From a virus (Duplodnaviria; Caudoviricetes), in IMG/VR virus record IMGVR_UViG_3300044691_000465, positions 1 to 62,874 of that record: DNA of 62,874 bases. One strand, given 5' to 3'. Position numbers and translations under genes: made by a program. The notes under the pieces were generated by a model. That model was not told the DNA's origin, ran no database searches, and worked only from the letters and a program-made list of their open reading frames with translations. Below are positions 1 through 62,874 of the stretch, piece after piece. The first letter of the stretch is position 1, and every line of letters starts with the position of its first letter.

Positions 1-7
1 CGTTAAG

Positions 8-457
8 TTGATGCGGCCGTACGATGCAATGGCGGTGGAGAACCGGGTACGCCCAGGCACTCCGGACGTCAATTATATTGGTGGCTGGGTGGAGCTGAAA
101 TGGCTTCGTCGTTGGCCCAAGAACAGTGAAGAGGCGCCGGTTAAGATCGAGCACTTCACACCACAACAGCGCGTCTGGTTGAAGACGCGTTGGATGCGAG
201 GTGGTCGCGCGTTCCTGCTGCTGCAGGCAGGCGGGACCGACTGGCTGCTTTTCGATGGCGTGACTGCAGCCTATGCGGTCGGCCGGGTACCACGTTCGAA
301 GCTGTACGCTTACGCGCTGGCAACCTGGAAAACTTTGAACGAACAGGAGTTACGAGAATGGCTAACGACGGATTTGAAGCGCCTTCCCCGGCAGAGACAA
401 TTTTTATCGACCGCGTACGACGAGAGCATACCCAGCGACAGGCCGCAAAGCGACTGA
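8..457 (+). CDS. PD-(D/E)XK nuclease, VRR-NUC/Holliday junction resolvase-like (5' end probably outside the window)
   Basis: ENRVRPGTPDVNYIGGWVELK motif (PD...ExK) and FTPQQRVWL; lies between polymerase and primase. Confidence 0.7.
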   Translation: MMRPYDAMAVENRVRPGTPDVNYIGGWVELKWLRRWPKNSEEAPVKIEHFTPQQRVWLKTRWMRGGRAFLLLQAGGTDWLLFDGVTAAYAVGRVPRSKLYAYALATWKTLNEQELREWLTTDLKRLPRQRQFLSTAYDESIPSDRPQSD

Positions 458-684
458 AGGTCGCGCTCGGTGTTTACTCCCAGATGGAGCTGGGTAAGGT
501 TCCCGCGAAGCGTGTCGCTATCGGGAAACTGGCGGCGCACGAGCGTTGCTTGTTGCAGCGCCGTAGGGCAGGTTACACGCAAGCTTCGGTCGCTGCCGAC
601 GTCGGCGTTTGCCGCTGGTGGTTGAACCGGATGGAACACGGCGAGATCGACTGCACACCCTTGAGTGCATACTGGGATCAATAA
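358..684 (+). CDS. XRE-family HTH protein with two tandem HTH units
   Basis: HTQRQAAKRLKVALGVYSQMELG and YTQASVAADVGVCRWWLNRMEHG; CAGGAG RBS before ATG 358. Confidence 0.75.
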   Translation: MANDGFEAPSPAETIFIDRVRREHTQRQAAKRLKVALGVYSQMELGKVPAKRVAIGKLAAHERCLLQRRRAGYTQASVAADVGVCRWWLNRMEHGEIDCTPLSAYWDQ

Positions 685-686
685 GC

Positions 687-3086
687 ATGGCTGTTACGCC
701 TAACGACCTTGATGCGCTTGACTTCCTCAAGAAGGTTTATCCGGATGGCCCGTGGGTTCTCACGGCCATCCGGACTGACCGCAAGGCCATCGACACCAAG
801 ACCTTTGGTCCCGCGACCGAGGAAGCGGCGCTCGCTTGGCTGAAGACGTTCAACGGCGACCGCAACATCTATTGGTCGACCAACCCACCAACGCGTGCGC
901 TCACCAAGAAGGCAGAGCGCGAAGATATCAAGGAGGTTGCCTACCTCCACGTGGACATTGATCCACGTGCAGGTGAAGACCTGGAGGCCGAACGCGTCCG
1001 CTGCTTGGCGCTGTTCACCGACAAGCTGCCTGCCAGCGTGCCGCCACCAACCGTGGTGCTGTTCAGCGGCGGAGGCTATCAGGCTTTCTGGAAACTTGAA
1101 GCACCAATTCCTGTCAATGGTGATCTGGCGCTCGCTGAAGACGCAAAGCGCTACAACCAGCAGCTGGAGCTCTTGTTCGGTGGCGACAACTGCCACAACA
1201 TCGACCGCATCATGCGTCTGCCGGGCACCATCAACGTGCCGGACGCCAAGAAGATCAAGAAGGGCCGCACGCCAACGTTGGCGAGGCTTATCAGCTTTGA
1301 CCCTGGGCTTGTGTACCCGCTCTCCAAGTTCACTCCGGCGCCGGTGGTGCAGATCAAGGACGCGAGTGGCTTCAGCGGAGGCACTGCCGCGCCGTCGATC
1401 AAGATCAGCGGCAACGTGGCGCGGCTTGACGATATCAACGAGCTGGACAAATGGGGCGTGCCCGATCGGGTGAAGGTTATTCTCGTTCAAGGCACGCACC
1501 CAGATGAGCCCAAGGTGGGCGACAACAGCCGCTCCATGTGGATATTCGACGCGGTCTGCCAGCTGCACCGCTGCGAGGTTCCAGACGAGGTTATCTTCTC
1601 AATCATTACGGACCCGGAGTTTGGTATCAGCGAGAGCGTGCTCGAGAAGGGCAACAACGCAGAGCGCTACGCCATTCGGCAGATAGAGCGCGCCAAGGAA
1701 GAGGCCGTTGACCCGTGGTTGCGCAAGCTAAACGAGAAGCATGCTGTTATCGCCAACACAGGCGGCAAGTGCCGTATCATTCAAGAGGTGCTGGACCCGT
1801 CACTAAAGCGCAGTCGGCTAACCCGCATGTCGTTTGAAGACTTTCGCAACAGCCTGATGCACCGGAACATCGACATCGGCAAAGACGAAAAGGGTCTGCC
1901 GAAGATGATGGAGGTGGGCAAGTGGTGGCTCAAGCATCCGCAGCGTCGGCAGTTCGACACCATCCTGTTTGCCCCGGAGCAGGAGGTTGGTGAGGACTGC
2001 TACAACCTCTGGAAGGGCTTCGCTGTTAATGCCATCCCAGGCGACTGCACGCTGTTCCTCGATCACACCAAGCGCAACGTGTGCGGGAGCAACGAAGAGG
2101 TGTACAACTTCCTCTTGGGTTGGATGGCGCGGTTGGTCCAGAAGCCAGCGAGCGTTGGCGAAGTGGCTGTGGTGTTGCGTGGAGGTAAGGGCGTTGGCAA
2201 ATCATTCTTCGCGAAGCAGCTTGGCTCGCTTTTTGGGCGCCATTTTCTGCACATCAGTAACCCAAGCCATCTCGTCGGAAACTTCAACGCGCACTTACGC
2301 GACGTTATTCTGCTGTTCGCGGATGAGGCTTTCTATGCTGGGGACCGCAAGCATGCAAGCATTCTCAAAACTCTCATCACTGAAGAGACAATTCAGATCG
2401 AGGCTAAAGGAGTGGACGTCGAGAGCGCACCGAATTATGTGCATCTCATTATGGCTTCTAATGATGACCACGTTGTTCCTGCTTCTGGTGATGAGCGGCG
2501 TTATCTCGTACTGGACGTTGGCACTGAGAAACAGCAGCAGTCCGCCTACTTCAAAGCGATAGACGAGCAGATGGAGAAGGGCGGCCGCGAGGCGCTGCTT
2601 CACCTGCTGCGCACCATGGACCTGTCCGATTACGATCACCGCACCGTGCCGCAGACCGCCGCGCTGCGTGAGCAGAAAGAGCTGAGCCTGGGCAGCGAGG
2701 AAGACTGGTGGTATCACAAGCTGCAGGACGGCGTTATATTCGAGCAAGACCGCGAGTGGCCAGTCGACGTGCGCAAGGAGCAGCTGTACGAAGATTATAA
2801 TCAGTACACCAAGCGCTGGAACGTAACACGGCGAGGCAACCAGACTTCGCTTGGGCGTTTCATGTCGAAGTACTGCCCAAAGCTGGACGTGATCCAACGG
2901 CTGGCAACCTATACGGAGATGGACGAGCGCGGCTTCACCCGTGAGATCAAGAAGCGCGCCTACTTTTGGATGCTCCCAACGCTGCAGGAGGCCCGTGACC
3001 GTTGGGACGAGGTGCACGGCAAGCAGCGCTGGAAACATTTCACGCAGCTGAGCCTGAAAGACGAAACTGACAAGCCTCCGTTCTAA
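687..3086 (+). CDS. Primase-helicase: RepB-type AEP primase N-terminus plus D5/SF3-like P-loop helicase
   Basis: LHVDID, SGGGYQAFWKL and DRIMRLPGTIN primase motifs; Walker A GGKGVGKS, Walker B LLFADE, ASN and ERRY. Confidence 0.88.
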   Translation: MAVTPNDLDALDFLKKVYPDGPWVLTAIRTDRKAIDTKTFGPATEEAALAWLKTFNGDRNIYWSTNPPTRALTKKAEREDIKEVAYLHVDIDPRAGEDLEAERVRCLALFTDKLPASVPPPTVVLFSGGGYQAFWKLEAPIPVNGDLALAEDAKRYNQQLELLFGGDNCHNIDRIMRLPGTINVPDAKKIKKGRTPTLARLISFDPGLVYPLSKFTPAPVVQIKDASGFSGGTAAPSIKISGNVARLDDINELDKWGVPDRVKVILVQGTHPDEPKVGDNSRSMWIFDAVCQLHRCEVPDEVIFSIITDPEFGISESVLEKGNNAERYAIRQIERAKEEAVDPWLRKLNEKHAVIANTGGKCRIIQEVLDPSLKRSRLTRMSFEDFRNSLMHRNIDIGKDEKGLPKMMEVGKWWLKHPQRRQFDTILFAPEQEVGEDCYNLWKGFAVNAIPGDCTLFLDHTKRNVCGSNEEVYNFLLGWMARLVQKPASVGEVAVVLRGGKGVGKSFFAKQLGSLFGRHFLHISNPSHLVGNFNAHLRDVILLFADEAFYAGDRKHASILKTLITEETIQIEAKGVDVESAPNYVHLIMASNDDHVVPASGDERRYLVLDVGTEKQQQSAYFKAIDEQMEKGGREALLHLLRTMDLSDYDHRTVPQTAALREQKELSLGSEEDWWYHKLQDGVIFEQDREWPVDVRKEQLYEDYNQYTKRWNVTRRGNQTSLGRFMSKYCPKLDVIQRLATYTEMDERGFTREIKKRAYFWMLPTLQEARDRWDEVHGKQRWKHFTQLSLKDETDKPPF

Positions 3087-3132
3087 CCCGTGTTTTAACG
3101 GGCTTGTCTTTTGACTTCGGACGGTGCAGGCT
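3087..3132 (+). promoter_or_regulatory. CCCGT/ACGGG hairpin after the primase, overlapping a sigma70-like promoter (-35 TTGTCT 3104-3109, -10 CAGGCT 3127-3132)
   Basis: TTGTCTTTTGACTTCGGACGGTG is a near copy of the 3379 promoter TTGTCTTCTGCCGTCGGACGGCG. Confidence 0.5.
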
Positions 3133-3161
3133 GGGCGACTCAGAAACCAAAGGGGCTTTCA

Positions 3162-3338
3162 ATGATCCGCGCGGGCTGCAAGTTCACCCATAAAGAGACC
3201 GGCCGAGTTATGTCAATCACTGGCTGCTACGAGGGCCATGGCCCCGACGACCCTTCCGGCTATTATTATGTCTTTGACGACGCGGAGTGCCCGGCCTTTT
3301 GGATTTCCACCAGCGCGCTCGCCGTCCGGTTCCGTTAA
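3162..3338 (+). CDS. Hypothetical early protein
   Basis: Short ORF with AAGGGG RBS downstream of a promoter. Confidence 0.55.
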   Translation: MIRAGCKFTHKETGRVMSITGCYEGHGPDDPSGYYYVFDDAECPAFWISTSALAVRFR

Positions 3339-3430
3339 CCACCCATTAACCATCCTGTCAAGCCGCTAAAACTGGCTGTTGTCTTCTGCCGTCGGACGGC
3401 GCTATGCTACCGTACGATCAGAAAAGGAGT
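3335..3430 (+). promoter_or_regulatory. CtrA-type box TTAA-N7-TTAAC (3335-3350), promoter TTGTCT...TATGCT (3379-3408) and RBS AGAAAAGGAG
   Basis: TTAACCACCCATTAAC read directly; same layout recurs at other early promoters. Confidence 0.7.
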
Positions 3431-3436
3431 TTGGTT

Positions 3437-3682
3437 ATGACACGGTATGTCAAGCGGATGCGCGTTACCATCGAAATCGAAATGGACAACACGTCCGCGA
3501 TGTTTAACCGCTCGTTGTTCAATGAGCATACCCTCCGCGCGGTCGACGCGTTCAAGAAGGTCATGGTGTCCCCGGTTGTTTACGTTGCAACGGAGGAATG
3601 CCTGGACCCTTCGGACGAGATCGTAACCCGCGCGGTCCATGAGAACCGGCAGCTTGCCCCTGAAATCACAGTCGTCTCGTGA
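3437..3682 (+). CDS. Hypothetical early protein
   Basis: Strong RBS AGAAAAGGAG before ATG. Confidence 0.7.
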   Translation: MTRYVKRMRVTIEIEMDNTSAMFNRSLFNEHTLRAVDAFKKVMVSPVVYVATEECLDPSDEIVTRAVHENRQLAPEITVVS

Positions 3683-4548
3683 GCATCATGGAAACCGCCA
3701 TTCACTGTTTTGAGAAGGCTGGCCTTGGCCGCGCTCCGTTCCGGTGTACGGACCTGTACAGCCTGCCCTCGCCTTCGTTAGCCGAGCACAACCCAACGGC
3801 CTACAACAACGCGCTCGCCGCGTTGCCCAGGGGCCTCTCGCTGGGCTCATGCGCCTTCTGTGGCACGGCCATCATGCACAATTTCGTGATCGAAGACGCC
3901 ACGGGCAAGCGGCGCTTCGTGGTTGGTTCCGACTGTGTGGCCCGCACGGGCGACGCTGGCCTGATCAAAAAGGTCCGCGCGGTTCGGTTGGCTGCAGCCC
4001 AAGAGAAGCGCGCTGCCAAGCGCAATATGAAGGCCAGCGAGCGTGCAGCAGCGTGGGCGGCCGAACGTGAAGCGCGCCGTGCCGAGTTTCTGGTGGCGCA
4101 CGCGGACCTGATCAAGGCGGCCGAACCTTTCATGGCCGACGGCGGTTTCATTCACGACGTTATGGAGCGCGGACTGTCTGGTGGTTATGTCAGCGACAAG
4201 GCGCTGGACGCGGTGGAGCGCACCATTGCCAACCTGTCCGAGCGCTTTCGCCTCCGCGCACTCTCGCGCCACGTCGGCACGGTTGGCGCCCGGCAGACCT
4301 TTAAGGTTACGGTGGAACGGATTGCGAGCTTCACGCGTCCGTCGTTCGGTGGTGGCTACGGCGCCAACGCCTACGAAACGGTTTGGATCATCACAATGAG
4401 AGACGAGGCAGGCAACGCGATCGTTAGCAAGTCGGCCTCGTTCCACGCGGAGAAGGGCAAGGCCTTGACAATCAAGGCGACTGTCAAAGAACACTCGGTC
4501 TATCAGGACGAGCAGCAGACCCTGGTGCAACGGATAAAGGTGAATTGA
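3679..4548 (+). CDS. Hypothetical protein with N-terminal Zn-binding motif, coiled coil and C-terminal OB-fold-like region
   Basis: CAFCG...VGSDC; beta-rich C-terminus ending QTLVQRIK. Confidence 0.6.
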   Translation: MSIMETAIHCFEKAGLGRAPFRCTDLYSLPSPSLAEHNPTAYNNALAALPRGLSLGSCAFCGTAIMHNFVIEDATGKRRFVVGSDCVARTGDAGLIKKVRAVRLAAAQEKRAAKRNMKASERAAAWAAEREARRAEFLVAHADLIKAAEPFMADGGFIHDVMERGLSGGYVSDKALDAVERTIANLSERFRLRALSRHVGTVGARQTFKVTVERIASFTRPSFGGGYGANAYETVWIITMRDEAGNAIVSKSASFHAEKGKALTIKATVKEHSVYQDEQQTLVQRIKVN

Positions 4549-4549
4549 G

Positions 4550-4756
4550 ATGGGCAAGGCGTGGAACAGTGGAACGAAGAAGCCGTTCGCTTCCAAACTG
4601 ATTATCTACCGCTGCTACAACGATGCAGCAGGCCTGTTCGAATATTTCGAGCACGGTGAAGACAACAGGCGACCGCAGATCGCGCGGTCGAACGCGGAAC
4701 ACCAAGTGTGCAGCGGTGCAGCGCGCTACGTCGACGTCAACAGGATTGTGTCATGA
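4550..4756 (+). CDS. Hypothetical protein
   Basis: Tightly packed ORF in the operon. Confidence 0.45.
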   Translation: MGKAWNSGTKKPFASKLIIYRCYNDAAGLFEYFEHGEDNRRPQIARSNAEHQVCSGAARYVDVNRIVS

Positions 4757-4959
4757 GCCGCTGGACCGTAACCGTGGAAGGCCGTTGCCTTGGTCCCAAA
4801 TATTTTGGGCGGATATGCAAGGTCGCGTTTTTGCATCGTGACACGATGCAGGAGGCCATCGAGGCGATGGATGCGGAACCGGCAGTCGGTGAAACTTACA
4901 CCGATCTGGAGCAGTACAAGTTTGAAGTAACCAGAAAATGGATTGATCAAAATGACTAA
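4753..4959 (+). CDS. Hypothetical protein
   Basis: ATGA overlap with the previous ORF. Confidence 0.5.
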   Translation: MSRWTVTVEGRCLGPKYFGRICKVAFLHRDTMQEAIEAMDAEPAVGETYTDLEQYKFEVTRKWIDQND

Positions 4960-5590
4960 CGCGCACACAACCCGCGAGGGCTGGCTTGTTGCCGCCATGG
5001 CGATGCTGGACGCCAAGTATTTCGACGGCCGGGGTTACACGCTTCCGGAGAAGCGCAGCTGCTCGTGCGGCTTTCCGAAGGGTGGCTGGGGCCACTCCAT
5101 TGGGCAGTGTTGGGGGCCTGAGACTTCGACTGATGGCACTATCAATATGTTTGTGTGCCCAACGCAGGACAACCCAATCCGCGTGCTGGACATTCTGCTT
5201 CACGAGCTTATTCATGCCCAGGTGGGTGTGGTTGTTGGCCACAAGAAGCCGTTCAAGAAGATGGCGCGCGAGTTTGGCCTGGAGGGCAAGGCAACAGCGA
5301 CCTACGCCACCGAAGGCACGCCGCTGTGGCTGGAGCTCTCGCACATCAGCGAGCAGCTTGGCCCGTACCCGCACAAGGCGATGCAGCCAATTAAAAAGAC
5401 CAAGGAGCGCGGCTCCATGGGTGGCTGGGTGCGGCTTCAGTCGCCGACTGAAGAAACTTATAAGGTGCTGGTGTCACCGAAGATGCTGGACGAGCATGGC
5501 GTGCCGCTGGACCCTTGGGGCGACAGGATGGAGCCGGTGGAAGGCTCCGCGTGGCAACCTGGAGGCGACGATGATGCTGACGGCGAGTGA
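4952..5590 (+). CDS. SprT-like zinc metalloprotease domain protein
   Basis: ILLHELIH (HExxH) followed by GHKKPF. Confidence 0.7.
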   Translation: MTNAHTTREGWLVAAMAMLDAKYFDGRGYTLPEKRSCSCGFPKGGWGHSIGQCWGPETSTDGTINMFVCPTQDNPIRVLDILLHELIHAQVGVVVGHKKPFKKMAREFGLEGKATATYATEGTPLWLELSHISEQLGPYPHKAMQPIKKTKERGSMGGWVRLQSPTEETYKVLVSPKMLDEHGVPLDPWGDRMEPVEGSAWQPGGDDDADGE

Positions 5591-5825
5591 GCGAGAGCAG
5601 TTCGATCAGTTACATGCTTACTGGCATGCTAGGCGGGAGCACGCTTACCGGCTTCGACTTGAACATTTAACGTACAAGGCGATTGGACAACGACTTGGCA
5701 TAGGCAAAAATCAAGCCAGACAGCAATGTCTTAAAGAGGCGCGTATAATCAAGTATCGACTTGATAGAGCAATAAAGGGTTACGACGATGCAAGGGATGA
5801 AGGTTTGGGTGGTGCACCGTATTGA
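5571..5825 (+). CDS. Small HTH (sigma region 4-like) protein
   Basis: LTYKAIGQRLGIGKNQARQ; GGAGG RBS. Confidence 0.6.
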   Translation: MMLTASEREQFDQLHAYWHARREHAYRLRLEHLTYKAIGQRLGIGKNQARQQCLKEARIIKYRLDRAIKGYDDARDEGLGGAPY

Positions 5826-6780
5826 CAGCGACGACGATGTTTATACCTTCATCCACTCCTATCAATCGCACAACAACGCGGTGCAGGCCATCGAGAAGCA
5901 CGCGCGCCACGTTCGCCTGGAATGGAACGATGCCATGAACGAGGCCAGCGCCAAGGGCAACGTGTACTATATAACTGAGACGGAGCTACAATGAAATACG
6001 ACGTTCATGCTACGGTGCATCTGAACCTGCCAGACATTGACAAGTCCGGCGCCAGCTATCTGGCCGTGCTTATCAAGCACGAATTTGGAGACAACTTTAC
6101 TGGCTACGCGGCGCTGGTGCAGCTGGGAGCTCGGCCACAGCATCGCCTTTACGAGAAGGCGCGCAACGTGAAGGCGCAACGCGTCGCCGCGCTTGGCGTG
6201 AAGCTTACCTTTGGGCAAGCCCAGGCACACTGGCCCGCCATCAAACTGAGCCAATACGTATGAAGACAATTCATGGACGGGACGTCGTTCCGCTAATGCG
6301 AGCGACACGCACGGAATTGGTGACTGCTTGGCAGAAGCTTTTCCGGCAGAGTGCACCTGCACAATCCTCCGCGCTTCAGTTGCGGAATACATTAGTGGCC
6401 GCAACCAGTCTCTTGCGGTTGGACTTTGAGATAGCACGGCAAAGGGGCTTTGCCATTGAGGGAGAAACCGTACGATGAAGACCGTGAAATTGATTGGTAC
6501 ACCGCTTGTCATAGCGCGCAGTATCAGCGAGGTGCTGACCCACCATCGCGCGTTGCATGATGCCTGGGAAGAAAAGGTCAACCGCGAAAAGGAGCTGTTG
6601 TTCAGCAATTGCAACGCGGAGATGGCAAAGCTGCTCCAAGCACTGGCGGTCGCCACCGGCCTTGAGATGGGCGAGGCCAAACTGGACCTGCGCTACATTG
6701 ATGATCACGACGTGGCCTTTGTCGTCTTTGAAGAAGACGGCGACGATGCCGAGTTGCCTGCCGCACCGGGCGAGCACTAA
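5797..6780 (+). other. Four overlapping small hypothetical ORFs (5797-5994, 5991-6263, 6260-6478, 6475-6780)
   Basis: Chain of ATGA start/stop overlaps. Confidence 0.55.
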
Positions 6781-6781
6781 C

Positions 6782-7171
6782 ATGGCTGAAACGCAGCAAT
6801 CAATTTGCCGGTGGGGCGTTGACACCTTTGGTGTTGGCTCTGCGCTGGCGACCGCGACCCGCATGAACGTGGAGGTTGCTGAGTTGCTTTCCGATCTGGG
6901 TGGCCACCAAGACCAGCTGCTCAGCGACTTGCTTACCGCGAACAATAGCATTGCGGAAGCGCTTTCTAACCGCGCAAACTGGCTTGAAGGGCAAGGCCTG
7001 TTAGCAGATCGAACACCGAACGGTAAAGAGTGCGCTGATATTCAAGTGGTGCTCTATCAGGTGGCAGAACGCTGCAACGTTATTCTCCACGAAGCTACCG
7101 ACGAAAAGATGGCCGTCAACCGCGCTCGCCAGTGGAAACTGACGCGTGGTGGTAGGTTCCAGCATACATAA
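6782..7171 (+). CDS. MazG-like (dATP/dGTP-type) nucleotide pyrophosphohydrolase
   Basis: W..DTFG, EVAEL, KECADI and KMAVNRARQW motifs. Confidence 0.75.
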   Translation: MAETQQSICRWGVDTFGVGSALATATRMNVEVAELLSDLGGHQDQLLSDLLTANNSIAEALSNRANWLEGQGLLADRTPNGKECADIQVVLYQVAERCNVILHEATDEKMAVNRARQWKLTRGGRFQHT

Positions 7172-7201
7172 CTTTCATGTTTTCAGAAAAGGACAGCGGG
7201 A

Positions 7202-7462
7202 ATGGTAACCGATAAAGAGGTGGTGAGCCTCGGAAAAATACGCGCCGACAAAAGCGGCGAAGCTGCACACTGGTCGCCACGCGACGCGATCAATGAGATG
7301 CTCCAGATGCTGGACGCAGGCCTCAATTGCACCAGCCTGATCATTTGCTATGATGGCATCAATGGCTCAGGGTGCAAGAACGCAACCAAGTCTGTTATGG
7401 AAGCGATCGGCCTGCTGCAGGTAACGCAGCTGTCCATCTATGAGGCCGGTCGTGAAGCCTGA
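7202..7462 (+). CDS. Hypothetical protein
   Basis: CAGAAAAGGA RBS upstream. Confidence 0.6.
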   Translation: MVTDKEVVSLGKIRADKSGEAAHWSPRDAINEMLQMLDAGLNCTSLIICYDGINGSGCKNATKSVMEAIGLLQVTQLSIYEAGREA

Positions 7463-7814
7463 TCACTACAACCCGGATACTTCGCATAAGTTTTTCCCTG
7501 CGAACGAAAATCCGCCTAAGCCACAACGCCAGCCACGCGTGCACCGTGTCAAGTCGTGGGTGCCGTTCTTCCAGGCTATCAAGCGAGGCGACAAGACGCA
7601 CGACCTGCGCAAAGACGATCGTGGCTACAACGTTGGCGACCAGCTGGTGTTGTCCGAGTACGACCAGACGACCGGCCGCTATACAGGCGACCGCTTTATC
7701 GTTGACATAACCTTTATCACCGACCGGCGGACGCCTTGCGCGTTTTCCAGCGCGGTGCTGCCACCGGAATACTGCATTCTATCAATCCAGAAAAGGAAGT
7801 CATCATGGACGTGA
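7452..7814 (+). CDS. DUF3850/ASCH (PUA-like) domain protein
   Basis: HRVKSWVPFFQAIKRGDKTHDLRKDDRGYNVGDQLVLSEYD. Confidence 0.8.
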   Translation: MKPDHYNPDTSHKFFPANENPPKPQRQPRVHRVKSWVPFFQAIKRGDKTHDLRKDDRGYNVGDQLVLSEYDQTTGRYTGDRFIVDITFITDRRTPCAFSSAVLPPEYCILSIQKRKSSWT

Positions 7815-8335
7815 TGCTCGACTTGGAGACGTTCGCCACCACGCCGGACGCGGCCATTGTGCAGATCGGTGCCTGCACCTTCGACCCGCGCACGCAGGAT
7901 GGTACGCGCGATCGGTTCTGCTGCAACGTGAACCTCGCCTCAAGCGTGCTGCTTGGGCTTAGGGTGGACCCGGCAACGTTGGACTGGTGGAGCAAGCGCG
8001 ACTACAACCACCTCATTCTGGGCACCGTGTCGCTTGGGCAAGCGCTGTTCGACTTCACCACGTGGTTCCATAAGCACACGACGGCCGACACGTTCGTCTG
8101 GAGCCATGGTGCCTCGTTCGATGTGCCTGTGTTGGCGCTAAGCTATGCCAAGATTGGTGAACCGGCGCCTTGGCACTACCGGCAGGTCCGTGACACGCGT
8201 ACCTTCTTCGCTGTGGCCGAAGACTTCGGTTGGATGAAGCCCAAGAGCGGAGAGCCTGCACACCAAGCGTTGCAAGATGCGGTGCAGCAGGCACACGACG
8301 TGCAGAGCGCGGCGAGCGTGGTGTACCGGCCATGA
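7805..8335 (+). CDS. DEDDh 3'-5' exonuclease (Rv2179c/ExoVIII N-domain-like)
   Basis: DVMLDLET, WSHGASFD, RDTRT and HQALQDA motifs. Confidence 0.85.
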   Translation: MDVMLDLETFATTPDAAIVQIGACTFDPRTQDGTRDRFCCNVNLASSVLLGLRVDPATLDWWSKRDYNHLILGTVSLGQALFDFTTWFHKHTTADTFVWSHGASFDVPVLALSYAKIGEPAPWHYRQVRDTRTFFAVAEDFGWMKPKSGEPAHQALQDAVQQAHDVQSAASVVYRP

Positions 8336-9050
8336 GCGAGGAACCGAAGGGCTGCAGGCTGGTTTCCATGCATCCTATGCGCAGGCACGAGAAGGCTTTG
8401 CGGGAGCGACACCTGCAACTCGATCTTGATTTCTGGCAGGGCATTGCGCAAGACCAGCACGATGCTTTTGAGAAGCTGATCGGCGACCTGGAGAAGTTTG
8501 GCACACCTGTCAAGCTCGTGTTCGGCGACGTGTCCGTGATCTGCACGAAGTGGCCACTGCCATGAAAAAACCGCTGGACCCTATGCTGCTCGGCATGATT
8601 GGCTTTATTGCCTTTCCGTTCATCATGCTGGCGGTTGTCATGCTCATTTCTCCGTTCATGAATTGGCTGAACGGCTACGGTTTCACATGGATATTCTAAT
8701 GTCACATGAACGCGACCTGTTCTATCTCAAATCAATCCACGGCATGCTCAAGCAACTTCGTGATGGTGTGGCCTTCAGCCGCTACAGAAGCCTATTGGGT
8801 GAAATGGTGTTGTGCGACAACATCGACTGGCTCGACTGTTATATTGCAAAACAGGAGAAGTCAGATGGTGGAATTGCCAAACCCATGGATGACAAACCGG
8901 CGCTTTGAGCTAACCCCGGAAATCGAAGACAAACTCTACTGGCAGATTATCGAACCGCCCTTGTTCCTGAGTAACCCGCGTCAAGAGTTTTTGGAGAGTT
9001 GCGATGAGAATATACCTGGCAGGCCCCTTGTTCACCTGGGGCGAGCGTGA
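8332..9050 (+). other. Small hypothetical ORFs (8332-8565, 8562-8699 hydrophobic, 8699-8908, 8865-9050)
   Basis: Overlapping start/stop codons; 8562-8699 encodes one TM-like stretch. Confidence 0.45.
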
Positions 9051-9435
9051 ACAGAACATCCACATGGCCGCAGAGCTCCGGCGCTTGGGCCATGAGGTGT
9101 TCTTGCCGCAGGAGAACGAGCAGCGGCCTGCAACTGCGGTCAACATCTTCAACAGCGACGTTGGCGGTATGGATTGGGCCAACGTGTGTGTGGCCTGCAT
9201 GGACGGTCCAGACCCGGACAGCGGTACCGCGTTCGAGCTCGGCTACATGTACGCCCAGAAGAAGCCTTCTGTGATCTACCGATCGGACTTCCGTTCGGCG
9301 TGTGGCGAGTACCTTGGGCACATGGTCAACCTGATGTTGGCCGTGCCTGCCACGGTGGAAATTCATAACGGCTTTGTTGGCCCAGAGTTTCTGGCGCAGA
9401 AGATACACGACGTGCTGATTAGCTGGTCATGCTGA
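9004..9435 (+). CDS. Nucleoside 2-deoxyribosyltransferase / nucleotide N-glycosidase (NDT/Rcl family)
   Basis: IYLAGPLF, FLPQE and DGPDPDSGTAFELGY. Confidence 0.85.
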   Translation: MRIYLAGPLFTWGEREQNIHMAAELRRLGHEVFLPQENEQRPATAVNIFNSDVGGMDWANVCVACMDGPDPDSGTAFELGYMYAQKKPSVIYRSDFRSACGEYLGHMVNLMLAVPATVEIHNGFVGPEFLAQKIHDVLISWSC

Positions 9436-9677
9436 CCAACTGGCAGACGCACATGCGAGTGCTGGCGGAGACGGCAGCACATGATCTTGAAGGCACGCCC
9501 AAGAGCCTGCACGAGCTGGGCGTGACAATTGTGGCCGCGCAAGACGACAAGACGTTCTGTGCACGGCTTGATGAGCTGGTGTTTGAATGCGCCGTGTGCG
9601 GCTGGTGGTGCAGCATGGACGAGGCCAATGACACAGATGGAGGGGAATATGCCTGCACCGATTGTTCCGACGTGTGA
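9429..9677 (+). CDS. Small Zn-ribbon protein
   Basis: CAVCGWWC...CTDC. Confidence 0.55.
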   Translation: MLTNWQTHMRVLAETAAHDLEGTPKSLHELGVTIVAAQDDKTFCARLDELVFECAVCGWWCSMDEANDTDGGEYACTDCSDV

Positions 9678-10338
9678 GTGTTGCAGCCCAACTGCCGACG
9701 ACGCGCGTGAGCGGTGGACGTTTGCTGCGGCGCACGAGGCAGAGCAGCGAGCGCTCCGGCGCCGGTTCGCGCATTCAACCAGGATGAGCGACTGCTGGGC
9801 AAACCTGGACGCGGCCATGGCACAATGCGCGCGCATGGAAGCTGCAGGTGAATAAGCGTGGCATACGGTTCGCTTGGTTGCCAGAGCTGACTATGGCGGG
9901 CGAGGTGGTGTGGCTTGAATGGGTGCACTTCGACGGCGAGCGGTTGGCGCGTTGGATACCGCAAGCCCGTTACGATCGCGGCGAGCGCGCACAGGAGGCG
10001 TTCTATGATAAAGCCAAATGATTTCATATCTGGCATGCTGCTGGTCGCCGTGTTCTTCGTGATCGCGCCGCTTGCCATTTGCCTACTCGGTGCACTCGGT
10101 GCGTTCCAGTGACAGGTAGCGAGCTCGCCCAGGGGCTTGTGGTGTGCATGGTGCAGCCACCTCCAATGGACGCTCGCCCGCGCCTCGCTGCCCTCGCTAA
10201 GACCGGCAGGGGCATATCGCTGCGGTACGAATGGATCAAGGATTATGCCGCCTTTAATTCGCTTTGTTTAGCAGGCAATTGGGAGCTGTCCGATGGGGCG
10301 GAGTGGATAACCCTGTGGCGGTTGGCAGAAACTAATGA

Positions 10339-10472
10339 TTAACCATAGATCAATCAGGGACTTGTCTTCTGCCTCCTGTTGGTGACATATTCTTTGCAGA
10401 AGCTGAGCGAACCTCTAAGGGGTTAGCCAGTTGGTATAGGAGCAGCACCCGCTGCTTCAACTCAGAAAAGGA
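10339..10472 (+). promoter_or_regulatory. CtrA-like box TTAACCATAGATCAA, promoter TTGTCT (10362)...CATATT, structured leader and RBS AGAAAAGGAG
   Basis: TTAA ends 19 bp before the -35; same TTGTCTTCTGCC as the 3379 promoter. Confidence 0.65.
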
Positions 10473-10481
10473 GAGACTAAG

Positions 10482-10700
10482 ATGGCCCAGACCAACCATG
10501 ACAAACAGAGCAGGGCGCTCAGACTGCTTCAGCGGAAGCAGGGCGCTACGGTGGAACACCTTACCAAGGTGTTGAAGCTGAAGGACGTTAAGGCCGCACG
10601 CGGCATCATCGATCGCCTGCGTGTCAAGGAAGAGCCGATCGAAAACATCGCGTCTCACACCTTCAAGCTGAAGACGCGCCGCAACCCCAAGTCGACCTAA
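10482..10700 (+). CDS. Small basic winged-HTH protein (DUF3489-like)
   Basis: KQSRALRLLQRKQGATVEHL pattern; own promoter and strong RBS. Confidence 0.6.
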   Translation: MAQTNHDKQSRALRLLQRKQGATVEHLTKVLKLKDVKAARGIIDRLRVKEEPIENIASHTFKLKTRRNPKST

Positions 10701-10719
10701 CGGTTGGCTTGGCAAGTGG

Positions 10720-10773
10720 ACTGGCGGCGGTTCTAACCCCCTTGGCTCCGTCGCCAGTGCCCCCTTTCATTTT
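10720..10773 (+). terminator. Probable intrinsic terminator
   Basis: ACTGGCGGCGG...CCGTCGCCAGT stem followed by CTTTCATTTTT. Confidence 0.55.
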
Positions 10774-10788
10774 TAATGGAGTAGTATC

Positions 10789-11106
10789 ATGCGTAGATTG
10801 ATTATCAGCGCGGCGCTGCTCGCCGCAATGTGCGGCACCGCGATGGCGCTGGACATTAACGTTACCGTGGCGCCGTTCCGTTACGACGGTGGACCGCGCA
10901 TTATCCATGTGGACCCGGACCTGGACGGTTGGACGCGTCCGGCCTACGAGCCACCGAGTGAGTCGGTGGACGATGGCAAAGCCAAGCGCTGGACCACCAA
11001 CGCCGAAGAAGCCGCGAAGGCACGTGCAGCCTCCGCGCTGTGCGCGCCGGTTCGGTTGAGCGGCGACACGGTTGTCATTCACCGGCCGACGGAATGCCGT
11101 CGGTGA
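10789..11106 (+). CDS. Exported protein with a cleavable signal peptide
   Basis: MRRLIISAALLAAMCGTAMA|LD; GGAG RBS. Confidence 0.7.
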   Translation: MRRLIISAALLAAMCGTAMALDINVTVAPFRYDGGPRIIHVDPDLDGWTRPAYEPPSESVDDGKAKRWTTNAEEAAKARAASALCAPVRLSGDTVVIHRPTECRR

Positions 11107-11217
11107 TTGTTCTTTAAGCGGTTGTGGTGGATGGTGACCAACAGGTCGAGAAGGCTGTCCATTGCAAGGTGCGAGGGCCAGTAACCCTCGCACCACTTCG
11201 TTTGGAGCAATCCCCTT

Positions 11218-11607
11218 ATGTTCGGCGCACGCAAAGTTTTACATTCGCTCGTTCACGCTGTGTTGTCGCTGACCGACACGGCGGACAAATTAAAAGGTCA
11301 GCTAAATCGCATGGAGCTTATCTTGTCAAATCAATCGGACGCCCTGGCAGCTATCGTTGCCAGCCTGACTACGAACTTCGGCAACCTTGATGCCGCGATC
11401 GCCACCGTGGTGGCTGCTGCTGGAGCCGGTACGCCGGACCCTGCCCTCCAGGCCTCAATCGACGCGCTTGGCAAGCTTAACACAGCCGTCCAGGCCGACG
11501 TTACCAAGCTGGCGCCCACCGCTGCCCCGGTGGTTGCCGCTGCCACTGCGGCTGATGCCACTTCGGCCGCTGCTACCGCTGCTCCTGCACCCGGCAAAAT
11601 GGGCTAA
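11218..11607 (+). CDS. Ala-rich helical hypothetical protein (alternative start near 11323)
   Basis: GGAG before both candidate starts. Confidence 0.6.
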   Translation: MFGARKVLHSLVHAVLSLTDTADKLKGQLNRMELILSNQSDALAAIVASLTTNFGNLDAAIATVVAAAGAGTPDPALQASIDALGKLNTAVQADVTKLAPTAAPVVAAATAADATSAAATAAPAPGKMG

Positions 11608-11640
11608 CGCCATATGCAGGCTCGTCTTGACAACGAGCGG

Positions 11641-11665
11641 AGGCCGGGTGAGGAGCCCGGCCTTT
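11641..11665. terminator. Hairpin between convergent transcription units
   Basis: AGGCCGGG-TGAGGAG-CCCGGCCT-TT. Confidence 0.5.
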
Positions 11666-11745
11666 GGCCTGTTGTCTGCCGTGGCGTTGCGATTGGCGCG
11701 CTGCTCGGCGGAAGTATGACTATGATATTTAGTTTAGGCGCTGTG

Positions 11746-11934
11746 CTATTCGGCCACTACTTGCTGGACTGCTCGCTGCTCGGCCTCTGCCTGTTGCTGG
11801 TTGGCTTCTTGGGCGTGAGTGTAACCTTCTAACCCGTTCCAGGCCTCGCCCATCTGGCGAGCTCTAAGGCGCCTCGTAACGGCCTCGTAGCACTGGCGCT
11901 CAATCACCGCCATCTCATAAGCTATATCAAACAT
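11746..11934 (-). CDS. Hypothetical protein
   Basis: GGAGG RBS, buried in a GAAA-loop hairpin, before MFDIAYEM. Confidence 0.4.
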   Translation of the reverse strand: MFDIAYEMAVIERQCYEAVTRRLRARQMGEAWNGLEGYTHAQEANQQQAEAEQRAVQQVVAE

Positions 11935-11987
11935 AGGTGGCCTCCGGTTTCTGGAGGCCATTGTGCTTTGCGTTTGTTAACGGCGCC

Positions 11988-12476
11988 TTACTTTGGTTCC
12001 GCGTAGGTTCCAAATATGAGATCACCAAGTGGATTGAGAAGGTTGAAGTTCTTCTCAACACCACGGTGGTGCAGCAGGTGGCGCTTAGCGATCTTGCTCT
12101 CTGGGCTTAGCCAGCCTGCGTGGATCGCGTGGTGCGTGAAGATATAGGTGCAATAGCCCAAGAGGAAACCGCCGGCGAGCGCGGCGCCAACGTATTGGCC
12201 TGCGGTCGCCAGTGTGAGGCCAACGACGGCGCCCAGGGCGAGCGGCGCAACGGCAGGAGGTGGCGCGCCACGCGGGTCTGTTGGCCGCAGGTGGTGCACC
12301 CAATGCTGGCGTCGGAACACGCGGTGGAACAACACAGCGTGCATCCACCACTCGACCACCACCCAAGCCAGATAGCCTGCGATCCATGCGCTGATTGGCA
12401 CGTTGGCAAGCGGTGGGCTTAGCACGAGCAGTATGAGAACGGTCAGCGGGATAGTGATGTATTCGAGGATTGCCAT
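11988..12476 (-). CDS. Fatty acid hydroxylase / sterol desaturase superfamily membrane di-iron enzyme
   Basis: His boxes HAVLFH, HWVHH, HHAIH and HLLHH, NFN...D.IFGT tail, TM segments; CAGGA RBS. Confidence 0.85.
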   Translation of the reverse strand: MAILEYITIPLTVLILLVLSPPLANVPISAWIAGYLAWVVVEWWMHAVLFHRVFRRQHWVHHLRPTDPRGAPPPAVAPLALGAVVGLTLATAGQYVGAALAGGFLLGYCTYIFTHHAIHAGWLSPESKIAKRHLLHHRGVEKNFNLLNPLGDLIFGTYAEPK

Positions 12477-12531
12477 GGTCGTTGTCCTGCGGGATGGTGG
12501 CGGAGTTTCCCGTTTACATAGAGGAATTACC

Positions 12532-14166
12532 ATGGCTGAGGCAATCACTGAAGATCAGATCATCGAGACCGTGCAGGCTTATCATGCTGCCGGGAACAAC
12601 AAGTCGGCCGCTGCCCGGCTGCTTGGCATTGGGCAAAGCACCATGTCCAAACGGCTTGACGTGTTGAAGATGCGCGGCCTCATTCGGGAGCGCGATGGAA
12701 AGCTGGAGGCGTTGACCACGGAGCCATGGACGCGTCCAGCCAGAGGGAAGGTGTTGCGTTACCTGCTGACGTCGGCGCAGAACCACACCAAGATACACCA
12801 GGAGTTCTGGAAGAACCTGCACGCGATGGCTGTGCACTATGATGCCACGCTGATGGTGTCAACGTTCAAGTACAACAAGGATGCGTTCGCCAACAACGTG
12901 CTCGGCAAGAAGCGCGTGCGCATTAGCGAGCTGCCAGACGACGTCGAATATGATCCGGAAATCGTGCCGTACATTTCCAATGACCGCATCGACTTGGCGC
13001 CCAGGTTGACGTGGTGTGGCGAGCTCAACATCCTGCCGACGGCGCGCAAGCCGTTGACCGGCATGGAGAACTACACCTACCGCAAGTCGACGATTATTCC
13101 ACACACCACCATCGCGCTGAAAAGTGTTGCGGCCGTGAAGGGTGAAGGCGTGAAGCTGCTGTATACGACAGGAGCCTGCACCCAGCGCAATTACATCAAG
13201 CGCAAGGAAGGCTTCCGAGCAGAGCATTTCCATGCCTACGCAGCACTGCTCGTCGAGGTGGATAGCGATGGCAATTGGTGGTGTCGACAAGTTGAACAAG
13301 GCGCTGATGGAACGCTCTGTGATCTCAACCTTGTTTTCCGAGCAGGCAAGCTGGCGCGAGATGGTGCCCGTGTCGCCTGTATTACATGGGGTGACATTCA
13401 CGCTACCAAGCTGGACCAACGCGTTGCCGACGCCGGATGGCGAGAGCCCGGAAACATGCTCGACACGCTGCGACCTTACAGCCAGCACGTTCACGACCTG
13501 CTGGACTTTACCCCGGCTTCCCACCATACCAGAAAAGATCCGTTCGAAAATTACCGAGCGTATATGCGCAATGATCGACGAAGCGTTGCTAACGAGCTTA
13601 TGTCCACCGGACAGGTTGCCGCAGCGCTGCAGCGCAAATGGTGCAGAACCGTTGTTGTCAACTCCAATCACGATCGACACCTTGAACGCTATCTCAAGGA
13701 AATTGACTGGCGGGAAGACAGTGAGAACGCAGAACTTGTTCTGCGCCTCACTGAACGCTGTCTTCGTGCCATAAGGTTGGATGACAAGGCGTTCAACCTC
13801 GTGGAATTTGCGTTGAAGGAAGGCTGTGCGTTGCCGCTGGATGGCCTGGACTTCCTGCACGAAGATGAAAGCGATGTTATTCTTAGGCAGATCGACGGTG
13901 GCATCGAGTGCGGTATGCATGGCGACCGTGGTGCCAACGGCAGCAAGGGTACCGCTGCTGGCATCGCTCGCATGGGACGCAAGATCAACATGGCCGACAA
14001 ACACAGCGTGGAAATCGTGGACCTTGTTTATGTGGCCGGTGTCTCTGGGCAATTGGACATGGGCTACAACAAAGGCCCCTCGTCCTGGACGCAAGCGCAC
14101 ATCGTGACCTACAACAACGGGTGCAGGGCGATTGTGTCAGTTTGGAAAGGAAAATGGAGAGCCTAA
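12532..14166 (+). CDS. N-terminal HTH plus calcineurin-like metallophosphoesterase
   Basis: NKSAAARLLGIGQSTM; GDIH, HDLLD, SNHD, MHGD and DKH metal motifs; GAGG RBS. Confidence 0.78.
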   Translation: MAEAITEDQIIETVQAYHAAGNNKSAAARLLGIGQSTMSKRLDVLKMRGLIRERDGKLEALTTEPWTRPARGKVLRYLLTSAQNHTKIHQEFWKNLHAMAVHYDATLMVSTFKYNKDAFANNVLGKKRVRISELPDDVEYDPEIVPYISNDRIDLAPRLTWCGELNILPTARKPLTGMENYTYRKSTIIPHTTIALKSVAAVKGEGVKLLYTTGACTQRNYIKRKEGFRAEHFHAYAALLVEVDSDGNWWCRQVEQGADGTLCDLNLVFRAGKLARDGARVACITWGDIHATKLDQRVADAGWREPGNMLDTLRPYSQHVHDLLDFTPASHHTRKDPFENYRAYMRNDRRSVANELMSTGQVAAALQRKWCRTVVVNSNHDRHLERYLKEIDWREDSENAELVLRLTERCLRAIRLDDKAFNLVEFALKEGCALPLDGLDFLHEDESDVILRQIDGGIECGMHGDRGANGSKGTAAGIARMGRKINMADKHSVEIVDLVYVAGVSGQLDMGYNKGPSSWTQAHIVTYNNGCRAIVSVWKGKWRA

Positions 14167-14167
14167 T

Positions 14168-14515
14168 ATGCCAATGAAACATCCGACGTTTGAGAAATAT
14201 ATTCTCGAATATACCAGCAGTCGGAAGGTTGGGCCACGGTCTGCCTGTCTTGAATACTTGACAGAACAGATCGTGGCTGGGACCTTTCCTGGGCCAACCA
14301 GCAGCTTCCGAGCGTGCTATTCGCGGTGGATAAAGACCATTCCGCAAGTGCACGTGCGCGAGGCCGGTCGTTTGATCCGCGAGTACGAGCAATGGAAGAA
14401 GCGTCGTGTCGCCGAAGCGCATGCTCAAAAGCGACTCAAGGCACTCGACAAACTCAACGCTGCGAACCGACCCAAGCCCAGGAAAACATATTCCCTGATG
14501 GACCTTATACGGTAA
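14168..14515 (+). CDS. Basic hypothetical protein
   Basis: GGAG RBS; ends right before conserved element copy 1. Confidence 0.5.
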   Translation: MPMKHPTFEKYILEYTSSRKVGPRSACLEYLTEQIVAGTFPGPTSSFRACYSRWIKTIPQVHVREAGRLIREYEQWKKRRVAEAHAQKRLKALDKLNAANRPKPRKTYSLMDLIR

Positions 14516-14518
14516 TCC

Positions 14519-14701
14519 CTCACCAACTCATGAAACTCACCCGGTTTTGGTTGCTAGGGAAAACAGCTCACCGGGAGGTATATTTCTCTTCTCTCTATTC
14601 TATTGAGTAAGTAGAGAGAGTAGAGGGATAGCCGAGAGTGCCTTGTAGCAGCAGGGAAATTCGCTGCTCAAACCTTCCCAACGCAATGAGTGCAGTGAGT
14701 C
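14519..14701. repeat. Conserved ~190-bp non-coding element, copy 1
   Basis: Shares GCTAGGGAAA, CTCACCGG, TTCTA.TGAGTAAGTAGAG and GAAAT-N4-TGCTCA.AC-N7-ACGCA.TGAGTGC..TGAGTC with 43123-43308. Confidence 0.85.
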
Positions 14702-14833
14702 AGCCGTTTTAGCGCATGGCTGGCGCTCTGCCTTTGGGCTTCCCATTGCGAAAACTATCCGCGATCCGTATCAGTTGAGCGACCTACGCGCGTGCGCGAA
14801 GGAACACAGCCAAAACTGACAGGACGCTTTCCC

Positions 14834-15424
14834 ATGGACGAGGAACAACCCGAAGCTGAGAAAGGCTTCAAAGGCGCGCGCTTGACTAAGCTTGAAGCGA
14901 TGGGACGCAAGCGAGCGGACCAAGGCAACTGGCGCAAGAAGCTGCAGGCTTCCAAACTCAAATTCGACGACGTGCAGAAGCAGGTGTACCTAAAACACCT
15001 CGCCCAATTCGGCCGCAAGCAGCATGCGTGCAAAGCCGCTGGCGTTTGTTTCGAGACGGTTGCCAAGCACATCGAGAACGATGCCGAGTTTGCCAGCGCC
15101 AGAGAAGCAGCGATGCAGGACTATGCCGACGCGGTGCAACAGCTTGCCTATCGCCTAATGAACGGCACGAAGAAACCAATCATCGGCGTGGACAAAGGCA
15201 CAAGCTTCATTATCGGCCACGAGCTCGTGCATGCCACCAACCTGCTGGCGATGGAAATGAAAAAGACCAACCCGGCTTATAAGGAGCGCAGCGAAGTCGA
15301 CTTGAACGGCGGCACTGTTGGTGGTGTGCTGCTTGTTCCTGCTGGCATGAACGCCGAAGACTTCATCAAGGTTGAGCAAGAGCGCACGGGCCATATGGAA
15401 GAGCCGGGCGCAGATATCAAATGA
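14834..15424 (+). CDS. terS: Terminase small subunit
   Basis: Directly upstream of TerL; HTH (ACKAAGVCFETV), GVLLVP C-terminal strand. Confidence 0.75.
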   Translation: MDEEQPEAEKGFKGARLTKLEAMGRKRADQGNWRKKLQASKLKFDDVQKQVYLKHLAQFGRKQHACKAAGVCFETVAKHIENDAEFASAREAAMQDYADAVQQLAYRLMNGTKKPIIGVDKGTSFIIGHELVHATNLLAMEMKKTNPAYKERSEVDLNGGTVGGVLLVPAGMNAEDFIKVEQERTGHMEEPGADIK

Positions 15425-17004
15425 CCTACCAGCCAACGCCAGAAGAACAAGCCGAGTTTGACAAGCGCCTTGTTGAGGCCGAAGCCATCGAGGCAAAGAC
15501 GCCGAACAAGCGCTATGTTATGCGCAACGGCAAGCTGGAGCTGCTGATTTGGGAAGCGCAAAAGGGAAGCCAGTGGGCGTTCTTAAACAGCGATGAATTC
15601 TTTGAAGCGCTGTATCACGGTACACGTGGCCCTGGCAAGACCGATGCCTTGCTCATGGCCTTTGCCAAGCACGTTGGCAAAGGCTACGGCGCCTCATGGC
15701 GTGGTGTCATCTTCCGGCAAACCTACCCGCAGCTCGCCGACGTCGTTGCCAAAAGCGAAAAGTGGTTTCGCCAGCTGTTCCCGCGTGCCAAGTTCAACAA
15801 GTCCAAAATGATGTGGACGTGGCCGACAGGCGAAGCGCTTTTGTTTCGCCACATGAACAACGTTGCGGACTATTGGAATTATCACGGCCACGAATATCCG
15901 TTTATTGGCTGGGAAGAGTTGACCAATTGGGCAACGGACGACTGCTACAAGATCATGATGAGCTGTTGCCGGAGCTCCACGGCCGGTATTCCGCGCATGT
16001 ATCGTGGCACAACCAATCCCTACGGTGTCGGCCACAATTGGGTGAAGGACCGTTTTCGCTTGGGCGGTAAGTGGTGGCAAACAACCGTTATAGCAGATGC
16101 GAAGGACATTGCAGGCAGACCGGAGCCGCGTCGCATCGCATTCTATGGCTTCATCGACGAAAACAAAATTCTGATGGATGCTGACAAGGATTACAAGACC
16201 ACAATCATAGCATCCGCTGCCAACCCTGCCATGGCAAAGGCTTGGCTGTATGGCAGCTGGAACATCGTGGCAGGCGGGATGTTCGGTGACATTTGGTCGC
16301 CAACGCATCACATCCTCAAACCGTTCAAGATACCGCTGACTTGGCGGATGGATCGCAGCTTCGACTGGGGCAGCTCCAAACCGTTTAGCGTCGGCTGGTG
16401 GGCGACAAGCGACGGCTGCGATTACATGGATGGGGACGGCAAGATACGCAGCTCGGTCAAGGGCGACCTGTTCCGCTTTCGCGAGTGGTACGGTTCCACT
16501 GGCAAGCCGAATGAAGGATTGAAGATGCTCGCAACTGAGATCGCGCAAGGCATAGTTGAGCGAGAAGTCTTGTGGGGCTTGTATGGCCGTGTCAAGGCTG
16601 GCGTTGCCGATAGCTCCATCTTCACAACTGAGAACGGAAACTGCATTGCCGACGACATGGAGCGCAAGGTGCGGCTTGACGACGGCAAGGAATACCGTGG
16701 TGTCAGTTGGGAACGAGCGGACAAGCGCCCAGGCTCTCGCAAGATGGGTTGGGAGCAGATGCGCAAGGCGCTCAAGGACGCACTGCCGAACAAGGATGGC
16801 CGACCACGCGAACAGCCCGGCTTGTTTGTGTTCGACGTTTGCACTAATTTCCTTCGCACCGTTCCTTCGCTGCCACGGGATGAGAAGGACATGGACGACG
16901 TTGACACGGATGCTGAAGACCACATCGGCGACGATGTGCGCTATCGCGTACGAGACATGAGCAACTCTGGCGTAAGTCAAAGCCGCACGATTGGGACTTA
17001 CTGA
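15421..17004 (+). CDS. terL: Terminase large subunit
   Basis: Walker A GTRGPGKT, Walker B IGWEEL, TTNP, nuclease FDWG and EDHIGDD. Confidence 0.95.
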   Translation: MTYQPTPEEQAEFDKRLVEAEAIEAKTPNKRYVMRNGKLELLIWEAQKGSQWAFLNSDEFFEALYHGTRGPGKTDALLMAFAKHVGKGYGASWRGVIFRQTYPQLADVVAKSEKWFRQLFPRAKFNKSKMMWTWPTGEALLFRHMNNVADYWNYHGHEYPFIGWEELTNWATDDCYKIMMSCCRSSTAGIPRMYRGTTNPYGVGHNWVKDRFRLGGKWWQTTVIADAKDIAGRPEPRRIAFYGFIDENKILMDADKDYKTTIIASAANPAMAKAWLYGSWNIVAGGMFGDIWSPTHHILKPFKIPLTWRMDRSFDWGSSKPFSVGWWATSDGCDYMDGDGKIRSSVKGDLFRFREWYGSTGKPNEGLKMLATEIAQGIVEREVLWGLYGRVKAGVADSSIFTTENGNCIADDMERKVRLDDGKEYRGVSWERADKRPGSRKMGWEQMRKALKDALPNKDGRPREQPGLFVFDVCTNFLRTVPSLPRDEKDMDDVDTDAEDHIGDDVRYRVRDMSNSGVSQSRTIGTY

Positions 17005-17018
17005 GAAGGACGACCGCA

Positions 17019-18671
17019 ATGGCGATTATTAGCCAACATCCGCTCTACAAGACGATGCTCCCGGATTGGGAAACGATGCGCGACACCTACGCAGGCGATC
17101 GCGCCGTGAAGGAGCGCGGCCAGAAATACCTGGCACCGACGAGCGGCATGGTGGCAGACGGCATGGCGCCGACGATGGCCGGTTTCGCTGCGTACAACGC
17201 CTATCGCTCCCGCGCCATCTTCCACGACTACGTTCGGGAAGGCGTCGAATATTACATCGGCTTGATGCACCAGGAACCGCCGGACATTCAGCTGCCAGCT
17301 GCGCTCGAACCGATGCGCAAGAACGCCACCATCAATCACGAAAGTCTCGAGCAGCTTTTGCGCCGCATCAACGAGCAGCAGCTTGTTGCTGGGCGCTTCG
17401 GCATGATGCTCGACATTCCTGCGCAACCCGAACAAGGGCATGAAATGCCCTACATCGCCACCTACAACGCGGAAAGCATCATCAACTGGGACGTTGGCAC
17501 GCGCGCGCAGATCGATTTGCCGGAGCTGAACCTCGTTGTGCTAAACGAGAGCACGTTCAAGCGCACGCTGCAAGGCTTCGAGTGGGAATGGATACAGCAA
17601 TTCCGTGTCCTGTCACTGATGCCGGTTGGTCCGGAAAAGGAAAGCGGCCCATACGCACAGGCCTTGTTCGCTGGCATGGAAGCGCAGTTCGATCCCAACC
17701 AGTTGGTGCAGCCGAACATTCGCGGCCGCACGTTGGAGCACATCCCGTTCGTGTTCGTGAACGCCACCGACACCTTGCCGACGACCGACGTGTGCCCGCT
17801 GATGGGCCTCGCCAAGCTGGCGCTCACCATCTATCGAGGTGAAGCGGACTATCGGCAGAACCTATTCATGCAAGGCCAGGACACCTTGGTTGTCATCGGC
17901 GGCAAGCAGGATGAAACGTATCGCCTGGGCGCAGGCTCGACCATCAACCTCAACGCTGTCCCTGGCGCCGACGCCAAGTATGCTGGTGTCACTGCAACCG
18001 GCCTCGCCGAGCAGCGGCAAGCACTCGAGAACGACATGACGCAGGCTCGCAACAAGGCAGGCCAGCTCATCGACACGCGTGGCGCCCAAAAGGAAAGCGG
18101 CGAGGCGCTGGAGGCACGCGTGTCTGCGCAGACCGCCAACCTCAACACGATTGCCGCTACCGGCGCCCGTGCGCTTGAGCAGCTGTTGAAGGCAGCAGCC
18201 GAATGGATGGGCGCCGATCCGGAGCAAGTCATTGTTACGCCGAACAAGGAATTTGCCGAGCAGCCGTTCGTTGCTGCGGACCTTGTGTCGCTGATGACCG
18301 CCAAGTCGCTTGGTGCACCGCTTGCGTTGGAGACGATCCACGACATCATGGTCGATCGCGGCTTGACCGAGCTGGAGTTTGATGCCGAGATGGCGAAGAT
18401 TGCCGACGAGGCGCCGGTTATGGGCACTGGTACGACTGCTGGTGGTGATCCCGTGACCAACCCGAAGGAAGGCAAGCCGATGATCGATCCCAAGACCGGG
18501 AAACAGATCACGCAACCCGGTGGCACTGCCGAACATCCGGATGCAGTCGCGTCGCGCACGGCAAGCCTCGCTGCGGCCGGTGCAGCAGGCAAAGGCGTTC
18601 CAGGTGCCAAGCCTGCAGGTCTCGCTTCACGTCCGCAGGGTGCAACGAAGTCCGCCGCGCCAGGGAAATAA
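17019..18671 (+). CDS. Portal protein (DUF4055-like)
   Basis: Follows TerL; HP.Y..W start, YNAYRSRA, IPFVF, PLMGLAKLAL..YR.EADY, ESGEAL. Confidence 0.88.
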   Translation: MAIISQHPLYKTMLPDWETMRDTYAGDRAVKERGQKYLAPTSGMVADGMAPTMAGFAAYNAYRSRAIFHDYVREGVEYYIGLMHQEPPDIQLPAALEPMRKNATINHESLEQLLRRINEQQLVAGRFGMMLDIPAQPEQGHEMPYIATYNAESIINWDVGTRAQIDLPELNLVVLNESTFKRTLQGFEWEWIQQFRVLSLMPVGPEKESGPYAQALFAGMEAQFDPNQLVQPNIRGRTLEHIPFVFVNATDTLPTTDVCPLMGLAKLALTIYRGEADYRQNLFMQGQDTLVVIGGKQDETYRLGAGSTINLNAVPGADAKYAGVTATGLAEQRQALENDMTQARNKAGQLIDTRGAQKESGEALEARVSAQTANLNTIAATGARALEQLLKAAAEWMGADPEQVIVTPNKEFAEQPFVAADLVSLMTAKSLGAPLALETIHDIMVDRGLTELEFDAEMAKIADEAPVMGTGTTAGGDPVTNPKEGKPMIDPKTGKQITQPGGTAEHPDAVASRTASLAAAGAAGKGVPGAKPAGLASRPQGATKSAAPGK

Positions 18672-18673
18672 CG

Positions 18674-18763
18674 ATGGCTAAGCTCACAGGCTATTTGGTG
18701 ATTGTGTTCAGTGGCGCGCTGTTCCTTCTTTGGGCAGCAGCCATTTGCACAGGGGTAATCTAA
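18674..18763 (+). CDS. 29-aa hydrophobic peptide
   Basis: MAKLTGYLVIVFSGALFLLWAAAICTGVI fills the gap between portal and the next ORF. Confidence 0.35.
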   Translation: MAKLTGYLVIVFSGALFLLWAAAICTGVI

Positions 18764-18764
18764 A

Positions 18765-19061
18765 ATGAAAACGCACGAGCTCGCTTTCTCGAAACCGGAC
18801 GGCGACAATCCGCGCATCTTCGCAACCGTGCGTGGTGGCACTGTCACGGTGGTTATTCGTGGCAGCGCCGATGCCATGTGCGAAATGTCATTGCACGATT
18901 GGTACACGTTCATCGAGCAGTCGCGCAAGAAGGTGCTGATGCAAGGCGACGTGCCCGTGGACGAGAAGCTGCGTGACTTCTCGCAAATCAAAGCACCAGT
19001 CGCGCCTCCCAAAGAAAACATTCCATATGGTGGCCATGGTATCGACGGGATGGGATACTAA
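18765..19061 (+). CDS. Hypothetical protein
   Basis: TAATG overlap with MuF. Confidence 0.55.
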   Translation: MKTHELAFSKPDGDNPRIFATVRGGTVTVVIRGSADAMCEMSLHDWYTFIEQSRKKVLMQGDVPVDEKLRDFSQIKAPVAPPKENIPYGGHGIDGMGY

Positions 19062-20263
19062 TGCCCGACACCACAACCAACGTCGCGTTGCGGGATGCGA
19101 TGGTTCGCCATCAAATCCAACTGCAACGCTTTGCCAAAGGCGTAACGAAAAAGATCCACGACGTGTTGAATAAGTCGGAGCAGGACATTGCGCAGATGAT
19201 CCGCGACCGGCTTGCTGCTGCAGTAGGCCTCGACACGGTGGCAGACGTTCGTCGCTTGCAGACCGTGCTTTCCATGCTGGAGAACCTGCGCACAACGACG
19301 TGGGACACACTGGACGCCACCTGGAACGAGCAGCTCATCGCGCTCGCAACCACAGAGCCGGGCTTCCTGGCAAACCAGCTGGACACCACAAGCCCGGTTG
19401 TGTTGGACATGGCGATGCCCGCGTTGGCGCAGCTGAAGTCGATCGTTACGAGCTCGCCCTTCGAAGGCCAGACGCTAAAGGACTGGTCTGCCTCGCTTGC
19501 GGCCGATGACATCCGCCGAATGGAAGCGCAAATCCGTCTTGGCATGGTGGCAGGTGAAGACAGCGCCACCATTGCGCGCCGCATTGTTGGCAGCGCCAAG
19601 CTGCTCGGCAAAGATGGTGCCACCCAAATCACCCGTGACAAGGCAGCAGCGATAACGCGGACAGCGGTGAATTTCATTGCCAACCAAGCGCGCCGCGCCT
19701 TCATCCTGGACAACCAAGAAATCTTCCAGCAGGAAATGTTCGTTGCAACGCTGGACGACCGCACCACCATGTTGTGTGCCAGCCTGGACGGCGATCTGTT
19801 CGACGTCGGCAAAGGTCCAGTCCCGCCGCTGCATTGGAATTGTCGAAGCACGCGAGTGCCCGTGCTCGAAGGCAACGTGGTGGGGCAGCGACCGTTCAAG
19901 GCGAGCACCGAGAAGCAGATGCTGAAGGACTTCGCCAAGCAGCAGGGCATCAAGCCGGTTGCGAGCCGCGACAGCCTGCCACGCGGCATGAAGGGCAAGT
20001 ACGATAAGTTTGCGCAGAAGGCGGTTCGTGATCAAACAGGGCAGGTGCCAGCCAACACCAGCTATCAACAGTGGCTTAGCACGCAGTCCGCCGCGTTCCA
20101 GGACGATGTGCTTGGGCAAACGAAGGGGCAGCTTTTCAGAAATGGCGGTCTCACACTTAAAAAGTTTGTTGCGGTCGACGGTTCTGAGCTATCACTATCG
20201 GACCTTGCGACCAAACAGGCCTCCGCGTTCCGCGCTGCCGGCCTTGACCCTGGGAACTTTTGA
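19061..20263 (+). CDS. Head morphogenesis protein (MuF / SPP1 gp7 family)
   Basis: ITRTAVN, FVATLDDRTT..C..LDG and PPLHWNCRS. Confidence 0.9.
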   Translation: MPDTTTNVALRDAMVRHQIQLQRFAKGVTKKIHDVLNKSEQDIAQMIRDRLAAAVGLDTVADVRRLQTVLSMLENLRTTTWDTLDATWNEQLIALATTEPGFLANQLDTTSPVVLDMAMPALAQLKSIVTSSPFEGQTLKDWSASLAADDIRRMEAQIRLGMVAGEDSATIARRIVGSAKLLGKDGATQITRDKAAAITRTAVNFIANQARRAFILDNQEIFQQEMFVATLDDRTTMLCASLDGDLFDVGKGPVPPLHWNCRSTRVPVLEGNVVGQRPFKASTEKQMLKDFAKQQGIKPVASRDSLPRGMKGKYDKFAQKAVRDQTGQVPANTSYQQWLSTQSAAFQDDVLGQTKGQLFRNGGLTLKKFVAVDGSELSLSDLATKQASAFRAAGLDPGNF

Positions 20264-20265
20264 TC

Positions 20266-20616
20266 ATGGCGAGCGGCAACCCATATCACGACGCGAAGGG
20301 CCTGTTTGCCTCCGGTGATGGTGGCGGCGGATCGCCTTCCGGCGACCGACACGCGTTGCAGATCAAGGCGCAGCTGCAGTCGGACAAGGCCAAGAGCCTT
20401 GGACGGCAGATGACCGCCAAGGCGCAGCTGCTGCTCTCACGCGGCAAGCCACAGAGCTACAGCTCGGCCGGGCGCCAGGGAAAAGCCGTGAGCGGCACCA
20501 ACTCGCTTGGCCGTATGCGCGACGCCTACGCAGCGGCCAAGGGCAGAGGACCAGACACAGGCGAGAGCTCGCTGGCGCGCATGGCCCGTGACTACGCGGC
20601 GAGCAAGCGCTGGTAA
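20266..20616 (+). CDS. Small basic protein with N-terminal NPYHDAKGLF motif (paralog 1)
   Basis: MASGNPYHDAKGLFASG then Gly linker and Lys/Arg/Ala-rich helices. Confidence 0.7.
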   Translation: MASGNPYHDAKGLFASGDGGGGSPSGDRHALQIKAQLQSDKAKSLGRQMTAKAQLLLSRGKPQSYSSAGRQGKAVSGTNSLGRMRDAYAAAKGRGPDTGESSLARMARDYAASKRW

Positions 20617-20632
20617 TAGGGGAGATAAGATC

Positions 20633-20971
20633 ATGGCTGGTGGTGGAAATCCGTATCACGACGCGAAGGGCTTGTTCAGCTCCGGTTCCGGTGGCAGCAC
20701 GGGAGGTGCGCTTACACGTGGCACCGATAACCACGCAACGGTGGCGCAGCGCATGAATGTGCACACGCAGCAGGCCCGCGCGGCGCACACGCAGCAGACC
20801 GCCAGTACCCGCGCCAAAGGCACGAGCTACAGCACGAAGATGCGCGACGCGGCCAAGAGCCTCGCCGCAACCCGCGCCGGTTGGGAAGCCCGTGACAAAG
20901 CCAATCAGACCGGGCCATACGATCCGGCCGTGGTCCGCTGGCGCGCGTCGATGGGCTACCCTGCCATCTGA
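20633..20971 (+). CDS. Small basic protein with N-terminal NPYHDAKGLF motif (paralog 2)
   Basis: MAGGGNPYHDAKGLFSSG; GGGAG RBS. Confidence 0.7.
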   Translation: MAGGGNPYHDAKGLFSSGSGGSTGGALTRGTDNHATVAQRMNVHTQQARAAHTQQTASTRAKGTSYSTKMRDAAKSLAATRAGWEARDKANQTGPYDPAVVRWRASMGYPAI

Positions 20972-20973
20972 TC

Positions 20974-21174
20974 ATGGATACCGTGGCCATTAACCGAACG
21001 CAGCGCTACAGCCTCCTAGCGGACGGCTCTGTTGTGCCTTGGGCACGGCTGTTGGATGGCCTCGGCGACCCGGTAGACACGCTAGGCGAGGCTAGCTACG
21101 CGCTCCAGCAGCTGCCTAGCGGTGAATGGGAGACCTTGGTGCTGGCGGATTGGGAGACTGTGACAATCCACTAA
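20974..21174 (+). CDS. Hypothetical protein
   Basis: Follows paralog 2 with a 2-nt gap. Confidence 0.5.
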   Translation: MDTVAINRTQRYSLLADGSVVPWARLLDGLGDPVDTLGEASYALQQLPSGEWETLVLADWETVTIH

Positions 21175-21376
21175 GCGCAACCTGGAGCGCGGCGAGGCCG
21201 TTACCGATGGCCGCTGCCGTTTTATAGTCATAGGTTGCGTCTTCGGTACGCGCGAACACGTGCCAATAGCCATCGCCGTTATACACAGCCACGTACAGCT
21301 GTGGGTTGAAGAAAATGAGGCCCTCGTCGTGGCCCGCGCTCTGCGCAAAGCCGTTGGCAAGCAACCACGCGATCAT
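21116..21376 (-). CDS. Hypothetical protein (weakly similar to 22197-22427)
   Basis: GGGAG RBS before MIAWLLANG. Confidence 0.5.
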   Translation of the reverse strand: MIAWLLANGFAQSAGHDEGLIFFNPQLYVAVYNGDGYWHVFARTEDATYDYKTAAAIGNGLAALQVALSGLSQSPNPPAPRSPIHR

Positions 21377-21404
21377 GGCGGAACTCCCGGTTAGAGCCGG
21401 AAGC

Positions 21405-21602
21405 TTACATGTCCTCACTGGTGCGTTCAATCACGCGATACGCCCAGCCAACGCTGGGAAGCTTGCTGCGCGCGCAGTCGTCTGCGTAGCCCTGGGCGAC
21501 ACGCTCGTTGTCGAACGCCGCGATGGCGACGTACCAAGCGTATTCTGGCCACTTGCATTCGACAAACCAGCGCAGGCCCCGATATCGGCTGTGGCGTTTC
21601 AT
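21405..21602 (-). CDS. Hypothetical protein
   Basis: GGAGG RBS; ATGA overlap with the 43-aa ORF 21599-21730. Confidence 0.55.
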   Translation of the reverse strand: MKRHSRYRGLRWFVECKWPEYAWYVAIAAFDNERVAQGYADDCARSKLPSVGWAYRVIERTSEDM

Positions 21603-21730
21603 GTGCGCAGCCCTCCGCGAATGGACGCGACGATTTGGTTGGCGGTCGGCTTGATGACGACCGGCGGACGCGGCTTGGAGCTGAAGATCGCGGACAGCGA
21701 CAGGCCGAAGTGCGGTTTGGGGTTTGTCAT
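21599..21730 (-). CDS. 43-aa basic peptide
   Basis: CAGGAG RBS; MTNPKPHFGLSLSAIF... Confidence 0.45.
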   Translation of the reverse strand: MTNPKPHFGLSLSAIFSSKPRPPVVIKPTANQIVASIRGGLRT

Positions 21731-21735
21731 AGCCG

Positions 21736-22122
21736 TTACTCCTGGGCAATGCGCGAAAGCAGCGCGTCGAGCTCGGCCAGATCGGATGCCAAGACGAATT
21801 TCAGGCCACGGCAGATCAGCGCGTTCATCTTGTCGGAAACCGCGTTGGCCTTTTCATGGTGCGCGCGCTCGGCCGCCTTGATGGCAAGCCACTGGTCGAA
21901 GCCTTCGTCCCAGATCACGACCTTCGTGCGAAAGCTGCTGTGGTCGTTGGTTTGATACGCGACCGTATTATTGTAGGTCGGTTTCCACTGCTGGTTGGTT
22001 TCGTCGCCGACCAGGGTGAAGTTGCCGTTCTTGTGGATCGTCTTGATGAAGGCCTCGATGTGGTAGTGGCCGTGAAAGCCACTGACCTTCGCGACCCGCG
22101 CTCCTGCTACAAACTTTGCCAT
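21736..22122 (-). CDS. Hypothetical early protein
   Basis: Own promoter and AGAAAAGGAG RBS. Confidence 0.75.
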   Translation of the reverse strand: MAKFVAGARVAKVSGFHGHYHIEAFIKTIHKNGNFTLVGDETNQQWKPTYNNTVAYQTNDHSSFRTKVVIWDEGFDQWLAIKAAERAHHEKANAVSDKMNALICRGLKFVLASDLAELDALLSRIAQE

Positions 22123-22130
22123 AACCGTCT

Positions 22131-22200
22131 CTCCTTTTCTGATACATGAGACATAGCGCAGTCCTGAGAAGGCGCAAGGCCTTCCCAGAATTGTGGTTAA
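22131..22200 (-). promoter_or_regulatory. TTAACC half-site, -35 TTGCGC, -10 TATGTC and RBS
   Basis: TTAA is 19 bp from the -35; the -35 sits in the loop of an inverted repeat (22164-22188). Confidence 0.65.
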
Positions 22201-22427
22201 GAATTGGTATCTGCGTTCGGGTAAAGATGCGCGTTAAGCGCGGCGACAGTGCGGCCATCGGCCACCTTGCGTTCGTATTCCCAGACTTCCCACCGGCCGT
22301 CCAGGTAAAGCCGCACGAAACATTCGTCGGTTTCGTCCATGAAGAAAGTGGCATATTTGGCGGTTGAATAACTTTCGTCTTCAACCCAACCGAGCGAGAA
22401 CAGCAGGTCCAGAATTTGTTGATACAT
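22197..22427 (-). CDS. Hypothetical early protein
   Basis: Own promoter and AGAAAAGGAG RBS. Confidence 0.7.
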   Translation of the reverse strand: MYQQILDLLFSLGWVEDESYSTAKYATFFMDETDECFVRLYLDGRWEVWEYERKVADGRTVAALNAHLYPNADTNS

Positions 22428-22435
22428 AGGTCGTG

Positions 22436-22516
22436 CTCCTTTTCTATGACAACCAGGATACCGCAACCTTGAGAAGCCGCAAGGGCTTCTCAAGATAATG
22501 GTTAATGGCCGGTTAA
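22436..22516 (-). promoter_or_regulatory. Full CtrA-type box TTAA-N7-TTAAC (22502-22516), -35 TTGCGG, -10 TATCCT and RBS
   Basis: Perfect box, 19 bp from the -35; 11-bp inverted repeat 22468-22494 surrounds the -35. Confidence 0.72.
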
Positions 22517-22773
22517 CGGATATGCCGGGAGATGTAATTGCCAATAAACTCGGCCTCGCCCGGAATTTCGCTGACGGCGGTCCATTTTTCGCCCTTGCGT
22601 GCAAACTCACGGCTGGTGCGGCGCTGCTCGCTTCGCATGATCTTGCCGTTGCAGTACAGAGCATAGCACACTTCGGTGTCGCCAGCCTGCACAAGCCAAC
22701 CGAGCACTAAATTCGGTGAGAACTTGATGGTCGGATGCTGACCTGCCGCGTAGCTTTGATAGGTGATCGCCAT
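22513..22773 (-). CDS. Hypothetical early protein
   Basis: Own promoter and AGAAAAGGAG RBS. Confidence 0.7.
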   Translation of the reverse strand: MAITYQSYAAGQHPTIKFSPNLVLGWLVQAGDTEVCYALYCNGKIMRSEQRRTSREFARKGEKWTAVSEIPGEAEFIGNYISRHIR

Positions 22774-22781
22774 TCGTTTTG

Positions 22782-22864
22782 CTCCTTTTCTGATGCATGA
22801 GACGATGGCGCAGTTCGTACGGCATCGCAATCACCCTTGCCAGACGTGGTTAAAGCGGGGTAAA
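22782..22864 (-). promoter_or_regulatory. CtrA-like box TTTA-N7-TTAACC (22850-22864), -35 TTGCGA, -10 CATCGT and RBS
   Basis: 19 bp from the -35; divergent from the scaffold gene. Confidence 0.65.
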
Positions 22865-22943
22865 CGCTGATTTCCCGCGCTACCCTGCTTGGGCAGGAGC
22901 CACCTTCGGGCATGGGCTTGAAGGCAAAAGGAAAGACAATAGT

Positions 22944-23780
22944 ATGCCCGATGATATCATGTTGGAACCGGCCTACGACACGGTCGACGCCATCCCGGAA
23001 GCCTTCCGGCCACTGTACGTGGAAACAGGCGGCAAACACCTTCTCACCAAGATCAAAGGCCTTGCATCGACAGCGGACGTTACCCGCGTGCAGCGCGCGC
23101 TTGATGCCGAGAAGAAGGAACACGGCACGCTCAAGACCAATTGGACCGGCTTTTTCGGCGACAAGAAGCCCGAAGAGGTACGCGCCATTCTGGACCGCGT
23201 TCCGGAGCTGGAAACGATCGCAGCCTCCAAGAACATCAACGACGAAAAACTGAACGAGCTCGCAGAGACGCGCTTCCGCGCCAAGCTGGCGCCGATGGAA
23301 CGCGACAACGCCACGATGAAAACGCAGCTCGCTGAACGCGACGAGATCATCAAGGGCTTCATGCTGCAGCACGAGACCCGCACCATCCACGACGGCGTGC
23401 GTGAAGCAGCGGTGAAGTCCAAAATCATCGACACCGCGATGGAAGACGTGTTGATGCTTGCCGAGCGCATGTTCGAAGTCGGCGAGGACGGCAAGCTGAC
23501 TGCCAAGGACGGCGTTGGTGTTACACCCGGCATCACGCCGGAACAGTGGCTCACCGAGATGACCGTGAAGCGGCCGCATTGGTGGCCCGTGTCCAAGGGT
23601 GGTGGCGCTGGTGGTGGCATCGGCGCTGGTGTCGGTGGCGACAACCCGTTCAGCTTTGAAGGCTGGAACATGACAGCCCAAGGTAAGCTGTACGGAGAAA
23701 ACCCGACACGTGCTGCGCAGCTCGCGCAGATGGCCGGGACAACGGTTGGCGGATTGCGTCCGCCCGCTCCGAGAAAATAA
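22944..23780 (+). CDS. Capsid scaffolding protein
   Basis: Coiled coil, W.....RPHWWP, Gly-rich stretch and NPF...WNMT C-terminus; directly before the MCP. Confidence 0.8.
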   Translation: MPDDIMLEPAYDTVDAIPEAFRPLYVETGGKHLLTKIKGLASTADVTRVQRALDAEKKEHGTLKTNWTGFFGDKKPEEVRAILDRVPELETIAASKNINDEKLNELAETRFRAKLAPMERDNATMKTQLAERDEIIKGFMLQHETRTIHDGVREAAVKSKIIDTAMEDVLMLAERMFEVGEDGKLTAKDGVGVTPGITPEQWLTEMTVKRPHWWPVSKGGGAGGGIGAGVGGDNPFSFEGWNMTAQGKLYGENPTRAAQLAQMAGTTVGGLRPPAPRK

Positions 23781-23783
23781 TAC

Positions 23784-23932
23784 TTGCGGCCCTCCGCACA
23801 ACATGGTAAATGCGAGAGGGAAGAGTAGTTCACGCATGGGCGTGGTATCGCTTCCCTCTCGCAAACCTGCCAGTCGACCATGGGGTCCAGGCACGTAGCG
23901 ATCATCCCTTTTCATACGTGCAACCCAACCCA
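23784..23932 (+). promoter_or_regulatory. Promoter (TTGCGG...TAAATG) and structured 5' leader of the major capsid gene
   Basis: 13-bp perfect stem TGCGAGAGGGAAG/CTTCCCTCTCGCA; two c(ATGG)g hairpin loops. Confidence 0.6.
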
Positions 23933-23949
23933 CAACGGGAGTTACTCTC

Positions 23950-25008
23950 ATGGCCGCAGGCCCCATTACCCAGATTAGCGACGTCGTCGTACCCGCGATC
24001 TTCACGCCCTACACCCAACAGCTGACCGAGGAAAAGGCCCGCCTGATCCAGGCCGGTGCCGTGGTCCGCGACAGCGAGATCGATCGGCTGCTCGCCGGTG
24101 GTGGTCTGACCTTCGACGTCCCGTCCTTCAAGGATTTGGACAGCGATCAGGAGCGCGTGTCGACCGACAGCATTCCCTATCAGTTCACGGGTGGTGTCGC
24201 CAACCCCGATCCCGACAAGACTGGGACCGGCACGGAAATCGCCGTCCGCCTGAGCCGCAATAACAGCTGGGCGTCCGCCGACTTGGCCGCTGTCCTGGCT
24301 GGCAAGGACCCGATGGCGTCCATTGCCGACCGCATCGCCTACTACTGGACCCGACGCATGCAGGCCGCGCTCGTCGCCGTTACCAAGGGCTTGTTCCTTG
24401 CGAACGACGCCGCCACCGCAGCCGACCACGTCCAGTTCGACATGACCCACGACATCAGCACGCTCAATGGCGGTGTGTTCTCCGCTGGTGTTACGGACTT
24501 CTCCGCTGAAGCGTTCCTCGATGCCGCCCTGACCATGGGTGACAGCCAGGACGGCTTGAAGATGGTGATGGTGCATTCGGTTGTCTACAACAAAATGCAG
24601 AAGAACAACCTCATCGACTTCATTCCGGATGCACGAGGCGAGATCATGATCCCGACGTTCCTCGGCCGGGAAGTCATCGTTGACGACGGCGTGCCGTTCG
24701 CCGGTGGTGTCTACCAGACGTGGCTCTTCGGACCCGGTGCGATCCGCCTGGGTGTTGGCGCTCCGAAAATTCCGACGGAGATCGACCGCATCGCAGGTGC
24801 CGGCAACGGTGGTGGCGCCGAAGTGCTCTACAACCGCGTCGAATGGGCGCTGCATCCCGTCGGCAATGCCTACGCAGGCACCGCGCCGAAGGGTGGACCG
24901 TCCAACGCCGCGACGACGAACAACCTTGCCGCCGCTGCTTCCTGGACCCGCGTGTTCCCGGAGCGCAAGCAGATCAAGATCGCGCGTCTGGTCACCCGCG
25001 AAGCCTAA
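23950..25008 (+). CDS. Major capsid protein
   Basis: T.ISDVVVP.IF start, LAGKDPM..IA..IA.YW, MVHS.VY, FLGREVIVDDG; 352 aa after the scaffold. Confidence 0.9.
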   Translation: MAAGPITQISDVVVPAIFTPYTQQLTEEKARLIQAGAVVRDSEIDRLLAGGGLTFDVPSFKDLDSDQERVSTDSIPYQFTGGVANPDPDKTGTGTEIAVRLSRNNSWASADLAAVLAGKDPMASIADRIAYYWTRRMQAALVAVTKGLFLANDAATAADHVQFDMTHDISTLNGGVFSAGVTDFSAEAFLDAALTMGDSQDGLKMVMVHSVVYNKMQKNNLIDFIPDARGEIMIPTFLGREVIVDDGVPFAGGVYQTWLFGPGAIRLGVGAPKIPTEIDRIAGAGNGGGAEVLYNRVEWALHPVGNAYAGTAPKGGPSNAATTNNLAAAASWTRVFPERKQIKIARLVTREA

Positions 25009-25024
25009 TTGACCCGCCCACTAC

Positions 25025-25050
25025 CCTGGAGGCTTCGGCCTCCAGGTTCA
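25025..25050 (+). terminator. UUCG-tetraloop hairpin after the MCP
   Basis: CCTGGAGGC-TTCG-GCCTCCAGG; weak U-tract. Confidence 0.6.
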
Positions 25051-25074
25051 CTTCTGGCCAGCTGGAGAGCACCG

Positions 25075-25524
25075 ATGACTGAGATCACTCCGCGCCACGT
25101 CCGCCACCGCAAGCGGTCCCGCATTCGACGCGGCAACGGCCTCAAGGCCTTCGTCGCCAAGCTACAGGCCACGCTTAACGGCACTGGCGCGACCGTTACA
25201 CCCTTCACCGCCACCGCAGCCTCCGCCACGCTCACCAAGGCCGCGCACGGTCTCGTTGTGGGCGATGGACCCTATCTGGCGACCAATGCCGGTGGCGCGC
25301 TGCCTCCGGGCATGCCCGCATCCTTCCTTTGGATCGCGTCCGTTCTCAGCGCTAACACCTTCACGGTGAAGAGCGCGCTGCAGGGCGCACCTTTGGTGTT
25401 TACCGGAGCGGGAACCGGGACTAACACTCTCACCAAGGCCTCCACCATCGCAGCAGTCTTTCTGCTGCTCAAGAAGCATGGTGCGGCGTTCATGAAGCAT
25501 GCCACCACTGTGAATGGCATCTAA
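25075..25524 (+). CDS. Putative virion (head decoration) protein with Arg-rich N-terminus
   Basis: RHVRHRKRSRIRR then a beta-rich HGL..GD...NTF domain; GGAG RBS. Confidence 0.55.
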   Translation: MTEITPRHVRHRKRSRIRRGNGLKAFVAKLQATLNGTGATVTPFTATAASATLTKAAHGLVVGDGPYLATNAGGALPPGMPASFLWIASVLSANTFTVKSALQGAPLVFTGAGTGTNTLTKASTIAAVFLLLKKHGAAFMKHATTVNGI

Positions 25525-25533
25525 GGAGACCAC

Positions 25534-26139
25534 ATGTCTGAAGCACACGACGCAATCCGCGCGGCACTCGCCACGCTGAATACGAAGAACGACGATCACT
25601 GGACTGAGAACGCTCTGCCCCGCCTTGAGGCCTTGGGCTTGAAGGGTGTCACTCGCCAGGACGTGACTGCTGCTGCCCCGCAATTCACCCGCATGAACGC
25701 GGTGGTGCAGGTGGTGAAGCAGATGGAAGCGCCCGCTCCGGCGGCGCCAGTCGTCAATACCGACCAGGAAGATTACGACGCGCTCTCGCTGGAATGCGCG
25801 GACGCGGAGAAGAAGCTGGCAGACGCCAAGGCCTTTGCCGACGTGGCACGCGCCGAGATGCAAGCGCTCGAGACCAAGCGCGATGCGATCGTCAAGCGTC
25901 TGGACAAGGCGCGTCCGAAGAACGAGAACATGCTCGGCATTCGCGCCGTGCTGGCGCGCAGCAACGAGGCCCGCGCGAACAACGCAGAGATCGCCAAAGA
26001 GCTGCGCAAGGTTGGCGTTACCGCCGCGCTGCTCCAGGCAGGGTCGCCGCTCGACCGCGCCATGGCGCGCAAGCGTGGCTTCGGCCTTCAGCGCCCGACG
26101 GCGCCCGGCCAGCCCGCGCTACAGGCAGGAGCCAAGTAA
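25534..26139 (+). CDS. Hypothetical coiled-coil protein
   Basis: AAGGAG RBS; L....DDHWT....PR N-terminus; SPLD..MAR..G.G C-terminus. Confidence 0.65.
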   Translation: MSEAHDAIRAALATLNTKNDDHWTENALPRLEALGLKGVTRQDVTAAAPQFTRMNAVVQVVKQMEAPAPAAPVVNTDQEDYDALSLECADAEKKLADAKAFADVARAEMQALETKRDAIVKRLDKARPKNENMLGIRAVLARSNEARANNAEIAKELRKVGVTAALLQAGSPLDRAMARKRGFGLQRPTAPGQPALQAGAK

Positions 26140-26331
26140 ATGAGCGAGAGCGAGGACAAAGACACCAGCAAGGTCAACCCGCAATTTACGGGAACGCCAG
26201 CTGTTGCCCCTCGCTTTGGTTCGCTTTTCGCAGGCACGGATGGGCAACGCGCTCAGATGCGCGCTGCCATCTACCGGAACCGGGTGCATCGTCTTCAACG
26301 GAAAACGCACCTGCTCCGGCCTCCGCATTAA
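26140..26331 (+). CDS. Hypothetical protein
   Basis: CAGGAG RBS; abuts the previous stop. Confidence 0.5.
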   Translation: MSESEDKDTSKVNPQFTGTPAVAPRFGSLFAGTDGQRAQMRAAIYRNRVHRLQRKTHLLRPPH

Positions 26332-26343
26332 AGGAGACGTGTC

Positions 26344-26952
26344 ATGGCAGCGACTTTTGTAGTGGAGGATGGCAATGGCTTACCTAATGCTAATGCTTAT
26401 GTCCCACTCGTTTTCTCGAACGATTATTTTGCATCCCGAGGTGTCGCCTCTTGGGCACTTGCGAGCGATGCTGACAAGCAAACGTCGATCGTTCGTGCAA
26501 CCGACTACATTGAAACCGTCTGGGGTCCCCGCTTCCTTGGCGCCCAGGCCTTCGCTGTAACAGGCGATCCCACGATCGACCAAGCGTTGTCTTTCCCTCG
26601 CGACCTGCGCACGCAATTCGTTGGCAACGTGAACTACGTCGACGTGCAGTACATGTACACGTCCAGCCAGCTGGTAGCCAACCCGTTGCCCAAGCCGGTC
26701 GCGATGCCGCTGGCGCTGCTGAAGGCCTGTTGCGAGTACGCCAATCGCGCGCTGCTTGCCTCGCTGCTCAACGACCCGGTTGTCGATCCCACTGGTGCCA
26801 TGGTAACTGAAAAGACCGAGACGATCGGCCCAATCACCGAGCACACTTCGTATTTTCCTGGCTTTGGCATTCAGGTCACGCAGCCATATCCGGCCGCTGA
26901 CTTGCTGCTCCGTCCTCTCATCACCGTTGGTGGAAGGACAATCCGTGGTTGA
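26344..26952 (+). CDS. Head-tail adaptor (DnaT-like-domain family)
   Basis: FVVEDGNGL.NANAY, ATDYIE, QALSFPR, ACCEYA. Confidence 0.8.
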   Translation: MAATFVVEDGNGLPNANAYVPLVFSNDYFASRGVASWALASDADKQTSIVRATDYIETVWGPRFLGAQAFAVTGDPTIDQALSFPRDLRTQFVGNVNYVDVQYMYTSSQLVANPLPKPVAMPLALLKACCEYANRALLASLLNDPVVDPTGAMVTEKTETIGPITEHTSYFPGFGIQVTQPYPAADLLLRPLITVGGRTIRG

Positions 26953-27337
26953 TTATGTCCATGCTGCAGCGACTGCCTTGCGGCTGATCAAAAAGAACGG
27001 CAAGCCCATTACCCTCGTGAAGCTGGCGACAACCGCCAGCGATCCGACGAAGCCTTGGCGTGGACCTGTAGATCAGCGTTCGCCTCCTGCTGCTTCGCTG
27101 AATTTGTTCGGTGCAGAAATCTCTTTCAGCAAGCGCCAACTCGGTGTGGCGTTTACAAAGAAGTCCATTCCCGACACAGTAACAGGATATTTCTTCGTCG
27201 CTGTTCCTCCGGGCACCCAGGACCTGACCAAGTTTGATGAGCTGACTTCCGATGGCGTTGTCTACAAGATCGAGGTGGCAGACGTGCTGCGCCCAGGTAC
27301 CGTGGACGTTCTTTACCTGTTCGGAATATCGAAATGA
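26945..27337 (+). CDS. Head closure / head-tail joining protein
   Basis: Position; A.RLIKKNG..ITL, DP.KPW. Confidence 0.65.
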   Translation: MVDYVHAAATALRLIKKNGKPITLVKLATTASDPTKPWRGPVDQRSPPAASLNLFGAEISFSKRQLGVAFTKKSIPDTVTGYFFVAVPPGTQDLTKFDELTSDGVVYKIEVADVLRPGTVDVLYLFGISK

Positions 27338-27753
27338 CAGCCACAGTCGAACAAGCACGAGACCAGATGTACGGTTTGCTCCAGGCCGCTTGGGCGCCGA
27401 CTGGCAACCTGCTAATCTATGATGATGCAAAAGCTGACAACCCGAACGGTGCTGTCCCCTGGGCGCGCATCACGGTACGACACAACGCTGGTGGACAGAA
27501 CACTATCTCGAAGCAGGCCGGGAAAAGTCGTTACAACCGCTCGGGAACGTTGTATGTGAACCTATTCGCGCCTCCAGGGGATGGCTTGCGAAGTCTCGAC
27601 CCTCTCGTTAAAGTCGTTCTAGATGCTTTCGAGGGAAAGACCACGTCCGGTCAAATCTGGTTTTCGAAGATCAGCGTGCGGGAACTAGGAATAGTTCAAG
27701 GCTACTATCAGATCAACGTGCTAATCAATTTCTCGTATGATGAGATCAAATAA
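27334..27753 (+). CDS. Tail terminator protein
   Basis: PWARITVRH, G.LYVNLFAP.G.G, YQINV...F.YDE. Confidence 0.75.
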   Translation: MTATVEQARDQMYGLLQAAWAPTGNLLIYDDAKADNPNGAVPWARITVRHNAGGQNTISKQAGKSRYNRSGTLYVNLFAPPGDGLRSLDPLVKVVLDAFEGKTTSGQIWFSKISVRELGIVQGYYQINVLINFSYDEIK

Positions 27754-27765
27754 AGGACCACTGAC

Positions 27766-29652
27766 ATGACCGTAGTCAATAAAATTGACAGCAACTTCAC
27801 TGGCCTTCGCTTCGCGGTGGAGAGCAACCAAGTCGGTGTCCTCCCGGCCAATCCCGTTTGGTATCCGGTTGAGCCCAACAGCTACACCAAGTTCGGTGGC
27901 ACGCTGAAGACGAAGGCGCGCAACCCGATCAACGATGGTCGCCAGCGCAAGAAGGGCGTGATCGTCGACTTCGACGCGCTCGCTGAATACGAGATGGACC
28001 TGACCGAAGACAACACCCAGATCATGATGAGCTCGTTCCTGTTCGCCAACCCGCGCACCAAGGTTGAGCTGCCGGTCGGCGCCGTGTCCGCCGCTGGCTA
28101 CGCTCCGGTCGCTGGTGGCGCTGCCTACTTCGCTGGCAACCTGCTCTACGCCAAGGGCTTCTCCTTGGGTGCCAACAACGGCCTGTCCAAGGTCACTGGC
28201 ACTCCCACTGGCGTCCAGGTGCCCACCACCGCTGCGCTCGTTACCGAGAACAGTGTCGGTGGCGTCATCAGCCGCGTTGGCCACGAGTTTGCTGCCAGCG
28301 TCGCGACCATCGACGTGTCCGGCCTTCTGCCCAAGCTAGTGATCAGCGGTGTGGCTGCGGCCTCGCAGGCCCTCACCACCACGGGTGTGTTCACCAACGG
28401 CGAAACGATCACCGTCGGTGGCAAGACCTACACCCTCCAGACCGTGCTGACCAACGTCGACGGCAACGTGAAGATCGCGGGCTCCACCGCGCTGACGCTC
28501 ACCAACATCGCCAACGCCATCACCCTGAACGGCTTGGGCGTCCCTGGCACGGACTTCGCGCTCGCAATGACGGACAACCCGCTCGTCAGCGCGACCGCAA
28601 CGTCCACCGTGCTCACGGCGACCGCCGACGTTGCTGGCACTCCCGGCAACACCATTGGCTCTACCACCACGACCGCCAACGCAACCTGGGGCGCTGCCAC
28701 CTTGGTTGGTGGTACCGGCCGCTCGTTCCTGGACTTCGGCATCATCCCCGGAGAGTATGTCTGCATCGGCGACGATGGCGTTGGACAGTCCTTCGCCAAC
28801 CAGAGCAACAACGGCCTGAAGCGCGTGCGCGCCCTCACCGACAACTCGCTGACCTTCGACAAGTCGACCTTGCTGATGGTTACCGATGCCGGCACCGGCA
28901 AGACCATTCGCGTGATCATGGGCCGTGTCATCAAGAACGAAGTCGGCGCGAACATCCACCGGCAGACCCTGCAGTTCGAGCGCACCTTGGGCGCCCCGGA
29001 CGACAGCTCCAGCGCGGTGCAGGCGGAATACATTACCGGCTGCGTTGCCAACACCTTTGACCTGAGCATCAAGACAGCGGACAAGCTGAACCTGAAGCTC
29101 GGCTTCATGGCCCGCGACCAGGAGACCGTTACCGCCGTGCAAGGCCTCAAGGTAGGCACTCGTCCCGTGCTGCAGGAGAGCGATGCCTACAACAGCTCTT
29201 CTCACGTGGCGCGCTTGTCGCTCGCCGCGATCGATCCGACCACTGCAACTCCGACCGATCTGTTTGCCTTCCTTCTCGACCTTGATCTTTCGATCAAGAA
29301 CAACGTGAAGGCGAACAAGGCCGTGAAGTTTCTCGGTTCCTTCGACAACTCGGCTGGCATCTTCGAAGTCGACGCGAAAATGACTGCCTACTTCGCGACA
29401 GTCGATGCAATTAGGGAAGTGCGACAGAATGGCGACGTTACCCTGGACATTACGTTCGCGCAGGCGAATAAGGGGCTGACGTTCGACCTTCCGCTCGTTA
29501 CTCTCGCGTCCGATGGTGCCAACGTGAAGCAGGACACGGCGATCGAAATCCCGGTCACCTCAACTGCAGCGACCGGCTCCAAGCTGGACATCAACCTGAA
29601 CCACACCTTGCTGGTCCAGTACTGGGATTACATCCCGACGCTGGCGGCGTAA
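27766..29652 (+). CDS. Major tail tube protein with an inserted beta-sandwich domain
   Basis: KIDSN.TGLR, EPNSY..FG and RNPIN..RQRKKG; insertion at about 28348-28713. Confidence 0.85.
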   Translation: MTVVNKIDSNFTGLRFAVESNQVGVLPANPVWYPVEPNSYTKFGGTLKTKARNPINDGRQRKKGVIVDFDALAEYEMDLTEDNTQIMMSSFLFANPRTKVELPVGAVSAAGYAPVAGGAAYFAGNLLYAKGFSLGANNGLSKVTGTPTGVQVPTTAALVTENSVGGVISRVGHEFAASVATIDVSGLLPKLVISGVAAASQALTTTGVFTNGETITVGGKTYTLQTVLTNVDGNVKIAGSTALTLTNIANAITLNGLGVPGTDFALAMTDNPLVSATATSTVLTATADVAGTPGNTIGSTTTTANATWGAATLVGGTGRSFLDFGIIPGEYVCIGDDGVGQSFANQSNNGLKRVRALTDNSLTFDKSTLLMVTDAGTGKTIRVIMGRVIKNEVGANIHRQTLQFERTLGAPDDSSSAVQAEYITGCVANTFDLSIKTADKLNLKLGFMARDQETVTAVQGLKVGTRPVLQESDAYNSSSHVARLSLAAIDPTTATPTDLFAFLLDLDLSIKNNVKANKAVKFLGSFDNSAGIFEVDAKMTAYFATVDAIREVRQNGDVTLDITFAQANKGLTFDLPLVTLASDGANVKQDTAIEIPVTSTAATGSKLDINLNHTLLVQYWDYIPTLAA

Positions 29653-29663
29653 GAAAGGCTCCC

Positions 29664-30080
29664 ATGTCTGAAGTATCAAACGGCGCGTCCGTCTACGATC
29701 TTTATGAGACCGTAGCGGACGCGGAAAGCACTGGTGCGTGGATCGACATTGGCCCCGCTCGGTTCAAACTGGCCCGCACTGGTGGCGCCAACGAGAACTT
29801 CATGAAGACCGCTTCCAAGCGGCTCAAGCCATTTCAGGCCGCGCTCGAGAACCTGCCCAAGAAGGCAGCGGACGAGCTCGCCATTGGCATCTTCATCGAC
29901 ACCATCCTGATGGATTGGGATGGCGTGAAGGGTCGCGACGGAGTTGTCATTCCCTTCTCGAAGGAAGCTGCCAAGGCGCTGCTGAAAGACCTGCCGAACC
30001 TGCTCACCGCGCTTCAACAGGAAGCCAACAAGATGAGCAATTTCACCCAGGCCAATCTCGAGGCCGCAGCAAAAAACTAA
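29664..30080 (+). CDS. Tail assembly chaperone (gpG-like)
   Basis: After the tail tube; ends in slippery A AAA AAC TAA. Confidence 0.85.
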   Translation: MSEVSNGASVYDLYETVADAESTGAWIDIGPARFKLARTGGANENFMKTASKRLKPFQAALENLPKKAADELAIGIFIDTILMDWDGVKGRDGVVIPFSKEAAKALLKDLPNLLTALQQEANKMSNFTQANLEAAAKN

Positions 30081-30499
30081 CGGAGTGCCTTGTCGACACG
30101 CTCGAGAAGGCACCGCTTCGTAACAAGATCATACAGCAAGCGGTGAAGTCAGGCCGCGCAATCCCGCCAAGACTTCTGGAGACACCTCCAGAAGTCAGCA
30201 ACGGGTTGCAGCTGTATATGAACGCCTTTTGGGCACTGTGCTCGTGCAGAGGTGGTGGCCCGCTTATTCCCTGGACTGCCGTGCAGCACTATGCCGACAC
30301 CCTGGGCTTGGATCGCGGCGAGGCGCTGGACCTACATTTTCTCGTCTCCCGGCTTGATATGGCGTATGCTAATTGGGCGAACAAGAAGGGCAAGGGCGAT
30401 GGGAAGCTTGAGAGACCTAGCGAACAAGATGGACCGACTATCCAAACAAATCCCGGTCGAGGTGGCCAAAGGTCTCAAGGAAACCGTCCTGGTAATTGA
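30071..30499 (+). CDS. -1 frameshift extension of the tail assembly chaperone (gpGT-like)
   Basis: Heptamer AAAAAAC at 30071-30077; -1 frame open to 30499 with AFW.L...R...IPW....Y...D..Y. Confidence 0.8.
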   Translation, partial: KKLTECLVDTLEKAPLRNKIIQQAVKSGRAIPPRLLETPPEVSNGLQLYMNAFWALCSCRGGGPLIPWTAVQHYADTLGLDRGEALDLHFLVSRLDMAYANWANKKGKGDGKLERPSEQDGPTIQTNPGRGGQRSQGNRPGN

Positions 30500-30827
30500 T
30501 CAGGCGCTGGTTACTGCAACCCCTGTGGACACTGGTAGGGCGCGCTCGAATTGGGTGGTTGGGATCGGACCATCCACTGAGGCCATCGACGCCTACGCTC
30601 CGGGAACCAAGGGCAGCTCGGGAGGCGCCAACACTGCTGCAGCCCTCCAGCAGGCCAAGGACTTTCTCGACGGGACAGATGCATCAACCATTTATATTTC
30701 GAACAACCTGAAGTATATACAGTACCTTAACGAAGGCAGTTCCGCGCAGGCACCATCCGGATTTATTGAAGCCGCTGTGCAGGCCGGGATTGACTACGTT
30801 AAAACCCTGAAGGTTTTAGGAGAATGA
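30399..30827 (+). CDS. Neck / tail completion protein (HK97 gp10-like)
   Basis: TPVDTGRARSNW, IYISNNL.YI..LNEG.S.QAP.GF. Confidence 0.85.
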   Translation: MGSLRDLANKMDRLSKQIPVEVAKGLKETVLVIDQALVTATPVDTGRARSNWVVGIGPSTEAIDAYAPGTKGSSGGANTAAALQQAKDFLDGTDASTIYISNNLKYIQYLNEGSSAQAPSGFIEAAVQAGIDYVKTLKVLGE

Positions 30828-33415
30828 GCGACTCAGTTGACATTATCGTCTCAGAGACCGGCGCGGATGATGCAGCAGCTAGCCTTGCTGCTGTCAGCGC
30901 AGCAGCTGACCAAGCTGCCACTTCGGTAGACACCGCAAACCAATCCATCAACTTTCTGAAGGACGCCACCGCGAGTGCACAATCGCCTCTGGACGCGCTA
31001 GCGTCCGCTGCAGACCAAGGCACGACCGCGTTCGACAGCAACTACAAGATGGTGTACAACGCCGAGACTGGCTTCTACGATATCGTCACTGCGGCCCAGG
31101 AAGCTGCGGCCGCAATCCAACTCGCTGCAGAGGCAGCGGACGCTTCTGGCAATGCCTCCGTCAAGGCGGCCGACGCGCTTGGCGAACACAAGACGAGCCT
31201 GGACCACCACGCAGAGGCCACCCACGCGGCCAAGGAGCAGACCGAAGCTCTCACCGAAGCAACCAACCTTCTCAAGGAAGCGCTTGGCTTCTTGGGACTG
31301 GCTTTGGGTGTCGAGAAGGTCATTGACATGGCCGAAAAGTTCGAGCAGCTGACAATCAAGCTGAGCGGTGTTTCCAAGAACTCAAAAGAGCTCGAAGAGA
31401 ACTTGAAAGCGCTGGAGGACATTTCGCAGAAGACAGGTTCGTCCCTGACTGCAAACGCCAACGCTTTCCAGAAGCTTGCGATCGAAACCAAGGGCGCTGG
31501 TATTTCGCAGAAGGACTTGCTCACGACCATTGAAGGCGTCGATCAGGCTGTGCGCTTGTCTGGTGGCACTTCGGATCAGGCCGCGCAAGCGCTCAACGTC
31601 TTCTCCCGTGCGCTGGCGACAGGCTCGGTGCAAGGTCGACAATTCCGCACGCTGCTCATTCAGTTCCCCGCACTCGGCAAGATGATTGCAGATGGCTTGG
31701 GCGAGCCACTCAGCGCGCTCACGTCGTTTAGCGCCAAGGCGCCGTTGGCCTCCAAGGACTTCATCGAGGCCTTCGTGAAGGCCTCGGATAGCGCTCGGAA
31801 AGCCGGTGGCGAGATTGAGCTCACGCTTGGGCAAGCGCTGACCACGCTCGGCAACGCGGTGATGATCTACATCGGCCAGACCAACGAGAGCACTGGAGCC
31901 ACCGCGAAGCTAGCCGCGATCGTTCATTTCCTTGCAGAGAATTTCCAGACCATTGCCACGGTGGTAACCATCGCTGCAACCGCCTACGGCACGTACCTCG
32001 CCATCCTTGTTGTCATCCCTGGCGTGATCAACACGATCATTGCAGCCACCAACCGGCTGACCGTTGCTGTTGCTGCCAACCCCTTGGGCTTCCTGGCGGT
32101 CGCCATCGTGTCGCTGATCGCGATCACCTACGAATATGGCAACTCGGTAAAGCTAACCAGCGATGGCAGCATCACGCTGCTTGGTGCAGTGATCGGCCTT
32201 TGGAATTTGCTGAAGGAGGCAATGATCAAAATCTGGGAATACGTTGGTGGCCCGCTCACTGCCGTCTTCATGTTCTTCTTCAACAACGTTATCCTGGCGC
32301 CTTTCCACCTCGTGATCACCGTGATCAACGACATTATCTGGGCGCTTAATAAGATCGGAGCAGCCATCCCGCCGCTCAGCGATAGCATTGTCTCGTTCAA
32401 AGAACATATCGTTGACGCGATGAAAGAGGCCACCACCAAGCTGAACGAGACCGAAGAGCACTCCAAGACCCTGGCAGAGACCTTGGGTGGCGACGATGAA
32501 ACGCACAACGTCTCTGGAGCAGCGAAGAAGGCAACTACTTCGGTGAAGGGCCTCTCCAGCGCAGCCAACGACCTGGGTGTCCAGATGGGGCGCGTAGACG
32601 CTTCGCTCATCCCGGCTGGCAATGGGCTGATCAAGGCGGCAGAAGCTGCCAAGAAGGCTGCAGACGAATGGAAGAAATACTCTGCCGAAGTGGACGCGAA
32701 CACCAAGGCTGTGCAGGCCAACGCGCTGATGACACAAGACGCGATGGGCAACATGATAAAGGCCACCGACGAGTGGGCGCGTCGCTCTGGCGACGACTAC
32801 AACGGCATTGCAAGCAAGGCCAGCGCCGCGACAACTGCCGTGCAGGGGCTGCAGGCCGCGCAGAGTGCGGCCTCTGCTGCTTCGGCGGCAACGACCGGCG
32901 CAAGGTCGGTCGGCGGCGATGGTACGCAGAGCACCAACGCGATGTTGGAAGGCGGCAAGAGCACCGACGGTGGAGCGCACTTCCAACTGCCTGGGCAGAG
33001 CCTCCACAACTACCAGCTCTACGGCTACCCGCTTGGCGATGTTACCAGCGCCTCCGCATGGAACGACCTTCTTACAGAGACGGCTGACGCCGCGCTGCAA
33101 GCGAAGATCAGAGGCGACGCGCACACCCGGCATATCCCAGGTTTTGCGACCGGCGGATCGTTCCTTGTTGGTGGCAGCGGCGGTCTCGACAGCCAGCTCG
33201 TTACGTTCATGGCTTCTCCGGATGAGCGCGTTACCGTGCAGACGCCAGAGCAACAGCGTCGCGGCATTACATCCGGTGATGGTTCGTCCGCCAGCGGTGG
33301 CGGCACGCAGCGTCCGATCTTCATGACAATCAACACGCCGGATGCCAACAGCTTCCGACGCTCCACCAGCCAAATTCTCCTTGAGCTGCGGTCCAAACTT
33401 AATCAGGTAGGCTGA
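30824..33415 (+). CDS. Tape measure protein
   Basis: Ala-rich helical, ALATGSVQG..F tape-measure domain, TM stretches, FATGGSF.VGG and TPDANSFRRS..QI C-terminus. Confidence 0.9.
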   Translation: MSDSVDIIVSETGADDAAASLAAVSAAADQAATSVDTANQSINFLKDATASAQSPLDALASAADQGTTAFDSNYKMVYNAETGFYDIVTAAQEAAAAIQLAAEAADASGNASVKAADALGEHKTSLDHHAEATHAAKEQTEALTEATNLLKEALGFLGLALGVEKVIDMAEKFEQLTIKLSGVSKNSKELEENLKALEDISQKTGSSLTANANAFQKLAIETKGAGISQKDLLTTIEGVDQAVRLSGGTSDQAAQALNVFSRALATGSVQGRQFRTLLIQFPALGKMIADGLGEPLSALTSFSAKAPLASKDFIEAFVKASDSARKAGGEIELTLGQALTTLGNAVMIYIGQTNESTGATAKLAAIVHFLAENFQTIATVVTIAATAYGTYLAILVVIPGVINTIIAATNRLTVAVAANPLGFLAVAIVSLIAITYEYGNSVKLTSDGSITLLGAVIGLWNLLKEAMIKIWEYVGGPLTAVFMFFFNNVILAPFHLVITVINDIIWALNKIGAAIPPLSDSIVSFKEHIVDAMKEATTKLNETEEHSKTLAETLGGDDETHNVSGAAKKATTSVKGLSSAANDLGVQMGRVDASLIPAGNGLIKAAEAAKKAADEWKKYSAEVDANTKAVQANALMTQDAMGNMIKATDEWARRSGDDYNGIASKASAATTAVQGLQAAQSAASAASAATTGARSVGGDGTQSTNAMLEGGKSTDGGAHFQLPGQSLHNYQLYGYPLGDVTSASAWNDLLTETADAALQAKIRGDAHTRHIPGFATGGSFLVGGSGGLDSQLVTFMASPDERVTVQTPEQQRRGITSGDGSSASGGGTQRPIFMTINTPDANSFRRSTSQILLELRSKLNQVG

Positions 33416-33416
33416 C

Positions 33417-34007
33417 ATGGCTTTTCACGACGTTCGACTGCCCGATGAAATCGAGCAAGGCGCGACAGGTGGACCGACGTTTCTAACGACGGTCAACCCC
33501 ATGTCGTCCGGCCGCGAGCAGCTCAACATCAACTGGAGCGACGCGCGCATCGCCTGGGACATTTCCTACGGCATCCAAAGCCAGGAAGACTTCGACGTCT
33601 GCAAGGCGTTCTTCTATGCGCGGCGAGGCCAGGGCAACAGTTTCCGCTTCAAGGACTGGTCGGACTACCAGATGGTGGCCGAGCACATCGGAGTGGGCGA
33701 CGCGGTCGCTACACAGTTCCAGCTCACCAAGACCTACGAGCCTGGAGCCTACCAGTACGTGCGCAGGATCACCCGGCCGGTTGTTGGCACCATCCACGTG
33801 TTCGTTGGCGGCGTTGAGGTTGGCTTCACGCTTCAACCTTTGGGCGTTGTGCTCTTGGGCGCTGCACCAGCCATTGGTGCGCTGGTCCAGGCGAACGCAG
33901 AGTTTGATGTGCCCGTGCGCTTCAACGTTGACGCGTTCTCGCTATCGTTGGACACCTCCACCGCTGGCGCCATTGGCCACCTCCCGCTCCTTGAGGCCCG
34001 CGAATGA
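33417..34007 (+). CDS. Distal tail protein (DUF2460, GTA-like)
   Basis: MAFHDVRLP, GGP.F.T, FFYARRG...FRFKDWSD, FDVPVRF. Confidence 0.9.
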   Translation: MAFHDVRLPDEIEQGATGGPTFLTTVNPMSSGREQLNINWSDARIAWDISYGIQSQEDFDVCKAFFYARRGQGNSFRFKDWSDYQMVAEHIGVGDAVATQFQLTKTYEPGAYQYVRRITRPVVGTIHVFVGGVEVGFTLQPLGVVLLGAAPAIGALVQANAEFDVPVRFNVDAFSLSLDTSTAGAIGHLPLLEARE

Positions 34008-34855
34008 AGTCTGCAAGCCCAGAGCTAATTGCGTCTATCAGCGCAGAAGCCACCACGCTGTGTCGGCTGTGGCGTGTCACGCGTAGGGATGGTACCGTGT
34101 TCCGGTTCACCGACGCGGTGCGCAATGTCACGTTCGGCGGCAACGTGTATCGCGCCGACGTGTCGTTCACGTCCTCCGCGATCTTCACCACCACGGTGGT
34201 TGCCAACCTGCAGAGCGTTACCCTCGCCATCATCATGGACGACACCGCGTTCGCCGAAGGCGACCTGCGCAAGCGGCTGTACGATAGCGCCATCGCTCAA
34301 ATCTCCGTGTGCGATTACACGCATCCGGAGTACGGCGAGCTCTTGCTGTTCTCCGGCAAGTTTGGCATCGTCCAGCTCTCCAACATTCAGACCGCTTCGA
34401 TCACGATCATTCCGGACAGCGGTGCAGCCACTGGCAAAGTCATCGGCAACGAGTGCTTCCAACAGACCTGCCGTGCCAACCTTGGCGACGTGCGCTGCAC
34501 CGTGAACATCGATCCGCTCAAGGTGGCGTTCACCGTGATCAGCGCGACAGGCGGCAGCTTCGTTGCGGCCGCGTTGAACCAACCATCGGCGCACTGGACG
34601 CTCGGCAAGATCAAGTGGCTGACCGGCCACAACGCTGGCACCGACAGCTTGATCAGCTCTGGGGATCAGGCCTCCACAAGCATCTTCCTCGCCGCGCCTC
34701 CGTTCTATCCGATCGCGCCAGGAGACACGGGCTACGCCTATCCCGGTTGCGACAAGCAGGCCATCACCTGCAGCAGCAAGTTCAATAACATCTTGAACAT
34801 GCGAGCAGAGCCGTTCATACCAGACGGCACACCCTCTGCAACCGGCCTAAGGTGA
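34004..34855 (+). CDS. Baseplate hub protein (DUF2163/BR0599, GTA-like)
   Basis: W.VTRRDG..F.FTD, CRA.LGD.RC, GCDK...TC..KF.N..N.R.EPFIP. Confidence 0.9.
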   Translation: MKSASPELIASISAEATTLCRLWRVTRRDGTVFRFTDAVRNVTFGGNVYRADVSFTSSAIFTTTVVANLQSVTLAIIMDDTAFAEGDLRKRLYDSAIAQISVCDYTHPEYGELLLFSGKFGIVQLSNIQTASITIIPDSGAATGKVIGNECFQQTCRANLGDVRCTVNIDPLKVAFTVISATGGSFVAAALNQPSAHWTLGKIKWLTGHNAGTDSLISSGDQASTSIFLAAPPFYPIAPGDTGYAYPGCDKQAITCSSKFNNILNMRAEPFIPDGTPSATGLR

Positions 34856-34858
34856 TCA

Positions 34859-37800
34859 ATGTCATCCCTCGTCGCACCGCTTCAAACGCCGCTCACTGGC
34901 CCGTCGATGCTGTTCGTTCCGGTGCAGACCGTGAACTACGCGTCCGCCTATGGCACGCCAATCCCGCTCTCGCAGGGTCTGCGCAAGGTTACAGGCACAC
35001 CGATCTGGCAAGGTCCCGTTGGCTCCAAGGTTGTGTCCAACAACCTCGATGGCTCGCAGACCGTTGGAAGCAATCCCAGCGCGCTCTCGACCACCACCAC
35101 GCTGTTCCGCAGCTTCGCGGTCTCTTTGGGCTATCAGCTAGAGACCGATGGCTCACAGCCACCTCCGAAGATCAGGCGTGTTTGGATCGACGGCACGCTG
35201 GTATTCGCGAATGGCTCTGCCACGCAGCCCGTGTTCTACAACATCGCCACCGGCCAATACAACCCGACCATTGGACAGGTTCCAATCCCGGCTGGCCTGC
35301 CTCCGGTTACCTCCGACGGCGCGTTCCCTCCGCCAGCGCCGGATGGCTTCCTTGGCAACCTGACCTACACGTTCTACGATGGTTCGGAAACGCAGCTGCC
35401 CGACTGGGAAATCCAGGCCGACAAGGGCGCCATCGCTCCGGCCTTCCGTGGCATGATGTACCTCGTTGTGCGCGGCCTTCCCGTTGGGCAAGGCACCATG
35501 CTGTTCCAGTACACCTCGCAGTTTGGCTTCTCCAGCGATCTGGTTGGAAGTCAGGCACCAGCGATCACTTCGACCCGGCTCCCGGTTATTCAAGTGGAGC
35601 TCATGGATGGTACGAGCCTGCCGTCGTTCGCCACCGAGATGACACCGCTGCCTGGGAGCCTTCCCTTCGGCGTTGGTGTGGTGGTGCTTTCGGACTTCCG
35701 CAAGCGGCTGCTGTGCACCAACACCGGCGCGCACCTCCACACTTTCGACATGGACGCCAAGGTCGAGATCGATTACAAGCCGATCACTGGCATTGCCGGC
35801 ATCGTTGACAACAATGGCTTCGGCGACCCTGGCAAGTTCAACAGCTGGGACCTAGTCAACGACGTGATCTATGGCCAGGGCTTCCCCGGTGCAACCATCG
35901 CCGCAGTGAACCGTGCAACCGGCGCTGGCGCCAATGGTCCCTATACGCACAGCTTCGATCTTGCAGCGCTCGACAGCATGGGCGCCAACGCTATCCCTTC
36001 GGGCACGGACGCTGTTGTCTTCCCAAGGTTCTGGTATGGCGACGTCGAACACGCGATCATCAATGGCGCAAACCAGCCCGTGGTGTTCGGCATCACCCAG
36101 GTTGGCTACGTCGCCGCGCTAACTCCGTCCAACGACGGGATGACGTGGCCTGCTGCTATCCCCAACAAGGCCATGCTGGACTTTACGGCGCGCTCGCCGA
36201 ACAGCATTTGCGCCATGCCGTTGCGCGAGCTGGCGTTGCAGAAGGGCCACAACGATTTCCAGGACACTGCCTTCCTCATTGGCTCTGGGCAGTTCATCTA
36301 CCTTGCACTCGTAACGGTTCGCCCTGGCCCAAAGGCGGCGATCGTTAGCGCCACACAAATCTATGACTCAGGCGATCCGACGCTCCACGCGTCTGCCTTC
36401 CTGGATGCCAACGGCGCAATCGTCGTGACAGACACCAGCGTCTCCATTGGCCTCGAGAAAGTTTCGCTGCTGCCGGTCGTCTATGACTTCGCTCCCAACT
36501 ACTCGTTGGCGCCAGGGTGGAACGGCATCTTCCCGCACGTGCAGCCTGCAGCTTACAAAGACCTTCCGCTCAATGTTGCTTGGAATGGTGGTGAGCCAAA
36601 CGTGTATGTCAACTCGGACTTCTCACGTGGCAACTTCGCCTATCTCGGTGGCATGATCAACCTTGCCGACGGCGCCTTCACCTTCACCGATCTAGGCGCG
36701 CTAGGTGGCGGCACAGGCGAGGCCTGGGACAGCGGTTCGCAGACCATGTTCTTCCGTGGCGCTGGCGTCGACGGTGAGCGCTTGCTTTGGGCAAGGCTGT
36801 CCAACGCCATCACTGGCACCGTTGGCTCGCTAGCGAGCTACCTCACGTTCTTCGCGGAACGCGGTGGCTACACGGTTGACAAGATCAACATCGATAACAC
36901 CATCAAAGATCAGGTGGTCGGCGCACTCATCACGGCGCCGACGGACTTGTCCACTCTGTTCGATCAGATCGCAGCGGTGTATGGCCTCATCTGGTTTGAT
37001 AGCGGTGGCGTGCTGAAGTTCGTGAAGCAGAACCGCTCGCCGATCAAAGCGACAAACACGCTCACCATCTCTGCCAACCCGGTCGATGGTGCCACCGTTA
37101 CGATCGGCACCTTTGTCTACAGGTTCAAGAACGTTATGTCCGCTCCGTTCGACGTTCAGATCGAACCAACGAAAGAGAGCACCATTGCCAACCTTGCGGC
37201 CACCGTCAACGGTAGCGGCACAGCTGGCATCTCGTTCTTCGCTGGCACGGTCTCGCCGCACACCAGCGTGAACGCAGCCATGGCTTCCAACACGGCGATG
37301 ACAGTTACAGCTCTGCTCGGTGGCGCGGCTGGCAATCTGATCGGCACAACGAGCACCTCCGGCGCGCTCGTCTTCGCGACAACTACGCTGCTCGGTGGCA
37401 ACCCGCCACCGGAGCCGGTTGTTGAGCTCACGTCCGACGACATGTCCTTCATTGCCAGCTCGACCCTGGGCACCGGGGACGTTCTGGTTACCACCTTCCC
37501 TGCACCCATAAGCCAAGGCGTTGCGGTGGCCGTTACCTACTACAATCTCGACGCGGACTACGCGATGGGAACGCAGCAGTACACGCCAGACCAAGGCACC
37601 GGCCTCGCGCCAGTTGTCACGACGGTAACGACCTACAACCTGCCGTTCACCATGGCGAACGCGGAGGCCTACGATCGCGTTACCAAGGTTGCACTGCGGA
37701 CCCTCGACAGCCAAGTTATTCAAGAGCTGCAGCTCACGCAGAAGCACATGCAGCTGGAGCCTTCCGACGTGGTCGGCATCACCATCAACAATTTCGCCTA

Positions 37801-38923
37801 CACGGTTCGGCTGAACGAGGTGACTTACAACGCCGACTTCACCATGTCGATCAACGGTACCAACTACAGCTTCCGAGACGACGTGGTGCTCACGCACGCC
37901 ATTCCGCCGCAAGTAACGGACCACACCATTCACGGTCCAGGCGATGGCGTGCCTGTGGTGATCGACGGTCCAGTTCTAAACCCTGCGGCAGGCTCCACAG
38001 CTGGCATCTTCGCGCTGCTCGATGGTGTCGCCTCCTACGGACAGGCCGGTTGGGAAGCTGCCTCTTTGGGCTTTGAGCTCCCAGGTTCGACCTACATGGC
38101 AGAGCTGTTCCAGGTTGTTGCCCAAGTGAAGGGCGGACAGCTGGTGAGCGCACTGCCGGACACCGCAACGCCGTGGCTCACGGATTACGACACGACCATG
38201 CGCCTCGTGCTGAAGTCGGCCACCTCTGCAGACTTCGTCAATGCGCCGGACTATCTTAGTTTCTCGACTGGCGTGAACATGCTGATCGTTGGTGCACCTG
38301 GACGGTGGGAGTACATCCTATTCCGCAACGTGAACGTGCTGTCTGCCAAGGTTGTAGAGCTCACCGGCCTCGTGCGTGGCTTGCGCGGTACCGAAGTGAA
38401 CACCGGCAACCACGTTGCTGGCGACCAAGCCTATCTGGTCTCGAGCGCTGCCACTGGCTTCGAGGCACCGCTCCGGCAGCAGTCCCTCCCGAAGGCAGAG
38501 ATCGGCGCCACCGCAAGGTATCAGGCCATTGGCATCCCCGCTTCACGGACGCCCTCGCAGATCAATGTAACGTTCCAGGGCTACACGCTCTACCCCTTCG
38601 CGCCTTGTCATCCCAAAGCCGTGTTGGCTGGTGGGAACGACATCAACCTGACGTGGGTACGACGCGACCGTCTCGGCACGGACTTTGTCACTACTAACCT
38701 TGCGCTCAGCGAGACGGCTGAAAAGTACGACCTTGTGATCTATAGTGGCGGGACAATCGTTCGCACGCTTGTCGACCTGACCGCGCCAGCCTACACCTAC
38801 ACTGCTGCGCAGCAGACCGCCGACGGGTTTACTGTCCCGCTTGCATCGCTTAAAATCGCGCTCTTCCAAAAGGGCGAGCTCGGACGAGGCTTCGAGAAAC
38901 TGGAGACGTTGAATGTCCAATAA
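34859..38923 (+). CDS. Large tail tip / host-specificity protein (GTA megatron-like)
   Basis: YG.PIP...G, IRRVW.DG, PAFRG..Y.V, LEPSD.V, L.RG.RGTE, W.RRDR. Confidence 0.85.
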   Translation: MSSLVAPLQTPLTGPSMLFVPVQTVNYASAYGTPIPLSQGLRKVTGTPIWQGPVGSKVVSNNLDGSQTVGSNPSALSTTTTLFRSFAVSLGYQLETDGSQPPPKIRRVWIDGTLVFANGSATQPVFYNIATGQYNPTIGQVPIPAGLPPVTSDGAFPPPAPDGFLGNLTYTFYDGSETQLPDWEIQADKGAIAPAFRGMMYLVVRGLPVGQGTMLFQYTSQFGFSSDLVGSQAPAITSTRLPVIQVELMDGTSLPSFATEMTPLPGSLPFGVGVVVLSDFRKRLLCTNTGAHLHTFDMDAKVEIDYKPITGIAGIVDNNGFGDPGKFNSWDLVNDVIYGQGFPGATIAAVNRATGAGANGPYTHSFDLAALDSMGANAIPSGTDAVVFPRFWYGDVEHAIINGANQPVVFGITQVGYVAALTPSNDGMTWPAAIPNKAMLDFTARSPNSICAMPLRELALQKGHNDFQDTAFLIGSGQFIYLALVTVRPGPKAAIVSATQIYDSGDPTLHASAFLDANGAIVVTDTSVSIGLEKVSLLPVVYDFAPNYSLAPGWNGIFPHVQPAAYKDLPLNVAWNGGEPNVYVNSDFSRGNFAYLGGMINLADGAFTFTDLGALGGGTGEAWDSGSQTMFFRGAGVDGERLLWARLSNAITGTVGSLASYLTFFAERGGYTVDKINIDNTIKDQVVGALITAPTDLSTLFDQIAAVYGLIWFDSGGVLKFVKQNRSPIKATNTLTISANPVDGATVTIGTFVYRFKNVMSAPFDVQIEPTKESTIANLAATVNGSGTAGISFFAGTVSPHTSVNAAMASNTAMTVTALLGGAAGNLIGTTSTSGALVFATTTLLGGNPPPEPVVELTSDDMSFIASSTLGTGDVLVTTFPAPISQGVAVAVTYYNLDADYAMGTQQYTPDQGTGLAPVVTTVTTYNLPFTMANAEAYDRVTKVALRTLDSQVIQELQLTQKHMQLEPSDVVGITINNFAYTVRLNEVTYNADFTMSINGTNYSFRDDVVLTHAIPPQVTDHTIHGPGDGVPVVIDGPVLNPAAGSTAGIFALLDGVASYGQAGWEAASLGFELPGSTYMAELFQVVAQVKGGQLVSALPDTATPWLTDYDTTMRLVLKSATSADFVNAPDYLSFSTGVNMLIVGAPGRWEYILFRNVNVLSAKVVELTGLVRGLRGTEVNTGNHVAGDQAYLVSSAATGFEAPLRQQSLPKAEIGATARYQAIGIPASRTPSQINVTFQGYTLYPFAPCHPKAVLAGGNDINLTWVRRDRLGTDFVTTNLALSETAEKYDLVIYSGGTIVRTLVDLTAPAYTYTAAQQTADGFTVPLASLKIALFQKGELGRGFEKLETLNVQ

Positions 38924-39986
38924 CCTGACACTAACGCAGGTCGCGACCAACCAGACCAATCCCGAAGTTCCCGTCAATGACAAAGGCGGTGAGCTCGACG
39001 CTGCATTGACAGAGACTTCAACGCTGGACCTGACCAACAGCCTCACCTGTCCGACGCTAACATACCAGCGCGCGATCCGGCTGCTCATCACGCCGACTGG
39101 CGTGGCGAAGACGCTGACGCTGCCTGCGGTGAAGCGGCTGCTCGTGCTGCAGAACGCGGGCACCAACGCTGTTACCATCGCGGTTGGCACCACCAATTTC
39201 CTGCTGGCAGCTGCAGCGCAGACCTTCGTCTACACCGACGGCACGACCAATGGCCTGCAGCAGCTCTCGCTCGGTGGCGGAGGTGGTGGCGGATCGACCG
39301 CGCAACCCTGCGACATTGCAACCTTCATTCCCGGCAAGCCCGTTGGAGCCGCGACCGTGTTCCGCTTCAACGTGTTGCGCGCCTTCACGTGGCCGATCGC
39401 GCTGGCGGGATCAGTGTTCAACGCAGCGGTCGCTGCAACTGGAACTTCGGTGTTCACCATTCTCCAGAATGGATCGTCCATCGGTACCCTCTCGTTCGCT
39501 GCAGCTGGCACAGTGCCAACCATTACCTTCACCTCAGCGGTGACGTTTGCAGCGAACGACGTCATCAGCATCACTGCCCCAGCCGTCCAGGACGCCACGC
39601 TGGCGGACATAGCCTTCGACTTCCTGGGCTCACGACCAATCGGCACGACGCTGCAGCCCTTCGACATAGGCGTCTTCATTGCCGGCAAGCCGGGCGCTGC
39701 TGCCACAGTGTTGCGCCTCAACGTGGTGCGCGAGTTTGTCTGGAAAGCCAGCCTCACCGGCTCCGTGTGCAACGCTGGCGTCGCCTCCGCTGCTTCCAAG
39801 GTTTTCACGATCAAGAACAATGGTTCGTCGATCGGCACGGTAACGTTCAGCACGAGCTCAACAGGAACGATCGCCTTCGCAGCGGACGTGTTCTTTGCGG
39901 TAGGCGACGTGCTGACCATTGAGGCTCCAGCCGTGCAGGACACGACCCTGGCGGACGTTGCCCTCAACTTCCTCGGGAGCCGCTGA
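38913..39986 (+). CDS. Tail fibre/adaptor protein with DUF2793-like N-terminus and a duplicated C-terminal domain
   Basis: NL.L..V...Q.NPEV.VN; two repeats DI..FI.GKP...APAVQD.TLAD.A..FLGSR. Confidence 0.7.
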   Translation: MSNNLTLTQVATNQTNPEVPVNDKGGELDAALTETSTLDLTNSLTCPTLTYQRAIRLLITPTGVAKTLTLPAVKRLLVLQNAGTNAVTIAVGTTNFLLAAAAQTFVYTDGTTNGLQQLSLGGGGGGGSTAQPCDIATFIPGKPVGAATVFRFNVLRAFTWPIALAGSVFNAAVAATGTSVFTILQNGSSIGTLSFAAAGTVPTITFTSAVTFAANDVISITAPAVQDATLADIAFDFLGSRPIGTTLQPFDIGVFIAGKPGAAATVLRLNVVREFVWKASLTGSVCNAGVASAASKVFTIKNNGSSIGTVTFSTSSTGTIAFAADVFFAVGDVLTIEAPAVQDTTLADVALNFLGSR

Positions 39987-39987
39987 T

Positions 39988-40767
39988 ATGTCTGCATCTA
40001 TCGAGAATGCCCTAAGCGGGTTTTATGATGGTGGAAGCGCGTCGCCCGGAGCCACCATCACTACAGGTGGTGCAAACCGGCTTGTCGTAATTATGTGTGT
40101 CACGGGTCGTGATAATACTTCAGCGGATATCAATCAGGTCACCGCTATAGCAGCAAGCGGCCTTACGTTCACTCGCATCTTTCACGATGTTTCGTTCACC
40201 TACTCGGACACGGCTGGAGACCCTAGCTTTCCAGACGCGTCCATCTCGGTCGACGTCTTCACAGCGCCAGCACCAACGACACTGACAGCTCTCGCCTGGA
40301 CAGCTACGATGGCGGGCGACGGCTTCGTCAACCACGGGACTTGGTCGCAGTTCAGCGTCGTTGGCCTCCCAGACCTCAGCAACCCGTTCGATCCGAACGT
40401 GCTCGTCCCTGTCACTGCGAAGAACGTCTCCGGCACCTCATCAGCAGCGGCGGTCCCTGGAGTGACTACCACCAACTCCAACGACCTGCTTGTTGGCCTG
40501 TTCGTGAACCACGACTTCAACGCGGCGGTTACACCAAGTCCCGCTGCAGGGTGGACAACCATCGTTGGCCCCAGGCAGGATAACGGTGGGGCAAGTGGCC
40601 ACTGGCAGCTTCCGGTGTCCAAGAATTTTAGCGCGCCCCAGACTGGGCTCACTGTCCCGACAGGCTTCAGCGACGACTACTGGTATGGTGCAGTGTTCGC
40701 GTTCACGAGCGACTCAGGAGCAGCACCAAGTGGCACGCCAGAGCCTGTCATCATCATAATGCAATAA
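39988..40767 (+). CDS. Putative receptor-binding / tail accessory protein
   Basis: Ser/Thr/Gly-rich beta protein at the end of the tail module. Confidence 0.6.
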   Translation: MSASIENALSGFYDGGSASPGATITTGGANRLVVIMCVTGRDNTSADINQVTAIAASGLTFTRIFHDVSFTYSDTAGDPSFPDASISVDVFTAPAPTTLTALAWTATMAGDGFVNHGTWSQFSVVGLPDLSNPFDPNVLVPVTAKNVSGTSSAAAVPGVTTTNSNDLLVGLFVNHDFNAAVTPSPAAGWTTIVGPRQDNGGASGHWQLPVSKNFSAPQTGLTVPTGFSDDYWYGAVFAFTSDSGAAPSGTPEPVIIIMQ

Positions 40768-40777
40768 GGAACGACAA

Positions 40778-41797
40778 ATGCAAACGAGCGATAAAGGCCT
40801 GAACGTAATCAGAAGTTTCGAAGGGCGCGCGCTGCGTGCCTATCAGGACAGCGTTGGTGTGTGGACCATCGGCTACGGCAACACCAACTTCGACGCCAAC
40901 GCGGTGAAGGAGCTCGGCAAGATCGGCCGTGGCCTCACCATCACGGCGGACCAAGCGGAAACGCTGTTCGTCGAGAGCATCCGCCACGGCTATGAGCCTG
41001 CGGTCTCCAAGCGCCTTGCACCTTTGGGTGTGGCGCTCACGCAAGGGACCTACGACGCTGGCAGCTCGTTCCACTACAACTGCGGCGCGATCATGAAGGC
41101 CACATGGCCGACGGCTCTCATTCAAGGTGACAAGAGCCTTGCGCGTACGAGCATTCTATCATGGAACAAGGCCAAAGGCACCGTGCTGCCTGGGCTCACT
41201 CGCCGTCGGAAGCGCGAATGGTCAATGATTGATATCGGAGACTATGGTCCGGAAGGCGCCTCCGGTCCCGTCGACCTGGATACGCACAAGCAGCTCCCAG
41301 CGCCGCGACCGGCCGGAGCAGGCCCGCTCGTTCCCTTCCCAACGCCGGAGGCGACCAACAGCGCCGTCCCAGGGCAAGCTAAAACGGGTGACGTGAGCGA
41401 TCACGTGGCCGAAGTGAACGGCTACCTCGTGGCCCTTGGGCGCCTCAAGAAGATGCCGGAACCGAGCAGCCTGTTCACCAAGGAGACAGAAGACGCTGTT
41501 CTGAAATATCAGGGCGAGCACCCAAACCTGACGAAGGACGGCAAGGTTGGACCTGCTACAACGGCCTCGCTGCAACGCGACGTGAAGATGAGACAGACGA
41601 CCAAAAAGACGACAAAGGTCACCGCCATTGTCGCTTCTGCAGGAACCGCAGCAGCTGCAGCAGGATGGGCGACAATCAAGTTCGTGCTGATTGCTGCAGG
41701 AGTTGCAGGTTCCGCTGGCTTGATTTTCATTGTCCTCACGCACAAAACTGAGCTAGAAACTCTATGGAATGCCCTTCGTGGCAAACAGGTTCCATAG
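40778..41797 (+). CDS. Endolysin: GH24 lysozyme, peptidoglycan-binding domain and C-terminal hydrophobic segments
   Basis: FEG..L.AYQDSVGVWTIGYG, GLTRRR..E, AV..YQ...DGKVGP.T. Confidence 0.92.
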   Translation: MQTSDKGLNVIRSFEGRALRAYQDSVGVWTIGYGNTNFDANAVKELGKIGRGLTITADQAETLFVESIRHGYEPAVSKRLAPLGVALTQGTYDAGSSFHYNCGAIMKATWPTALIQGDKSLARTSILSWNKAKGTVLPGLTRRRKREWSMIDIGDYGPEGASGPVDLDTHKQLPAPRPAGAGPLVPFPTPEATNSAVPGQAKTGDVSDHVAEVNGYLVALGRLKKMPEPSSLFTKETEDAVLKYQGEHPNLTKDGKVGPATTASLQRDVKMRQTTKKTTKVTAIVASAGTAAAAAGWATIKFVLIAAGVAGSAGLIFIVLTHKTELETLWNALRGKQVP

Positions 41798-41806
41798 GAG
41801 GCTCTC

Positions 41807-41962
41807 ATGTCGTTTCTCGTTGCTGCTGCCGTTGCACTCGGCACGTTCCTCGCTGGCGTTATGTTCTCGGACAAGATCAAGGCATGGTTCACGACCAAGG
41901 CGCTTCCGGCCACCGTCCGCGAGCTGAAGGCTGAAGAGGCCAAGGTAGTGGCGAAGCTGTGA
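41807..41962 (+). CDS. Small single-TM lysis-cassette protein
   Basis: AGGAGG RBS; MSFLVAAAVALGTFLAGVMF. Confidence 0.6.
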   Translation: MSFLVAAAVALGTFLAGVMFSDKIKAWFTTKALPATVRELKAEEAKVVAKL

Positions 41963-42222
41963 TGTTCGCGCAGCTGCGCTTGCAAGAAAGATGCCACCAG
42001 TTCGCTGGTGGCATCAAGGCCGTGGCCGCATTGGCGGTTACTGTTGCGCTCTCCCTCGCCGACTTCTACGACGTTGTCCCGCTGCAGCCCGTGCTGACCG
42101 AGTTGCTCGGCGAGCACGCTGCTACCAAGCTTGCCCTTTATCTGCCGGTGATCTTTGCGATCTTGCGCTACGTGTCGACCACGGAAGTGCACTGGCACCA
42201 CCACGACGAGGAAGCGCACTGA
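41962..42222 (+). CDS. Two-TM membrane protein (holin/antiholin candidate)
   Basis: Two hydrophobic segments; TGATG coupling. Confidence 0.55.
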   Translation: MFAQLRLQERCHQFAGGIKAVAALAVTVALSLADFYDVVPLQPVLTELLGEHAATKLALYLPVIFAILRYVSTTEVHWHHHDEEAH

Positions 42223-42683
42223 TGTTTGGCTTTGCATTTATCATGAAGATCGTTGGCTGGTTCAGCGGAGTGAATATCTCTGGTCTGATCAACGGCATCA
42301 CTGACGTTATCAAGAACCGGCAGAACGCAGAGGTGGCTGATCACGCCTCCGACAACTCTAGCGGTGTCGCCCTCGGCACGGCCTACCTCCGATCGGTCGA
42401 CGCCACCAACAACATAAAGCTGGAGAGCAAACGGATCGAGGGCAAGTGGGGCCTGACGCTGATCACCACCATCATCTTCTTCACCATCCCGATCGGCATC
42501 CACTTCGCTGCGATCGTGTTCGACAGCATGACCTTCTGGCATCACCGCATCGGCGACTGGGACGTTGGCAGACTGCCAGTCCCCTACGACGCGCTCGAGA
42601 TTTCGATCATTCAATCGCTTTATTACATCGGTGGCGGAGTGGGCGCGGTGTCCATGCTGGCCAAGGCGTTCGGTAAACGCTAA
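42222..42683 (+). CDS. Multi-TM membrane protein (holin candidate)
   Basis: Hydrophobic N-terminus and two C-terminal TM segments. Confidence 0.55.
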   Translation: MFGFAFIMKIVGWFSGVNISGLINGITDVIKNRQNAEVADHASDNSSGVALGTAYLRSVDATNNIKLESKRIEGKWGLTLITTIIFFTIPIGIHFAAIVFDSMTFWHHRIGDWDVGRLPVPYDALEISIIQSLYYIGGGVGAVSMLAKAFGKR

Positions 42684-42697
42684 GTGAGGCAGGGGCA

Positions 42698-43048
42698 ATG
42701 GCGGATCATGATCAGGCGCAACAGGTACGCGAGAGTGTAGAGCACGTAGCGGAACGAGCGGCCGACGTCGCGGTCGCCCGCATGCTTACGCACCTGGGCA
42801 TTGATGCTGCCAACCCAATACAGTCCCAGGCCGAGTTCCAGAGCCTCCGAGCGCTGGCGAAGCTAATGGCCGACGAAGGCGTCGCCGCCGACCTAGCGTT
42901 CATCCGGCGCCTCCGCACAGCCTCCGACACCATTAAGGACGCGACGTGGCGCACCACCGTCCGAGTTCTTGTTACCGCCGCTTTGGGCATATTTGCCATT
43001 GGTACGAAGGACTGGTGGATCGCACACATTGGTGCGATGTTCCGCTGA
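42698..43048 (+). CDS. C-terminally anchored membrane protein of the lysis cassette
   Basis: LGID..NPI..Q, DLAFIRRLR and a C-terminal TM. Confidence 0.6.
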   Translation: MADHDQAQQVRESVEHVAERAADVAVARMLTHLGIDAANPIQSQAEFQSLRALAKLMADEGVAADLAFIRRLRTASDTIKDATWRTTVRVLVTAALGIFAIGTKDWWIAHIGAMFR

Positions 43049-43122
43049 GCTCACGCACTCACTGTGCCCAAACAACCAGAGCTGCAGAAAGCCCAAAGGG
43101 CAACAAGGGTTAGGGCGGTTTA

Positions 43123-43308
43123 ACTCACGCACTCGACTTCCTCACGCGCTTTCGGTCGCTAGGGAAATCGCCTCACCGGAGCTCCCTACTCTACTCTCTC
43201 TAATTCTAATGAGTAAGTAGAGTAAGTAGAGTAGCTAGGTTCCAACCCCTGCTCCCGCCAACGAAATCCCGTGCTCAGACGTTTTGCACGCAGTGAGTGC
43301 GTTGAGTC
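43123..43308. repeat. Conserved ~190-bp non-coding element, copy 2
   Basis: Colinear with 14519-14701; central CTACTCTACT/AGTAGAGTAG inverted repeat. Confidence 0.85.
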
Positions 43309-43365
43309 CGTGATTGCGGCCGTCCCGCTCCCGCGCCAAAAGCGGTGCACAGAAAAGGAACGGCC

Positions 43366-44853
43366 ATGGATACCTCCAGCTACATCCCGGAAACGAAGCA
43401 CCTCAGCCACCAAGCGCGCATCTTCCACGACACCGCGTCGCGCGCTGTGTACGCGCTGTTCTGGGAGCAGGGTACCGGCAAGACCAAACCAACCATCGAC
43501 ACCGCTGCGTACCTGTACGAGGCAGGCGAGATCGACGCGCTCATCGTGGTGGCGCCCAATGGCGTGCACCGCAATTGGAAGAGCGACGAGCTGCCGAAGC
43601 ACCTGCCCAAGCGGCTGCACGCTGCCACACGCGTGGAGTATTGGGAGAGCAACAAGGCTAACAACGTCGGCTTCAAAAGCAAGATGAAGGCCCTTTTGAT
43701 GCACAAGGGCCTCGCCATCCTACTCTTGTCCTACGACAACGCGGTGACCAAAAATGGAAAGAATTATCTTTGGAAGTTTCTCCGACAGCGCAAGTGCCTG
43801 TATGTGCTCGATGAGTCCCAGAATATCAAGGCTCCCGGAGCCAAGCGCACTATCAGCTTGGTCGCCAGCGGACGCTACGCCAAGTACAAACGCATCCTCA
43901 CTGGAACGCCGATTGGCGGAGGTGGCCCGTTCGATATCTACGCGCAGATCAAATTCCTGGACGAGCACTTTTGGAAGCCGCATGGGTTCGCAGACTACAA
44001 CGTGTTCAAACGCCACTTCGGAGTTTGGTTCACGGCCGAAGACTGCAAGCGACTTAATGGTTATGATCCAGGATATGATAAGCTCGAAGAATATGTGCAC
44101 CTCGATCAGCTCGCTGCAATTGTCGGAACGGTTTCCGATCGCGTTTTGAAGACCGACGTGCTGGACCTTCCGCCGAAGGTCTTCAGCAAGCGCTACTATG
44201 AGCTGAACAGCGAACAGACCCGCGTGTACAACGAGCTGGTGGACAACTATGAAGCAGAGTTCAAGGACGGAGCGCGCGTCGACGGGCAGCTTGCGATTAC
44301 TCGACTACTGCGCCTCCATCAGGTATGTTGCGGATATGCACAAACCGATGATGAAGAACCATCGCGCCTATTGGGAAATAACAACCCCTTACTGGACTGC
44401 GTCGAAGAGGAAGCGAAGAGCTCGACGTCGCAGGGAATTATATGGGCGCGCTTCTCCCGCGACATTGATCAGGTTATGGACGCGCTTGGCAAGCGCGCTG
44501 TCCGGTACGATGGCAAGGTGAGCGACGACGAGGCAGAGCGCAACAAGCAAGCGTTCCAGGCCGGTGACATTCAATGGTTCGTTGGCAATCCGCAGAAGGG
44601 CGGCACGGGACTGACCCTGATCCAAGCCCGGACAATGATGTTCATGTCCAACAGCTTCAAGCTGATTGAACGCTTGCAGGCGGAAGATCGCGCCCACCGC
44701 TTTGGGCTTACGTGGCCGGTTGACTACATCGACTTCGTTGGCACGCTGCCAGGGAACAAGCAGACCATCTCCGGCAAGGTTATCACCGCGCTGCGCAAGC
44801 ACTATGACATTGCGCGGCAAATCACAGGCGACGAGTTGAGGGAATGGATATGA
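43366..44853 (+). CDS. SNF2-family (SF2) DNA helicase
   Basis: EQGTGKT, LDESQ, LTGTP, GTGLTL and QAEDRAHRFG. Confidence 0.92.
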   Translation: MDTSSYIPETKHLSHQARIFHDTASRAVYALFWEQGTGKTKPTIDTAAYLYEAGEIDALIVVAPNGVHRNWKSDELPKHLPKRLHAATRVEYWESNKANNVGFKSKMKALLMHKGLAILLLSYDNAVTKNGKNYLWKFLRQRKCLYVLDESQNIKAPGAKRTISLVASGRYAKYKRILTGTPIGGGGPFDIYAQIKFLDEHFWKPHGFADYNVFKRHFGVWFTAEDCKRLNGYDPGYDKLEEYVHLDQLAAIVGTVSDRVLKTDVLDLPPKVFSKRYYELNSEQTRVYNELVDNYEAEFKDGARVDGQLAITRLLRLHQVCCGYAQTDDEEPSRLLGNNNPLLDCVEEEAKSSTSQGIIWARFSRDIDQVMDALGKRAVRYDGKVSDDEAERNKQAFQAGDIQWFVGNPQKGGTGLTLIQARTMMFMSNSFKLIERLQAEDRAHRFGLTWPVDYIDFVGTLPGNKQTISGKVITALRKHYDIARQITGDELREWI

Positions 44854-45188
44854 GTACCGTGTATCTGGTGCAGGACACCAAGTGGGTTGACAAGGACGGA
44901 CAGCTGAAGAGCAAGTTCGACTTCAGCGCGGCCACACAATATGGCGAGCTCGTGGAGCTGCTGGAGCCGGGTGCAAGCCCGTTCGATCTGGCGCCGGTGA
45001 TCTACCGCTTGCAAGACCGCTTGCGCAACTTCAGTCGGACCGACTACCTTTTGCTCGTTGGCTCTCCCGTCCTTATTGGGCTTGCAGTAGCGATTGCAGC
45101 CAACTACGGAGACGGAGACGTTGCCATGTTGCAATGGTCCGGTGCGAAACGGCAGTACATTCCCGCGAGAGCCTACGGCATATACTGA
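44850..45188 (+). CDS. Conserved phage hypothetical protein
   Basis: VYLVQ, FD...A..YGE, DYLLLVG.P, LQW. Confidence 0.65.
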   Translation: MSTVYLVQDTKWVDKDGQLKSKFDFSAATQYGELVELLEPGASPFDLAPVIYRLQDRLRNFSRTDYLLLVGSPVLIGLAVAIAANYGDGDVAMLQWSGAKRQYIPARAYGIY

Positions 45189-45241
45189 TTGTTAACCCAG
45201 GGAAACACAGGCAACTTCCCGCTGCAGAAAAGGAACATTCC

Positions 45242-45811
45242 ATGTCCGACGACATCTACAACTATGACGAGCACAAGCAGGAAGCCGCAGGCCCAGGCGA
45301 TAACATCCTGGCCTCGCTGTCCGCGCTTGCCATGGAGCAGAAGCGCGCTGAAGTCGCCGTCGCAAAAGCTGAAGAAGCTTTGGCGCTGGCGAATGCCGAG
45401 CTCAAGCGCATCAGCGAGCATGTCATCCCGGACCTGATGGACGTTGCCAAGCTGACGGAGTACACCTCCAGGGACGGCATCAAAATCAAGATCGGCGAGA
45501 AGATCAGGGGCTCCATCCCCAAGGCCAACGAGGAAAAGGCATTCGCATGGCTTACGGACCAGAAGCACGACGATTTGATCAAGCGCGAGTTCAAAATACA
45601 GTTTGGCAAGAACGAGGAAGGATGGGCCAAGAAGTTCCTGGCCGATCTTCAGAAACGAAAGCGACCTTTAGCGTTCGAGCTGAAGCGCACCGTGCACGCA
45701 AGTACCCTTGCCTCGTTTGTCAAGGGCCAATTAGAAAGTGGCGTTGACTTTCCCATGGATATCTTTGGCGTCTATCGCCAGCGCGCCTCCACCATCGAGG
45801 TGAAGGACTAA
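45242..45811 (+). CDS. Conserved replication-module protein
   Basis: IPDLM, AFAWL....DDLIK and VH..TL..FV; CAGAAAAGGA RBS. Confidence 0.7.
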   Translation: MSDDIYNYDEHKQEAAGPGDNILASLSALAMEQKRAEVAVAKAEEALALANAELKRISEHVIPDLMDVAKLTEYTSRDGIKIKIGEKIRGSIPKANEEKAFAWLTDQKHDDLIKREFKIQFGKNEEGWAKKFLADLQKRKRPLAFELKRTVHASTLASFVKGQLESGVDFPMDIFGVYRQRASTIEVKD

Positions 45812-45812
45812 A

Positions 45813-45854
45813 TACCGTCACCTGGTTAGTGGTGAGTACGCCCAGCGGGCTAAC
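45813..45854 (+). promoter_or_regulatory. Candidate H-type pseudoknot in the SSB leader
   Basis: S1 TCACC/GGTGA; S2 GTTAGT/GCTAAC. Confidence 0.5.
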
Positions 45855-45876
45855 GAGTGTATAAGGAACGTTTAAC

Positions 45877-46734
45877 ATGGTTGACTTTGCAAAGAAGAAT
45901 GCGGAAAAGGCAGCTGTCTCGACCGAGGTTGCCACCACTGCTGCTGCCCTTCCGGCCGTTGCTGGTGCTTACGACTACGGCGCCGACGCTGGAGTTGGCT
46001 TCGAGGGGACCACTGCCAAGGACCTAAGCATCCCCTTTATCGGCATCCTGCAGTCCAATTCGCCGCAGGTTGAAGACGGTGGCGTTGCTGGTGCCAAACC
46101 CGGCATGCTGATCAACACGGTGACCAACGATCTGATCGACGGCGACAAGGGCCAAGCCTTTATCCCGGTCCATTATGATCGCGCGTTCGTCGAGTGGGTA
46201 CCGCGCACCAAGGGTGGTGGCTTCGTCGGCCTCCATGACATCAACAGCGAGCTGGTGAAGTCCGAGCAGAAGAAGCAGGAAGACACCAAGACGCGTGGCA
46301 AGATCATTCTCGCCACCGGCAACGAGCTGATCGAAACCGAGTACTGCTATTGCCTCACGTTGGACACGGACTTCGTGTCGCCGACTGGCTTCGCGGTGCT
46401 CTCGCTCACGTCGACCAAGCTGACTCCGTTCCGCAAGTTCAAGACTTCGCTGTTCATGCTCAAGGGCAAACCGCCTTTGTTCGTCAACCGCGCCATCCTG
46501 AAGACGGACAAGCAGAAAAACGACAAGGGTACCTTCTACAACGCCAAGTTCGTTCCGGTTGCAGCCGACTGGAAAACCTCGCTGATCCCCAACACAGCCG
46601 AGTTCAAGGACTTGATCGAGGAAGCCAAGTCGTTCCGTGCGATGGTTCTGTCCGGCATGGCCAAGGCCGCGTTCGAAACGCAGAACGTTGCTGGTGATAC
46701 CGGCAGCGGCAACACCGAAGACGCTCCGTTCTGA
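45877..46734 (+). CDS. Putative single-stranded DNA-binding protein
   Basis: DL.IPFI.ILQ..SPQV, NDKG.FY, acidic/aromatic tail EDAPF; located between two helicases. Confidence 0.65.
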   Translation: MVDFAKKNAEKAAVSTEVATTAAALPAVAGAYDYGADAGVGFEGTTAKDLSIPFIGILQSNSPQVEDGGVAGAKPGMLINTVTNDLIDGDKGQAFIPVHYDRAFVEWVPRTKGGGFVGLHDINSELVKSEQKKQEDTKTRGKIILATGNELIETEYCYCLTLDTDFVSPTGFAVLSLTSTKLTPFRKFKTSLFMLKGKPPLFVNRAILKTDKQKNDKGTFYNAKFVPVAADWKTSLIPNTAEFKDLIEEAKSFRAMVLSGMAKAAFETQNVAGDTGSGNTEDAPF

Positions 46735-46740
46735 CCGCTA

Positions 46741-46895
46741 GCCATGCTCTACGGAGCATGGCCGAGCTCAGAAGCGATATCAGGGTAGCTGCGGAACACG
46801 CGTCCTGGTATCGTCTCGGCCCCCATACCGCAGTTCAGGGGGCATCCCTTCTAGCCGCGAACCTACGGAGTTTGGCTCCGTCGGCTAGTTCTTTT
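46741..46895 (+). ncRNA. Candidate structured RNA ending in a terminator
   Basis: c(TACG)g 9-bp hairpin, nested stems, loop-loop complementarity, CTAGCCG/CGGCTAG plus TTCTTTT. Confidence 0.45.
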
Positions 46896-46909
46896 CAACG
46901 GAGGCTTCC

Positions 46910-47155
46910 ATGTCGCTACTTCGCAAACTGTTACGTCACGAGAACGCCATGGTTGGCCGGGTTACACGGCGCGGCGTTCGAGGTCAGATCAATCGGCACA
47001 TCATCCAAAAGGGCATTCGCAATTGCCGCACCTTCGTGCGCAACGGCAAGACGGTGCACCTTGGGCGTGGGCGTCAAATCCCCATGGAGCTGCATGCCAC
47101 CAAGGGCTGGCGCTACGTCGTTGCTTGGGGCGCATTAGATGCAATTCGGACCTGA
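46910..47155 (+). CDS. Small basic hypothetical protein
   Basis: GGAGG RBS. Confidence 0.55.
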   Translation: MSLLRKLLRHENAMVGRVTRRGVRGQINRHIIQKGIRNCRTFVRNGKTVHLGRGRQIPMELHATKGWRYVVAWGALDAIRT

Positions 47156-48368
47156 ACAGGACGCTGCTCTTTCTGCAGTCGCCGATTGGATGACCAGTGA
47201 TCAACAGCTCTTTCGGCTGTTCGGCTACGCTGGCACCGGCAAGACAACGCTTGCAAGGCACTTCGCGGAGGGAATAGAGGGCAGCGTCCTGTTCGGCGCT
47301 TATACTGGCAAGGCAGCGCACGTGCTGCGCTCCAAGGGCTGTCCGGGTGCTGGCACCATTCACAGCCTGATCTACCACTCCAAGGACCAGGGCCGCTCTG
47401 CGCTCCGGGAGATGGAGCTGGAGCTCGTTGAGCTCATGATCGAGTTGAAGCACGAAGGCGCGTCCGATGAAGAAATCAGCCGACACCCGAACGTCGTCAA
47501 CGTTCGGGCTCAACTCGAGAAAGAACGCACCAGCCTCGCCCGGCCAATCTTCTCGCTCAACCATGAGAGCATCGTTAAAGATGCTAAGCTTGTTGTCATT
47601 GACGAGTGCTCTATGGTGGACGGACAAATGGGAGCGGACTTGCTCAGCTACGGAACCAAGGTGCTCGTCCTTGGCGACCCTGCACAATTGCCACCTGTTA
47701 TGGGTGCAGGTTTTTTCACGGAGGGATGCAAGCCGGACGTCATGCTCACCGATATTCATCGACAGGCAGCAGACAATCCGATCATTGCCATGGCAACAAC
47801 GGTTCGCAACGAGCGGCCTCTCGCCTTGGGAAAGTATGGAGAGAGTGAAGTTATCGAACGGGCAGACCTACGTCAAGACGATGTTATCAACGCCAATCAA
47901 GTATTAGTCGGCAAGAACGTTACCCGCCACGCAAGCAACCGCCGCTTGCGCGCCCTTTTGGGCATCACCTCTGAGGTGCCTGTGCCCGACGACAAGCTGG
48001 TCTGCCTGCGCAACAACAGCGAGATTGGGCTGCTCAACGGCGCCATCTGGAACATCGACCAGATCGGCAACATGGACGACCAGCGCATTCACATGACGAT
48101 AAGCCCAGAGGAAGCGGGCGCCTCGCAAGACGTTGAAGCGCACATGCATTATTTCCTAGGCGCCGGAGACAAGCTGGCATGGTATGAGCGCAAGGATGCG
48201 CAGGAGTTTGATTACGGCTACGCGCTGACCGTTCACAAGAGCCAAGGCTCGCAGTGGAACCACGTGATGCTGTTTGACGAGAGCTACGTGTTCCGCAAGG
48301 ACAGGTGGCGTTGGCTCTACACTGGCATCACCCGTGCCGCCGAGAAACTAACCGTAGTGAGGATGTGA
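47139..48368 (+). CDS. Dda/RecD-like SF1B helicase
   Basis: GYAGTGKT, IDECSM, GDPAQLPPV, YALTVHKSQGS and YTGITRA. Confidence 0.92.
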   Translation: MQFGPEQDAALSAVADWMTSDQQLFRLFGYAGTGKTTLARHFAEGIEGSVLFGAYTGKAAHVLRSKGCPGAGTIHSLIYHSKDQGRSALREMELELVELMIELKHEGASDEEISRHPNVVNVRAQLEKERTSLARPIFSLNHESIVKDAKLVVIDECSMVDGQMGADLLSYGTKVLVLGDPAQLPPVMGAGFFTEGCKPDVMLTDIHRQAADNPIIAMATTVRNERPLALGKYGESEVIERADLRQDDVINANQVLVGKNVTRHASNRRLRALLGITSEVPVPDDKLVCLRNNSEIGLLNGAIWNIDQIGNMDDQRIHMTISPEEAGASQDVEAHMHYFLGAGDKLAWYERKDAQEFDYGYALTVHKSQGSQWNHVMLFDESYVFRKDRWRWLYTGITRAAEKLTVVRM

Positions 48369-48634
48369 TGTATAACGAAGACGATGAGGCCGTTGGCCGC
48401 TTTTGGTTCCACATCATGGTCGTTATCGTGGTGAGCGCGTTGTTTCTTTGCAGCGTGGTGCAGTGCCATGCCGAAGAGCCGGACGGCTACTGGACTAAGC
48501 TTGCATCAAAGTACAATTGCGAGTGGGTGCGCACCAAGCTGAAAATCTATTCCGAAGACGAGCTGATCAAGAAGGCCAAGCGATGGCACATCCCCGAAAG
48601 AATAATAGAGCTCGGAAAGAGCTGCCCTCGATAG
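48368..48634 (+). CDS. Membrane-anchored or exported small protein
   Basis: Hydrophobic segment ending CHA|EE. Confidence 0.5.
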   Translation: MYNEDDEAVGRFWFHIMVVIVVSALFLCSVVQCHAEEPDGYWTKLASKYNCEWVRTKLKIYSEDELIKKAKRWHIPERIIELGKSCPR

Positions 48635-48809
48635 AGAAGGCTCTCGCTCACCTCCACAAACAGATCGCGCAATCAGGTTCTACAGTTGCGTTGATGTTGG
48701 CGCGACGCAAGCTGAACCTCGCTGCGCTCAACGTTTCCCGTGCGCAAGTAAAAATAGCGCTTGATGAGTTCGATAAAGTTCTTGAACAGCTCACTCCGGA
48801 AAGCGAAGA

Positions 48810-50669
48810 ATGACCCTCCTTCAAAATCCCCACACCTTCCGGAGACCTATTGCCATGGGACCTTCACAGCCTCATTCCGAACAAGTGCATGCCGAAAAGT
48901 ACCGAGGCGACGGTGAAAGTTTCCGGGAAGCAATGGGCCGCATCGCGTCTGGCCTCGCCGACGGCGACGATCACTATCAGGAGTTCCGCGACATACTTCT
49001 CAACATGCGCTTCATGCCAGCAGGGCGCATCCAAGCCGCGATCGGCTCACCGAAGCATATCACGCCGTACAACTGCTTCGTCAGCGGCACCATTCACGAC
49101 AGCTTTGCGCACGGCAACGAGGCTGGCCAGAACAGCATCATGGATATCGCGAAGCAGGCCGCGCAGACGATGCGCATGGGAGGCGGGATTGGTTACGATT
49201 GGAGCACGCTACGTCCATCCGGTGATCTCATACGCGGAGTGCAGTCCAAAACCGATGGTCCCTTGGCCTTCATGCCAATCAACGACGCGGTCTGCAAGGC
49301 GACGTCAAGCGCTGGAAACCGCCGTGGTGCCCAGATGGGCGTGCTGCGTGTCGACCATCCTGACATCTTCAAGTTCATCCGCGCCAAGCAGCCCTCAGAC
49401 GAGATGCAACACCTTTGGGACCTAGTGGACAGCCTTCCGGCCGACTACCCAGGCCGCATGCAGATCGCCAACGCGCTGCAGAAGACGTTGCTGCTCACTG
49501 GCTTCAACATGAGCATTGCGATCACCGATGAGTTCATGGAAGCGCTCGCCGCCAGAAAGTCCTTCGACCTGAAGTTCAACGGCCGGGTGTTCAACACCGT
49601 CGACGCGCACGAGCTCTGGGAAACGATCATGCGCTCCACCTGGGATTGGGCTGAGCCGGGTGTGCTGTTCATTGACACCATCAACCGGATGAACAACCTG
49701 TGGTACTGCGAGAACATCGCGGCGACCAACCCGTGTGGCGAGCAGCCGCTCCCACCGCACGGCGCTTGCCTCCTGGGCTCTTTCAACCTGACGAAGTATA
49801 TCAGGGGCTCAGCTGAAATAAGCGAATGGCACTTCGACATGAAGCAGTTTGTAGCCGACATTCCGGCCGTCGTTCGGGCCATGGACAACGTGGTGGACTA
49901 CGCTCAATATCCGCTGCGTGCCCAAGAAGCGGAGGCTAAGTCGAAGCGCCGGATGGGACTAGGTGTAACCGGCCTCGCCAACGCAGCGGAGGCGCTAGGC
50001 TTTCCATATGGCTCACCGAAGTTCCTGATGTTCGAGCGGCGCGTGCTGCTGGCGCTTAACGAAGGCGCCTACCTTGCCTCGATGCAGCTTGCTCGGGAGA
50101 AGGACGCGTTCCCAATGTTTGACGCTTATCGTTACACCGAAGGCGAGTTCATCAAGAAGCTTCCTCACTACTTGCGCAGTGACATCAAGAAATACGGCAT
50201 CCGCAACAGCCACCTGACGTCGATCGCGCCGACGGGCACCATTAGCTACGTGGCGGACAACGTGAGCTCCAGCATAGAGCCGGTTTTCATGTACAATGGC
50301 CAGCGCAAGATGAAGACCCTGGCAGGCGACGTCGTTGTCGACGTGCAAGATTATGGCCTGCGCGAGTTTGGCGTGCGTGGTCGCATTGCTGACGAAGTTA
50401 CAGCGGACGAGCACGTCGCCGTGCTTGGCGTTGCTTCCAACGCGGTGGACAGCTCGGTGTCCAAGACCTGCAACGTATCGGCTGACATGAAGTGGAACGA
50501 CTTCAAGAACATCTACGTGAAGGCGTACGAGCTGGGATGCAAAGGCGCGACCACGTTTAATCCTGGTGGAAAACGACTTGGAATATTCTTGGCGAAGGCG
50601 CACAAGGACGTCGCCGAAGGGGAAGCGTGTACCTTCGACCCAGAAACCGGGAGGCGAAATTGCGAGTAA
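48810..50669 (+). CDS. nrdJ: Ribonucleotide reductase, class II (adenosylcobalamin-dependent)
   Basis: PAGR, NCFV, GGGIG, RRGAQM, EPGVLFID, TNPCGEQPL, IAPTGTIS, C-terminal C...C; no beta subunit in the window. Confidence 0.85.
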   Translation: MTLLQNPHTFRRPIAMGPSQPHSEQVHAEKYRGDGESFREAMGRIASGLADGDDHYQEFRDILLNMRFMPAGRIQAAIGSPKHITPYNCFVSGTIHDSFAHGNEAGQNSIMDIAKQAAQTMRMGGGIGYDWSTLRPSGDLIRGVQSKTDGPLAFMPINDAVCKATSSAGNRRGAQMGVLRVDHPDIFKFIRAKQPSDEMQHLWDLVDSLPADYPGRMQIANALQKTLLLTGFNMSIAITDEFMEALAARKSFDLKFNGRVFNTVDAHELWETIMRSTWDWAEPGVLFIDTINRMNNLWYCENIAATNPCGEQPLPPHGACLLGSFNLTKYIRGSAEISEWHFDMKQFVADIPAVVRAMDNVVDYAQYPLRAQEAEAKSKRRMGLGVTGLANAAEALGFPYGSPKFLMFERRVLLALNEGAYLASMQLAREKDAFPMFDAYRYTEGEFIKKLPHYLRSDIKKYGIRNSHLTSIAPTGTISYVADNVSSSIEPVFMYNGQRKMKTLAGDVVVDVQDYGLREFGVRGRIADEVTADEHVAVLGVASNAVDSSVSKTCNVSADMKWNDFKNIYVKAYELGCKGATTFNPGGKRLGIFLAKAHKDVAEGEACTFDPETGRRNCE

Positions 50670-50902
50670 CAAACATTATCGTCGGCTTGATGATGCTTCT
50701 GTTCTTTGGAGCTGGCATGGCGCTCGCCAACAAGCTGCACAAGCTGCACCCGTCGATCGGCCTCCAGGTCGATCGTGAACACAAGGGCGACAAGCAGCCG
50801 ATCAAGCTGCGGCCGGAAGGCGATGCCTGGACCTGCTTCGGTGGTGGCCGTTATGAGGCAATGGCCAAGGGCGAAGTCTGCCCCGGCTGGGAAGATCAGT
50901 GA
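50660..50902 (+). CDS. Small exported protein (start uncertain)
   Basis: GGGAGG RBS; signal-like IIVGLMMLLFFGAGMALA; two Cys. Confidence 0.45.
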   Translation: MRVTNIIVGLMMLLFFGAGMALANKLHKLHPSIGLQVDREHKGDKQPIKLRPEGDAWTCFGGGRYEAMAKGEVCPGWEDQ

Positions 50903-51004
50903 AGATATTCCTCTACAAGAGCCAATGGTGCCGCGCCGATCTACGTGCGCTGGCGCAGAAGTGGGTTGGCATCGACAACGTTCACCTGTGCAAGGATTTA
51001 CCCC

Positions 51005-51352
51005 ATGAGAATGCTAGTGTGCGGCGGCCGGAACTACGGAGACTTCACTCGGCTGGCGATGATACTCGATCAGATCAATAACGATGGCGTGAAGGTCAGC
51101 GTTGTGATCGAAGGCGAAAGCCGGGGCGCTGACAAGCTTGCTGCCCTTTGGGCTTCACGTCGCAGCATTCCTCTGGAACCGTATCCGGCGGACTGGGACC
51201 GTTGGGGCATGGCTGCTGGTCCCAAACGCAATAGACAAATGCTGATTGAAGGCAAGCCCGATCTGGTTGTTGCTTTCCCCGGTGGCGACGGAACAGCCGA
51301 CATGGTTCGCCAAGCTCGCAAAGCGGGTGTTCGCGTTAGGGAAGTGGTGTGA
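51005..51352 (+). CDS. DUF2493 / YspA-like SLOG family protein
   Basis: LVCGGR.Y, IEGE.RGAD, AGPKRN..ML and AFPGG.GT.DM. Confidence 0.85.
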   Translation: MRMLVCGGRNYGDFTRLAMILDQINNDGVKVSVVIEGESRGADKLAALWASRRSIPLEPYPADWDRWGMAAGPKRNRQMLIEGKPDLVVAFPGGDGTADMVRQARKAGVRVREVV

Positions 51353-51825
51353 TGGAAGCGACACAGGAAGAGCTCGACCGCTTTATGTCCTACGTGGACA
51401 AGCTGCCCAACGGCTGCTGGTATTGGACCGGAGGCCGTTCACGCGGCAAGGGTAACAAGAAGTGGTACGGCACGTTTTGGTTTCGTGGCAAGTCGATCCG
51501 CGCACACCGCTTCTCAGCCGACTACATCGGCAAGTTCGAGCCTCTGCCCAAGGGCAAGCACCGTGATCATCTTTGCGTTTTCTCAATGTGCGTTTGCCCG
51601 GAGCACCTGGAGCACACCACGCCGGAAGTCAATCAAGAGCGCAAGATCGAACGCCTTGCAACCGCTTGCTCGGACGGACTGGACCGCCTGAAGGCGCTTG
51701 GCCTGTGGCCGTTTGATGAGCCAGACTATTCGCTGCCGGTTGGCCAAACAACGTTCTGCTACGGCGACCCGGTGAGCCACGAGGCTGACAAATATCGCTA
51801 CGGCATGACATTAACCAGACGTTAA
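51352..51825 (+). CDS. HNH endonuclease
   Basis: CWYWTG, YG.F, AHRFS, DHLC....CV.PEHL......N. Confidence 0.85.
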   Translation: MEATQEELDRFMSYVDKLPNGCWYWTGGRSRGKGNKKWYGTFWFRGKSIRAHRFSADYIGKFEPLPKGKHRDHLCVFSMCVCPEHLEHTTPEVNQERKIERLATACSDGLDRLKALGLWPFDEPDYSLPVGQTTFCYGDPVSHEADKYRYGMTLTRR

Positions 51826-51896
51826 CGATGCTGAGAACCGCCTGTTGTCTTTTGCGAAAGTTCAAGGCATGAATGGCCATCGTTTCAGAAAAGGAG
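51811..51896 (+). promoter_or_regulatory. Full CtrA-type box TTAA-N7-TTAAC (51811-51826), -35 TTGTCT (51845) and RBS AGAAAAGGAG
   Basis: TTAACCAGACGTTAAC; 19 bp to the -35. Confidence 0.72.
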
Positions 51897-51905
51897 ATCG
51901 GAACT

Positions 51906-52559
51906 ATGACAGCCCAAACCGTCGTCATTTTTGGCAACCAGACCTATACCTACGAAGGCCTCTTTACCCTCTCCGGCCCAGAGCTCACCAAGCTGCACAA
52001 TGAAGCCGCGCACAAGGTTGGTGTTGAACCAACCAAGCGCTTCAGCGACAAGCTGTCTGCGGCCAAGCGCACCTGGGCCGTGCTCCTGAAGGTTGCCGCT
52101 GGCACCGAAGCCACCGTTGCAACCGCACCGTCGGAGCTGGTCAAAGCGGCCACCGTCGAGAAGGTTGTTGTGCCCGAAGCAGAGCGCGACGTGCTGGTGG
52201 TGAAGCCCAAGGCCCTGAAGGCTGAAAAGCCTGCCAAGGCGCCGAAGGCACCCAAGGAGAAGAAAGAGGCTGCACCGCGCAAGCCGCGCGGCAAGCGCTT
52301 CGTATTTCCGAAGGGCGACGAGCTGAAGAAGGTCCGCGAAGGCACCTTCCGCGCCACGCTCGTCAAGATGCTCTCCCGCGAGCAAGGCGCCACGTTCGGC
52401 CAGTGCCTGGGTGCCACTTGGGGCCAGAAGGCCGGAATGGATGCTGAGACCGCCGAAAAGACCTGCTACGAGGCCATGCGGCTGCTCCACTACTATTGTG
52501 GCTACGGCATGCGCCACCTGGACCAGAGCGAAAACCCGCATATCCAAATCTACTTCTAA
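51906..52559 (+). CDS. Lys/Ala-rich protein with C-terminal DUF3489-like winged HTH
   Basis: KAPKAPK linker; LVKMLSREQGATF. Confidence 0.6.
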   Translation: MTAQTVVIFGNQTYTYEGLFTLSGPELTKLHNEAAHKVGVEPTKRFSDKLSAAKRTWAVLLKVAAGTEATVATAPSELVKAATVEKVVVPEAERDVLVVKPKALKAEKPAKAPKAPKEKKEAAPRKPRGKRFVFPKGDELKKVREGTFRATLVKMLSREQGATFGQCLGATWGQKAGMDAETAEKTCYEAMRLLHYYCGYGMRHLDQSENPHIQIYF

Positions 52560-53067
52560 TGGGAAGGCATCTCTACATGCGCTTCGAAAACCTCGCCAAG
52601 CCAGCGGCTGAAAAGCCGCTGGCGTTTCCGGACCACGCTATCATTCCGAACAAGACCATCACGTTCGACGATGCCGCGCTGGCCTGCCAACGCGCTTGCG
52701 CTGACTGCAAGTTCTACCGCTTGGGCTTTAGCCGCTCCTGCAGCGCACTACCGCTCCAGCATTGGCACGCGGTGAGCGGTTGGCTTACAAGCGATCCGCA
52801 GTTTAATCGTGATGAGCCGGATCGGTGTGGTCGCGAGGGCAAGCACTGGCGCCCAAAGCTGTGGTACCGCCTGAAGGGCTGGCTGCGATGAACGCGCGAG
52901 CAGCGGCCATCGCCGAAGGTTGGTTCGACTGGTTTGGCTATTGGTATTTCCTGGACCCGGTACGGTTCGTGGAAGAGGTGGCCCGGCCGTTTTATTTCAG
53001 AGGCACCGCGCGGGAGCTGTGCTTAGCACAAGGGATTGAGTTCCATGACGAGCAAGCGAAACTATGA
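52559..53067 (+). other. Two small hypothetical ORFs (52559-52891 Cys-containing; 52888-53067)
   Basis: TAATG and ATGA overlaps. Confidence 0.5.
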
Positions 53068-53971
53068 GCGGTTGGCGATCGAGGACTTCGGCAAGCACCT
53101 GCTTGAGAGCGGCGACCTGGACCCGATCTACATCGCGTTGCGCAAGACCTTCGTGCACCCGGCAGGCAGCATCCCAGCGCTGAAGCGTTGGATGGTGGCC
53201 TACTGGTGCCTCTACCACGCTGGCACGGCCTGCTACCTCAGCGACTTCGAGGGCCGTGAGTTCTGGCTTGAGCTCAAGAAGGCCGCAGCCAACACCGAGC
53301 TCTCGCCCACTGGCGAGCGCTGGCAGCGCGGCCACGAGCGTCGCCACTTCCGGGGCGAGGCCAGCGTGAAAGCCGTCCGTACGATGATGGGGCGGTACCT
53401 TGATAACCCGGCCGACTTAGTCAATGTGATCATCGGCGACGATGAAGGCCGCGACATGGATCGGCCCTTCATGGAAATTTCGCAGCGCGCCCAGGAGCTG
53501 CCTCTCTTTGGGCCATGGATTGGTTTCAAGGTTGGAGACATGATCGACCGCGTGCTCGGCATACCAATCGACTTTGACAACGCAGCCGTGTTCATGTTCG
53601 ACGACCCGACGAAGGCCGCGCTCCGGCTCTGGCGTCTCAAGGCCGGCATTCACGAGCGCTATGATACCAACGGCAAGGTGTCCAAGGTGCAGGTGACGCC
53701 CAAAGACAAAGACAAGGCAATCAATCAGGTTGTGGACTATCTGATTGAACACTTCCGTAATTTCCAGGCACCTCCGCTTGGCGATCGGCCGGTTGGTCTG
53801 CAGGAGGTGGAAACCATCCTGTGCAAGTGGAAGAGCCATATGAACGGGCATTACCCGCTCTACAACGACATCGACGAAATCAACGACGGGATCAAGCCAT
53901 GGGTGAAGCACAGCCAGACCGCGCTAAATTTCGCAGCAGCCATGCCGCAAAACCCGGCACGCAAAACCTAG
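53045..53971 (+). CDS. Amino acid:DNA transferase (aGPT-Pplase family) for thymidine hypermodification
   Basis: GDLDPIY, AYWCLYH, ERRHFRG, FGPWIGFK..DM and ETILCKWKSH..GHY. Confidence 0.85.
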   Translation: MTSKRNYERLAIEDFGKHLLESGDLDPIYIALRKTFVHPAGSIPALKRWMVAYWCLYHAGTACYLSDFEGREFWLELKKAAANTELSPTGERWQRGHERRHFRGEASVKAVRTMMGRYLDNPADLVNVIIGDDEGRDMDRPFMEISQRAQELPLFGPWIGFKVGDMIDRVLGIPIDFDNAAVFMFDDPTKAALRLWRLKAGIHERYDTNGKVSKVQVTPKDKDKAINQVVDYLIEHFRNFQAPPLGDRPVGLQEVETILCKWKSHMNGHYPLYNDIDEINDGIKPWVKHSQTALNFAAAMPQNPARKT

Positions 53972-54089
53972 TACGTGGCGACAATTACTTTCGCCAGCTC
54001 TACTATGCAGCGGAGTTGGAGCTCATGCGCCATGATCAGCTTGTCTCCGAGGGCTACTTGTTCTTTCAAGACGGCTACTGGAGACCGTG

Positions 54090-54719
54090 ATGCGCTTGAA
54101 CAATTTCATATTCCGCTGGCGCCTTGCACGCCGCAACCGGCTCCAGGAGTGGCACACCAAGTTTCTCTGGTGGCCACGCGACGTGTTCTGGCAAGAAGGG
54201 GATTGGGGCTACCACTGGCTTATCCACGTGCAGCGTCGCCGCTGCTACGGCCACTGGTTTGATCAGTACTACACCGAGTATCGTCGGCTGGAGCGGATGT
54301 GGTGACCACGTGCACGATCAAACACTTCTCCAGCCTGGGTGGTGGCGGGACCAACATTTGGATCGAGCACGAGGGCAAGCGCTACTATTCCCGCGTCAAC
54401 TACATAATCCAAAACAGCACTGGCATGCAGAACCTCTGCATCATGGAATTTCATAAACGGAGAAAGATATATGGCACGTACTGACGCGGAGATCGAAGCA
54501 GCGATTGTGCTTCACAAAAAGATCAGGACCAACGGCCTGCAGCGCGCCATTGACATTATGGAGCCGACGGAGAAGGCCTATGCACGTCGGCTGATCTGCC
54601 ACGCGCTGGAGGACATGATTGCACCGAAGGTTACAGCTGGCGAACCGCAGTCCCACTCCGATGGCACGCCAGCGCGGCCGGACCTTGGCCTGCTACGTGG
54701 CCGTGGCGGAGAAGCCTGA
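54090..54719 (+). other. Three small hypothetical ORFs inside the modification cluster (54090-54305, 54299-54484, 54471-54719)
   Basis: Overlapping ORFs with RBS-like sequences. Confidence 0.45.
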
Positions 54720-55618
54720 TGCACGTTCACCTCGAAGGCATGGGCCTGCAAGGTTCGCTGCTCGCCCACCGGCTCAGCATGTATGGTGTGCCGTTCACGT
54801 GGCACGATATCAACCGCACGGAGACCGCGTGGAAGGCCTCCACCGGCGCAATCTACCCGGCCGACAGTACCAACCACGGTCCAGACCGCGATGCCTACAC
54901 GGTTTGGAAATCGTGGTACGAGCACGGCTACTTTGAGAAAGAGTTTCTCGAGCGCTCCGGTGGCATGGTGTTCTGCACTAAGCAGCCACCGCACAAGGGC
55001 AAGTACAAGTTCACCGAGCTCCCAGGCAACCTGCGCTTGGGCGAGCAGCCCTCGTTCCACTTCAACGCGCAGACCTTCGTGAAGACACAGCAGCACCATT
55101 GGCGGAGTGGCCGAAAGCAGGGACCCGTTACCGCTGACATGCACATTGTCACGCACGGTTGGGGCATGCGTCTTGGGCACGCCTATTGGGGCTGGACCCG
55201 GCTTGTGAAGCTGGCCTATCCACGCGTGATGCAGCCTGAAGAACACCACCGGCCTGCGTTCTACTTCCGGCCGAACCGTTACATGATGGCCTATGCCTAT
55301 CCCGTTCCAGGAACCGATTGGTACTACGCTGGCAGCTCCATCATGAAGCAGGCCAAAGACAAGCTGCACGAGCTGCCGATCGTTCCGAAATATGATCGCT
55401 GGAAAAAGACCTTCGAGGATATTGCCCAGGGGCAGGTCATGGTGAAGGAAGAAGGCGAGTACCTCACTGGCTGGCGCCCCGCTGCTGCCGACGAAGATAC
55501 AGCCTGGGTACGCCGCAAGGGCAACGTGCTGCTCATGCGCCCGCTCTGGAACAGCGGCATTCGCCACTTCCCCGTGCAATGGGCTGGCGTTGCCACACAG
55601 CTAGGATTGATACCATGA
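54719..55618 (+). CDS. FAD-dependent oxidoreductase/lyase (DAO-like)
   Basis: N-terminal GMGLQG Rossmann motif, AS.GA, TGWRP. Confidence 0.75.
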   Translation: MHVHLEGMGLQGSLLAHRLSMYGVPFTWHDINRTETAWKASTGAIYPADSTNHGPDRDAYTVWKSWYEHGYFEKEFLERSGGMVFCTKQPPHKGKYKFTELPGNLRLGEQPSFHFNAQTFVKTQQHHWRSGRKQGPVTADMHIVTHGWGMRLGHAYWGWTRLVKLAYPRVMQPEEHHRPAFYFRPNRYMMAYAYPVPGTDWYYAGSSIMKQAKDKLHELPIVPKYDRWKKTFEDIAQGQVMVKEEGEYLTGWRPAAADEDTAWVRRKGNVLLMRPLWNSGIRHFPVQWAGVATQLGLIP

Positions 55619-55812
55619 AGGCGATCGGCGGAGTTCCAACACCGAACCCGGATTGGGAGAAGGTGACACACGGCCCTGAGACCCGTCGTCTCATGGTTCC
55701 CGGAGGATGGCTTTATTTCGTATCGCCTTCTCATATGGAACCTTGTCTAGTTTTTGTCCCGGAACCAAAGCAAGGCGATTGAAGACCCTGACTTTCCCGC
55801 TATTGTTGCGGG

Positions 55813-56253
55813 ATGGCTTACAGGTTCGCCCAGGTTGACACAGACGAAGATGATGTGGTGGAGCTCCTGACCGAGCTCCATCTGCACACCTTTGGTGGCG
55901 CGGAAGAGGCGCCCTTGCCTCTGTGGGAGAACGGGCACTGGTGGATCGGCTGGGAACAACGTTCCGCCACACCAGCGGCCTTCTGCGGCATCACCCAATC
56001 CATACTCGGACCCGGTATAGGCTACCACAAGCGCGCTGGCGTCGTGAAGGGCCACTATGGCAATGGCCTGCAGCGCAGGATGATCCGACTGCGCGAGCGG
56101 AAAGCACGCTCTCTGGGCTTCACCCAAATTGTCACCGACACAACTAACAATTGGCGTTCCGCTAACAACCTGATTGCGGAGGGATACCGCTTGTGGGCAC
56201 CTGTGTATCCCTGGGCGTTCGAGGAAACGCTCTACTGGCGAAAGTTTCTCTAA
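55813..56253 (+). CDS. GNAT acetyltransferase
   Basis: V...HYGNGLQRRMI acetyl-CoA motif; N..SANNLI..GY. Confidence 0.85.
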   Translation: MAYRFAQVDTDEDDVVELLTELHLHTFGGAEEAPLPLWENGHWWIGWEQRSATPAAFCGITQSILGPGIGYHKRAGVVKGHYGNGLQRRMIRLRERKARSLGFTQIVTDTTNNWRSANNLIAEGYRLWAPVYPWAFEETLYWRKFL

Positions 56254-56268
56254 AGAAAAGGATAGGAC

Positions 56269-56508
56269 ATGTTTGTCACCATCGTTGCACTCATGTGCAT
56301 GACAACTGGTAACGTGCCGTTCTGCCGGGAAGAAATCGTTACCGACAGTTCCATCTCGGAGAACATCACGTTCTTCAGCTGCGCCAACGGCGCCCAGGCA
56401 CCATTGGCAGAATGGAAAGCCAACCACCCGGTCTACCGCAACGAGAATTGGACCATCAAGCGGTACATCTGCGTGCCCGGACACTACGTGATCAAGGACG
56501 CGATCTGA
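56269..56508 (+). CDS. Small Cys-containing, probably exported protein
   Basis: MFVTIVALMC...C.EEIVTD...SC...Q..LAEW...HP...C; AGAAAAGGA RBS. Confidence 0.65.
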   Translation: MFVTIVALMCMTTGNVPFCREEIVTDSSISENITFFSCANGAQAPLAEWKANHPVYRNENWTIKRYICVPGHYVIKDAI

Positions 56509-56981
56509 TGCAAGGCCATCTCGGCGATAATGTTCGCCCGTTCAAGCCCTCCAGCGGAGGTGGTGGCTCCAAGAAGGGCAAACCCCAATGGCACTGGCCT
56601 TGGGTTTTGAAAGCCATTGCTGACGCTATCTTTGAGCGAGCAAAAGGTTCAAGCGATGCTTGGAAGACAGATCGCAGCGCGCGACTGAGCCTTGCTCAAT
56701 TCAAAGACCGCATGGACGATATTGCGCCCGGCTGGGAAGACTACTGCAGCGCGGTAGGAGGCCATCGCGCTACGCCTTGGGCTGAGCTGCTTCACAATCG
56801 TGTTTACAAGATGCATTATTCTGGCACTAGCGATCGCGGTGTTGGCCACAGCCCAGAAACGCGCGCTTGCGATAGCAGTGAGCACTTGACCAAGCATTAC
56901 CACGTTAGCAGCCCGATGGCGAAATTGCACCTCGCCGTGGTGCGTGGCGAAACACGTGTAGACTGGAAATCATTCCTATGA
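56508..56981 (+). CDS. Hypothetical protein
   Basis: TGATG coupling. Confidence 0.5.
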   Translation: MQGHLGDNVRPFKPSSGGGGSKKGKPQWHWPWVLKAIADAIFERAKGSSDAWKTDRSARLSLAQFKDRMDDIAPGWEDYCSAVGGHRATPWAELLHNRVYKMHYSGTSDRGVGHSPETRACDSSEHLTKHYHVSSPMAKLHLAVVRGETRVDWKSFL

Positions 56982-57235
56982 TCATCGTTCGAGTAGAGCT
57001 CTTGTCGGCCATCACTGGCAAGACAACCGAGCTGGCGCGCATGGACCTGTGCAACATCGGTGGCACCAGGAACAGCGGCGATTACTCGGTGCAGGCCATG
57101 CGAGGCCGCGACCACGCGACGTTGTCGAAAAGGATTGCACAGCGAGAAGGCAAAGTGTTAGGTCACCCGCGACTTTCCCAGCACGTCTGGTATCTCGTTG
57201 CCAAAGCCCTAAAGGCGCTCAGCTATGATCATTAA
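56978..57235 (+). CDS. Conserved phage hypothetical protein
   Basis: MI.V.VEL, NIGGT...GDY, PR....VW.LV.KAL. Confidence 0.65.
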   Translation: MIIVRVELLSAITGKTTELARMDLCNIGGTRNSGDYSVQAMRGRDHATLSKRIAQREGKVLGHPRLSQHVWYLVAKALKALSYDH

Positions 57236-57797
57236 CATCCGTGGCACGTCCGGCTCTGGCAAGAGCACGCTGGTACGAAACGTTACCGCGCTCTATCAGG
57301 CCCGCTTCCCGGTAAAGGTTGTCGGCCGCAAGCAGCCGATTGGCTACATTCACCAGTGCGGTACCGGCAAGAGCCTTGCTGTTGTGGGGCATTACGAGAC
57401 AGACTGTGGTGGCTGTGATACCATCGCCAACATGGACGAAATCTATGACAAAGTCCGGGAAGCGCACGCCGCTGGAATGGATGTTCTTTACGAAGGACTT
57501 CTCATTAGCGCCGATGCTAATCGAGTTATCGCTTTACATACTGACGGGCTTCCTGTTCGCGTCATTGCGCTGAACACGCCGCTGGACGTCTGCCTCGCCA
57601 GTGTCAACCACCGGCGCCGTAACACTGCCATGATCAAAGGCAAGGAATACAAAGGCGACGTCAATCCCAAGAACACCACGAGCAAGTTCGCTGGCGTTAA
57701 GTCCAGCCTGAAGCGGATCGAGGCCGCTGGCATTCCCAACAGCTGGGAGAGCCGCGAGAGCGCGCTGGCGCTGATCCGCACGGAGTTCAACCTATGA
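57225..57797 (+). CDS. P-loop kinase, putative 5-hmdU DNA kinase
   Basis: IRGTSGSGKST, GHYE..CGGCD and VLYEG; next to the dUMP hydroxymethylase. Confidence 0.82.
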   Translation: MIINIRGTSGSGKSTLVRNVTALYQARFPVKVVGRKQPIGYIHQCGTGKSLAVVGHYETDCGGCDTIANMDEIYDKVREAHAAGMDVLYEGLLISADANRVIALHTDGLPVRVIALNTPLDVCLASVNHRRRNTAMIKGKEYKGDVNPKNTTSKFAGVKSSLKRIEAAGIPNSWESRESALALIRTEFNL

Positions 57798-58690
57798 GCC
57801 AGGACATTTTCTTCGAGACGGCGCGCGAGCGCTATCGCATGATGCTGCGCAAGAACATTGCGGCAGAGGCTGACACCATCCTGCAGGATACAATCCTAGA
57901 CCGGCGCTGGTCTGATGATCCCATCTTCCAGGAGTTTCGCTTCTGCAACGTGTTTCGCGAAGACGACAAGGTCACCAAGTGGTTTCGCGAACACGTCCGC
58001 AACCCTTTGGGCGCAAGGCGAGCGGACCAAGTTCGTGCTGCCGTGGTGTTCCGTTGGTTCAACAACATCGCCACGGGCGAGCAGCTGGAAACATTCTTCC
58101 TGTTAGAGAATTGGAGGCATGAAGAGGCACGAGGCCTCGTGCAGCTGATGGCCGATCGCGGTGAACGCATTCTCAACCCGGCATATATGATCAAGTCGCC
58201 GCCAGGGATGAACAAAACAACCGGCCTGTTCCAGTGCATTGCCAACGTGCTCGACGACCTGGAGATGATCACCACCGAGATGATGGAAGGCTCCAGCCTG
58301 CAGAAGGCGCACACGCTGCTCCAGCGCTACCCGTACCTTGGCCCCTTCATGGCCTACCAGATGATCTGCGACCTTCGCTTCACCGGAGTGCTCGGCCACG
58401 CCACCGACATCAACACCTGGACTGCCCCTGGGCCAGGGTCTGCACGCGGCGTTGGTCGCATGTTCTTCAGTGATGTGGCAAGATACAACTATAACAGCGA
58501 GCGCGACCAGGAGCTGCTTTGCGACAAGATGCGCTACCTTCTTGAGTGCAGCCGGGAAGCAACCTTCTGGCCAACGGAATGGCCCAAGTGGGAGCTGAGC
58601 ACCGTGCAGCATTGGTGTTGCGAGTACGACAAGTACATGCGCGTCCTGTTGGGTGAAGGAACGCCGAAACAGAGATACCGTCCCGCGTAG
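57794..58690 (+). CDS. aGPT-Pplase-family helical protein (5-hmdU kinase-associated / second transferase-like)
   Basis: DPIFQEFRFCNVFREDD, FRWFN, GPFMAYQ..CDL, GPGS.RG and CEYDKY. Confidence 0.85.
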   Translation: MSQDIFFETARERYRMMLRKNIAAEADTILQDTILDRRWSDDPIFQEFRFCNVFREDDKVTKWFREHVRNPLGARRADQVRAAVVFRWFNNIATGEQLETFFLLENWRHEEARGLVQLMADRGERILNPAYMIKSPPGMNKTTGLFQCIANVLDDLEMITTEMMEGSSLQKAHTLLQRYPYLGPFMAYQMICDLRFTGVLGHATDINTWTAPGPGSARGVGRMFFSDVARYNYNSERDQELLCDKMRYLLECSREATFWPTEWPKWELSTVQHWCCEYDKYMRVLLGEGTPKQRYRPA

Positions 58691-58727
58691 TTGGCTTCTA
58701 ATGGCGCTACAGAAAAGGAATTGTCCC

Positions 58728-59729
58728 ATGCACGTTATCAATGTACGCAACGTTCACGACGCGTTGCCGGAAGCACTGCGCGAGCTGGCCCGACTGCCCA
58801 ACGGTGGCGTGCAGCGAGAGACGCGCAACGGCGCCGTGCGCATGTTCCCCATGCCAGTCACCACGGTGTACAGCGAGCCAACCGAGCGGGTTATGTTCCA
58901 CCCGGAACGCGACTGCAACCCGTTCTTCCACCTATACGAGAGCCTGTGGATGTTGGCCGGAAGGCGAGACGTGAAGAGCGTTGCGCACTATGTCAAGCGC
59001 ATGGCCGACTTTAGCGATGATGGTGTGAACTTCCATGCAGCCTACGGCTACCGCTGGCGCAAGCACTTCAAATTCGACCAGATCAGTCGCATCATCAAAG
59101 CGCTGAGCACCAACCCAGATGACCGCCGCTGCGTGCTCCAGATGTGGGACGCCAAGGTCGACCTTGGGCAGGAGGGCAAGGACTTCCCCTGCAACACCAT
59201 CGCCACGTTCAGCGTCAACTGGCTTGGCAAAGTTGACATGACCGTGTTCAACCGCTCCAATGATATCGTGTGGGGCGCTTACGGCGCCAACGCTGTGCAC
59301 TTCTCCATGCTGCAGGAATACATTGCAGCCTCGATCGGCCGGGAGACCGGCATGTACTTTCAAGTCTCAACCAATTTCCACGGCTACCTTCAGACGTTGG
59401 AGCCCGTGCTTGAGCTTGTGAACTCATACGACAATCCGTACAAGATGGACGAAGTGAAGCCCTTCCCGATCATGACCGAAGGGCAAGCGGCGTTCGACCT
59501 GGACCTGTCAACGTACCTGGCACGTGGGCCAATCGTCGGCTTCAGCACCGCGTTCTTCCGGAAGGTTGTAACGCCAATGCATTGGGCGCACGAGGCCTAC
59601 AAGGCCGGTGGCGTCGATCGTTTCATCAATGCCATGGAAATCCTGAACCAATGCGAGGCCACTGACTGGCGCCGCGCGGCGATGGAGTGGATCATAAGGA
59701 GGCAACTCAATGCACAACGTTTCCGTTAA
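58728..59729 (+). CDS. Thymidylate synthase-family dUMP hydroxymethylase
   Basis: NPFFH..E.LWML.G, AYG.R, DRR.VL, catalytic PCN, RSND..WG..GAN (Asn indicates dUMP), NFH.Y. Confidence 0.88.
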   Translation: MHVINVRNVHDALPEALRELARLPNGGVQRETRNGAVRMFPMPVTTVYSEPTERVMFHPERDCNPFFHLYESLWMLAGRRDVKSVAHYVKRMADFSDDGVNFHAAYGYRWRKHFKFDQISRIIKALSTNPDDRRCVLQMWDAKVDLGQEGKDFPCNTIATFSVNWLGKVDMTVFNRSNDIVWGAYGANAVHFSMLQEYIAASIGRETGMYFQVSTNFHGYLQTLEPVLELVNSYDNPYKMDEVKPFPIMTEGQAAFDLDLSTYLARGPIVGFSTAFFRKVVTPMHWAHEAYKAGGVDRFINAMEILNQCEATDWRRAAMEWIIRRQLNAQRFR

Positions 59730-60270
59730 GAAGCTCGCCGAAAGCGTCGTCCAGAGCCGCTCCGGCGGCAAGGTGGAGCGCTGCCACGGCCTCCCACACC
59801 ATGGCACCTACAGCAACGCGGCGCACCAATGGGGCGTGGCCATGCTGATGCATTACCTCTGGCCGGATGACTTTCCGCGCCTCGCGCTGGTGTGCCTCTC
59901 GCACGACGTTCCGGAAGCCTGGGTAGGCGACATTCCGGCGCCGACGTGCCGCTATATGCCTGGGCTAAAGGAAGGCCTGAACGAAGCGGAGGGCAACATC
60001 AACGAGGACCTGCTGCTGCCTGCTGAGCACAAGCTAGAGGCGATCGACTACGCCAAGCTGAAGTGCTGCGACCGGCTTGAGTTCTGGCTTTGGTGCTGTG
60101 AGCAGGAGCTCTACGGCAACCTCTACGCCAAGGAAGGCCGCAAGGAGATCGAACGCTACTTCGTCGAGGTGCCGCTGCTTCCTGAAGCCCAGGAGCTGTT
60201 CATGGAAATGCGTTCCATGGACCTGCTGCCGGTGCAGGCTGGTGTTATGAAGGCCGCGTTCGGCGGATGA
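59710..60270 (+). CDS. HD-domain 5'-deoxynucleotidase (YfbR-like)
   Basis: V.R.H, S.A.H, HDVPE...GDIP.P and K..DRLE. Confidence 0.85.
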   Translation: MHNVSVKKLAESVVQSRSGGKVERCHGLPHHGTYSNAAHQWGVAMLMHYLWPDDFPRLALVCLSHDVPEAWVGDIPAPTCRYMPGLKEGLNEAEGNINEDLLLPAEHKLEAIDYAKLKCCDRLEFWLWCCEQELYGNLYAKEGRKEIERYFVEVPLLPEAQELFMEMRSMDLLPVQAGVMKAAFGG

Positions 60271-60410
60271 AGATAGAGCTCGCACCAGTGCGCGCCGAAG
60301 ACGGAAGCGTGTTGCTCTTTGACATCTTCGTCGATGGCGTTTGGCACGGGTCGCGGAGGCTTGAACGTCACTGCATTCAATATTTACGGGAGCTGAAACA
60401 TGTCCGCTAA
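60267..60410 (+). CDS. 47-aa hypothetical protein
   Basis: ATGA overlap; FDIFVDGVWHGSRR. Confidence 0.45.
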   Translation: MKIELAPVRAEDGSVLLFDIFVDGVWHGSRRLERHCIQYLRELKHVR

Positions 60411-60810
60411 TTCAAAACAAATCGGTGGGAGCCACTACGCCGCGTCGCTTCAACATTGGGACATGATTGAAGAACACGGTATTGGCTACCTCGAAGGCTG
60501 TGCCTCGAAGTATGTCAGCCGCTGGCGCAAGAAGAACGGCCTCCAGGACCTGGAGAAGGGCCTGCACTATACCGAGAAGCTGATTGAGCTCGCCATGCCG
60601 ATCCAAGGACGCCACACGCGGCATCCCCGCGGCATCGTTCCGTTGGACGTTATTCAACGGTTCGTGATTGCCAACGAATTGGAGTTCATCGATCATGCCA
60701 TCCTCACCGGACTTCTCCGGTGGAAGGAAGTTTCCGAGCTTCAACTCGCTGCGGTTCATTTCCAGCAGCTCATTCAAGAGGTTAAGAATGGCACGGCACA
60801 CAAGGTATGA
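60400..60810 (+). CDS. DUF3310 family (putative nucleotide kinase) protein
   Basis: QIGGSHY, QHWD, GYLEG...KY..RW.KKNG.QDLEK..HY. Confidence 0.85.
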   Translation: MSANSKQIGGSHYAASLQHWDMIEEHGIGYLEGCASKYVSRWRKKNGLQDLEKGLHYTEKLIELAMPIQGRHTRHPRGIVPLDVIQRFVIANELEFIDHAILTGLLRWKEVSELQLAAVHFQQLIQEVKNGTAHKV

Positions 60811-61297
60811 GGCTATCCATCATTTCGTCAGCGAAGAAAGTCGGGCGGCTTTTCTGGAGTTGACAAATGGTTTGCTCCGGAAGGACGCTGGCGAATATGT
60901 TCATACGCGCACAGGTGACCCGGAAGACGAGCAGTTTCATTACCAACGGCGCCTTGGTATAGCTCTGTTGACCGCGTTCAAGCGCCCTAATCAGAGCGTT
61001 GAGCTCGAAGACTTCATGATTGCAGCTGCGGACTTTAAGTATCACAGCGTTGCCAGCGTGAAAAGTTATCTGCATGAAATGGCTAACGAGGGTGTTGTGG
61101 CTTCGCATGGGCGTGGGCATAACTCTTGGTATCTCACGAAAGAATTTAAGAATGACCCAGCTTCCCCTGTTCGCTCCGACGTCGACGTGGTCGCCACCCG
61201 ACATGAGCTGCCTTCCGGACTGGAGCTCAGCGAAGCGGGTAGCCATCGATGTGGAGACCAAGGACATTCACATCAAGACCCTGGGCATCGGGGTTAG
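60788..61297 (+). CDS. Hypothetical protein, possible winged helix; overlaps the polA start
   Basis: GAGG RBS; SVKSYL.EM..EG.V...G.G..SWY. Confidence 0.45.
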   Translation: MARHTRYEAIHHFVSEESRAAFLELTNGLLRKDAGEYVHTRTGDPEDEQFHYQRRLGIALLTAFKRPNQSVELEDFMIAAADFKYHSVASVKSYLHEMANEGVVASHGRGHNSWYLTKEFKNDPASPVRSDVDVVATRHELPSGLELSEAGSHRCGDQGHSHQDPGHRG

Positions 61298-62874
61298 GCG
61301 CGGCGGTTACATCACTGGCTACTCGTTCGCGATCGAGGATGGCCCCAAGCACTACCTGCCTGTTCGGCACGCTGGTGGCGACAACCTGGACGCCATTCAG
61401 GTTCGGCGCTACCTTCGGGCGCAGGCAGAGAAATTCAAGGGTGACTTCGTCGGCGCGAACCTCGCGTACGACATGGACTACATGCTCTCCGAGGGCATTG
61501 ATTGGAAGCACGTGCGCTACTGGCGCGACGTGCAGGTGGCTGCACCGCTAATCAACGAGCTCCACGACCGCTTCAGCCTGCAGCACATCTGCGAGCGCTA
61601 TGGCTTGCCGGGCAAGGACGAGGCCGTTCTGCGTGAGGCAGCGCGTGCCTACAACGTCGATCCGAAAGGTGGCATGTGGCAGCTTCCAGCCCGCTTTGTT
61701 GGGCAGTATGCAGAGGCCGATTGCGAGCAGCCACTGCTGGTATCACGGAAACAAGAACGGGAGATCGACGATGAAGGGCTGTGGAAAATCTATAACCTTG
61801 AAAGTCAGGTGCTCCCGGTGCTCGTCCGGATGCGGCGACGTGGTGTGCTTATCGATCAAACGAAGCTGGAGCAGATCGAAAACTGGTCCCTCGCCCAAGA
61901 GGCAGCAGCGCTTGACCAAGTTCGAGCAGCGACTGGTGTCAAGATTAATGTCGGAGACGTTTGGAAGGGCGATGTTCTTGCTCCCGCGCTCGAAGCAATT
62001 GGTATCAAGCTTGAGCGTACTGCAAACGGTAAGCCCTCCATTCGCAAGGATGTGCTAGCCGACGTCAACCACCCGGTGGCCGACGCGTTGGCTCGTGCGC
62101 GCAAGGTGAACAAGCTGCGCACCACGTTCGCTGCCTCCATCCGCCGTTATATGACCAATGGCCGCATTCACTGCACGTTCCACCAGATCGCGCGAGAGGA
62201 CGAAGACACGGGCGACCAACGCGGCGCGCGCTATGGGCGCCTCAGCTGCGTCGACCCGAACATGCAGCAGCAACCAAGCCGCGACGAGTTTGCCAAGGAG
62301 TGGCGGTCGATCTACATCCCAGAGCCGGACACGCTTTGGGCCTCGAACGACTACAGCCAGCAAGAGCCACGCTGGACAACGCACTTCGCTGCAATCGCTA
62401 AGAAGGGTGGCCTTCCTGGCGCGCTGGAGGCCTGTGCTGCCTACCACGCGGACCCGCTGCTGGACAACCACCAGTTCATGGCGGACCTGACCAAGCTGCC
62501 CCGCAAGTTCGCGAAGAACATCTACCTTGGCCTCTGCTATGGTGAAGGTGGCGCAAAGCTGGCCCGCGACTGCGGCTTGCCTACTCGTTGGGCTTGCGCT
62601 CTGGGCGGATGGAAGAACAGGGAATTGTTCTACTTTGAAGACCGCAACGATGCGATAGCCAAACGCCAGGATGCAGGTGAGGGCTATGTTTTTGAAACCG
62701 CTGGCATCGAGGCACAGAAGATTATTGACACCTTTGACGAGCGTGCACCGTTCATCAAGCAGCTGGCGGACTTTGCCAAAGACCGCGCTAACAAGAACGG
62801 TTTCATCATCACGGGAGGCGGACGCAAACTGCACTTCCCGCAGAAGGTGGACGGAAGTTTTGATTGGTGTCACA
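61152..62874 (+). CDS. polA: Family A DNA polymerase with 3'-5' exonuclease (runs off the window end; absent from the ORF track)
   Basis: Translated by hand: MTQLPLF..., IDVETKD (ExoI), NLAYD, YAEAD, GRLS...PNMQQQP, motif A DYSQQEPR, motif B RKFAKNIYLGLCYG. Confidence 0.93.
   Translation, partial: MTQLPLFAPTSTWSPPDMSCLPDWSSAKRVAIDVETKDIHIKTLGIGVRRGGYITGYSFAIEDGPKHYLPVRHAGGDNLDAIQVRRYLRAQAEKFKGDFVGANLAYDMDYMLSEGIDWKHVRYWRDVQVAAPLINELHDRFSLQHICERYGLPGKDEAVLREAARAYNVDPKGGMWQLPARFVGQYAEADCEQPLLVSRKQEREIDDEGLWKIYNLESQVLPVLVRMRRRGVLIDQTKLEQIENWSLAQEAAALDQVRAATGVKINVGDVWKGDVLAPALEAIGIKLERTANGKPSIRKDVLADVNHPVADALARARKVNKLRTTFAASIRRYMTNGRIHCTFHQIAREDEDTGDQRGARYGRLSCVDPNMQQQPSRDEFAKEWRSIYIPEPDTLWASNDYSQQEPRWTTHFAAIAKKGGLPGALEACAAYHADPLLDNHQFMADLTKLPRKFAKNIYLGLCYGEGGAKLARDCGLPTRWACALGGWKNRELFYFEDRNDAIAKRQDAGEGYVFETAGIEAQKIIDTFDERAPFIKQLADFAKDRANKNGFIITGGGRKLHFPQKVDGSFDWCH

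Follow-up and report, generated by a model that had tools for sequence, protein, structure and literature searches.

Why does one viral genome carry the same kind of non-coding sequence twice, once before terS and once before a SNF2 helicase gene? The window (the whole stretch of DNA analysed) is a complete IMG/VR virus record of 62,874 nt with a completeness rating of 100%. Alignment, self-matches and nhmmer delimited the two copies as follows.

14516..14710, no strand assigned: copy A, intergenic, from the ORF at 14132-14515 to terS
43120..43315, no strand assigned: copy B, intergenic, upstream of the SNF2 helicase gene

ORF 14132-14515 ends in a stop codon at 14513-14515, directly 3' of which copy A begins; terS follows downstream (ORF 14792-15424; PHROG terminase small subunit, 4.6e-24). 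Copy B is flanked by ORF 42698-43048 and the SNF2 helicase gene (ATG at 43366; Pfam SNF2-rel_dom, 7e-16). The positions given in the first-pass annotation were confirmed for both copies. The large non-coding gaps that precede terS and the SNF2 gene (276 and 296 bp) are filled by the copies. Copy A is followed by the packaging, virion and lysis block and copy B by the replication and nucleotide metabolism block, and the two blocks are co-directional.

All named blocks of the two copies were in register in a MAFFT alignment. Self-blastn matched copy A to copy B at 78.5% over 93 nt (E 3.8e-8), and the sole second match to the element within the window's own record was 43141-43231 (78% identity, E 1.4e-13). 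A repeat search of the window paired 14519-14574 with 43124-43179 as one repeat family (D7). The two copies are homologous, and the block-by-block alignment in the same orientation that had been described was confirmed. The spacing between repeat-family members was 28,605 bp, in agreement with the earlier figure of about 28.6 kb; the other arc between the copies on the window is 34,269 bp.

Within the copies the following features were located.

14519..14540, + strand: left-arm words of copy A (CTCACC, ACTCAT, ACTCAC), spaced 8-9 bp
14553..14574, + strand: GCTAGGGAAA box, 4-nt gap and word CTCACCGG of copy A, found by exact string search
14581..14631, no strand assigned: A+T-rich, imperfectly palindromic centre of copy A, with a TTCTATTGAGTAAGTAGAG core between a pyrimidine and a purine tract
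14655..14670, + strand: GGGAAAT-N4-TGCTCA module of copy A, with the same module on the left side
14686..14701, - strand: inverted words ATGAGTG and GTGAGTC in the right arm of copy A; GTGAGTC holds a GANTC site (GAGTC, 14697)
43048..43063, + strand: two extra CTCAC words (43050, 43058) directly after the stop of ORF 42698-43048
43186..43238, no strand assigned: A+T-rich palindromic centre of copy B, CTACTCTACTCTCTCT ... GAGTAAGTAGAGTAAGTAGAGTAG, from sequence and folding
43292..43308, - strand: inverted words GTGAGTG and TTGAGTC in the right arm of copy B (GAGTC at 43304)
43310..43317, + strand: GTGATTGC, an SNF2-proximal motif present in the window and in loci L010-L012, L062 and L076

CTCA units on the left were said to face TGAG units on the right, and string searches found this in both copies: CTCA at 14519, 14527 and 14536 in copy A and at 43124, 43132 (here CTCG) and 43141 in copy B, spaced 8-9 bp in each, and TGAGT at 14687 and 14696 and at 43294 and 43303. 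GAGTC was present in the terminal word of both copies, also as described. The GCTAGGGAAA box occurred at 14553 and 43158 and GAGTAAGTAGAG at 14605, 43211 and 43220, with no further exact occurrence of either in the window. The gap between GCTAGGGAAA and CTCACCGG, previously given as five nucleotides, was counted as four.

Among 21 whole genomes from the YuA/PhiJL001-like family, 13 carried the pair. Self-blastn detected it in all seven genomes first examined and in two of nine further ones (G018, G017), and an unbiased 7-mer array scan of 15 genomes added G015, G014, G004 and G006. Three genomes had the SNF2-side array only (G001, G005, G010), and five of the 21 showed no pair by self-blastn and 7-mer array scan, all five with an orthologous primase-helicase. 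With nhmmer, copy A matched upstream of terS in L007, L006 and L004 and copy B upstream of SNF2 in L010, L011 and L012, each in the same position. In all genomes with an identified terS, copy A stood immediately 5' of that gene. Searching related phages, as had been proposed, thus recovered the element in the same two places.

The words themselves vary by phage: ACTCA(C) in the window and CTCGAC, GTCTATCA, GACCTGA or GTGTACA in others. The architecture is constant: an A+T-rich GTAGAG/GTAAGT centre lies between a left arm of direct words and a right arm of inverted ones, with neighbouring words roughly a turn of the helix from each other. This upholds the iteron-like layout described earlier. 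The architecture persists with different words in genomes whose TerL and SNF2 share no more than 32-59% identity with the window's. In an alignment of eight sequences (A2) the word blocks, GCTAGG, GTAGAG and GGGAAAT-N4-word were kept while the spacers differed. The GCTAGG box was kept in L007, L004, L006, L021/L080, L084 and L085, and GGGAAAT-N4-5-CTCGAC in L010, L011 and L004 is the counterpart of the window's GGGAAAT-N4-TGCTCA module. When the elements of seven genomes were compared all against all, the best blastn match was the partner in the same genome for 14 of 14 elements, and this held even for G008 and G009, which are related. The two stretches are conserved family-wide as a co-evolving pair.

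The best reading of this pair, to which we give somewhat less than an even chance, is an operator- or enhancer-like control region for the heads of the two blocks; protein binding, the identity of the binder and the transcriptional outcome are what we infer. Since both copies stand at head-of-block positions, a single transcriptional function would explain both. A phage-encoded, sequence-specific DNA-binding protein would coat both platforms, and the coated platforms would control the promoters heading the two gene blocks and so time or balance their transcription. The real promoter of each block would lie just downstream, beyond the shared core. The centre halves (CTCTAC-type and GTAGAG/GTAAGT-type) are themselves inverted words.

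Phage YuA offers the closest known system. Its GenBank record (NC_010116) places promoter-trap sigma70 promoters inside both homologous regions, at 489-568 and 33014-33160; the regions correspond in position, lying upstream of the SNF2 helicase gp02 and of terS gp50. In the available text of PMC10914365, ONT-cappable-seq is reported to confirm a YuA promoter of sigma70-like type, in line with the trap assay, along with nine promoters that carry a phage-specific motif and showed no activity in vivo. YuA shares the GTAAGT-type core. The 9-mer TACTTCTTC occurs 11 times in YuA: at five repeats annotated 'promoter requiring phage-encoded cofactor', at three further sites and in the element arms (444(-), 716(+), 32984(-)). 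One arm word and the upstream box of these phage-specific promoters are thus the same. The statement that no described element matches the pair stands in so far as the YuA record annotates single promoters and not a paired repeated element, but does not stand for the promoters themselves, which that record does annotate in both regions. Of the options first listed, 'late-promoter platforms' is nearer to the best reading than the origin model then preferred.

The window differs from YuA in two respects. A scan for the sigma70 consensus (-35/-10, 16-18 nt spacing) gave no site in 14300-14950 or 42850-43500, regions in which the host consensus may differ. Outside the two elements the words gave one k-mer hit and no cluster in the window, and because such dispersed copies are lacking, the YuA-type pattern of one word at many promoters is absent. 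One further string was noted.

14735..14749, + strand: TGGGCTTCCCATTGC, a sigma54-type -24/-12-like string, candidate only, between copy A and terS

Matches to the sigma54-like TGG-N8-TTGC pattern showed no enrichment in the window (18 found, 13.05 expected; a count of 18 was reached in 12 of 100 shuffles), and no such string followed copy B. Similar strings at the same place fit GG-N10-GC spacing in L079 (the terS-side locus of G002) and L004, and the one in L007 does not fit. No enhancer-binding ATPase was found among the subset of window proteins scanned. The missing sigma70 sites and the chance level of the sigma54-like string weigh against transcriptional control; the use of the YuA word at promoters speaks for it. 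A further array is relevant here: G002 has a third set of the same word at 34380-34515 (17 k-mer hits), which lies on either side of a TTGACA hexamer in the stretch from the HTH gene to the start of the primase-helicase, an operator-like setting that also favours control.

Multi-site operators in two copies are known from lambda (OL/OR) and from the early operator of phage Mu, where a bend lies between site clusters. Like these, the pair consists of two regions with putative sites for one phage-specific protein, phage-dependent in sequence and at the heads of transcription units. Unlike lambda and Mu, the phages here are of virulent type with no known repressor function, and the words are many more and shorter, around a palindromic A+T-rich centre. 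A layout of this kind, in which arrays of 5-10 words surround an A+T-rich palindrome, is seen more typically at origins than at operators.

Two proteins of the window, or another protein, might bind the words.

358..684, + strand: tandem XRE-type HTH protein, 108 aa, candidate word-binder (HTH_31 4.2e-9 and HTH_3 2.1e-6, two stretches)
687..3086, + strand: primase-SF3 helicase, candidate initiator and word-binder, with a C-terminal winged-helix domain in the last ~130 residues

The tandem HTH gene ends 3 nt upstream of the primase-helicase start. By tblastn (E<=1e-3), three of the 13 genomes with the pair lacked it (G004, G006, G015), and two of the five without the pair had it (G012, G016); this distribution does not pin down the regulator. 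The primase-helicase was present in all 21 genomes, including the pair-bearing ones without the HTH gene, and has solid Pfam matches to DUF5906 (1.1e-22) and VapE-like (3.1e-7). As for its description as RepB-type, the Pfam RepB_primase match scored 22.4 bits, below the curated cut-off of 24.3.

The main rival, which we consider somewhat unlikely, is a two-site iteron origin in which the primase-helicase would bind the words through its C-terminal winged helix, assemble on both arms and melt the A+T-rich centre. Variants are two origins, or an origin plus a cis-acting partner, with transcription from the adjacent promoters possibly helping. Short repeats at about helical spacing adjoining an A+T-rich region, as in iteron origins, were found: the words are 8-11 bp apart, in direct and inverted arrays around an easily melted palindrome. 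The element also tolerates inversion, the SNF2-side copy being inverted in two genomes (G008 and G009), and the third array of G002 lies at the primase-helicase promoter, as in autoregulated initiators. The C-terminal 185 residues were modelled as a winged helix (pLDDT 80.6), with structural matches to the RFX DBD (Z 6.5) and to the phage P4 origin-binding domain 1ka8 (Z 5.1, rmsd 2.9 over 70 residues); all matches are below Z 8 and, according to the tool, possibly just a common arrangement. Foldseek gave no match to this domain at E<=0.001, and the Pfam RFX match was weak (E 0.0062). Similarity of the domain did not track similarity of the words, identity to the window being 34-35% in G004 and G006, which have different words, vs 33% in G003, which has similar words.

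The cumulative GC skew of the window has its minimum at 43.9 kb, adjoining copy B. Across seven genomes, however, there was no consistent origin signal and the extremes did not coincide with the elements; the minimum lay within ~3 kb of the SNF2-side element in only three (G000, G003, G002). An origin would also have to reckon with the five genomes that have the orthologous primase-helicase and no pair, and with the 13-20 kb between the initiator gene and both window copies. It does not explain why a copy always precedes terS or why the YuA arm word is a promoter box.

In phage P4, ori and crr are two separate sites with the same short iterons, bound by the alpha primase-helicase. In this initiator a primase and an SF3 helicase are joined to a winged-helix DNA-binding domain at the C terminus, and the second site works in either orientation. 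The pair resembles ori and crr in its two separate word-bearing sites, its primase, SF3 helicase and modelled winged helix, and its tolerance of inversion. It differs in that the sites are ~28 kb apart and at operon heads and the primase domain is RepB-like at a sub-threshold score; the structural match to the P4 origin-binding domain reaches only Z 5.1, and binding here is predicted. SaPI origins have two sets of short iterons flanking an A+T-rich stretch, in a single site that adjoins the rep gene. They share the layout and an initiator of related helicase class (phmmer matched the VapE-like chain 7pds only at E 0.17), whereas the two sites of the pair here are distant from the primase-helicase gene, only the third array of G002 being close to it. 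By analogy with ori and crr, it is possible but rather unlikely that the pair is the split two-site origin of an SF3 primase-helicase in a large virulent siphovirus family, where the initiator would sit head to head on the inverted arrays, melt the palindrome and bridge the sites. If so, since the sites are also the block heads, early transcription would be linked to replication on one and the same DNA.

An ssi priming signal of the RSF1010 type was considered and rejected. The analogy fails on the sub-threshold RepB_primase score and on the central hairpin, whose pyrimidine arm is missing in YuA, G007 and L024-type elements.

Beyond control and replication, the pair might serve packaging, TerS binding the word arrays and the terminase cutting the centre, with copy A as the main pac site and copy B as a second. 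Words flank a central region in the P1 and SPP1 pac layouts, and the hexamers of P1 pac, which flank the cut region, carry a methylation site. As in P1 pac, the word sets flank a central region beside terS, and TerS was the fastest-diverging of the proteins compared. The constant position of copy A directly before terS fits as well. Headful packaging is proposed for the family in the available text of PMC11946847, and with this mode a pac site in either orientation could be tolerated. Packaging is nevertheless quite improbable. In contrast to P1 pac, there are two copies per genome, and in 13 genomes the second copy, 28-34 kb away before SNF2, is equally conserved. TerS similarity does not track the words, since the window's best TerS match is G002, whose word is unrelated, and G002 has its third array at the primase-helicase gene. 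For the Ab18 group of YuA-like phages, the available text of PMC4482731 reports reads aligning as a circle with no abnormal peaks.

Methylation at GANTC, as by CcrM, had also been suggested. The window's elements hold two of the ten GANTC sites of the genome (p 0.0023), one in the last word of each copy. Elements of G018, G007, G009, YuA and G004 hold one or two, but those of G002 and G015 none; the idea therefore fits the window and a few others, and a CcrM-controlled site was rejected because GANTC content is not conserved in relatives, a further difference from P1 pac.

Very improbable is a lack of any own function, the copies being remnants of an intergenic duplication that gene conversion keeps similar, or sequence at module boundaries. 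Copies within a genome are more alike than orthologous copies, which gene conversion alone would give. Against this stand the same architecture with different words at 32-59% TerL and SNF2 identity, the conserved blocks between diverging spacers and the deletion cost carried by direct repeats 28 kb apart.

Folding bears on the last alternative. As RNA, both copies folded better than shuffled sequences (copy A, z -2.15, 3 of 200 shuffles as good; copy B, z -5.22, 0 of 200), and stems in both agreed with the described pairing of the central tracts through different sequences. The centre of copy A forms a 23-pair stem (-24.0 kcal/mol for the top strand and -14.7 for the opposite one), and that of copy B reaches -23.6 and -21.5 kcal/mol. 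Across 15 instances the central stem was about equally stable on either strand, with 0-4 G-U among the 10-23 pairs per stem. RNAalifold gave a weak consensus of -10.6 kcal/mol with an unfavourable covariation term of +1.36, and no Rfam family matched the elements at gathering score.

Two paralogous structured RNAs transcribed from the + strand, as ncRNA or as a cis-acting leader such as an antitermination element, would suit the foldings, the stem retained with different sequences and the YuA promoters, which would transcribe the core as a long leader, but are the least probable explanation of all, given the Rfam and covariation results, the stable opposite-strand stem with few G-U pairs, the inverted copies, the relatives lacking the pyrimidine arm, and the repeated use of one word, many times per genome and in one orientation, as suits a protein site rather than independent helices. 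A structured non-coding RNA was accordingly rejected. Because one copy is inverted in two genomes and there is neither strand bias nor covariation, each element looks like a quasi-palindromic DNA platform, a candidate for protein binding, rather than an RNA gene. The GTGATTGC motif beside the SNF2 gene retains the orientation of that gene even where the element core is inverted.

The two non-coding stretches reported by the first-pass annotation were confirmed in the window sequence, and their alignment brought the blocks of one into register with those of the other, both copies having the same orientation. Their extents were as follows.

14516-14710: copy A, in the 276-bp gap upstream of terS, most of which it occupies
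43120-43315, plus two further words at 43048-43063: copy B, which occupies the 296-bp gap upstream of the SNF2 helicase gene

Within the record, neither copy matched any stretch but the other (at 78% identity and E 1.4e-13), and GCTAGGGAAA and GAGTAAGTAGAG were absent from the window outside them. The two copies were also the top two 5-mer arrays of the window, by a modest lead (p 2.5e-7 and 3.2e-7 vs about 3e-6 for the next ones). The 5-mer ACTCA, which belongs to the repeated word of the arms, was not avoided elsewhere in the window (30 observed vs 37.5 expected, Markov-corrected). No match was obtained when the core was scanned as an exact pattern against IMG/VR or when both regions were compared by blastn with 50,697 phage records.

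The two-copy placement was then sought in 21 whole genomes, comprising the window, YuA and 19 IMG/VR records, and a terS-side/SNF2-side pair was found in 13 of them. Self-blastn detected the pair in all of the first seven genomes and in two of nine more distant ones (G018 and G017), and scanning 15 genomes for 7-mer arrays added G015, G014, G004 and G006. The word differed between phages: GTGTACA was present in 8 and 8 copies at the two arrays of G015, and CTGAGTC in 6 and 5 copies at those of G014. Three genomes (G001, G005 and G010) had the SNF2-side array only, and five (G012, G013, G016, G019 and G020) had no pair, with unpaired arrays in three of these. Dense arrays of other words, with no detectable pair, were seen at the ends of G019 (19-165, 533-613 and 59694-59818) and at 60209-60505 of G012; their words were AGTGCGC (11 times), CTCTTAC (9 times) and CGGTATA (12 times), and they may be the counterpart elements of those lineages. 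G018 has a stretch identical to PhiJL001 (AY576273.1), a record that carries no repeat annotation there and has small ORFs called across it.

When 14 elements from seven genomes were compared all against all by blastn, the best match of every element was its partner in the same genome, and the related genomes G008 and G009 were no exception. Thus the words change from phage to phage, but the two copies within a genome remain similar. By sequence comparison, the pair is a co-evolving trait of the family.

The record of YuA carries annotated sigma70 promoters, obtained by promoter trap, in both homologous regions. For YuA, a sigma70-like promoter is reported to be consistent with the trap assay (PMC10914365), and nine promoters with a phage-specific motif to be inactive without infection (PMC10914365). 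The 9-mer TACTTCTTC of this motif occurred 11 times in YuA, and three of these occurrences lay in the element arms, with those of the SNF2 side flanking the core as an inverted pair; at least one YuA arm word is therefore a site used at promoters. A third array of the genome's own word was found in G002, in the interval from the tandem HTH gene to the start of the primase-helicase, around a TTGACA hexamer. Among the seven genomes screened with element-derived 8-mers, only G002 had such an array; weak clusters in the others were judged to be chance. The SNF2-side copy of G008 and of G009 had the opposite orientation to the terS-side copy and the genes, with the gene-proximal motif GTGATTGC keeping the gene orientation.

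We tentatively favour the reading that the pair is an operator/enhancer-like control region for the heads of two gene blocks, packaging/virion/lysis after copy A and replication/nucleotide metabolism after copy B, because it explains both positions at once. One function would then serve both positions, and the true promoters would lie just downstream of the element. This reading is also favoured by the promoter data from YuA and by the third array of G002, and the tolerance of inversion fits such a module. In both element regions of the window a consensus scan found no sigma70-like site; a sigma54-like string followed copy A only, and the sigma54 pattern was not enriched in the window. Five copies of a repeat of about 90 nt, TTGAAATGGTCACAATTG..., were observed in G002 at 27243, 29303, 37352, 40147 and 41127 (reoriented coordinates), each ending in a ribosome-binding site and start codon. 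They are probably a family of phage-specific promoters or leaders distinct from the paired element.

The first-pass annotation had preferred a pair of replication/priming origins. A two-site iteron origin would agree with the layout of iterons around an A+T-rich palindrome and with the SF3 primase-helicase, which was present in all 21 genomes and has a predicted winged-helix tail; P4 ori/crr and the SaPI origins are comparable known cases. However, cumulative GC skew, proposed as a check for an origin, was inconsistent over seven genomes and gave no consistent origin signal, and we consider this explanation possible but rather doubtful. The primase-helicase is a candidate binder. Its C-terminal domain was modelled as a winged helix (pLDDT 80.6), and the model had modest structural matches to RFX (Z 6.5) and to the P4 origin-binding domain (Z 5.1, rmsd 2.9, 70 residues); Foldseek returned no match for this domain at E<=0.001. 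A second candidate binder is encoded beside it.

358-684: tandem XRE HTH protein (Pfam HTH_31, 4.2e-9; counterpart in YuA, gp25), ending 3 nt before the primase-helicase start

The phyletic link between this protein and the pair looked strong when ORFs were compared. Tblastn found homologues in 13 of the 21 genomes and none in three pair-bearing genomes, so the link was dropped as proof.

Word similarity did not consistently track the similarity of either TerS or the primase-helicase C-terminal domain. Since TerS similarity does not follow the words, it is improbable that the elements are pac sites.

A profile built from both copies and searched against 75 loci gave eight loci at E<0.01. The element was found upstream of terS in three of them (L007, L006 and L004) and upstream of SNF2 in five (L010, L011 and L012, and on the opposite strand L062 and L076). 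These close relatives have CTCGAC/GTCGAG at 10-11 bp spacing in place of the CTCA/TGAG units, and they keep the GCTAGG box, the GTAGAG(T)AAGTAGAG core and the GGGAAAT-N4-5-word module. The first-pass annotation would have been contradicted by blocks diverging as fast as spacers; in fact the conserved blocks diverged more slowly, so the proposal withstood this comparison. Because blocks were kept while spacers differed, functionless repeats are very unlikely. A crude core pattern was present upstream of SNF2 in 21 of 68 SNF2 loci, and inspection of the others revealed the same architecture with quite different words. In YuA, G007 and L024-type elements the pyrimidine arm was absent, and only a purine-rich GTAAGT core with simple repeats was kept.

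The idea of two paralogous non-coding RNAs did not hold up, and a structured RNA has hardly any likelihood: there was no Rfam match for the elements, the RNAalifold consensus of eight sequences, which pairs the word with the inverted word, was weak, at -10.6 kcal/mol, and its covariation term was unfavourable, the central stem was of similar stability on either strand in 15 instances (0-4 G-U among 10-23 pairs per stem), and the copy is inverted in G008 and G009. A single word recurs many times with one orientation within a genome, which is in keeping with a protein site. It is quite likely, on these patterns, that the elements are DNA-level platforms for protein binding.

Among known kinds of cis-element, the pair seems to be an undescribed variant of either operator arrays or iteron origins. 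Literature searches, from which the YuA 2008 and PhiJL001 2005 papers and supplements were absent, turned up no account of the pair, nor of any origin in the family; neither the replication origin nor the early-to-late switch is described in the literature searched. Term look-up in PMC11946847 and PMC3070671 gave no passage on origins, promoters or intergenic repeats. Model phages and therapy candidates belong to the family, among them YuA-like Pseudomonas phages, PhiJL001 and Bordetella phages, and a conserved, co-evolving pair with phage-specific words is a concrete target for both questions, as it defines the DNA to footprint, two or three proteins to test and the sites to mutate. As a simple genomic marker, the occurrence of arrays of one word at both terS and SNF2 could also serve to place block boundaries when metagenomic relatives are annotated.

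The 62,874-bp window is a complete IMG/VR virus record with nearly all long ORFs on the + strand. Its DNA polymerase A gene spans the record ends (61074-62873 and 2-457), indicating a circular or permuted genome opened within a gene. TerL has 58% identity to that of Pseudomonas phage YuA and is also similar to those of PaMx74 and Bordetella CN1-type phages. The window and YuA share the gene order SNF2 helicase, Dda-like helicase, RNR, PolA, primase-helicase, variable region, terS and virion genes. Other features were noted in the window.

12403-14166: 587-aa protein with an N-terminal Fis-type HTH (3.8e-5), PHROG 1745 'DNA transfer protein' (2.9e-166)
22131-22200, 22436-22505 and 22782-22814: repeat of 33-70 nt starting CTCCTTTTCT
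53036-53971: amino acid:DNA transferase (Pfam ADDT, 3.2e-22)
57794-58690: 5-hmdU DNA kinase (HMUDK_hel, 4.1e-40)
58653-59729: homologue of YuA gp17, which is annotated as a putative dUMP hydroxymethyltransferase

The 587-aa protein, for which no PDB sequence relative and no YuA homologue were found, lies just before copy A, and its homologue in G002 immediately precedes the SNF2-side element; this placement was taken as a coincidence of block ends. On the opposite strand CTCCTTTTCT reads as a ribosome-binding site followed by a start codon, and the repeat sits at the starts of a few genes on the minus strand at about 21.7-22.9 kb, within the otherwise + strand virion block. The last three genes suggest that the phage DNA probably carries hypermodified thymidine. 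GANTC was nearly purged from the window (10 sites vs 231 expected from base composition), with GAATC/GATTC (0 vs 55) and GAGTC/GACTC (8 vs 56) the most depleted 5-mers. CCGCGG, GCCGGC, ACCGGT, AGATCT and CCCGGG were strongly depleted too, a pattern that suggests restriction-site avoidance. GANTC depletion was also observed in G002 (16 vs 228) and G004 (29 vs 190).

Follow-up and report, generated by a model that had tools for sequence, protein, structure and literature searches.

The DNA analyzed here, which we call the window, is an IMG/VR record of 62,874 nucleotides (IMGVR_UViG_3300044691_000465) from an uncultured phage. Its plus strand carries a thymidine hypermodification gene cluster at positions 53045 to 60810, and we confirm that this cluster is real: every gene named in the original prediction is present where it had been placed, as judged by Pfam and PHROG matches and by identity to PaMx11 proteins. 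The order from transferase through polA is that of PaMx11 gp46 to gp55, and the pathway ORFs are all intact, with gene-like GC3. In PaMx11, the pathway to 5-AcNmdU comprises the transferase gp46, the flavin-dependent lyase gp47 (NGTO), the acetyltransferase gp48, the 5-HMUDK gp49, gp50, and gp51, according to Lee et al. 2021 (PMC8989533) and Wen et al. 2024 (PMC11472151).

Genes shared with the M6/PaMx11 pathways

The amino acid:DNA transferase (ADDT/aGPT-Pplase2) is encoded at 53045 to 53971 (PF18724, E 3.2e-22; phrog_6364, E 4e-103); its ORF extends from 53036 to 53971, and the ATG at 53045 agrees with the gp46 start. The protein is 52% identical to PaMx11 gp46 and 51% identical to M6 gp51, and it keeps 11 of the 12 gp46 active-site residues given in PMC11472151, including Cys247, Asp24, Trp146, and Lys150. 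The catalytic Cys and all six glycine-pocket residues of the YuA enzyme (equivalents of D24, E96, K159, K248, Y257, and D262) are also conserved; introduction of K248 and Y257 switched a diamine transferase to glycine (PMC13458397). The complete pocket bears out the glycinylation type that had been proposed, and we predict from these residues that the enzyme is a glycine:DNA transferase.

Further downstream, the P-loop 5-hmdU DNA kinase (5-HMUDK; 57225 to 57797) has a Walker A motif and is 52% identical to PaMx11 gp49 (E 5e-56), with a weak match to Pfam HMUDK_HMUD1 that is below the cutoff (E 0.0012). Its gene overlaps by 4 nt the gene for the kinase helical partner, HMUDK_hel (57794 to 58690; PF18723, E 4.1e-40), which is 43% identical to PaMx11 gp50. 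This protein had been read as a second aGPT-Pplase-family helical protein. We reject a second transferase at this position, as PF18723 is the helical domain of 5-hmdU DNA kinases. HMUDK_hel was formerly classified as an aGPT-Pplase clade. The thymidylate synthase homologue (58728 to 59729; PF00303, E 2.7e-22; phrog_5131, E 1.8e-122) is of the M6/PaMx11 dUMP hydroxymethylase type and is 53% identical to PaMx11 gp51 and 52% identical to M6 gp58, with homology starting at 58728.

An HD-domain 5'-deoxynucleotidase resembling YfbR (59710 to 60270; PF12917, E 4e-7; phrog_6047, E 3e-36) and a DUF3310 protein (60400 to 60810; PF11753, E 8e-7; phrog_5839, E 1e-35) follow, each 36% identical to its PaMx11 counterpart, gp52 and gp53, respectively. 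PHROG families related to the DUF3310 protein are labeled "nucleotide kinase" (phrog_236, E 9e-16). The family A DNA polymerase gene polA (61074 to 62873; PF00476, phrog_17) is a neighbor of the cluster and lies outside the pathway. It is truncated at the end of the record; the product is 68% identical to the polymerase of locus L005, which runs ~75 amino acids longer, and when polA is read across the record ends, a stop occurs after 3 codons.

The window RNR is a single gene of the M6 type (60% identity to the M6 RNR). There is no radical SAM domain in the whole record, and tblastn found no homologues of M6 gp52 (PLP) or gp53 (radical SAM) (E > 1). Together with the gene order, this agrees with the earlier assignment to the PaMx11 type (transferase, flavoenzyme, acetyltransferase) rather than the M6 type. 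The phage is an uncultured one whose pathway chassis is of the M6/PaMx11 type, with the gene set already known for replacing thymine by a base derived from glycine. The suggestion that it is an alphaproteobacterial phage is unsupported, the hosts of the nearest cultured relatives being Pseudomonas, Bordetella, and Xanthomonas.

Compared with PaMx11, the cluster contains ~1.7 kb of extra small ORFs, all of which are present in the sequence, but only some of which look coding by GC3. Three tightly packed plus-strand ORFs (54087 to 54305, 54299 to 54484, and 54471 to 54719) resemble true genes of this record in GC3 (0.78, 0.74, and 0.66, respectively), and the third shares 1 nt with the beginning of the flavoprotein gene. 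They have no Pfam or PHROG match and no homologue in 22 related loci. The ORFs that overlap them, 53975 to 54262 and 54124 to 54456 (GC3 ~0.5), are probably noncoding. Before the kinase gene, on the same strand, are inserted ORFs of 79 amino acids (56269 to 56508; GC3 0.78) and 85 amino acids (56978 to 57235; GC3 0.70), the latter matching phrog_8231 (E 1e-9); neither has homologues in related loci. It is doubtful that the 189-amino-acid ORF at 56412 to 56981 (GC3 0.54) is coding.

A distinct flavoprotein family in the gp47 slot

The gene at 54719 to 55618 (plus strand) encodes a compact 299-residue flavoprotein, which we call FAD299, with an N-terminal GxGxxG motif and, in its AF2 model (pLDDT 95.4, pTM 0.91), the fold of the DAO/glycine oxidases. 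The protein matches nothing in Pfam or PHROG, whereas PaMx11 gp47 matches Pfam DAO. The top Foldseek match is iminodiacetate oxidase (E 7e-13); VIA Z scores are 22.6 for DAAO, 21.5 for CmiS2, 20.9 for IdaA, 20.7 for glycine oxidase, and 19.0 for MnmC; and in the ESM Atlas its neighbors belong to clusters of the DAO family and of ThiO (score 0.97). The generic FAD call of the original prediction thus holds at the level of the fold, and the cofactor is presumably FAD. Several of the structural matches, as their enzyme titles indicate, cleave N-carboxymethyl secondary amines, and the closest ones perform N-Cα oxidation of the gp47 type.

gp47 itself (chain 8z79_C) is only 46th in the structural ranking (VIA Z 18.5, rmsd 3.0, 237 residues). 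Similarity between the two sequences is confined to a 30- to 35-residue dinucleotide-binding (Rossmann) motif (BLASTP E 0.021; hhalign probabilities of 9% and 14%), and we therefore reject FAD299 as a gp47 orthologue. The family invariants are GxGxxG (G9 and G12), D30, and a G-W-R-P motif whose gp47 counterpart is G-I-R242-P, in which R242 is the proposed carboxylate binder.

The FAD299 family has 216 representatives. Among 22 IMG/VR loci, several of which are near-duplicates of each other, the gene directly upstream is a transferase in 21 and a P-loop kinase lies downstream in all 22; none of the 22 has a gp47 homologue. Clusters of the dUMP hydroxymethylase and Tet/JBP types contain family members, as do 8 Gordonia/Rhodococcus phages; genes 2 to 5 of Gordonia phage CaiB are arranged as in the IMG/VR loci. 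There are also natural fusions: FAD299 with a P-loop kinase (P0226), a triple fusion of ADDT, FAD299, and kinase (P0293), and FAD299 with a GNAT that resembles gp48 (P0166; Pfam match and BLASTP to gp48, E 1e-7). The last implies that FAD299 leaves a free amine on its product, as happens in PaMx11. A common fold is no proof of a common function, and since similarity to gp47 does not extend beyond the motif, a shared function rests on fold, context, and fusions. FAD299 belongs to a separate, undescribed family, and on the grounds of fold, context, and fusions, we predict that it is a functional analogue of PaMx11 gp47/NGTO, that is, an Nα-glycinylthymidine oxidase/lyase.

A candidate acetyltransferase in the gp48 slot

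The gene at 55813 to 56253 (plus strand) encodes a 146-residue GNAT-fold acyltransferase, GNAT146. Its Pfam GNAT match is only E 0.026, but the AF2 model (pLDDT 95.6) has GNATs exclusively as top Foldseek matches, consistent with the earlier generic assignment, and PF00583 is carried by 18 of the 31 relatives listed. BLASTP and hhalign found no significant similarity to gp48, and GNAT146 is rejected as its orthologue.

The position of GNAT146 corresponds exactly to that of gp48. However, this slot is variable. In 8 of 10 type A loci (9 from IMG/VR plus the MAG contig L108), the FAD299 and kinase genes are adjacent, and no ORF of appreciable size separates them; the other two have unrelated inserts, and none of the 10 has a GNAT there. 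Among the unrelated genes inserted in this slot in relatives are those for a DUF4031 protein and a GIY-YIG endonuclease. GNAT146 is in none of the 22 FAD299 loci. In the window, it is flanked by further inserted ORFs and is not translationally coupled to FAD299. Conversely, in 80 of 80 other IMG/VR loci of the GNAT146 family examined, transferase, kinase, FAD299, and thymidylate synthase genes are absent within ~8 kb, and in two sampled loci (L028 and L085), replication-type genes surround the GNAT. It is therefore conceivable, although we consider it unlikely, that the pathway stops at 5-NmdU and that GNAT146 is an unrelated moron that acetylates, e.g., a protein or small molecule. Against this, GNATs that resemble gp48 have joined FAD299 independently, by fusion in P0166 and as an adjoining gene in L023, and close GNAT146 relatives (P0124, P0126, P0127, and P0128) appear on the same contigs as four FAD299 relatives, as judged solely by the equal sizes of their longest contigs (36106, 2767, 65768, and 9589 bases).

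GNAT146 is a plausible but weakly supported candidate for the 5-NmdU N-acetyltransferase, the weakness being that 0 of the 80 other family loci carry pathway genes. The 5-acetylaminomethyl-dU end product of the original prediction retains the GNAT fold and slot in its favor, but acetylation is much less secure than was implied, because members of the family occur mainly outside hypermodification clusters.

Proposed pathway

We favor, with a probability of roughly 60%, thymidine hypermodification on an M6/PaMx11 chassis in which both tailoring enzymes between transferase and kinase have been replaced by nonorthologous proteins. The thymidylate synthase homologue would make 5-hmdUMP, and 5-hmdU would be incorporated instead of T with the help of the HD nucleotidase and the DUF3310 protein. 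The P-loop kinase and its helical partner would convert 5-hmdU in DNA to 5-PmdU, and the transferase would exchange the phosphate for glycine, giving Nα-GlyT. FAD299 would then oxidize the appended glycine at its N-Cα bond, with imine hydrolysis yielding 5-aminomethyl-dU (5-NmdU) and glyoxylate. The probable N-acylation of this amine by GNAT146, to 5-AcNmdU or a close acyl variant, is the weakest step. We infer every chemical step and the final base; what the analysis shows is which genes are present, their homology and folds, the conservation of catalytic and pocket residues, the statistics of gene neighborhoods, and the natural fusions. The earlier interpretation is right about a PaMx11-type pathway and did not anticipate that its flavoenzyme and acetyltransferase are not orthologues of gp47 and gp48.

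A less probable alternative still is that the final base is an undescribed one, either because FAD299 carries out other flavin chemistry (it might, e.g., oxidize the thymine-methylene side or use a different substrate from Nα-GlyT) or because GNAT146 transfers a non-acetyl acyl group. FAD299 is unrelated in sequence to gp47, the window has five interleaved small ORFs of no assigned function, and in 12 type B loci and CaiB, the transferase that precedes FAD299 has Asp at the position of the glycine-binding Lys248, which indicates that the family is not strictly specific for Nα-GlyT. The full glycine pocket of the window transferase, the N-Cα chemistry of the closest structural matches, and the free amine implied by the acetyltransferase fusion argue instead for the gp47-like reaction. 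Inactivity or decay of the cluster, leaving ordinary T or only 5-hmdU in virion DNA, is very improbable: the record is a metagenomic contig known from sequence and polA is cut at its end, but the pathway ORFs are intact, catalytic residues are kept, and both the FAD299 and GNAT146 families are clearly conserved.

Comparison with known systems

When the window is compared with PaMx11 and M6, the transferase, kinase, helical partner, and thymidylate synthase are homologous, whereas gp47, gp48, M6 gp52, and M6 gp53 have no detectable sequence homologue. PaMx11 shares the gene order, with these four proteins 43 to 53% identical, and has a DAO-fold flavoprotein and a GNAT in the same two slots with the same proposed chemistry; it differs in that neither tailoring protein is a detectable sequence homologue and in that the window RNR is the single-gene M6 type. 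The M6/YuA pathway to 5-NedU (gp51 glycine transferase, gp52 PLP enzyme, gp53 radical SAM, and gp54 kinase) shares with the window the single RNR, a gp49 homologue, the transferase with identical glycine-pocket residues, and the thymidylate synthase homologue followed by HD, DUF3310, and polA genes. In contrast, the window lacks PLP and radical SAM genes, and its kinase and helical partner are only 29% identical to those of M6/YuA.

The MnmC oxidase domain, ThiO, IdaA, and CmiS2 have the same two-domain GR2/DAO fold as FAD299 (Z 19 to 21.5 over ~275 residues). These enzymes oxidatively remove an N-carboxymethyl group as glyoxylate, MnmC doing so in the conversion of tRNA cmnm5U to nm5U. However, they are only 11 to 15% identical to FAD299, which is ~60 to 70 residues shorter than the cellular oxidases and presumably acts on a base within duplex DNA.

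Finally, in phage hypermodification clusters with ParB-dependent T-dioxygenases (Tet/JBP; PMC13229309) and in phages of the Gordonia DR cluster, CaiB among them (PMC9302106), the transferase or kinase gene is immediately followed by one for a FAD299 homologue (36% identity). They differ from the window in that 5-hmdU is made postreplicatively by a Tet/JBP enzyme rather than by a thymidylate synthase homologue, the kinase is of the Ploopntkinase3 type, and Asp takes the place of Lys248 in the transferase. The main text of these two papers does not mention a flavoprotein, and in that of PMC13229309 the terms "FAD" and "oxidoreductase" do not occur. FAD299 emerges as a widespread, hitherto hidden partner of the thymidine hypermodification machinery.

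The modification cluster is of the PaMx11 kind

The thymidine modification cluster (53045 to 60810) contains every gene listed in the original prediction, all of them on the + strand, in exactly the order of PaMx11 gp46 to gp55. The amino acid:DNA transferase (ADDT) that opens the cluster at 53045 (PF18724, E = 3.2e-22) is 52% identical to PaMx11 gp46 and 51% identical to its M6 counterpart by tblastn, the method that gave all of the identities in this paragraph. The P-loop kinase is 52% identical to PaMx11 gp49 and 29% identical to the M6 kinase, and the helical partner HMUDK_hel (57794; PF18723, E = 4e-40) is 43% and 29% identical to the PaMx11 and M6 proteins, respectively. The TS homologue (PF00303, E = 2.7e-22; phrog_5131, E = 1.8e-122) is 53% identical to PaMx11 gp51 and 52% identical to the M6 protein; from homology and context, it would be a hydroxymethylase and not a methylase. 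These are followed by an HD/YfbR-like nucleotidase (36% PaMx11, 35% M6) and a DUF3310 protein (36% PaMx11, 38% M6), with polA next. The protein encoded at 57794 had been labeled a second aGPT-Pplase-family helical protein, and this label should be replaced, since the current Pfam name is helical domain of 5-hmdU DNA kinase. Some phage annotations (e.g., that of phage Sonora) name both the transferase and the helical partner "alpha-glutamyl/putrescinyl thymine pyrophosphorylase."

In the M6-type pathway to 5-NedU, a PLP decarboxylase and a radical SAM isomerase are encoded between the transferase and the kinase. In contrast, both are absent from the window, as had been noted from the sequence: there is no PF04055 match in the record, and tblastn searches with M6 gp52 and gp53 gave E values of 3.4 and 2.8. 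Genes 5' of the cluster include a single-gene RNR that is 60% identical to M6 gp46 and a homologue of M6 gp49/PaMx11 gp45. We conclude that the thymidine hypermodification cluster in the window is real and of the PaMx11 kind. A promoter and terminator scan of 50500 to 61300 found fewer sites than in shuffled sequences.

At 50945 to 51825, 5' of the cluster, a YAcAr/SLOG-family protein is encoded (PF10686, E = 3e-18), and the same interval has a weak match, below the Pfam cutoff, to a His-Me (HNH-like) homing-endonuclease zinc loop (PF05551, E = 7e-4); genes with PF10686 and PF05551 have no counterpart at that position in M6 or PaMx11. At 45134 to 46734, two genes flanked by those of an SNF2 helicase and a Dda-like helicase match gp33-like DUF7307 and Pam3_Gp34, Pfam families that take their names from cyanophage Pam3.

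FAD299 has the gp47 fold but belongs to a separate family

FAD299, the 299-residue protein encoded at 54719 to 55618, has no Pfam match even at E ≤ 10 and no PHROG match, and a precomputed Pfam domain is present in none of the 120 relatives listed. In contrast, PaMx11 gp47, the flavin-dependent lyase NGTO, is detectable with the Pfam DAO profile. A profile search of 1.84 billion representatives returned 216 FAD299 family members at E ≤ 1e-3, and the family therefore has a sharp boundary, with 205 of these members at E ≤ 1e-10. FAD299 is not a gp47 orthologue at the sequence level. BLASTP aligns only the first 32 residues of the two proteins (E = 0.021), and a tblastn search of the window with gp47 reaches only E = 0.41. 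With hhalign, the FAD299 family profile (alignment A1, 39 sequences) scores 9% against gp47 and 14% against the gp47 family profile (alignment A4, 34 sequences), with only 30 to 35 N-terminal columns aligned. For FAD299 and gp47, the HMM comparison with PaMx11 proposed in the original prediction is negative for sequence and profile orthology; what the two proteins do share is a fold.

The AlphaFold2 model of FAD299, built from A1, has a pLDDT of 95.4 and a pTM of 0.91. Its best Foldseek matches in the PDB are the iminodiacetate oxidase IdaA (E = 7e-13), D-amino-acid oxidases, sarcosine oxidase, and glycine oxidase. VIA-align, run on the top 1,000 Foldseek matches, gave Z scores of 22.6 for the D-amino-acid oxidase 1c0k, 21.5 for CmiS2, 20.9 for IdaA, 20.7 for glycine oxidase, and 19.0 for MnmC; gp47/NGTO (8z79_C) ranks 46th, with a Z score of 18.5 and an rmsd of 3.0 over 237 residues. 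The best of these alignments cover 276 to 281 of the 299 residues, the model has a two-domain DAO fold, and the feature neighbors in the ESM Atlas are DAO-family and ThiO clusters (0.97).

Conservation among the 39 family sequences is centered on a GxGxxG motif, with G9 and G12 invariant and G7 kept in at least 90%, and on an invariant Asp30 that ends strand 2. The family also keeps a C-terminal glycine motif and an invariant G-W-R-P. The gp47 family has an invariant G-I-R242-P-Y244, of which Arg242 is proposed to bind the glycine carboxylate (Wen et al. 2024, PMC11472151). Based on motif and position, and not on structural superposition, we infer that the arginine of G-W-R-P would be the equivalent of gp47 Arg242. 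By fold, FAD299 thus belongs to the GR2/DAO class, in which it is compact and forms a family of its own, with a predicted flavin-dependent oxidase role.

FAD299 lies between a transferase and a kinase on two chassis

An alignment-based scan of IMG/VR found 22 FAD299 loci, with a closest relative at 52% identity; since some are near duplicates (L010/L011/L012/L022, L016/L017, and L020/L024), the number of independent loci is smaller than 22. We probed these loci by tblastn with window, PaMx11, and CaiB proteins. A transferase gene is directly 5' of FAD299 in 21 of the 22 (the exception, L021, starts at the match), a P-loop kinase gene is directly 3' in all 22, and a gp47 homologue was detected in none.

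The loci are of two types. Type A (nine loci and the contig L108) resembles the window, with transferase, FAD299, kinase, helical partner, TS, HD, DUF3310, and polA genes. Type B (13 loci) has a transferase like that of Gordonia phage CaiB, FAD299, and a Ploopntkinase3-type kinase, and 7 of the 13 have a detectable Tet/JBP dioxygenase. Among cultured phages, a FAD299 homologue was found in only seven Gordonia phages and one Rhodococcus phage (33 to 36% identity). CaiB genes 1 to 5 encode a ParB-like protein, a Tet/JBP-like protein, an ADDT, a Ploopntkinase3 protein, and the FAD299 homologue (36%). Genes 2 to 5 (801 to 3926 of locus L002) are a set common to all eight of these phages, in which the annotation of gene 5 goes no further than "oxidoreductase" or "hypothetical." In the available portion of the CaiB announcement (PMC9302106), genes 1 to 4 are given as nucleotide-modification enzymes and the fifth is unmentioned. 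ParB-dependent T-dioxygenase clusters have been tied to GATases, P-loop kinases, and AADTs in a 2026 PNAS paper (PMC13229309), the main text of which has no occurrence of "FAD" or "oxidoreductase." The Gordonia and Rhodococcus phages probably hypermodify T past an amino-acid adduct.

Three members from the profile search are longer than the family norm, and all three are gene calls on metagenomic contigs, in which frame errors are possible. P0166 (456 residues; a single NCBI contig of 114 kb) has FAD299 followed by a GNAT domain (PF00583, E = 1e-7) that resembles PaMx11 gp48 (31% over 78 residues, E = 1e-7) and not GNAT146, the window acetyltransferase candidate. P0226 (643 residues) has FAD299 followed by a P-loop kinase, the domains being joined by long low-complexity linkers. 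Its cluster mate P0293 (1,060 residues) has an ADDT (residues 34 to 251), FAD299 (413 to 709; 36% identical to the window protein, E = 3e-49), and a kinase. Taken at face value, these fusions would link FAD299 with the transferase, the kinase, and a gp48-type acetyltransferase. This is the arrangement expected if FAD299 carries out the gp47 step, yielding a free amine for acetylation of the kind done by gp48; the functions of gp47 and gp48, the latter acetylating the free amine, are those described by Lee et al. 2021 (PMC8989533).

In the main-text literature searched, we found no description of FAD299. We conclude that FAD299 is an unannotated DAO-fold family of predicted function that replaces gp47 and, on both chassis, almost always has a transferase on one side and a kinase on the other.

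The window transferase has a glycine-type donor pocket

Eleven of the 12 gp46 active-site residues named by Wen et al. 2024 (PMC11472151) are kept in the window transferase (Asp24, Tyr47, Tyr51, Glu92, Trp146, Lys150, Glu243, Thr244, Cys247, Asp262, and Glu265), and the twelfth, Lys261, is replaced by Asn. The donor pocket of the YuA glycine transferase consists of D24, E96, K159, K248, Y257, and D262, and a diamine transferase given K248 and Y257 was redirected to glycine (both from a 2026 NAR paper on α-dapT, PMC13458397). In a four-way alignment, all six pocket residues are present in the window transferase, and M6 gp51 has them at identical numbers. In a motif scan, the catalytic Cys was followed by the Lys...Tyr motif in the transferases of the window, PaMx11, M6, L108, and eight of the nine type A IMG/VR loci, the pattern being unmatched in L014. 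These residues mark the window enzyme as a predicted glycine-type transferase, and with the glycine pocket and the active site both conserved, Nα-glycinylthymidine (Nα-GlyT) is therefore the expected intermediate.

The type B transferases (CaiB [L002], L009 to L012, L016 to L020, and L022 to L024, i.e., CaiB and 12 loci) have Asp directly after the catalytic Cys, the position occupied by Lys248 in the window, PaMx11, M6, and 9 of the 10 type A loci. This substitution suggests that the Tet/JBP clusters may use a different donor molecule. If the type B donor does differ, FAD299 probably trims Nα-linked adducts in general and is not restricted to Nα-GlyT.

The role of GNAT146

GNAT146, the 146-residue protein encoded at 55813 to 56253, matches the Pfam GNAT profile only at E = 0.026, and PF00583 is found in 18 of the 31 relatives listed. 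Its AlphaFold2 model has a pLDDT of 95.6, and the top Foldseek hits are all GNAT acetyltransferases (TM up to 0.78). The G-x-G loop before helix 3, which corresponds to the GNAT β4-α3 loop that binds the acyl-CoA pyrophosphate, is conserved together with that helix, and G83 is invariant. GNAT146 is not an orthologue of PaMx11 gp48 (BLASTP E = 0.058 over 14 residues; hhalign, 3%; tblastn E = 0.23); the gp48 slot is filled in the window by a GNAT of another lineage.

An IMG/VR scan found 122 GNAT146 relatives, the closest at 51%, and the only cultured-phage relative is in Limnohabitans phage YIMV22061. GNAT146 does not serve as a marker of the pathway: in all of the best 80 of these 122 loci, genes for a transferase, kinase, helical partner, FAD299, and TS homologue are absent within ~8 kb. 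Two GNAT146 neighborhoods analyzed with Pfam contain replication-type genes only, including a 5'-3' exonuclease and a 5'-nucleotidase. Conversely, none of the 22 FAD299 loci has GNAT146, and in 8 of the 10 type A loci the FAD299 and kinase genes are adjacent, without a sizeable intervening ORF, the other 2 having unrelated inserts. In favor of a pathway role are the location of GNAT146 at the gp48 position and the independent association of gp48-like GNATs with FAD299 in L023 (a type B locus) and in the fusion P0166. Four close GNAT146 relatives (57 to 71%) and four close FAD299 relatives match in the lengths of their longest contigs (36106, 2767, 65768, and 9589 bases), which suggests that they share contigs; a metagenome scan for relatives with both proteins found two distant loci only. 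We consider the odds that GNAT146 carries out an acetylation step to be roughly even. The likeliest route in the window would run from T through 5-hmdU, 5-PmdU, and Nα-GlyT to 5-NmdU, possibly followed by N-acetylation.

Interleaved ORFs

Three small genes lie between the transferase and FAD299 (54087 to 54305, 54299 to 54484, and 54471 to 54719, the last overlapping the FAD299 start by 1 nt), and two lie between GNAT146 and the kinase (56269 to 56508 and 56978 to 57235); all five are supported by GC3. ORFs starting at 53975, 54124, 55579, and 56412 look noncoding or doubtful by GC3. The small interleaved ORFs have no Pfam matches, no homologues in the FAD299 loci or type A relatives, and only two PHROG matches, both to families without a function: phrog_8231 (the 85-residue product of 56978 to 57235) and, weakly, phrog_14288 (a 67-residue product). 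In relatives, mobile or unrelated genes accumulate on either side of FAD299, such as a GIY-YIG endonuclease gene before FAD299 in L015 (7528 to 8001) and a DUF4031 protein gene in L006 (6237 to 6641). Antisense ORFs opposite FAD299 (54578 to 55579, - strand, 333 residues) and opposite GNAT146 (55747 to 56484, - strand, 245 residues) are most likely by-products of high coding-strand GC3 and not genes.

The record and its relatives

The window is an entire IMG/VR virus record, which is linear (62,874 bases, ~58% GC) and has no tRNA genes, and CheckV estimates its completeness at 100%. The polA gene (61074 to 62873) is cut by the record end; polA products of relatives are ~75 residues longer. Circular permutation does not account for the cut: reading on from 62873 into 1 to 11 reaches a stop after three codons, and there is no homology across the ends. 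The contig therefore ends inside polA, despite the CheckV estimate.

The closest cultured match of polA is in the sewage phage "Simon" (64%), followed by Bordetella phages CN2 and FP1 and Pseudomonas YuA-like phages (~55%), and a head protein is closest to those of Pseudomonas and Xanthomonas siphoviruses (~50%). A DNA-level search with the cluster region matched 103 phage records (mostly 73 Pseudomonas and 14 Bordetella), all at 60 to 80% identity and at most 20% coverage; by these comparisons, the nearest cultured relatives are distant. We found no pointer to the alphaproteobacterial host that had been proposed, the cultured relatives by polA and head protein being phages of Pseudomonas, Bordetella, and Xanthomonas. 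A prophage and host search of a species-genome collection found FAD299 in a single contig, L108, which belongs to a gammaproteobacterial MAG and is itself phage contig-like.

Implications

Thymidine hypermodifications shield phage DNA from restriction and other nucleases and also supply enzymes for editing bases within DNA. The main interest of this cluster lies in FAD299 more than in the final base of the window. The most far-reaching interpretation, to which we give a probability of about one in four, is that FAD299 is a second lineage of DNA-acting flavin "lyases," unrecognizable by sequence. In phages that infect Proteobacteria and Actinobacteria, it would be the tailoring enzyme with which amino acid:DNA transferases are mainly paired, in some cases within one transferase-oxidase-kinase polypeptide. 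FAD299 would trim varied appended amines, the glycine adduct in the window and the adduct of another donor where Asp replaces Lys248. In the window, it would act together with a GNAT acquired from a phage family unrelated to the pathway, and the final base would be an N-acyl-aminomethyl-dU, maybe not the acetyl form of PaMx11.

In published surveys, such clusters are reportedly annotated with Pfam. Pfam is blind to FAD299, and clusters that seem to be "transferase plus kinase only" (among them the Tet/JBP, or ParB-dependent T-dioxygenase, clusters and those of the cultured Gordonia DR-cluster phages) probably hide an oxidative trimming step, the final base then probably being an aminomethyl-uracil derivative and not an amino-acid adduct. 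FAD299 also adds to the toolbox a compact predicted DNA-base amine oxidase of 290 to 300 residues with natural fusion partners. Compared across the known systems, the transferase-kinase slot behaves like a cassette with interchangeable contents, which are PLP and radical SAM enzymes in M6, gp47 and gp48 in PaMx11, and FAD299, alone or with a GNAT, in the present case.
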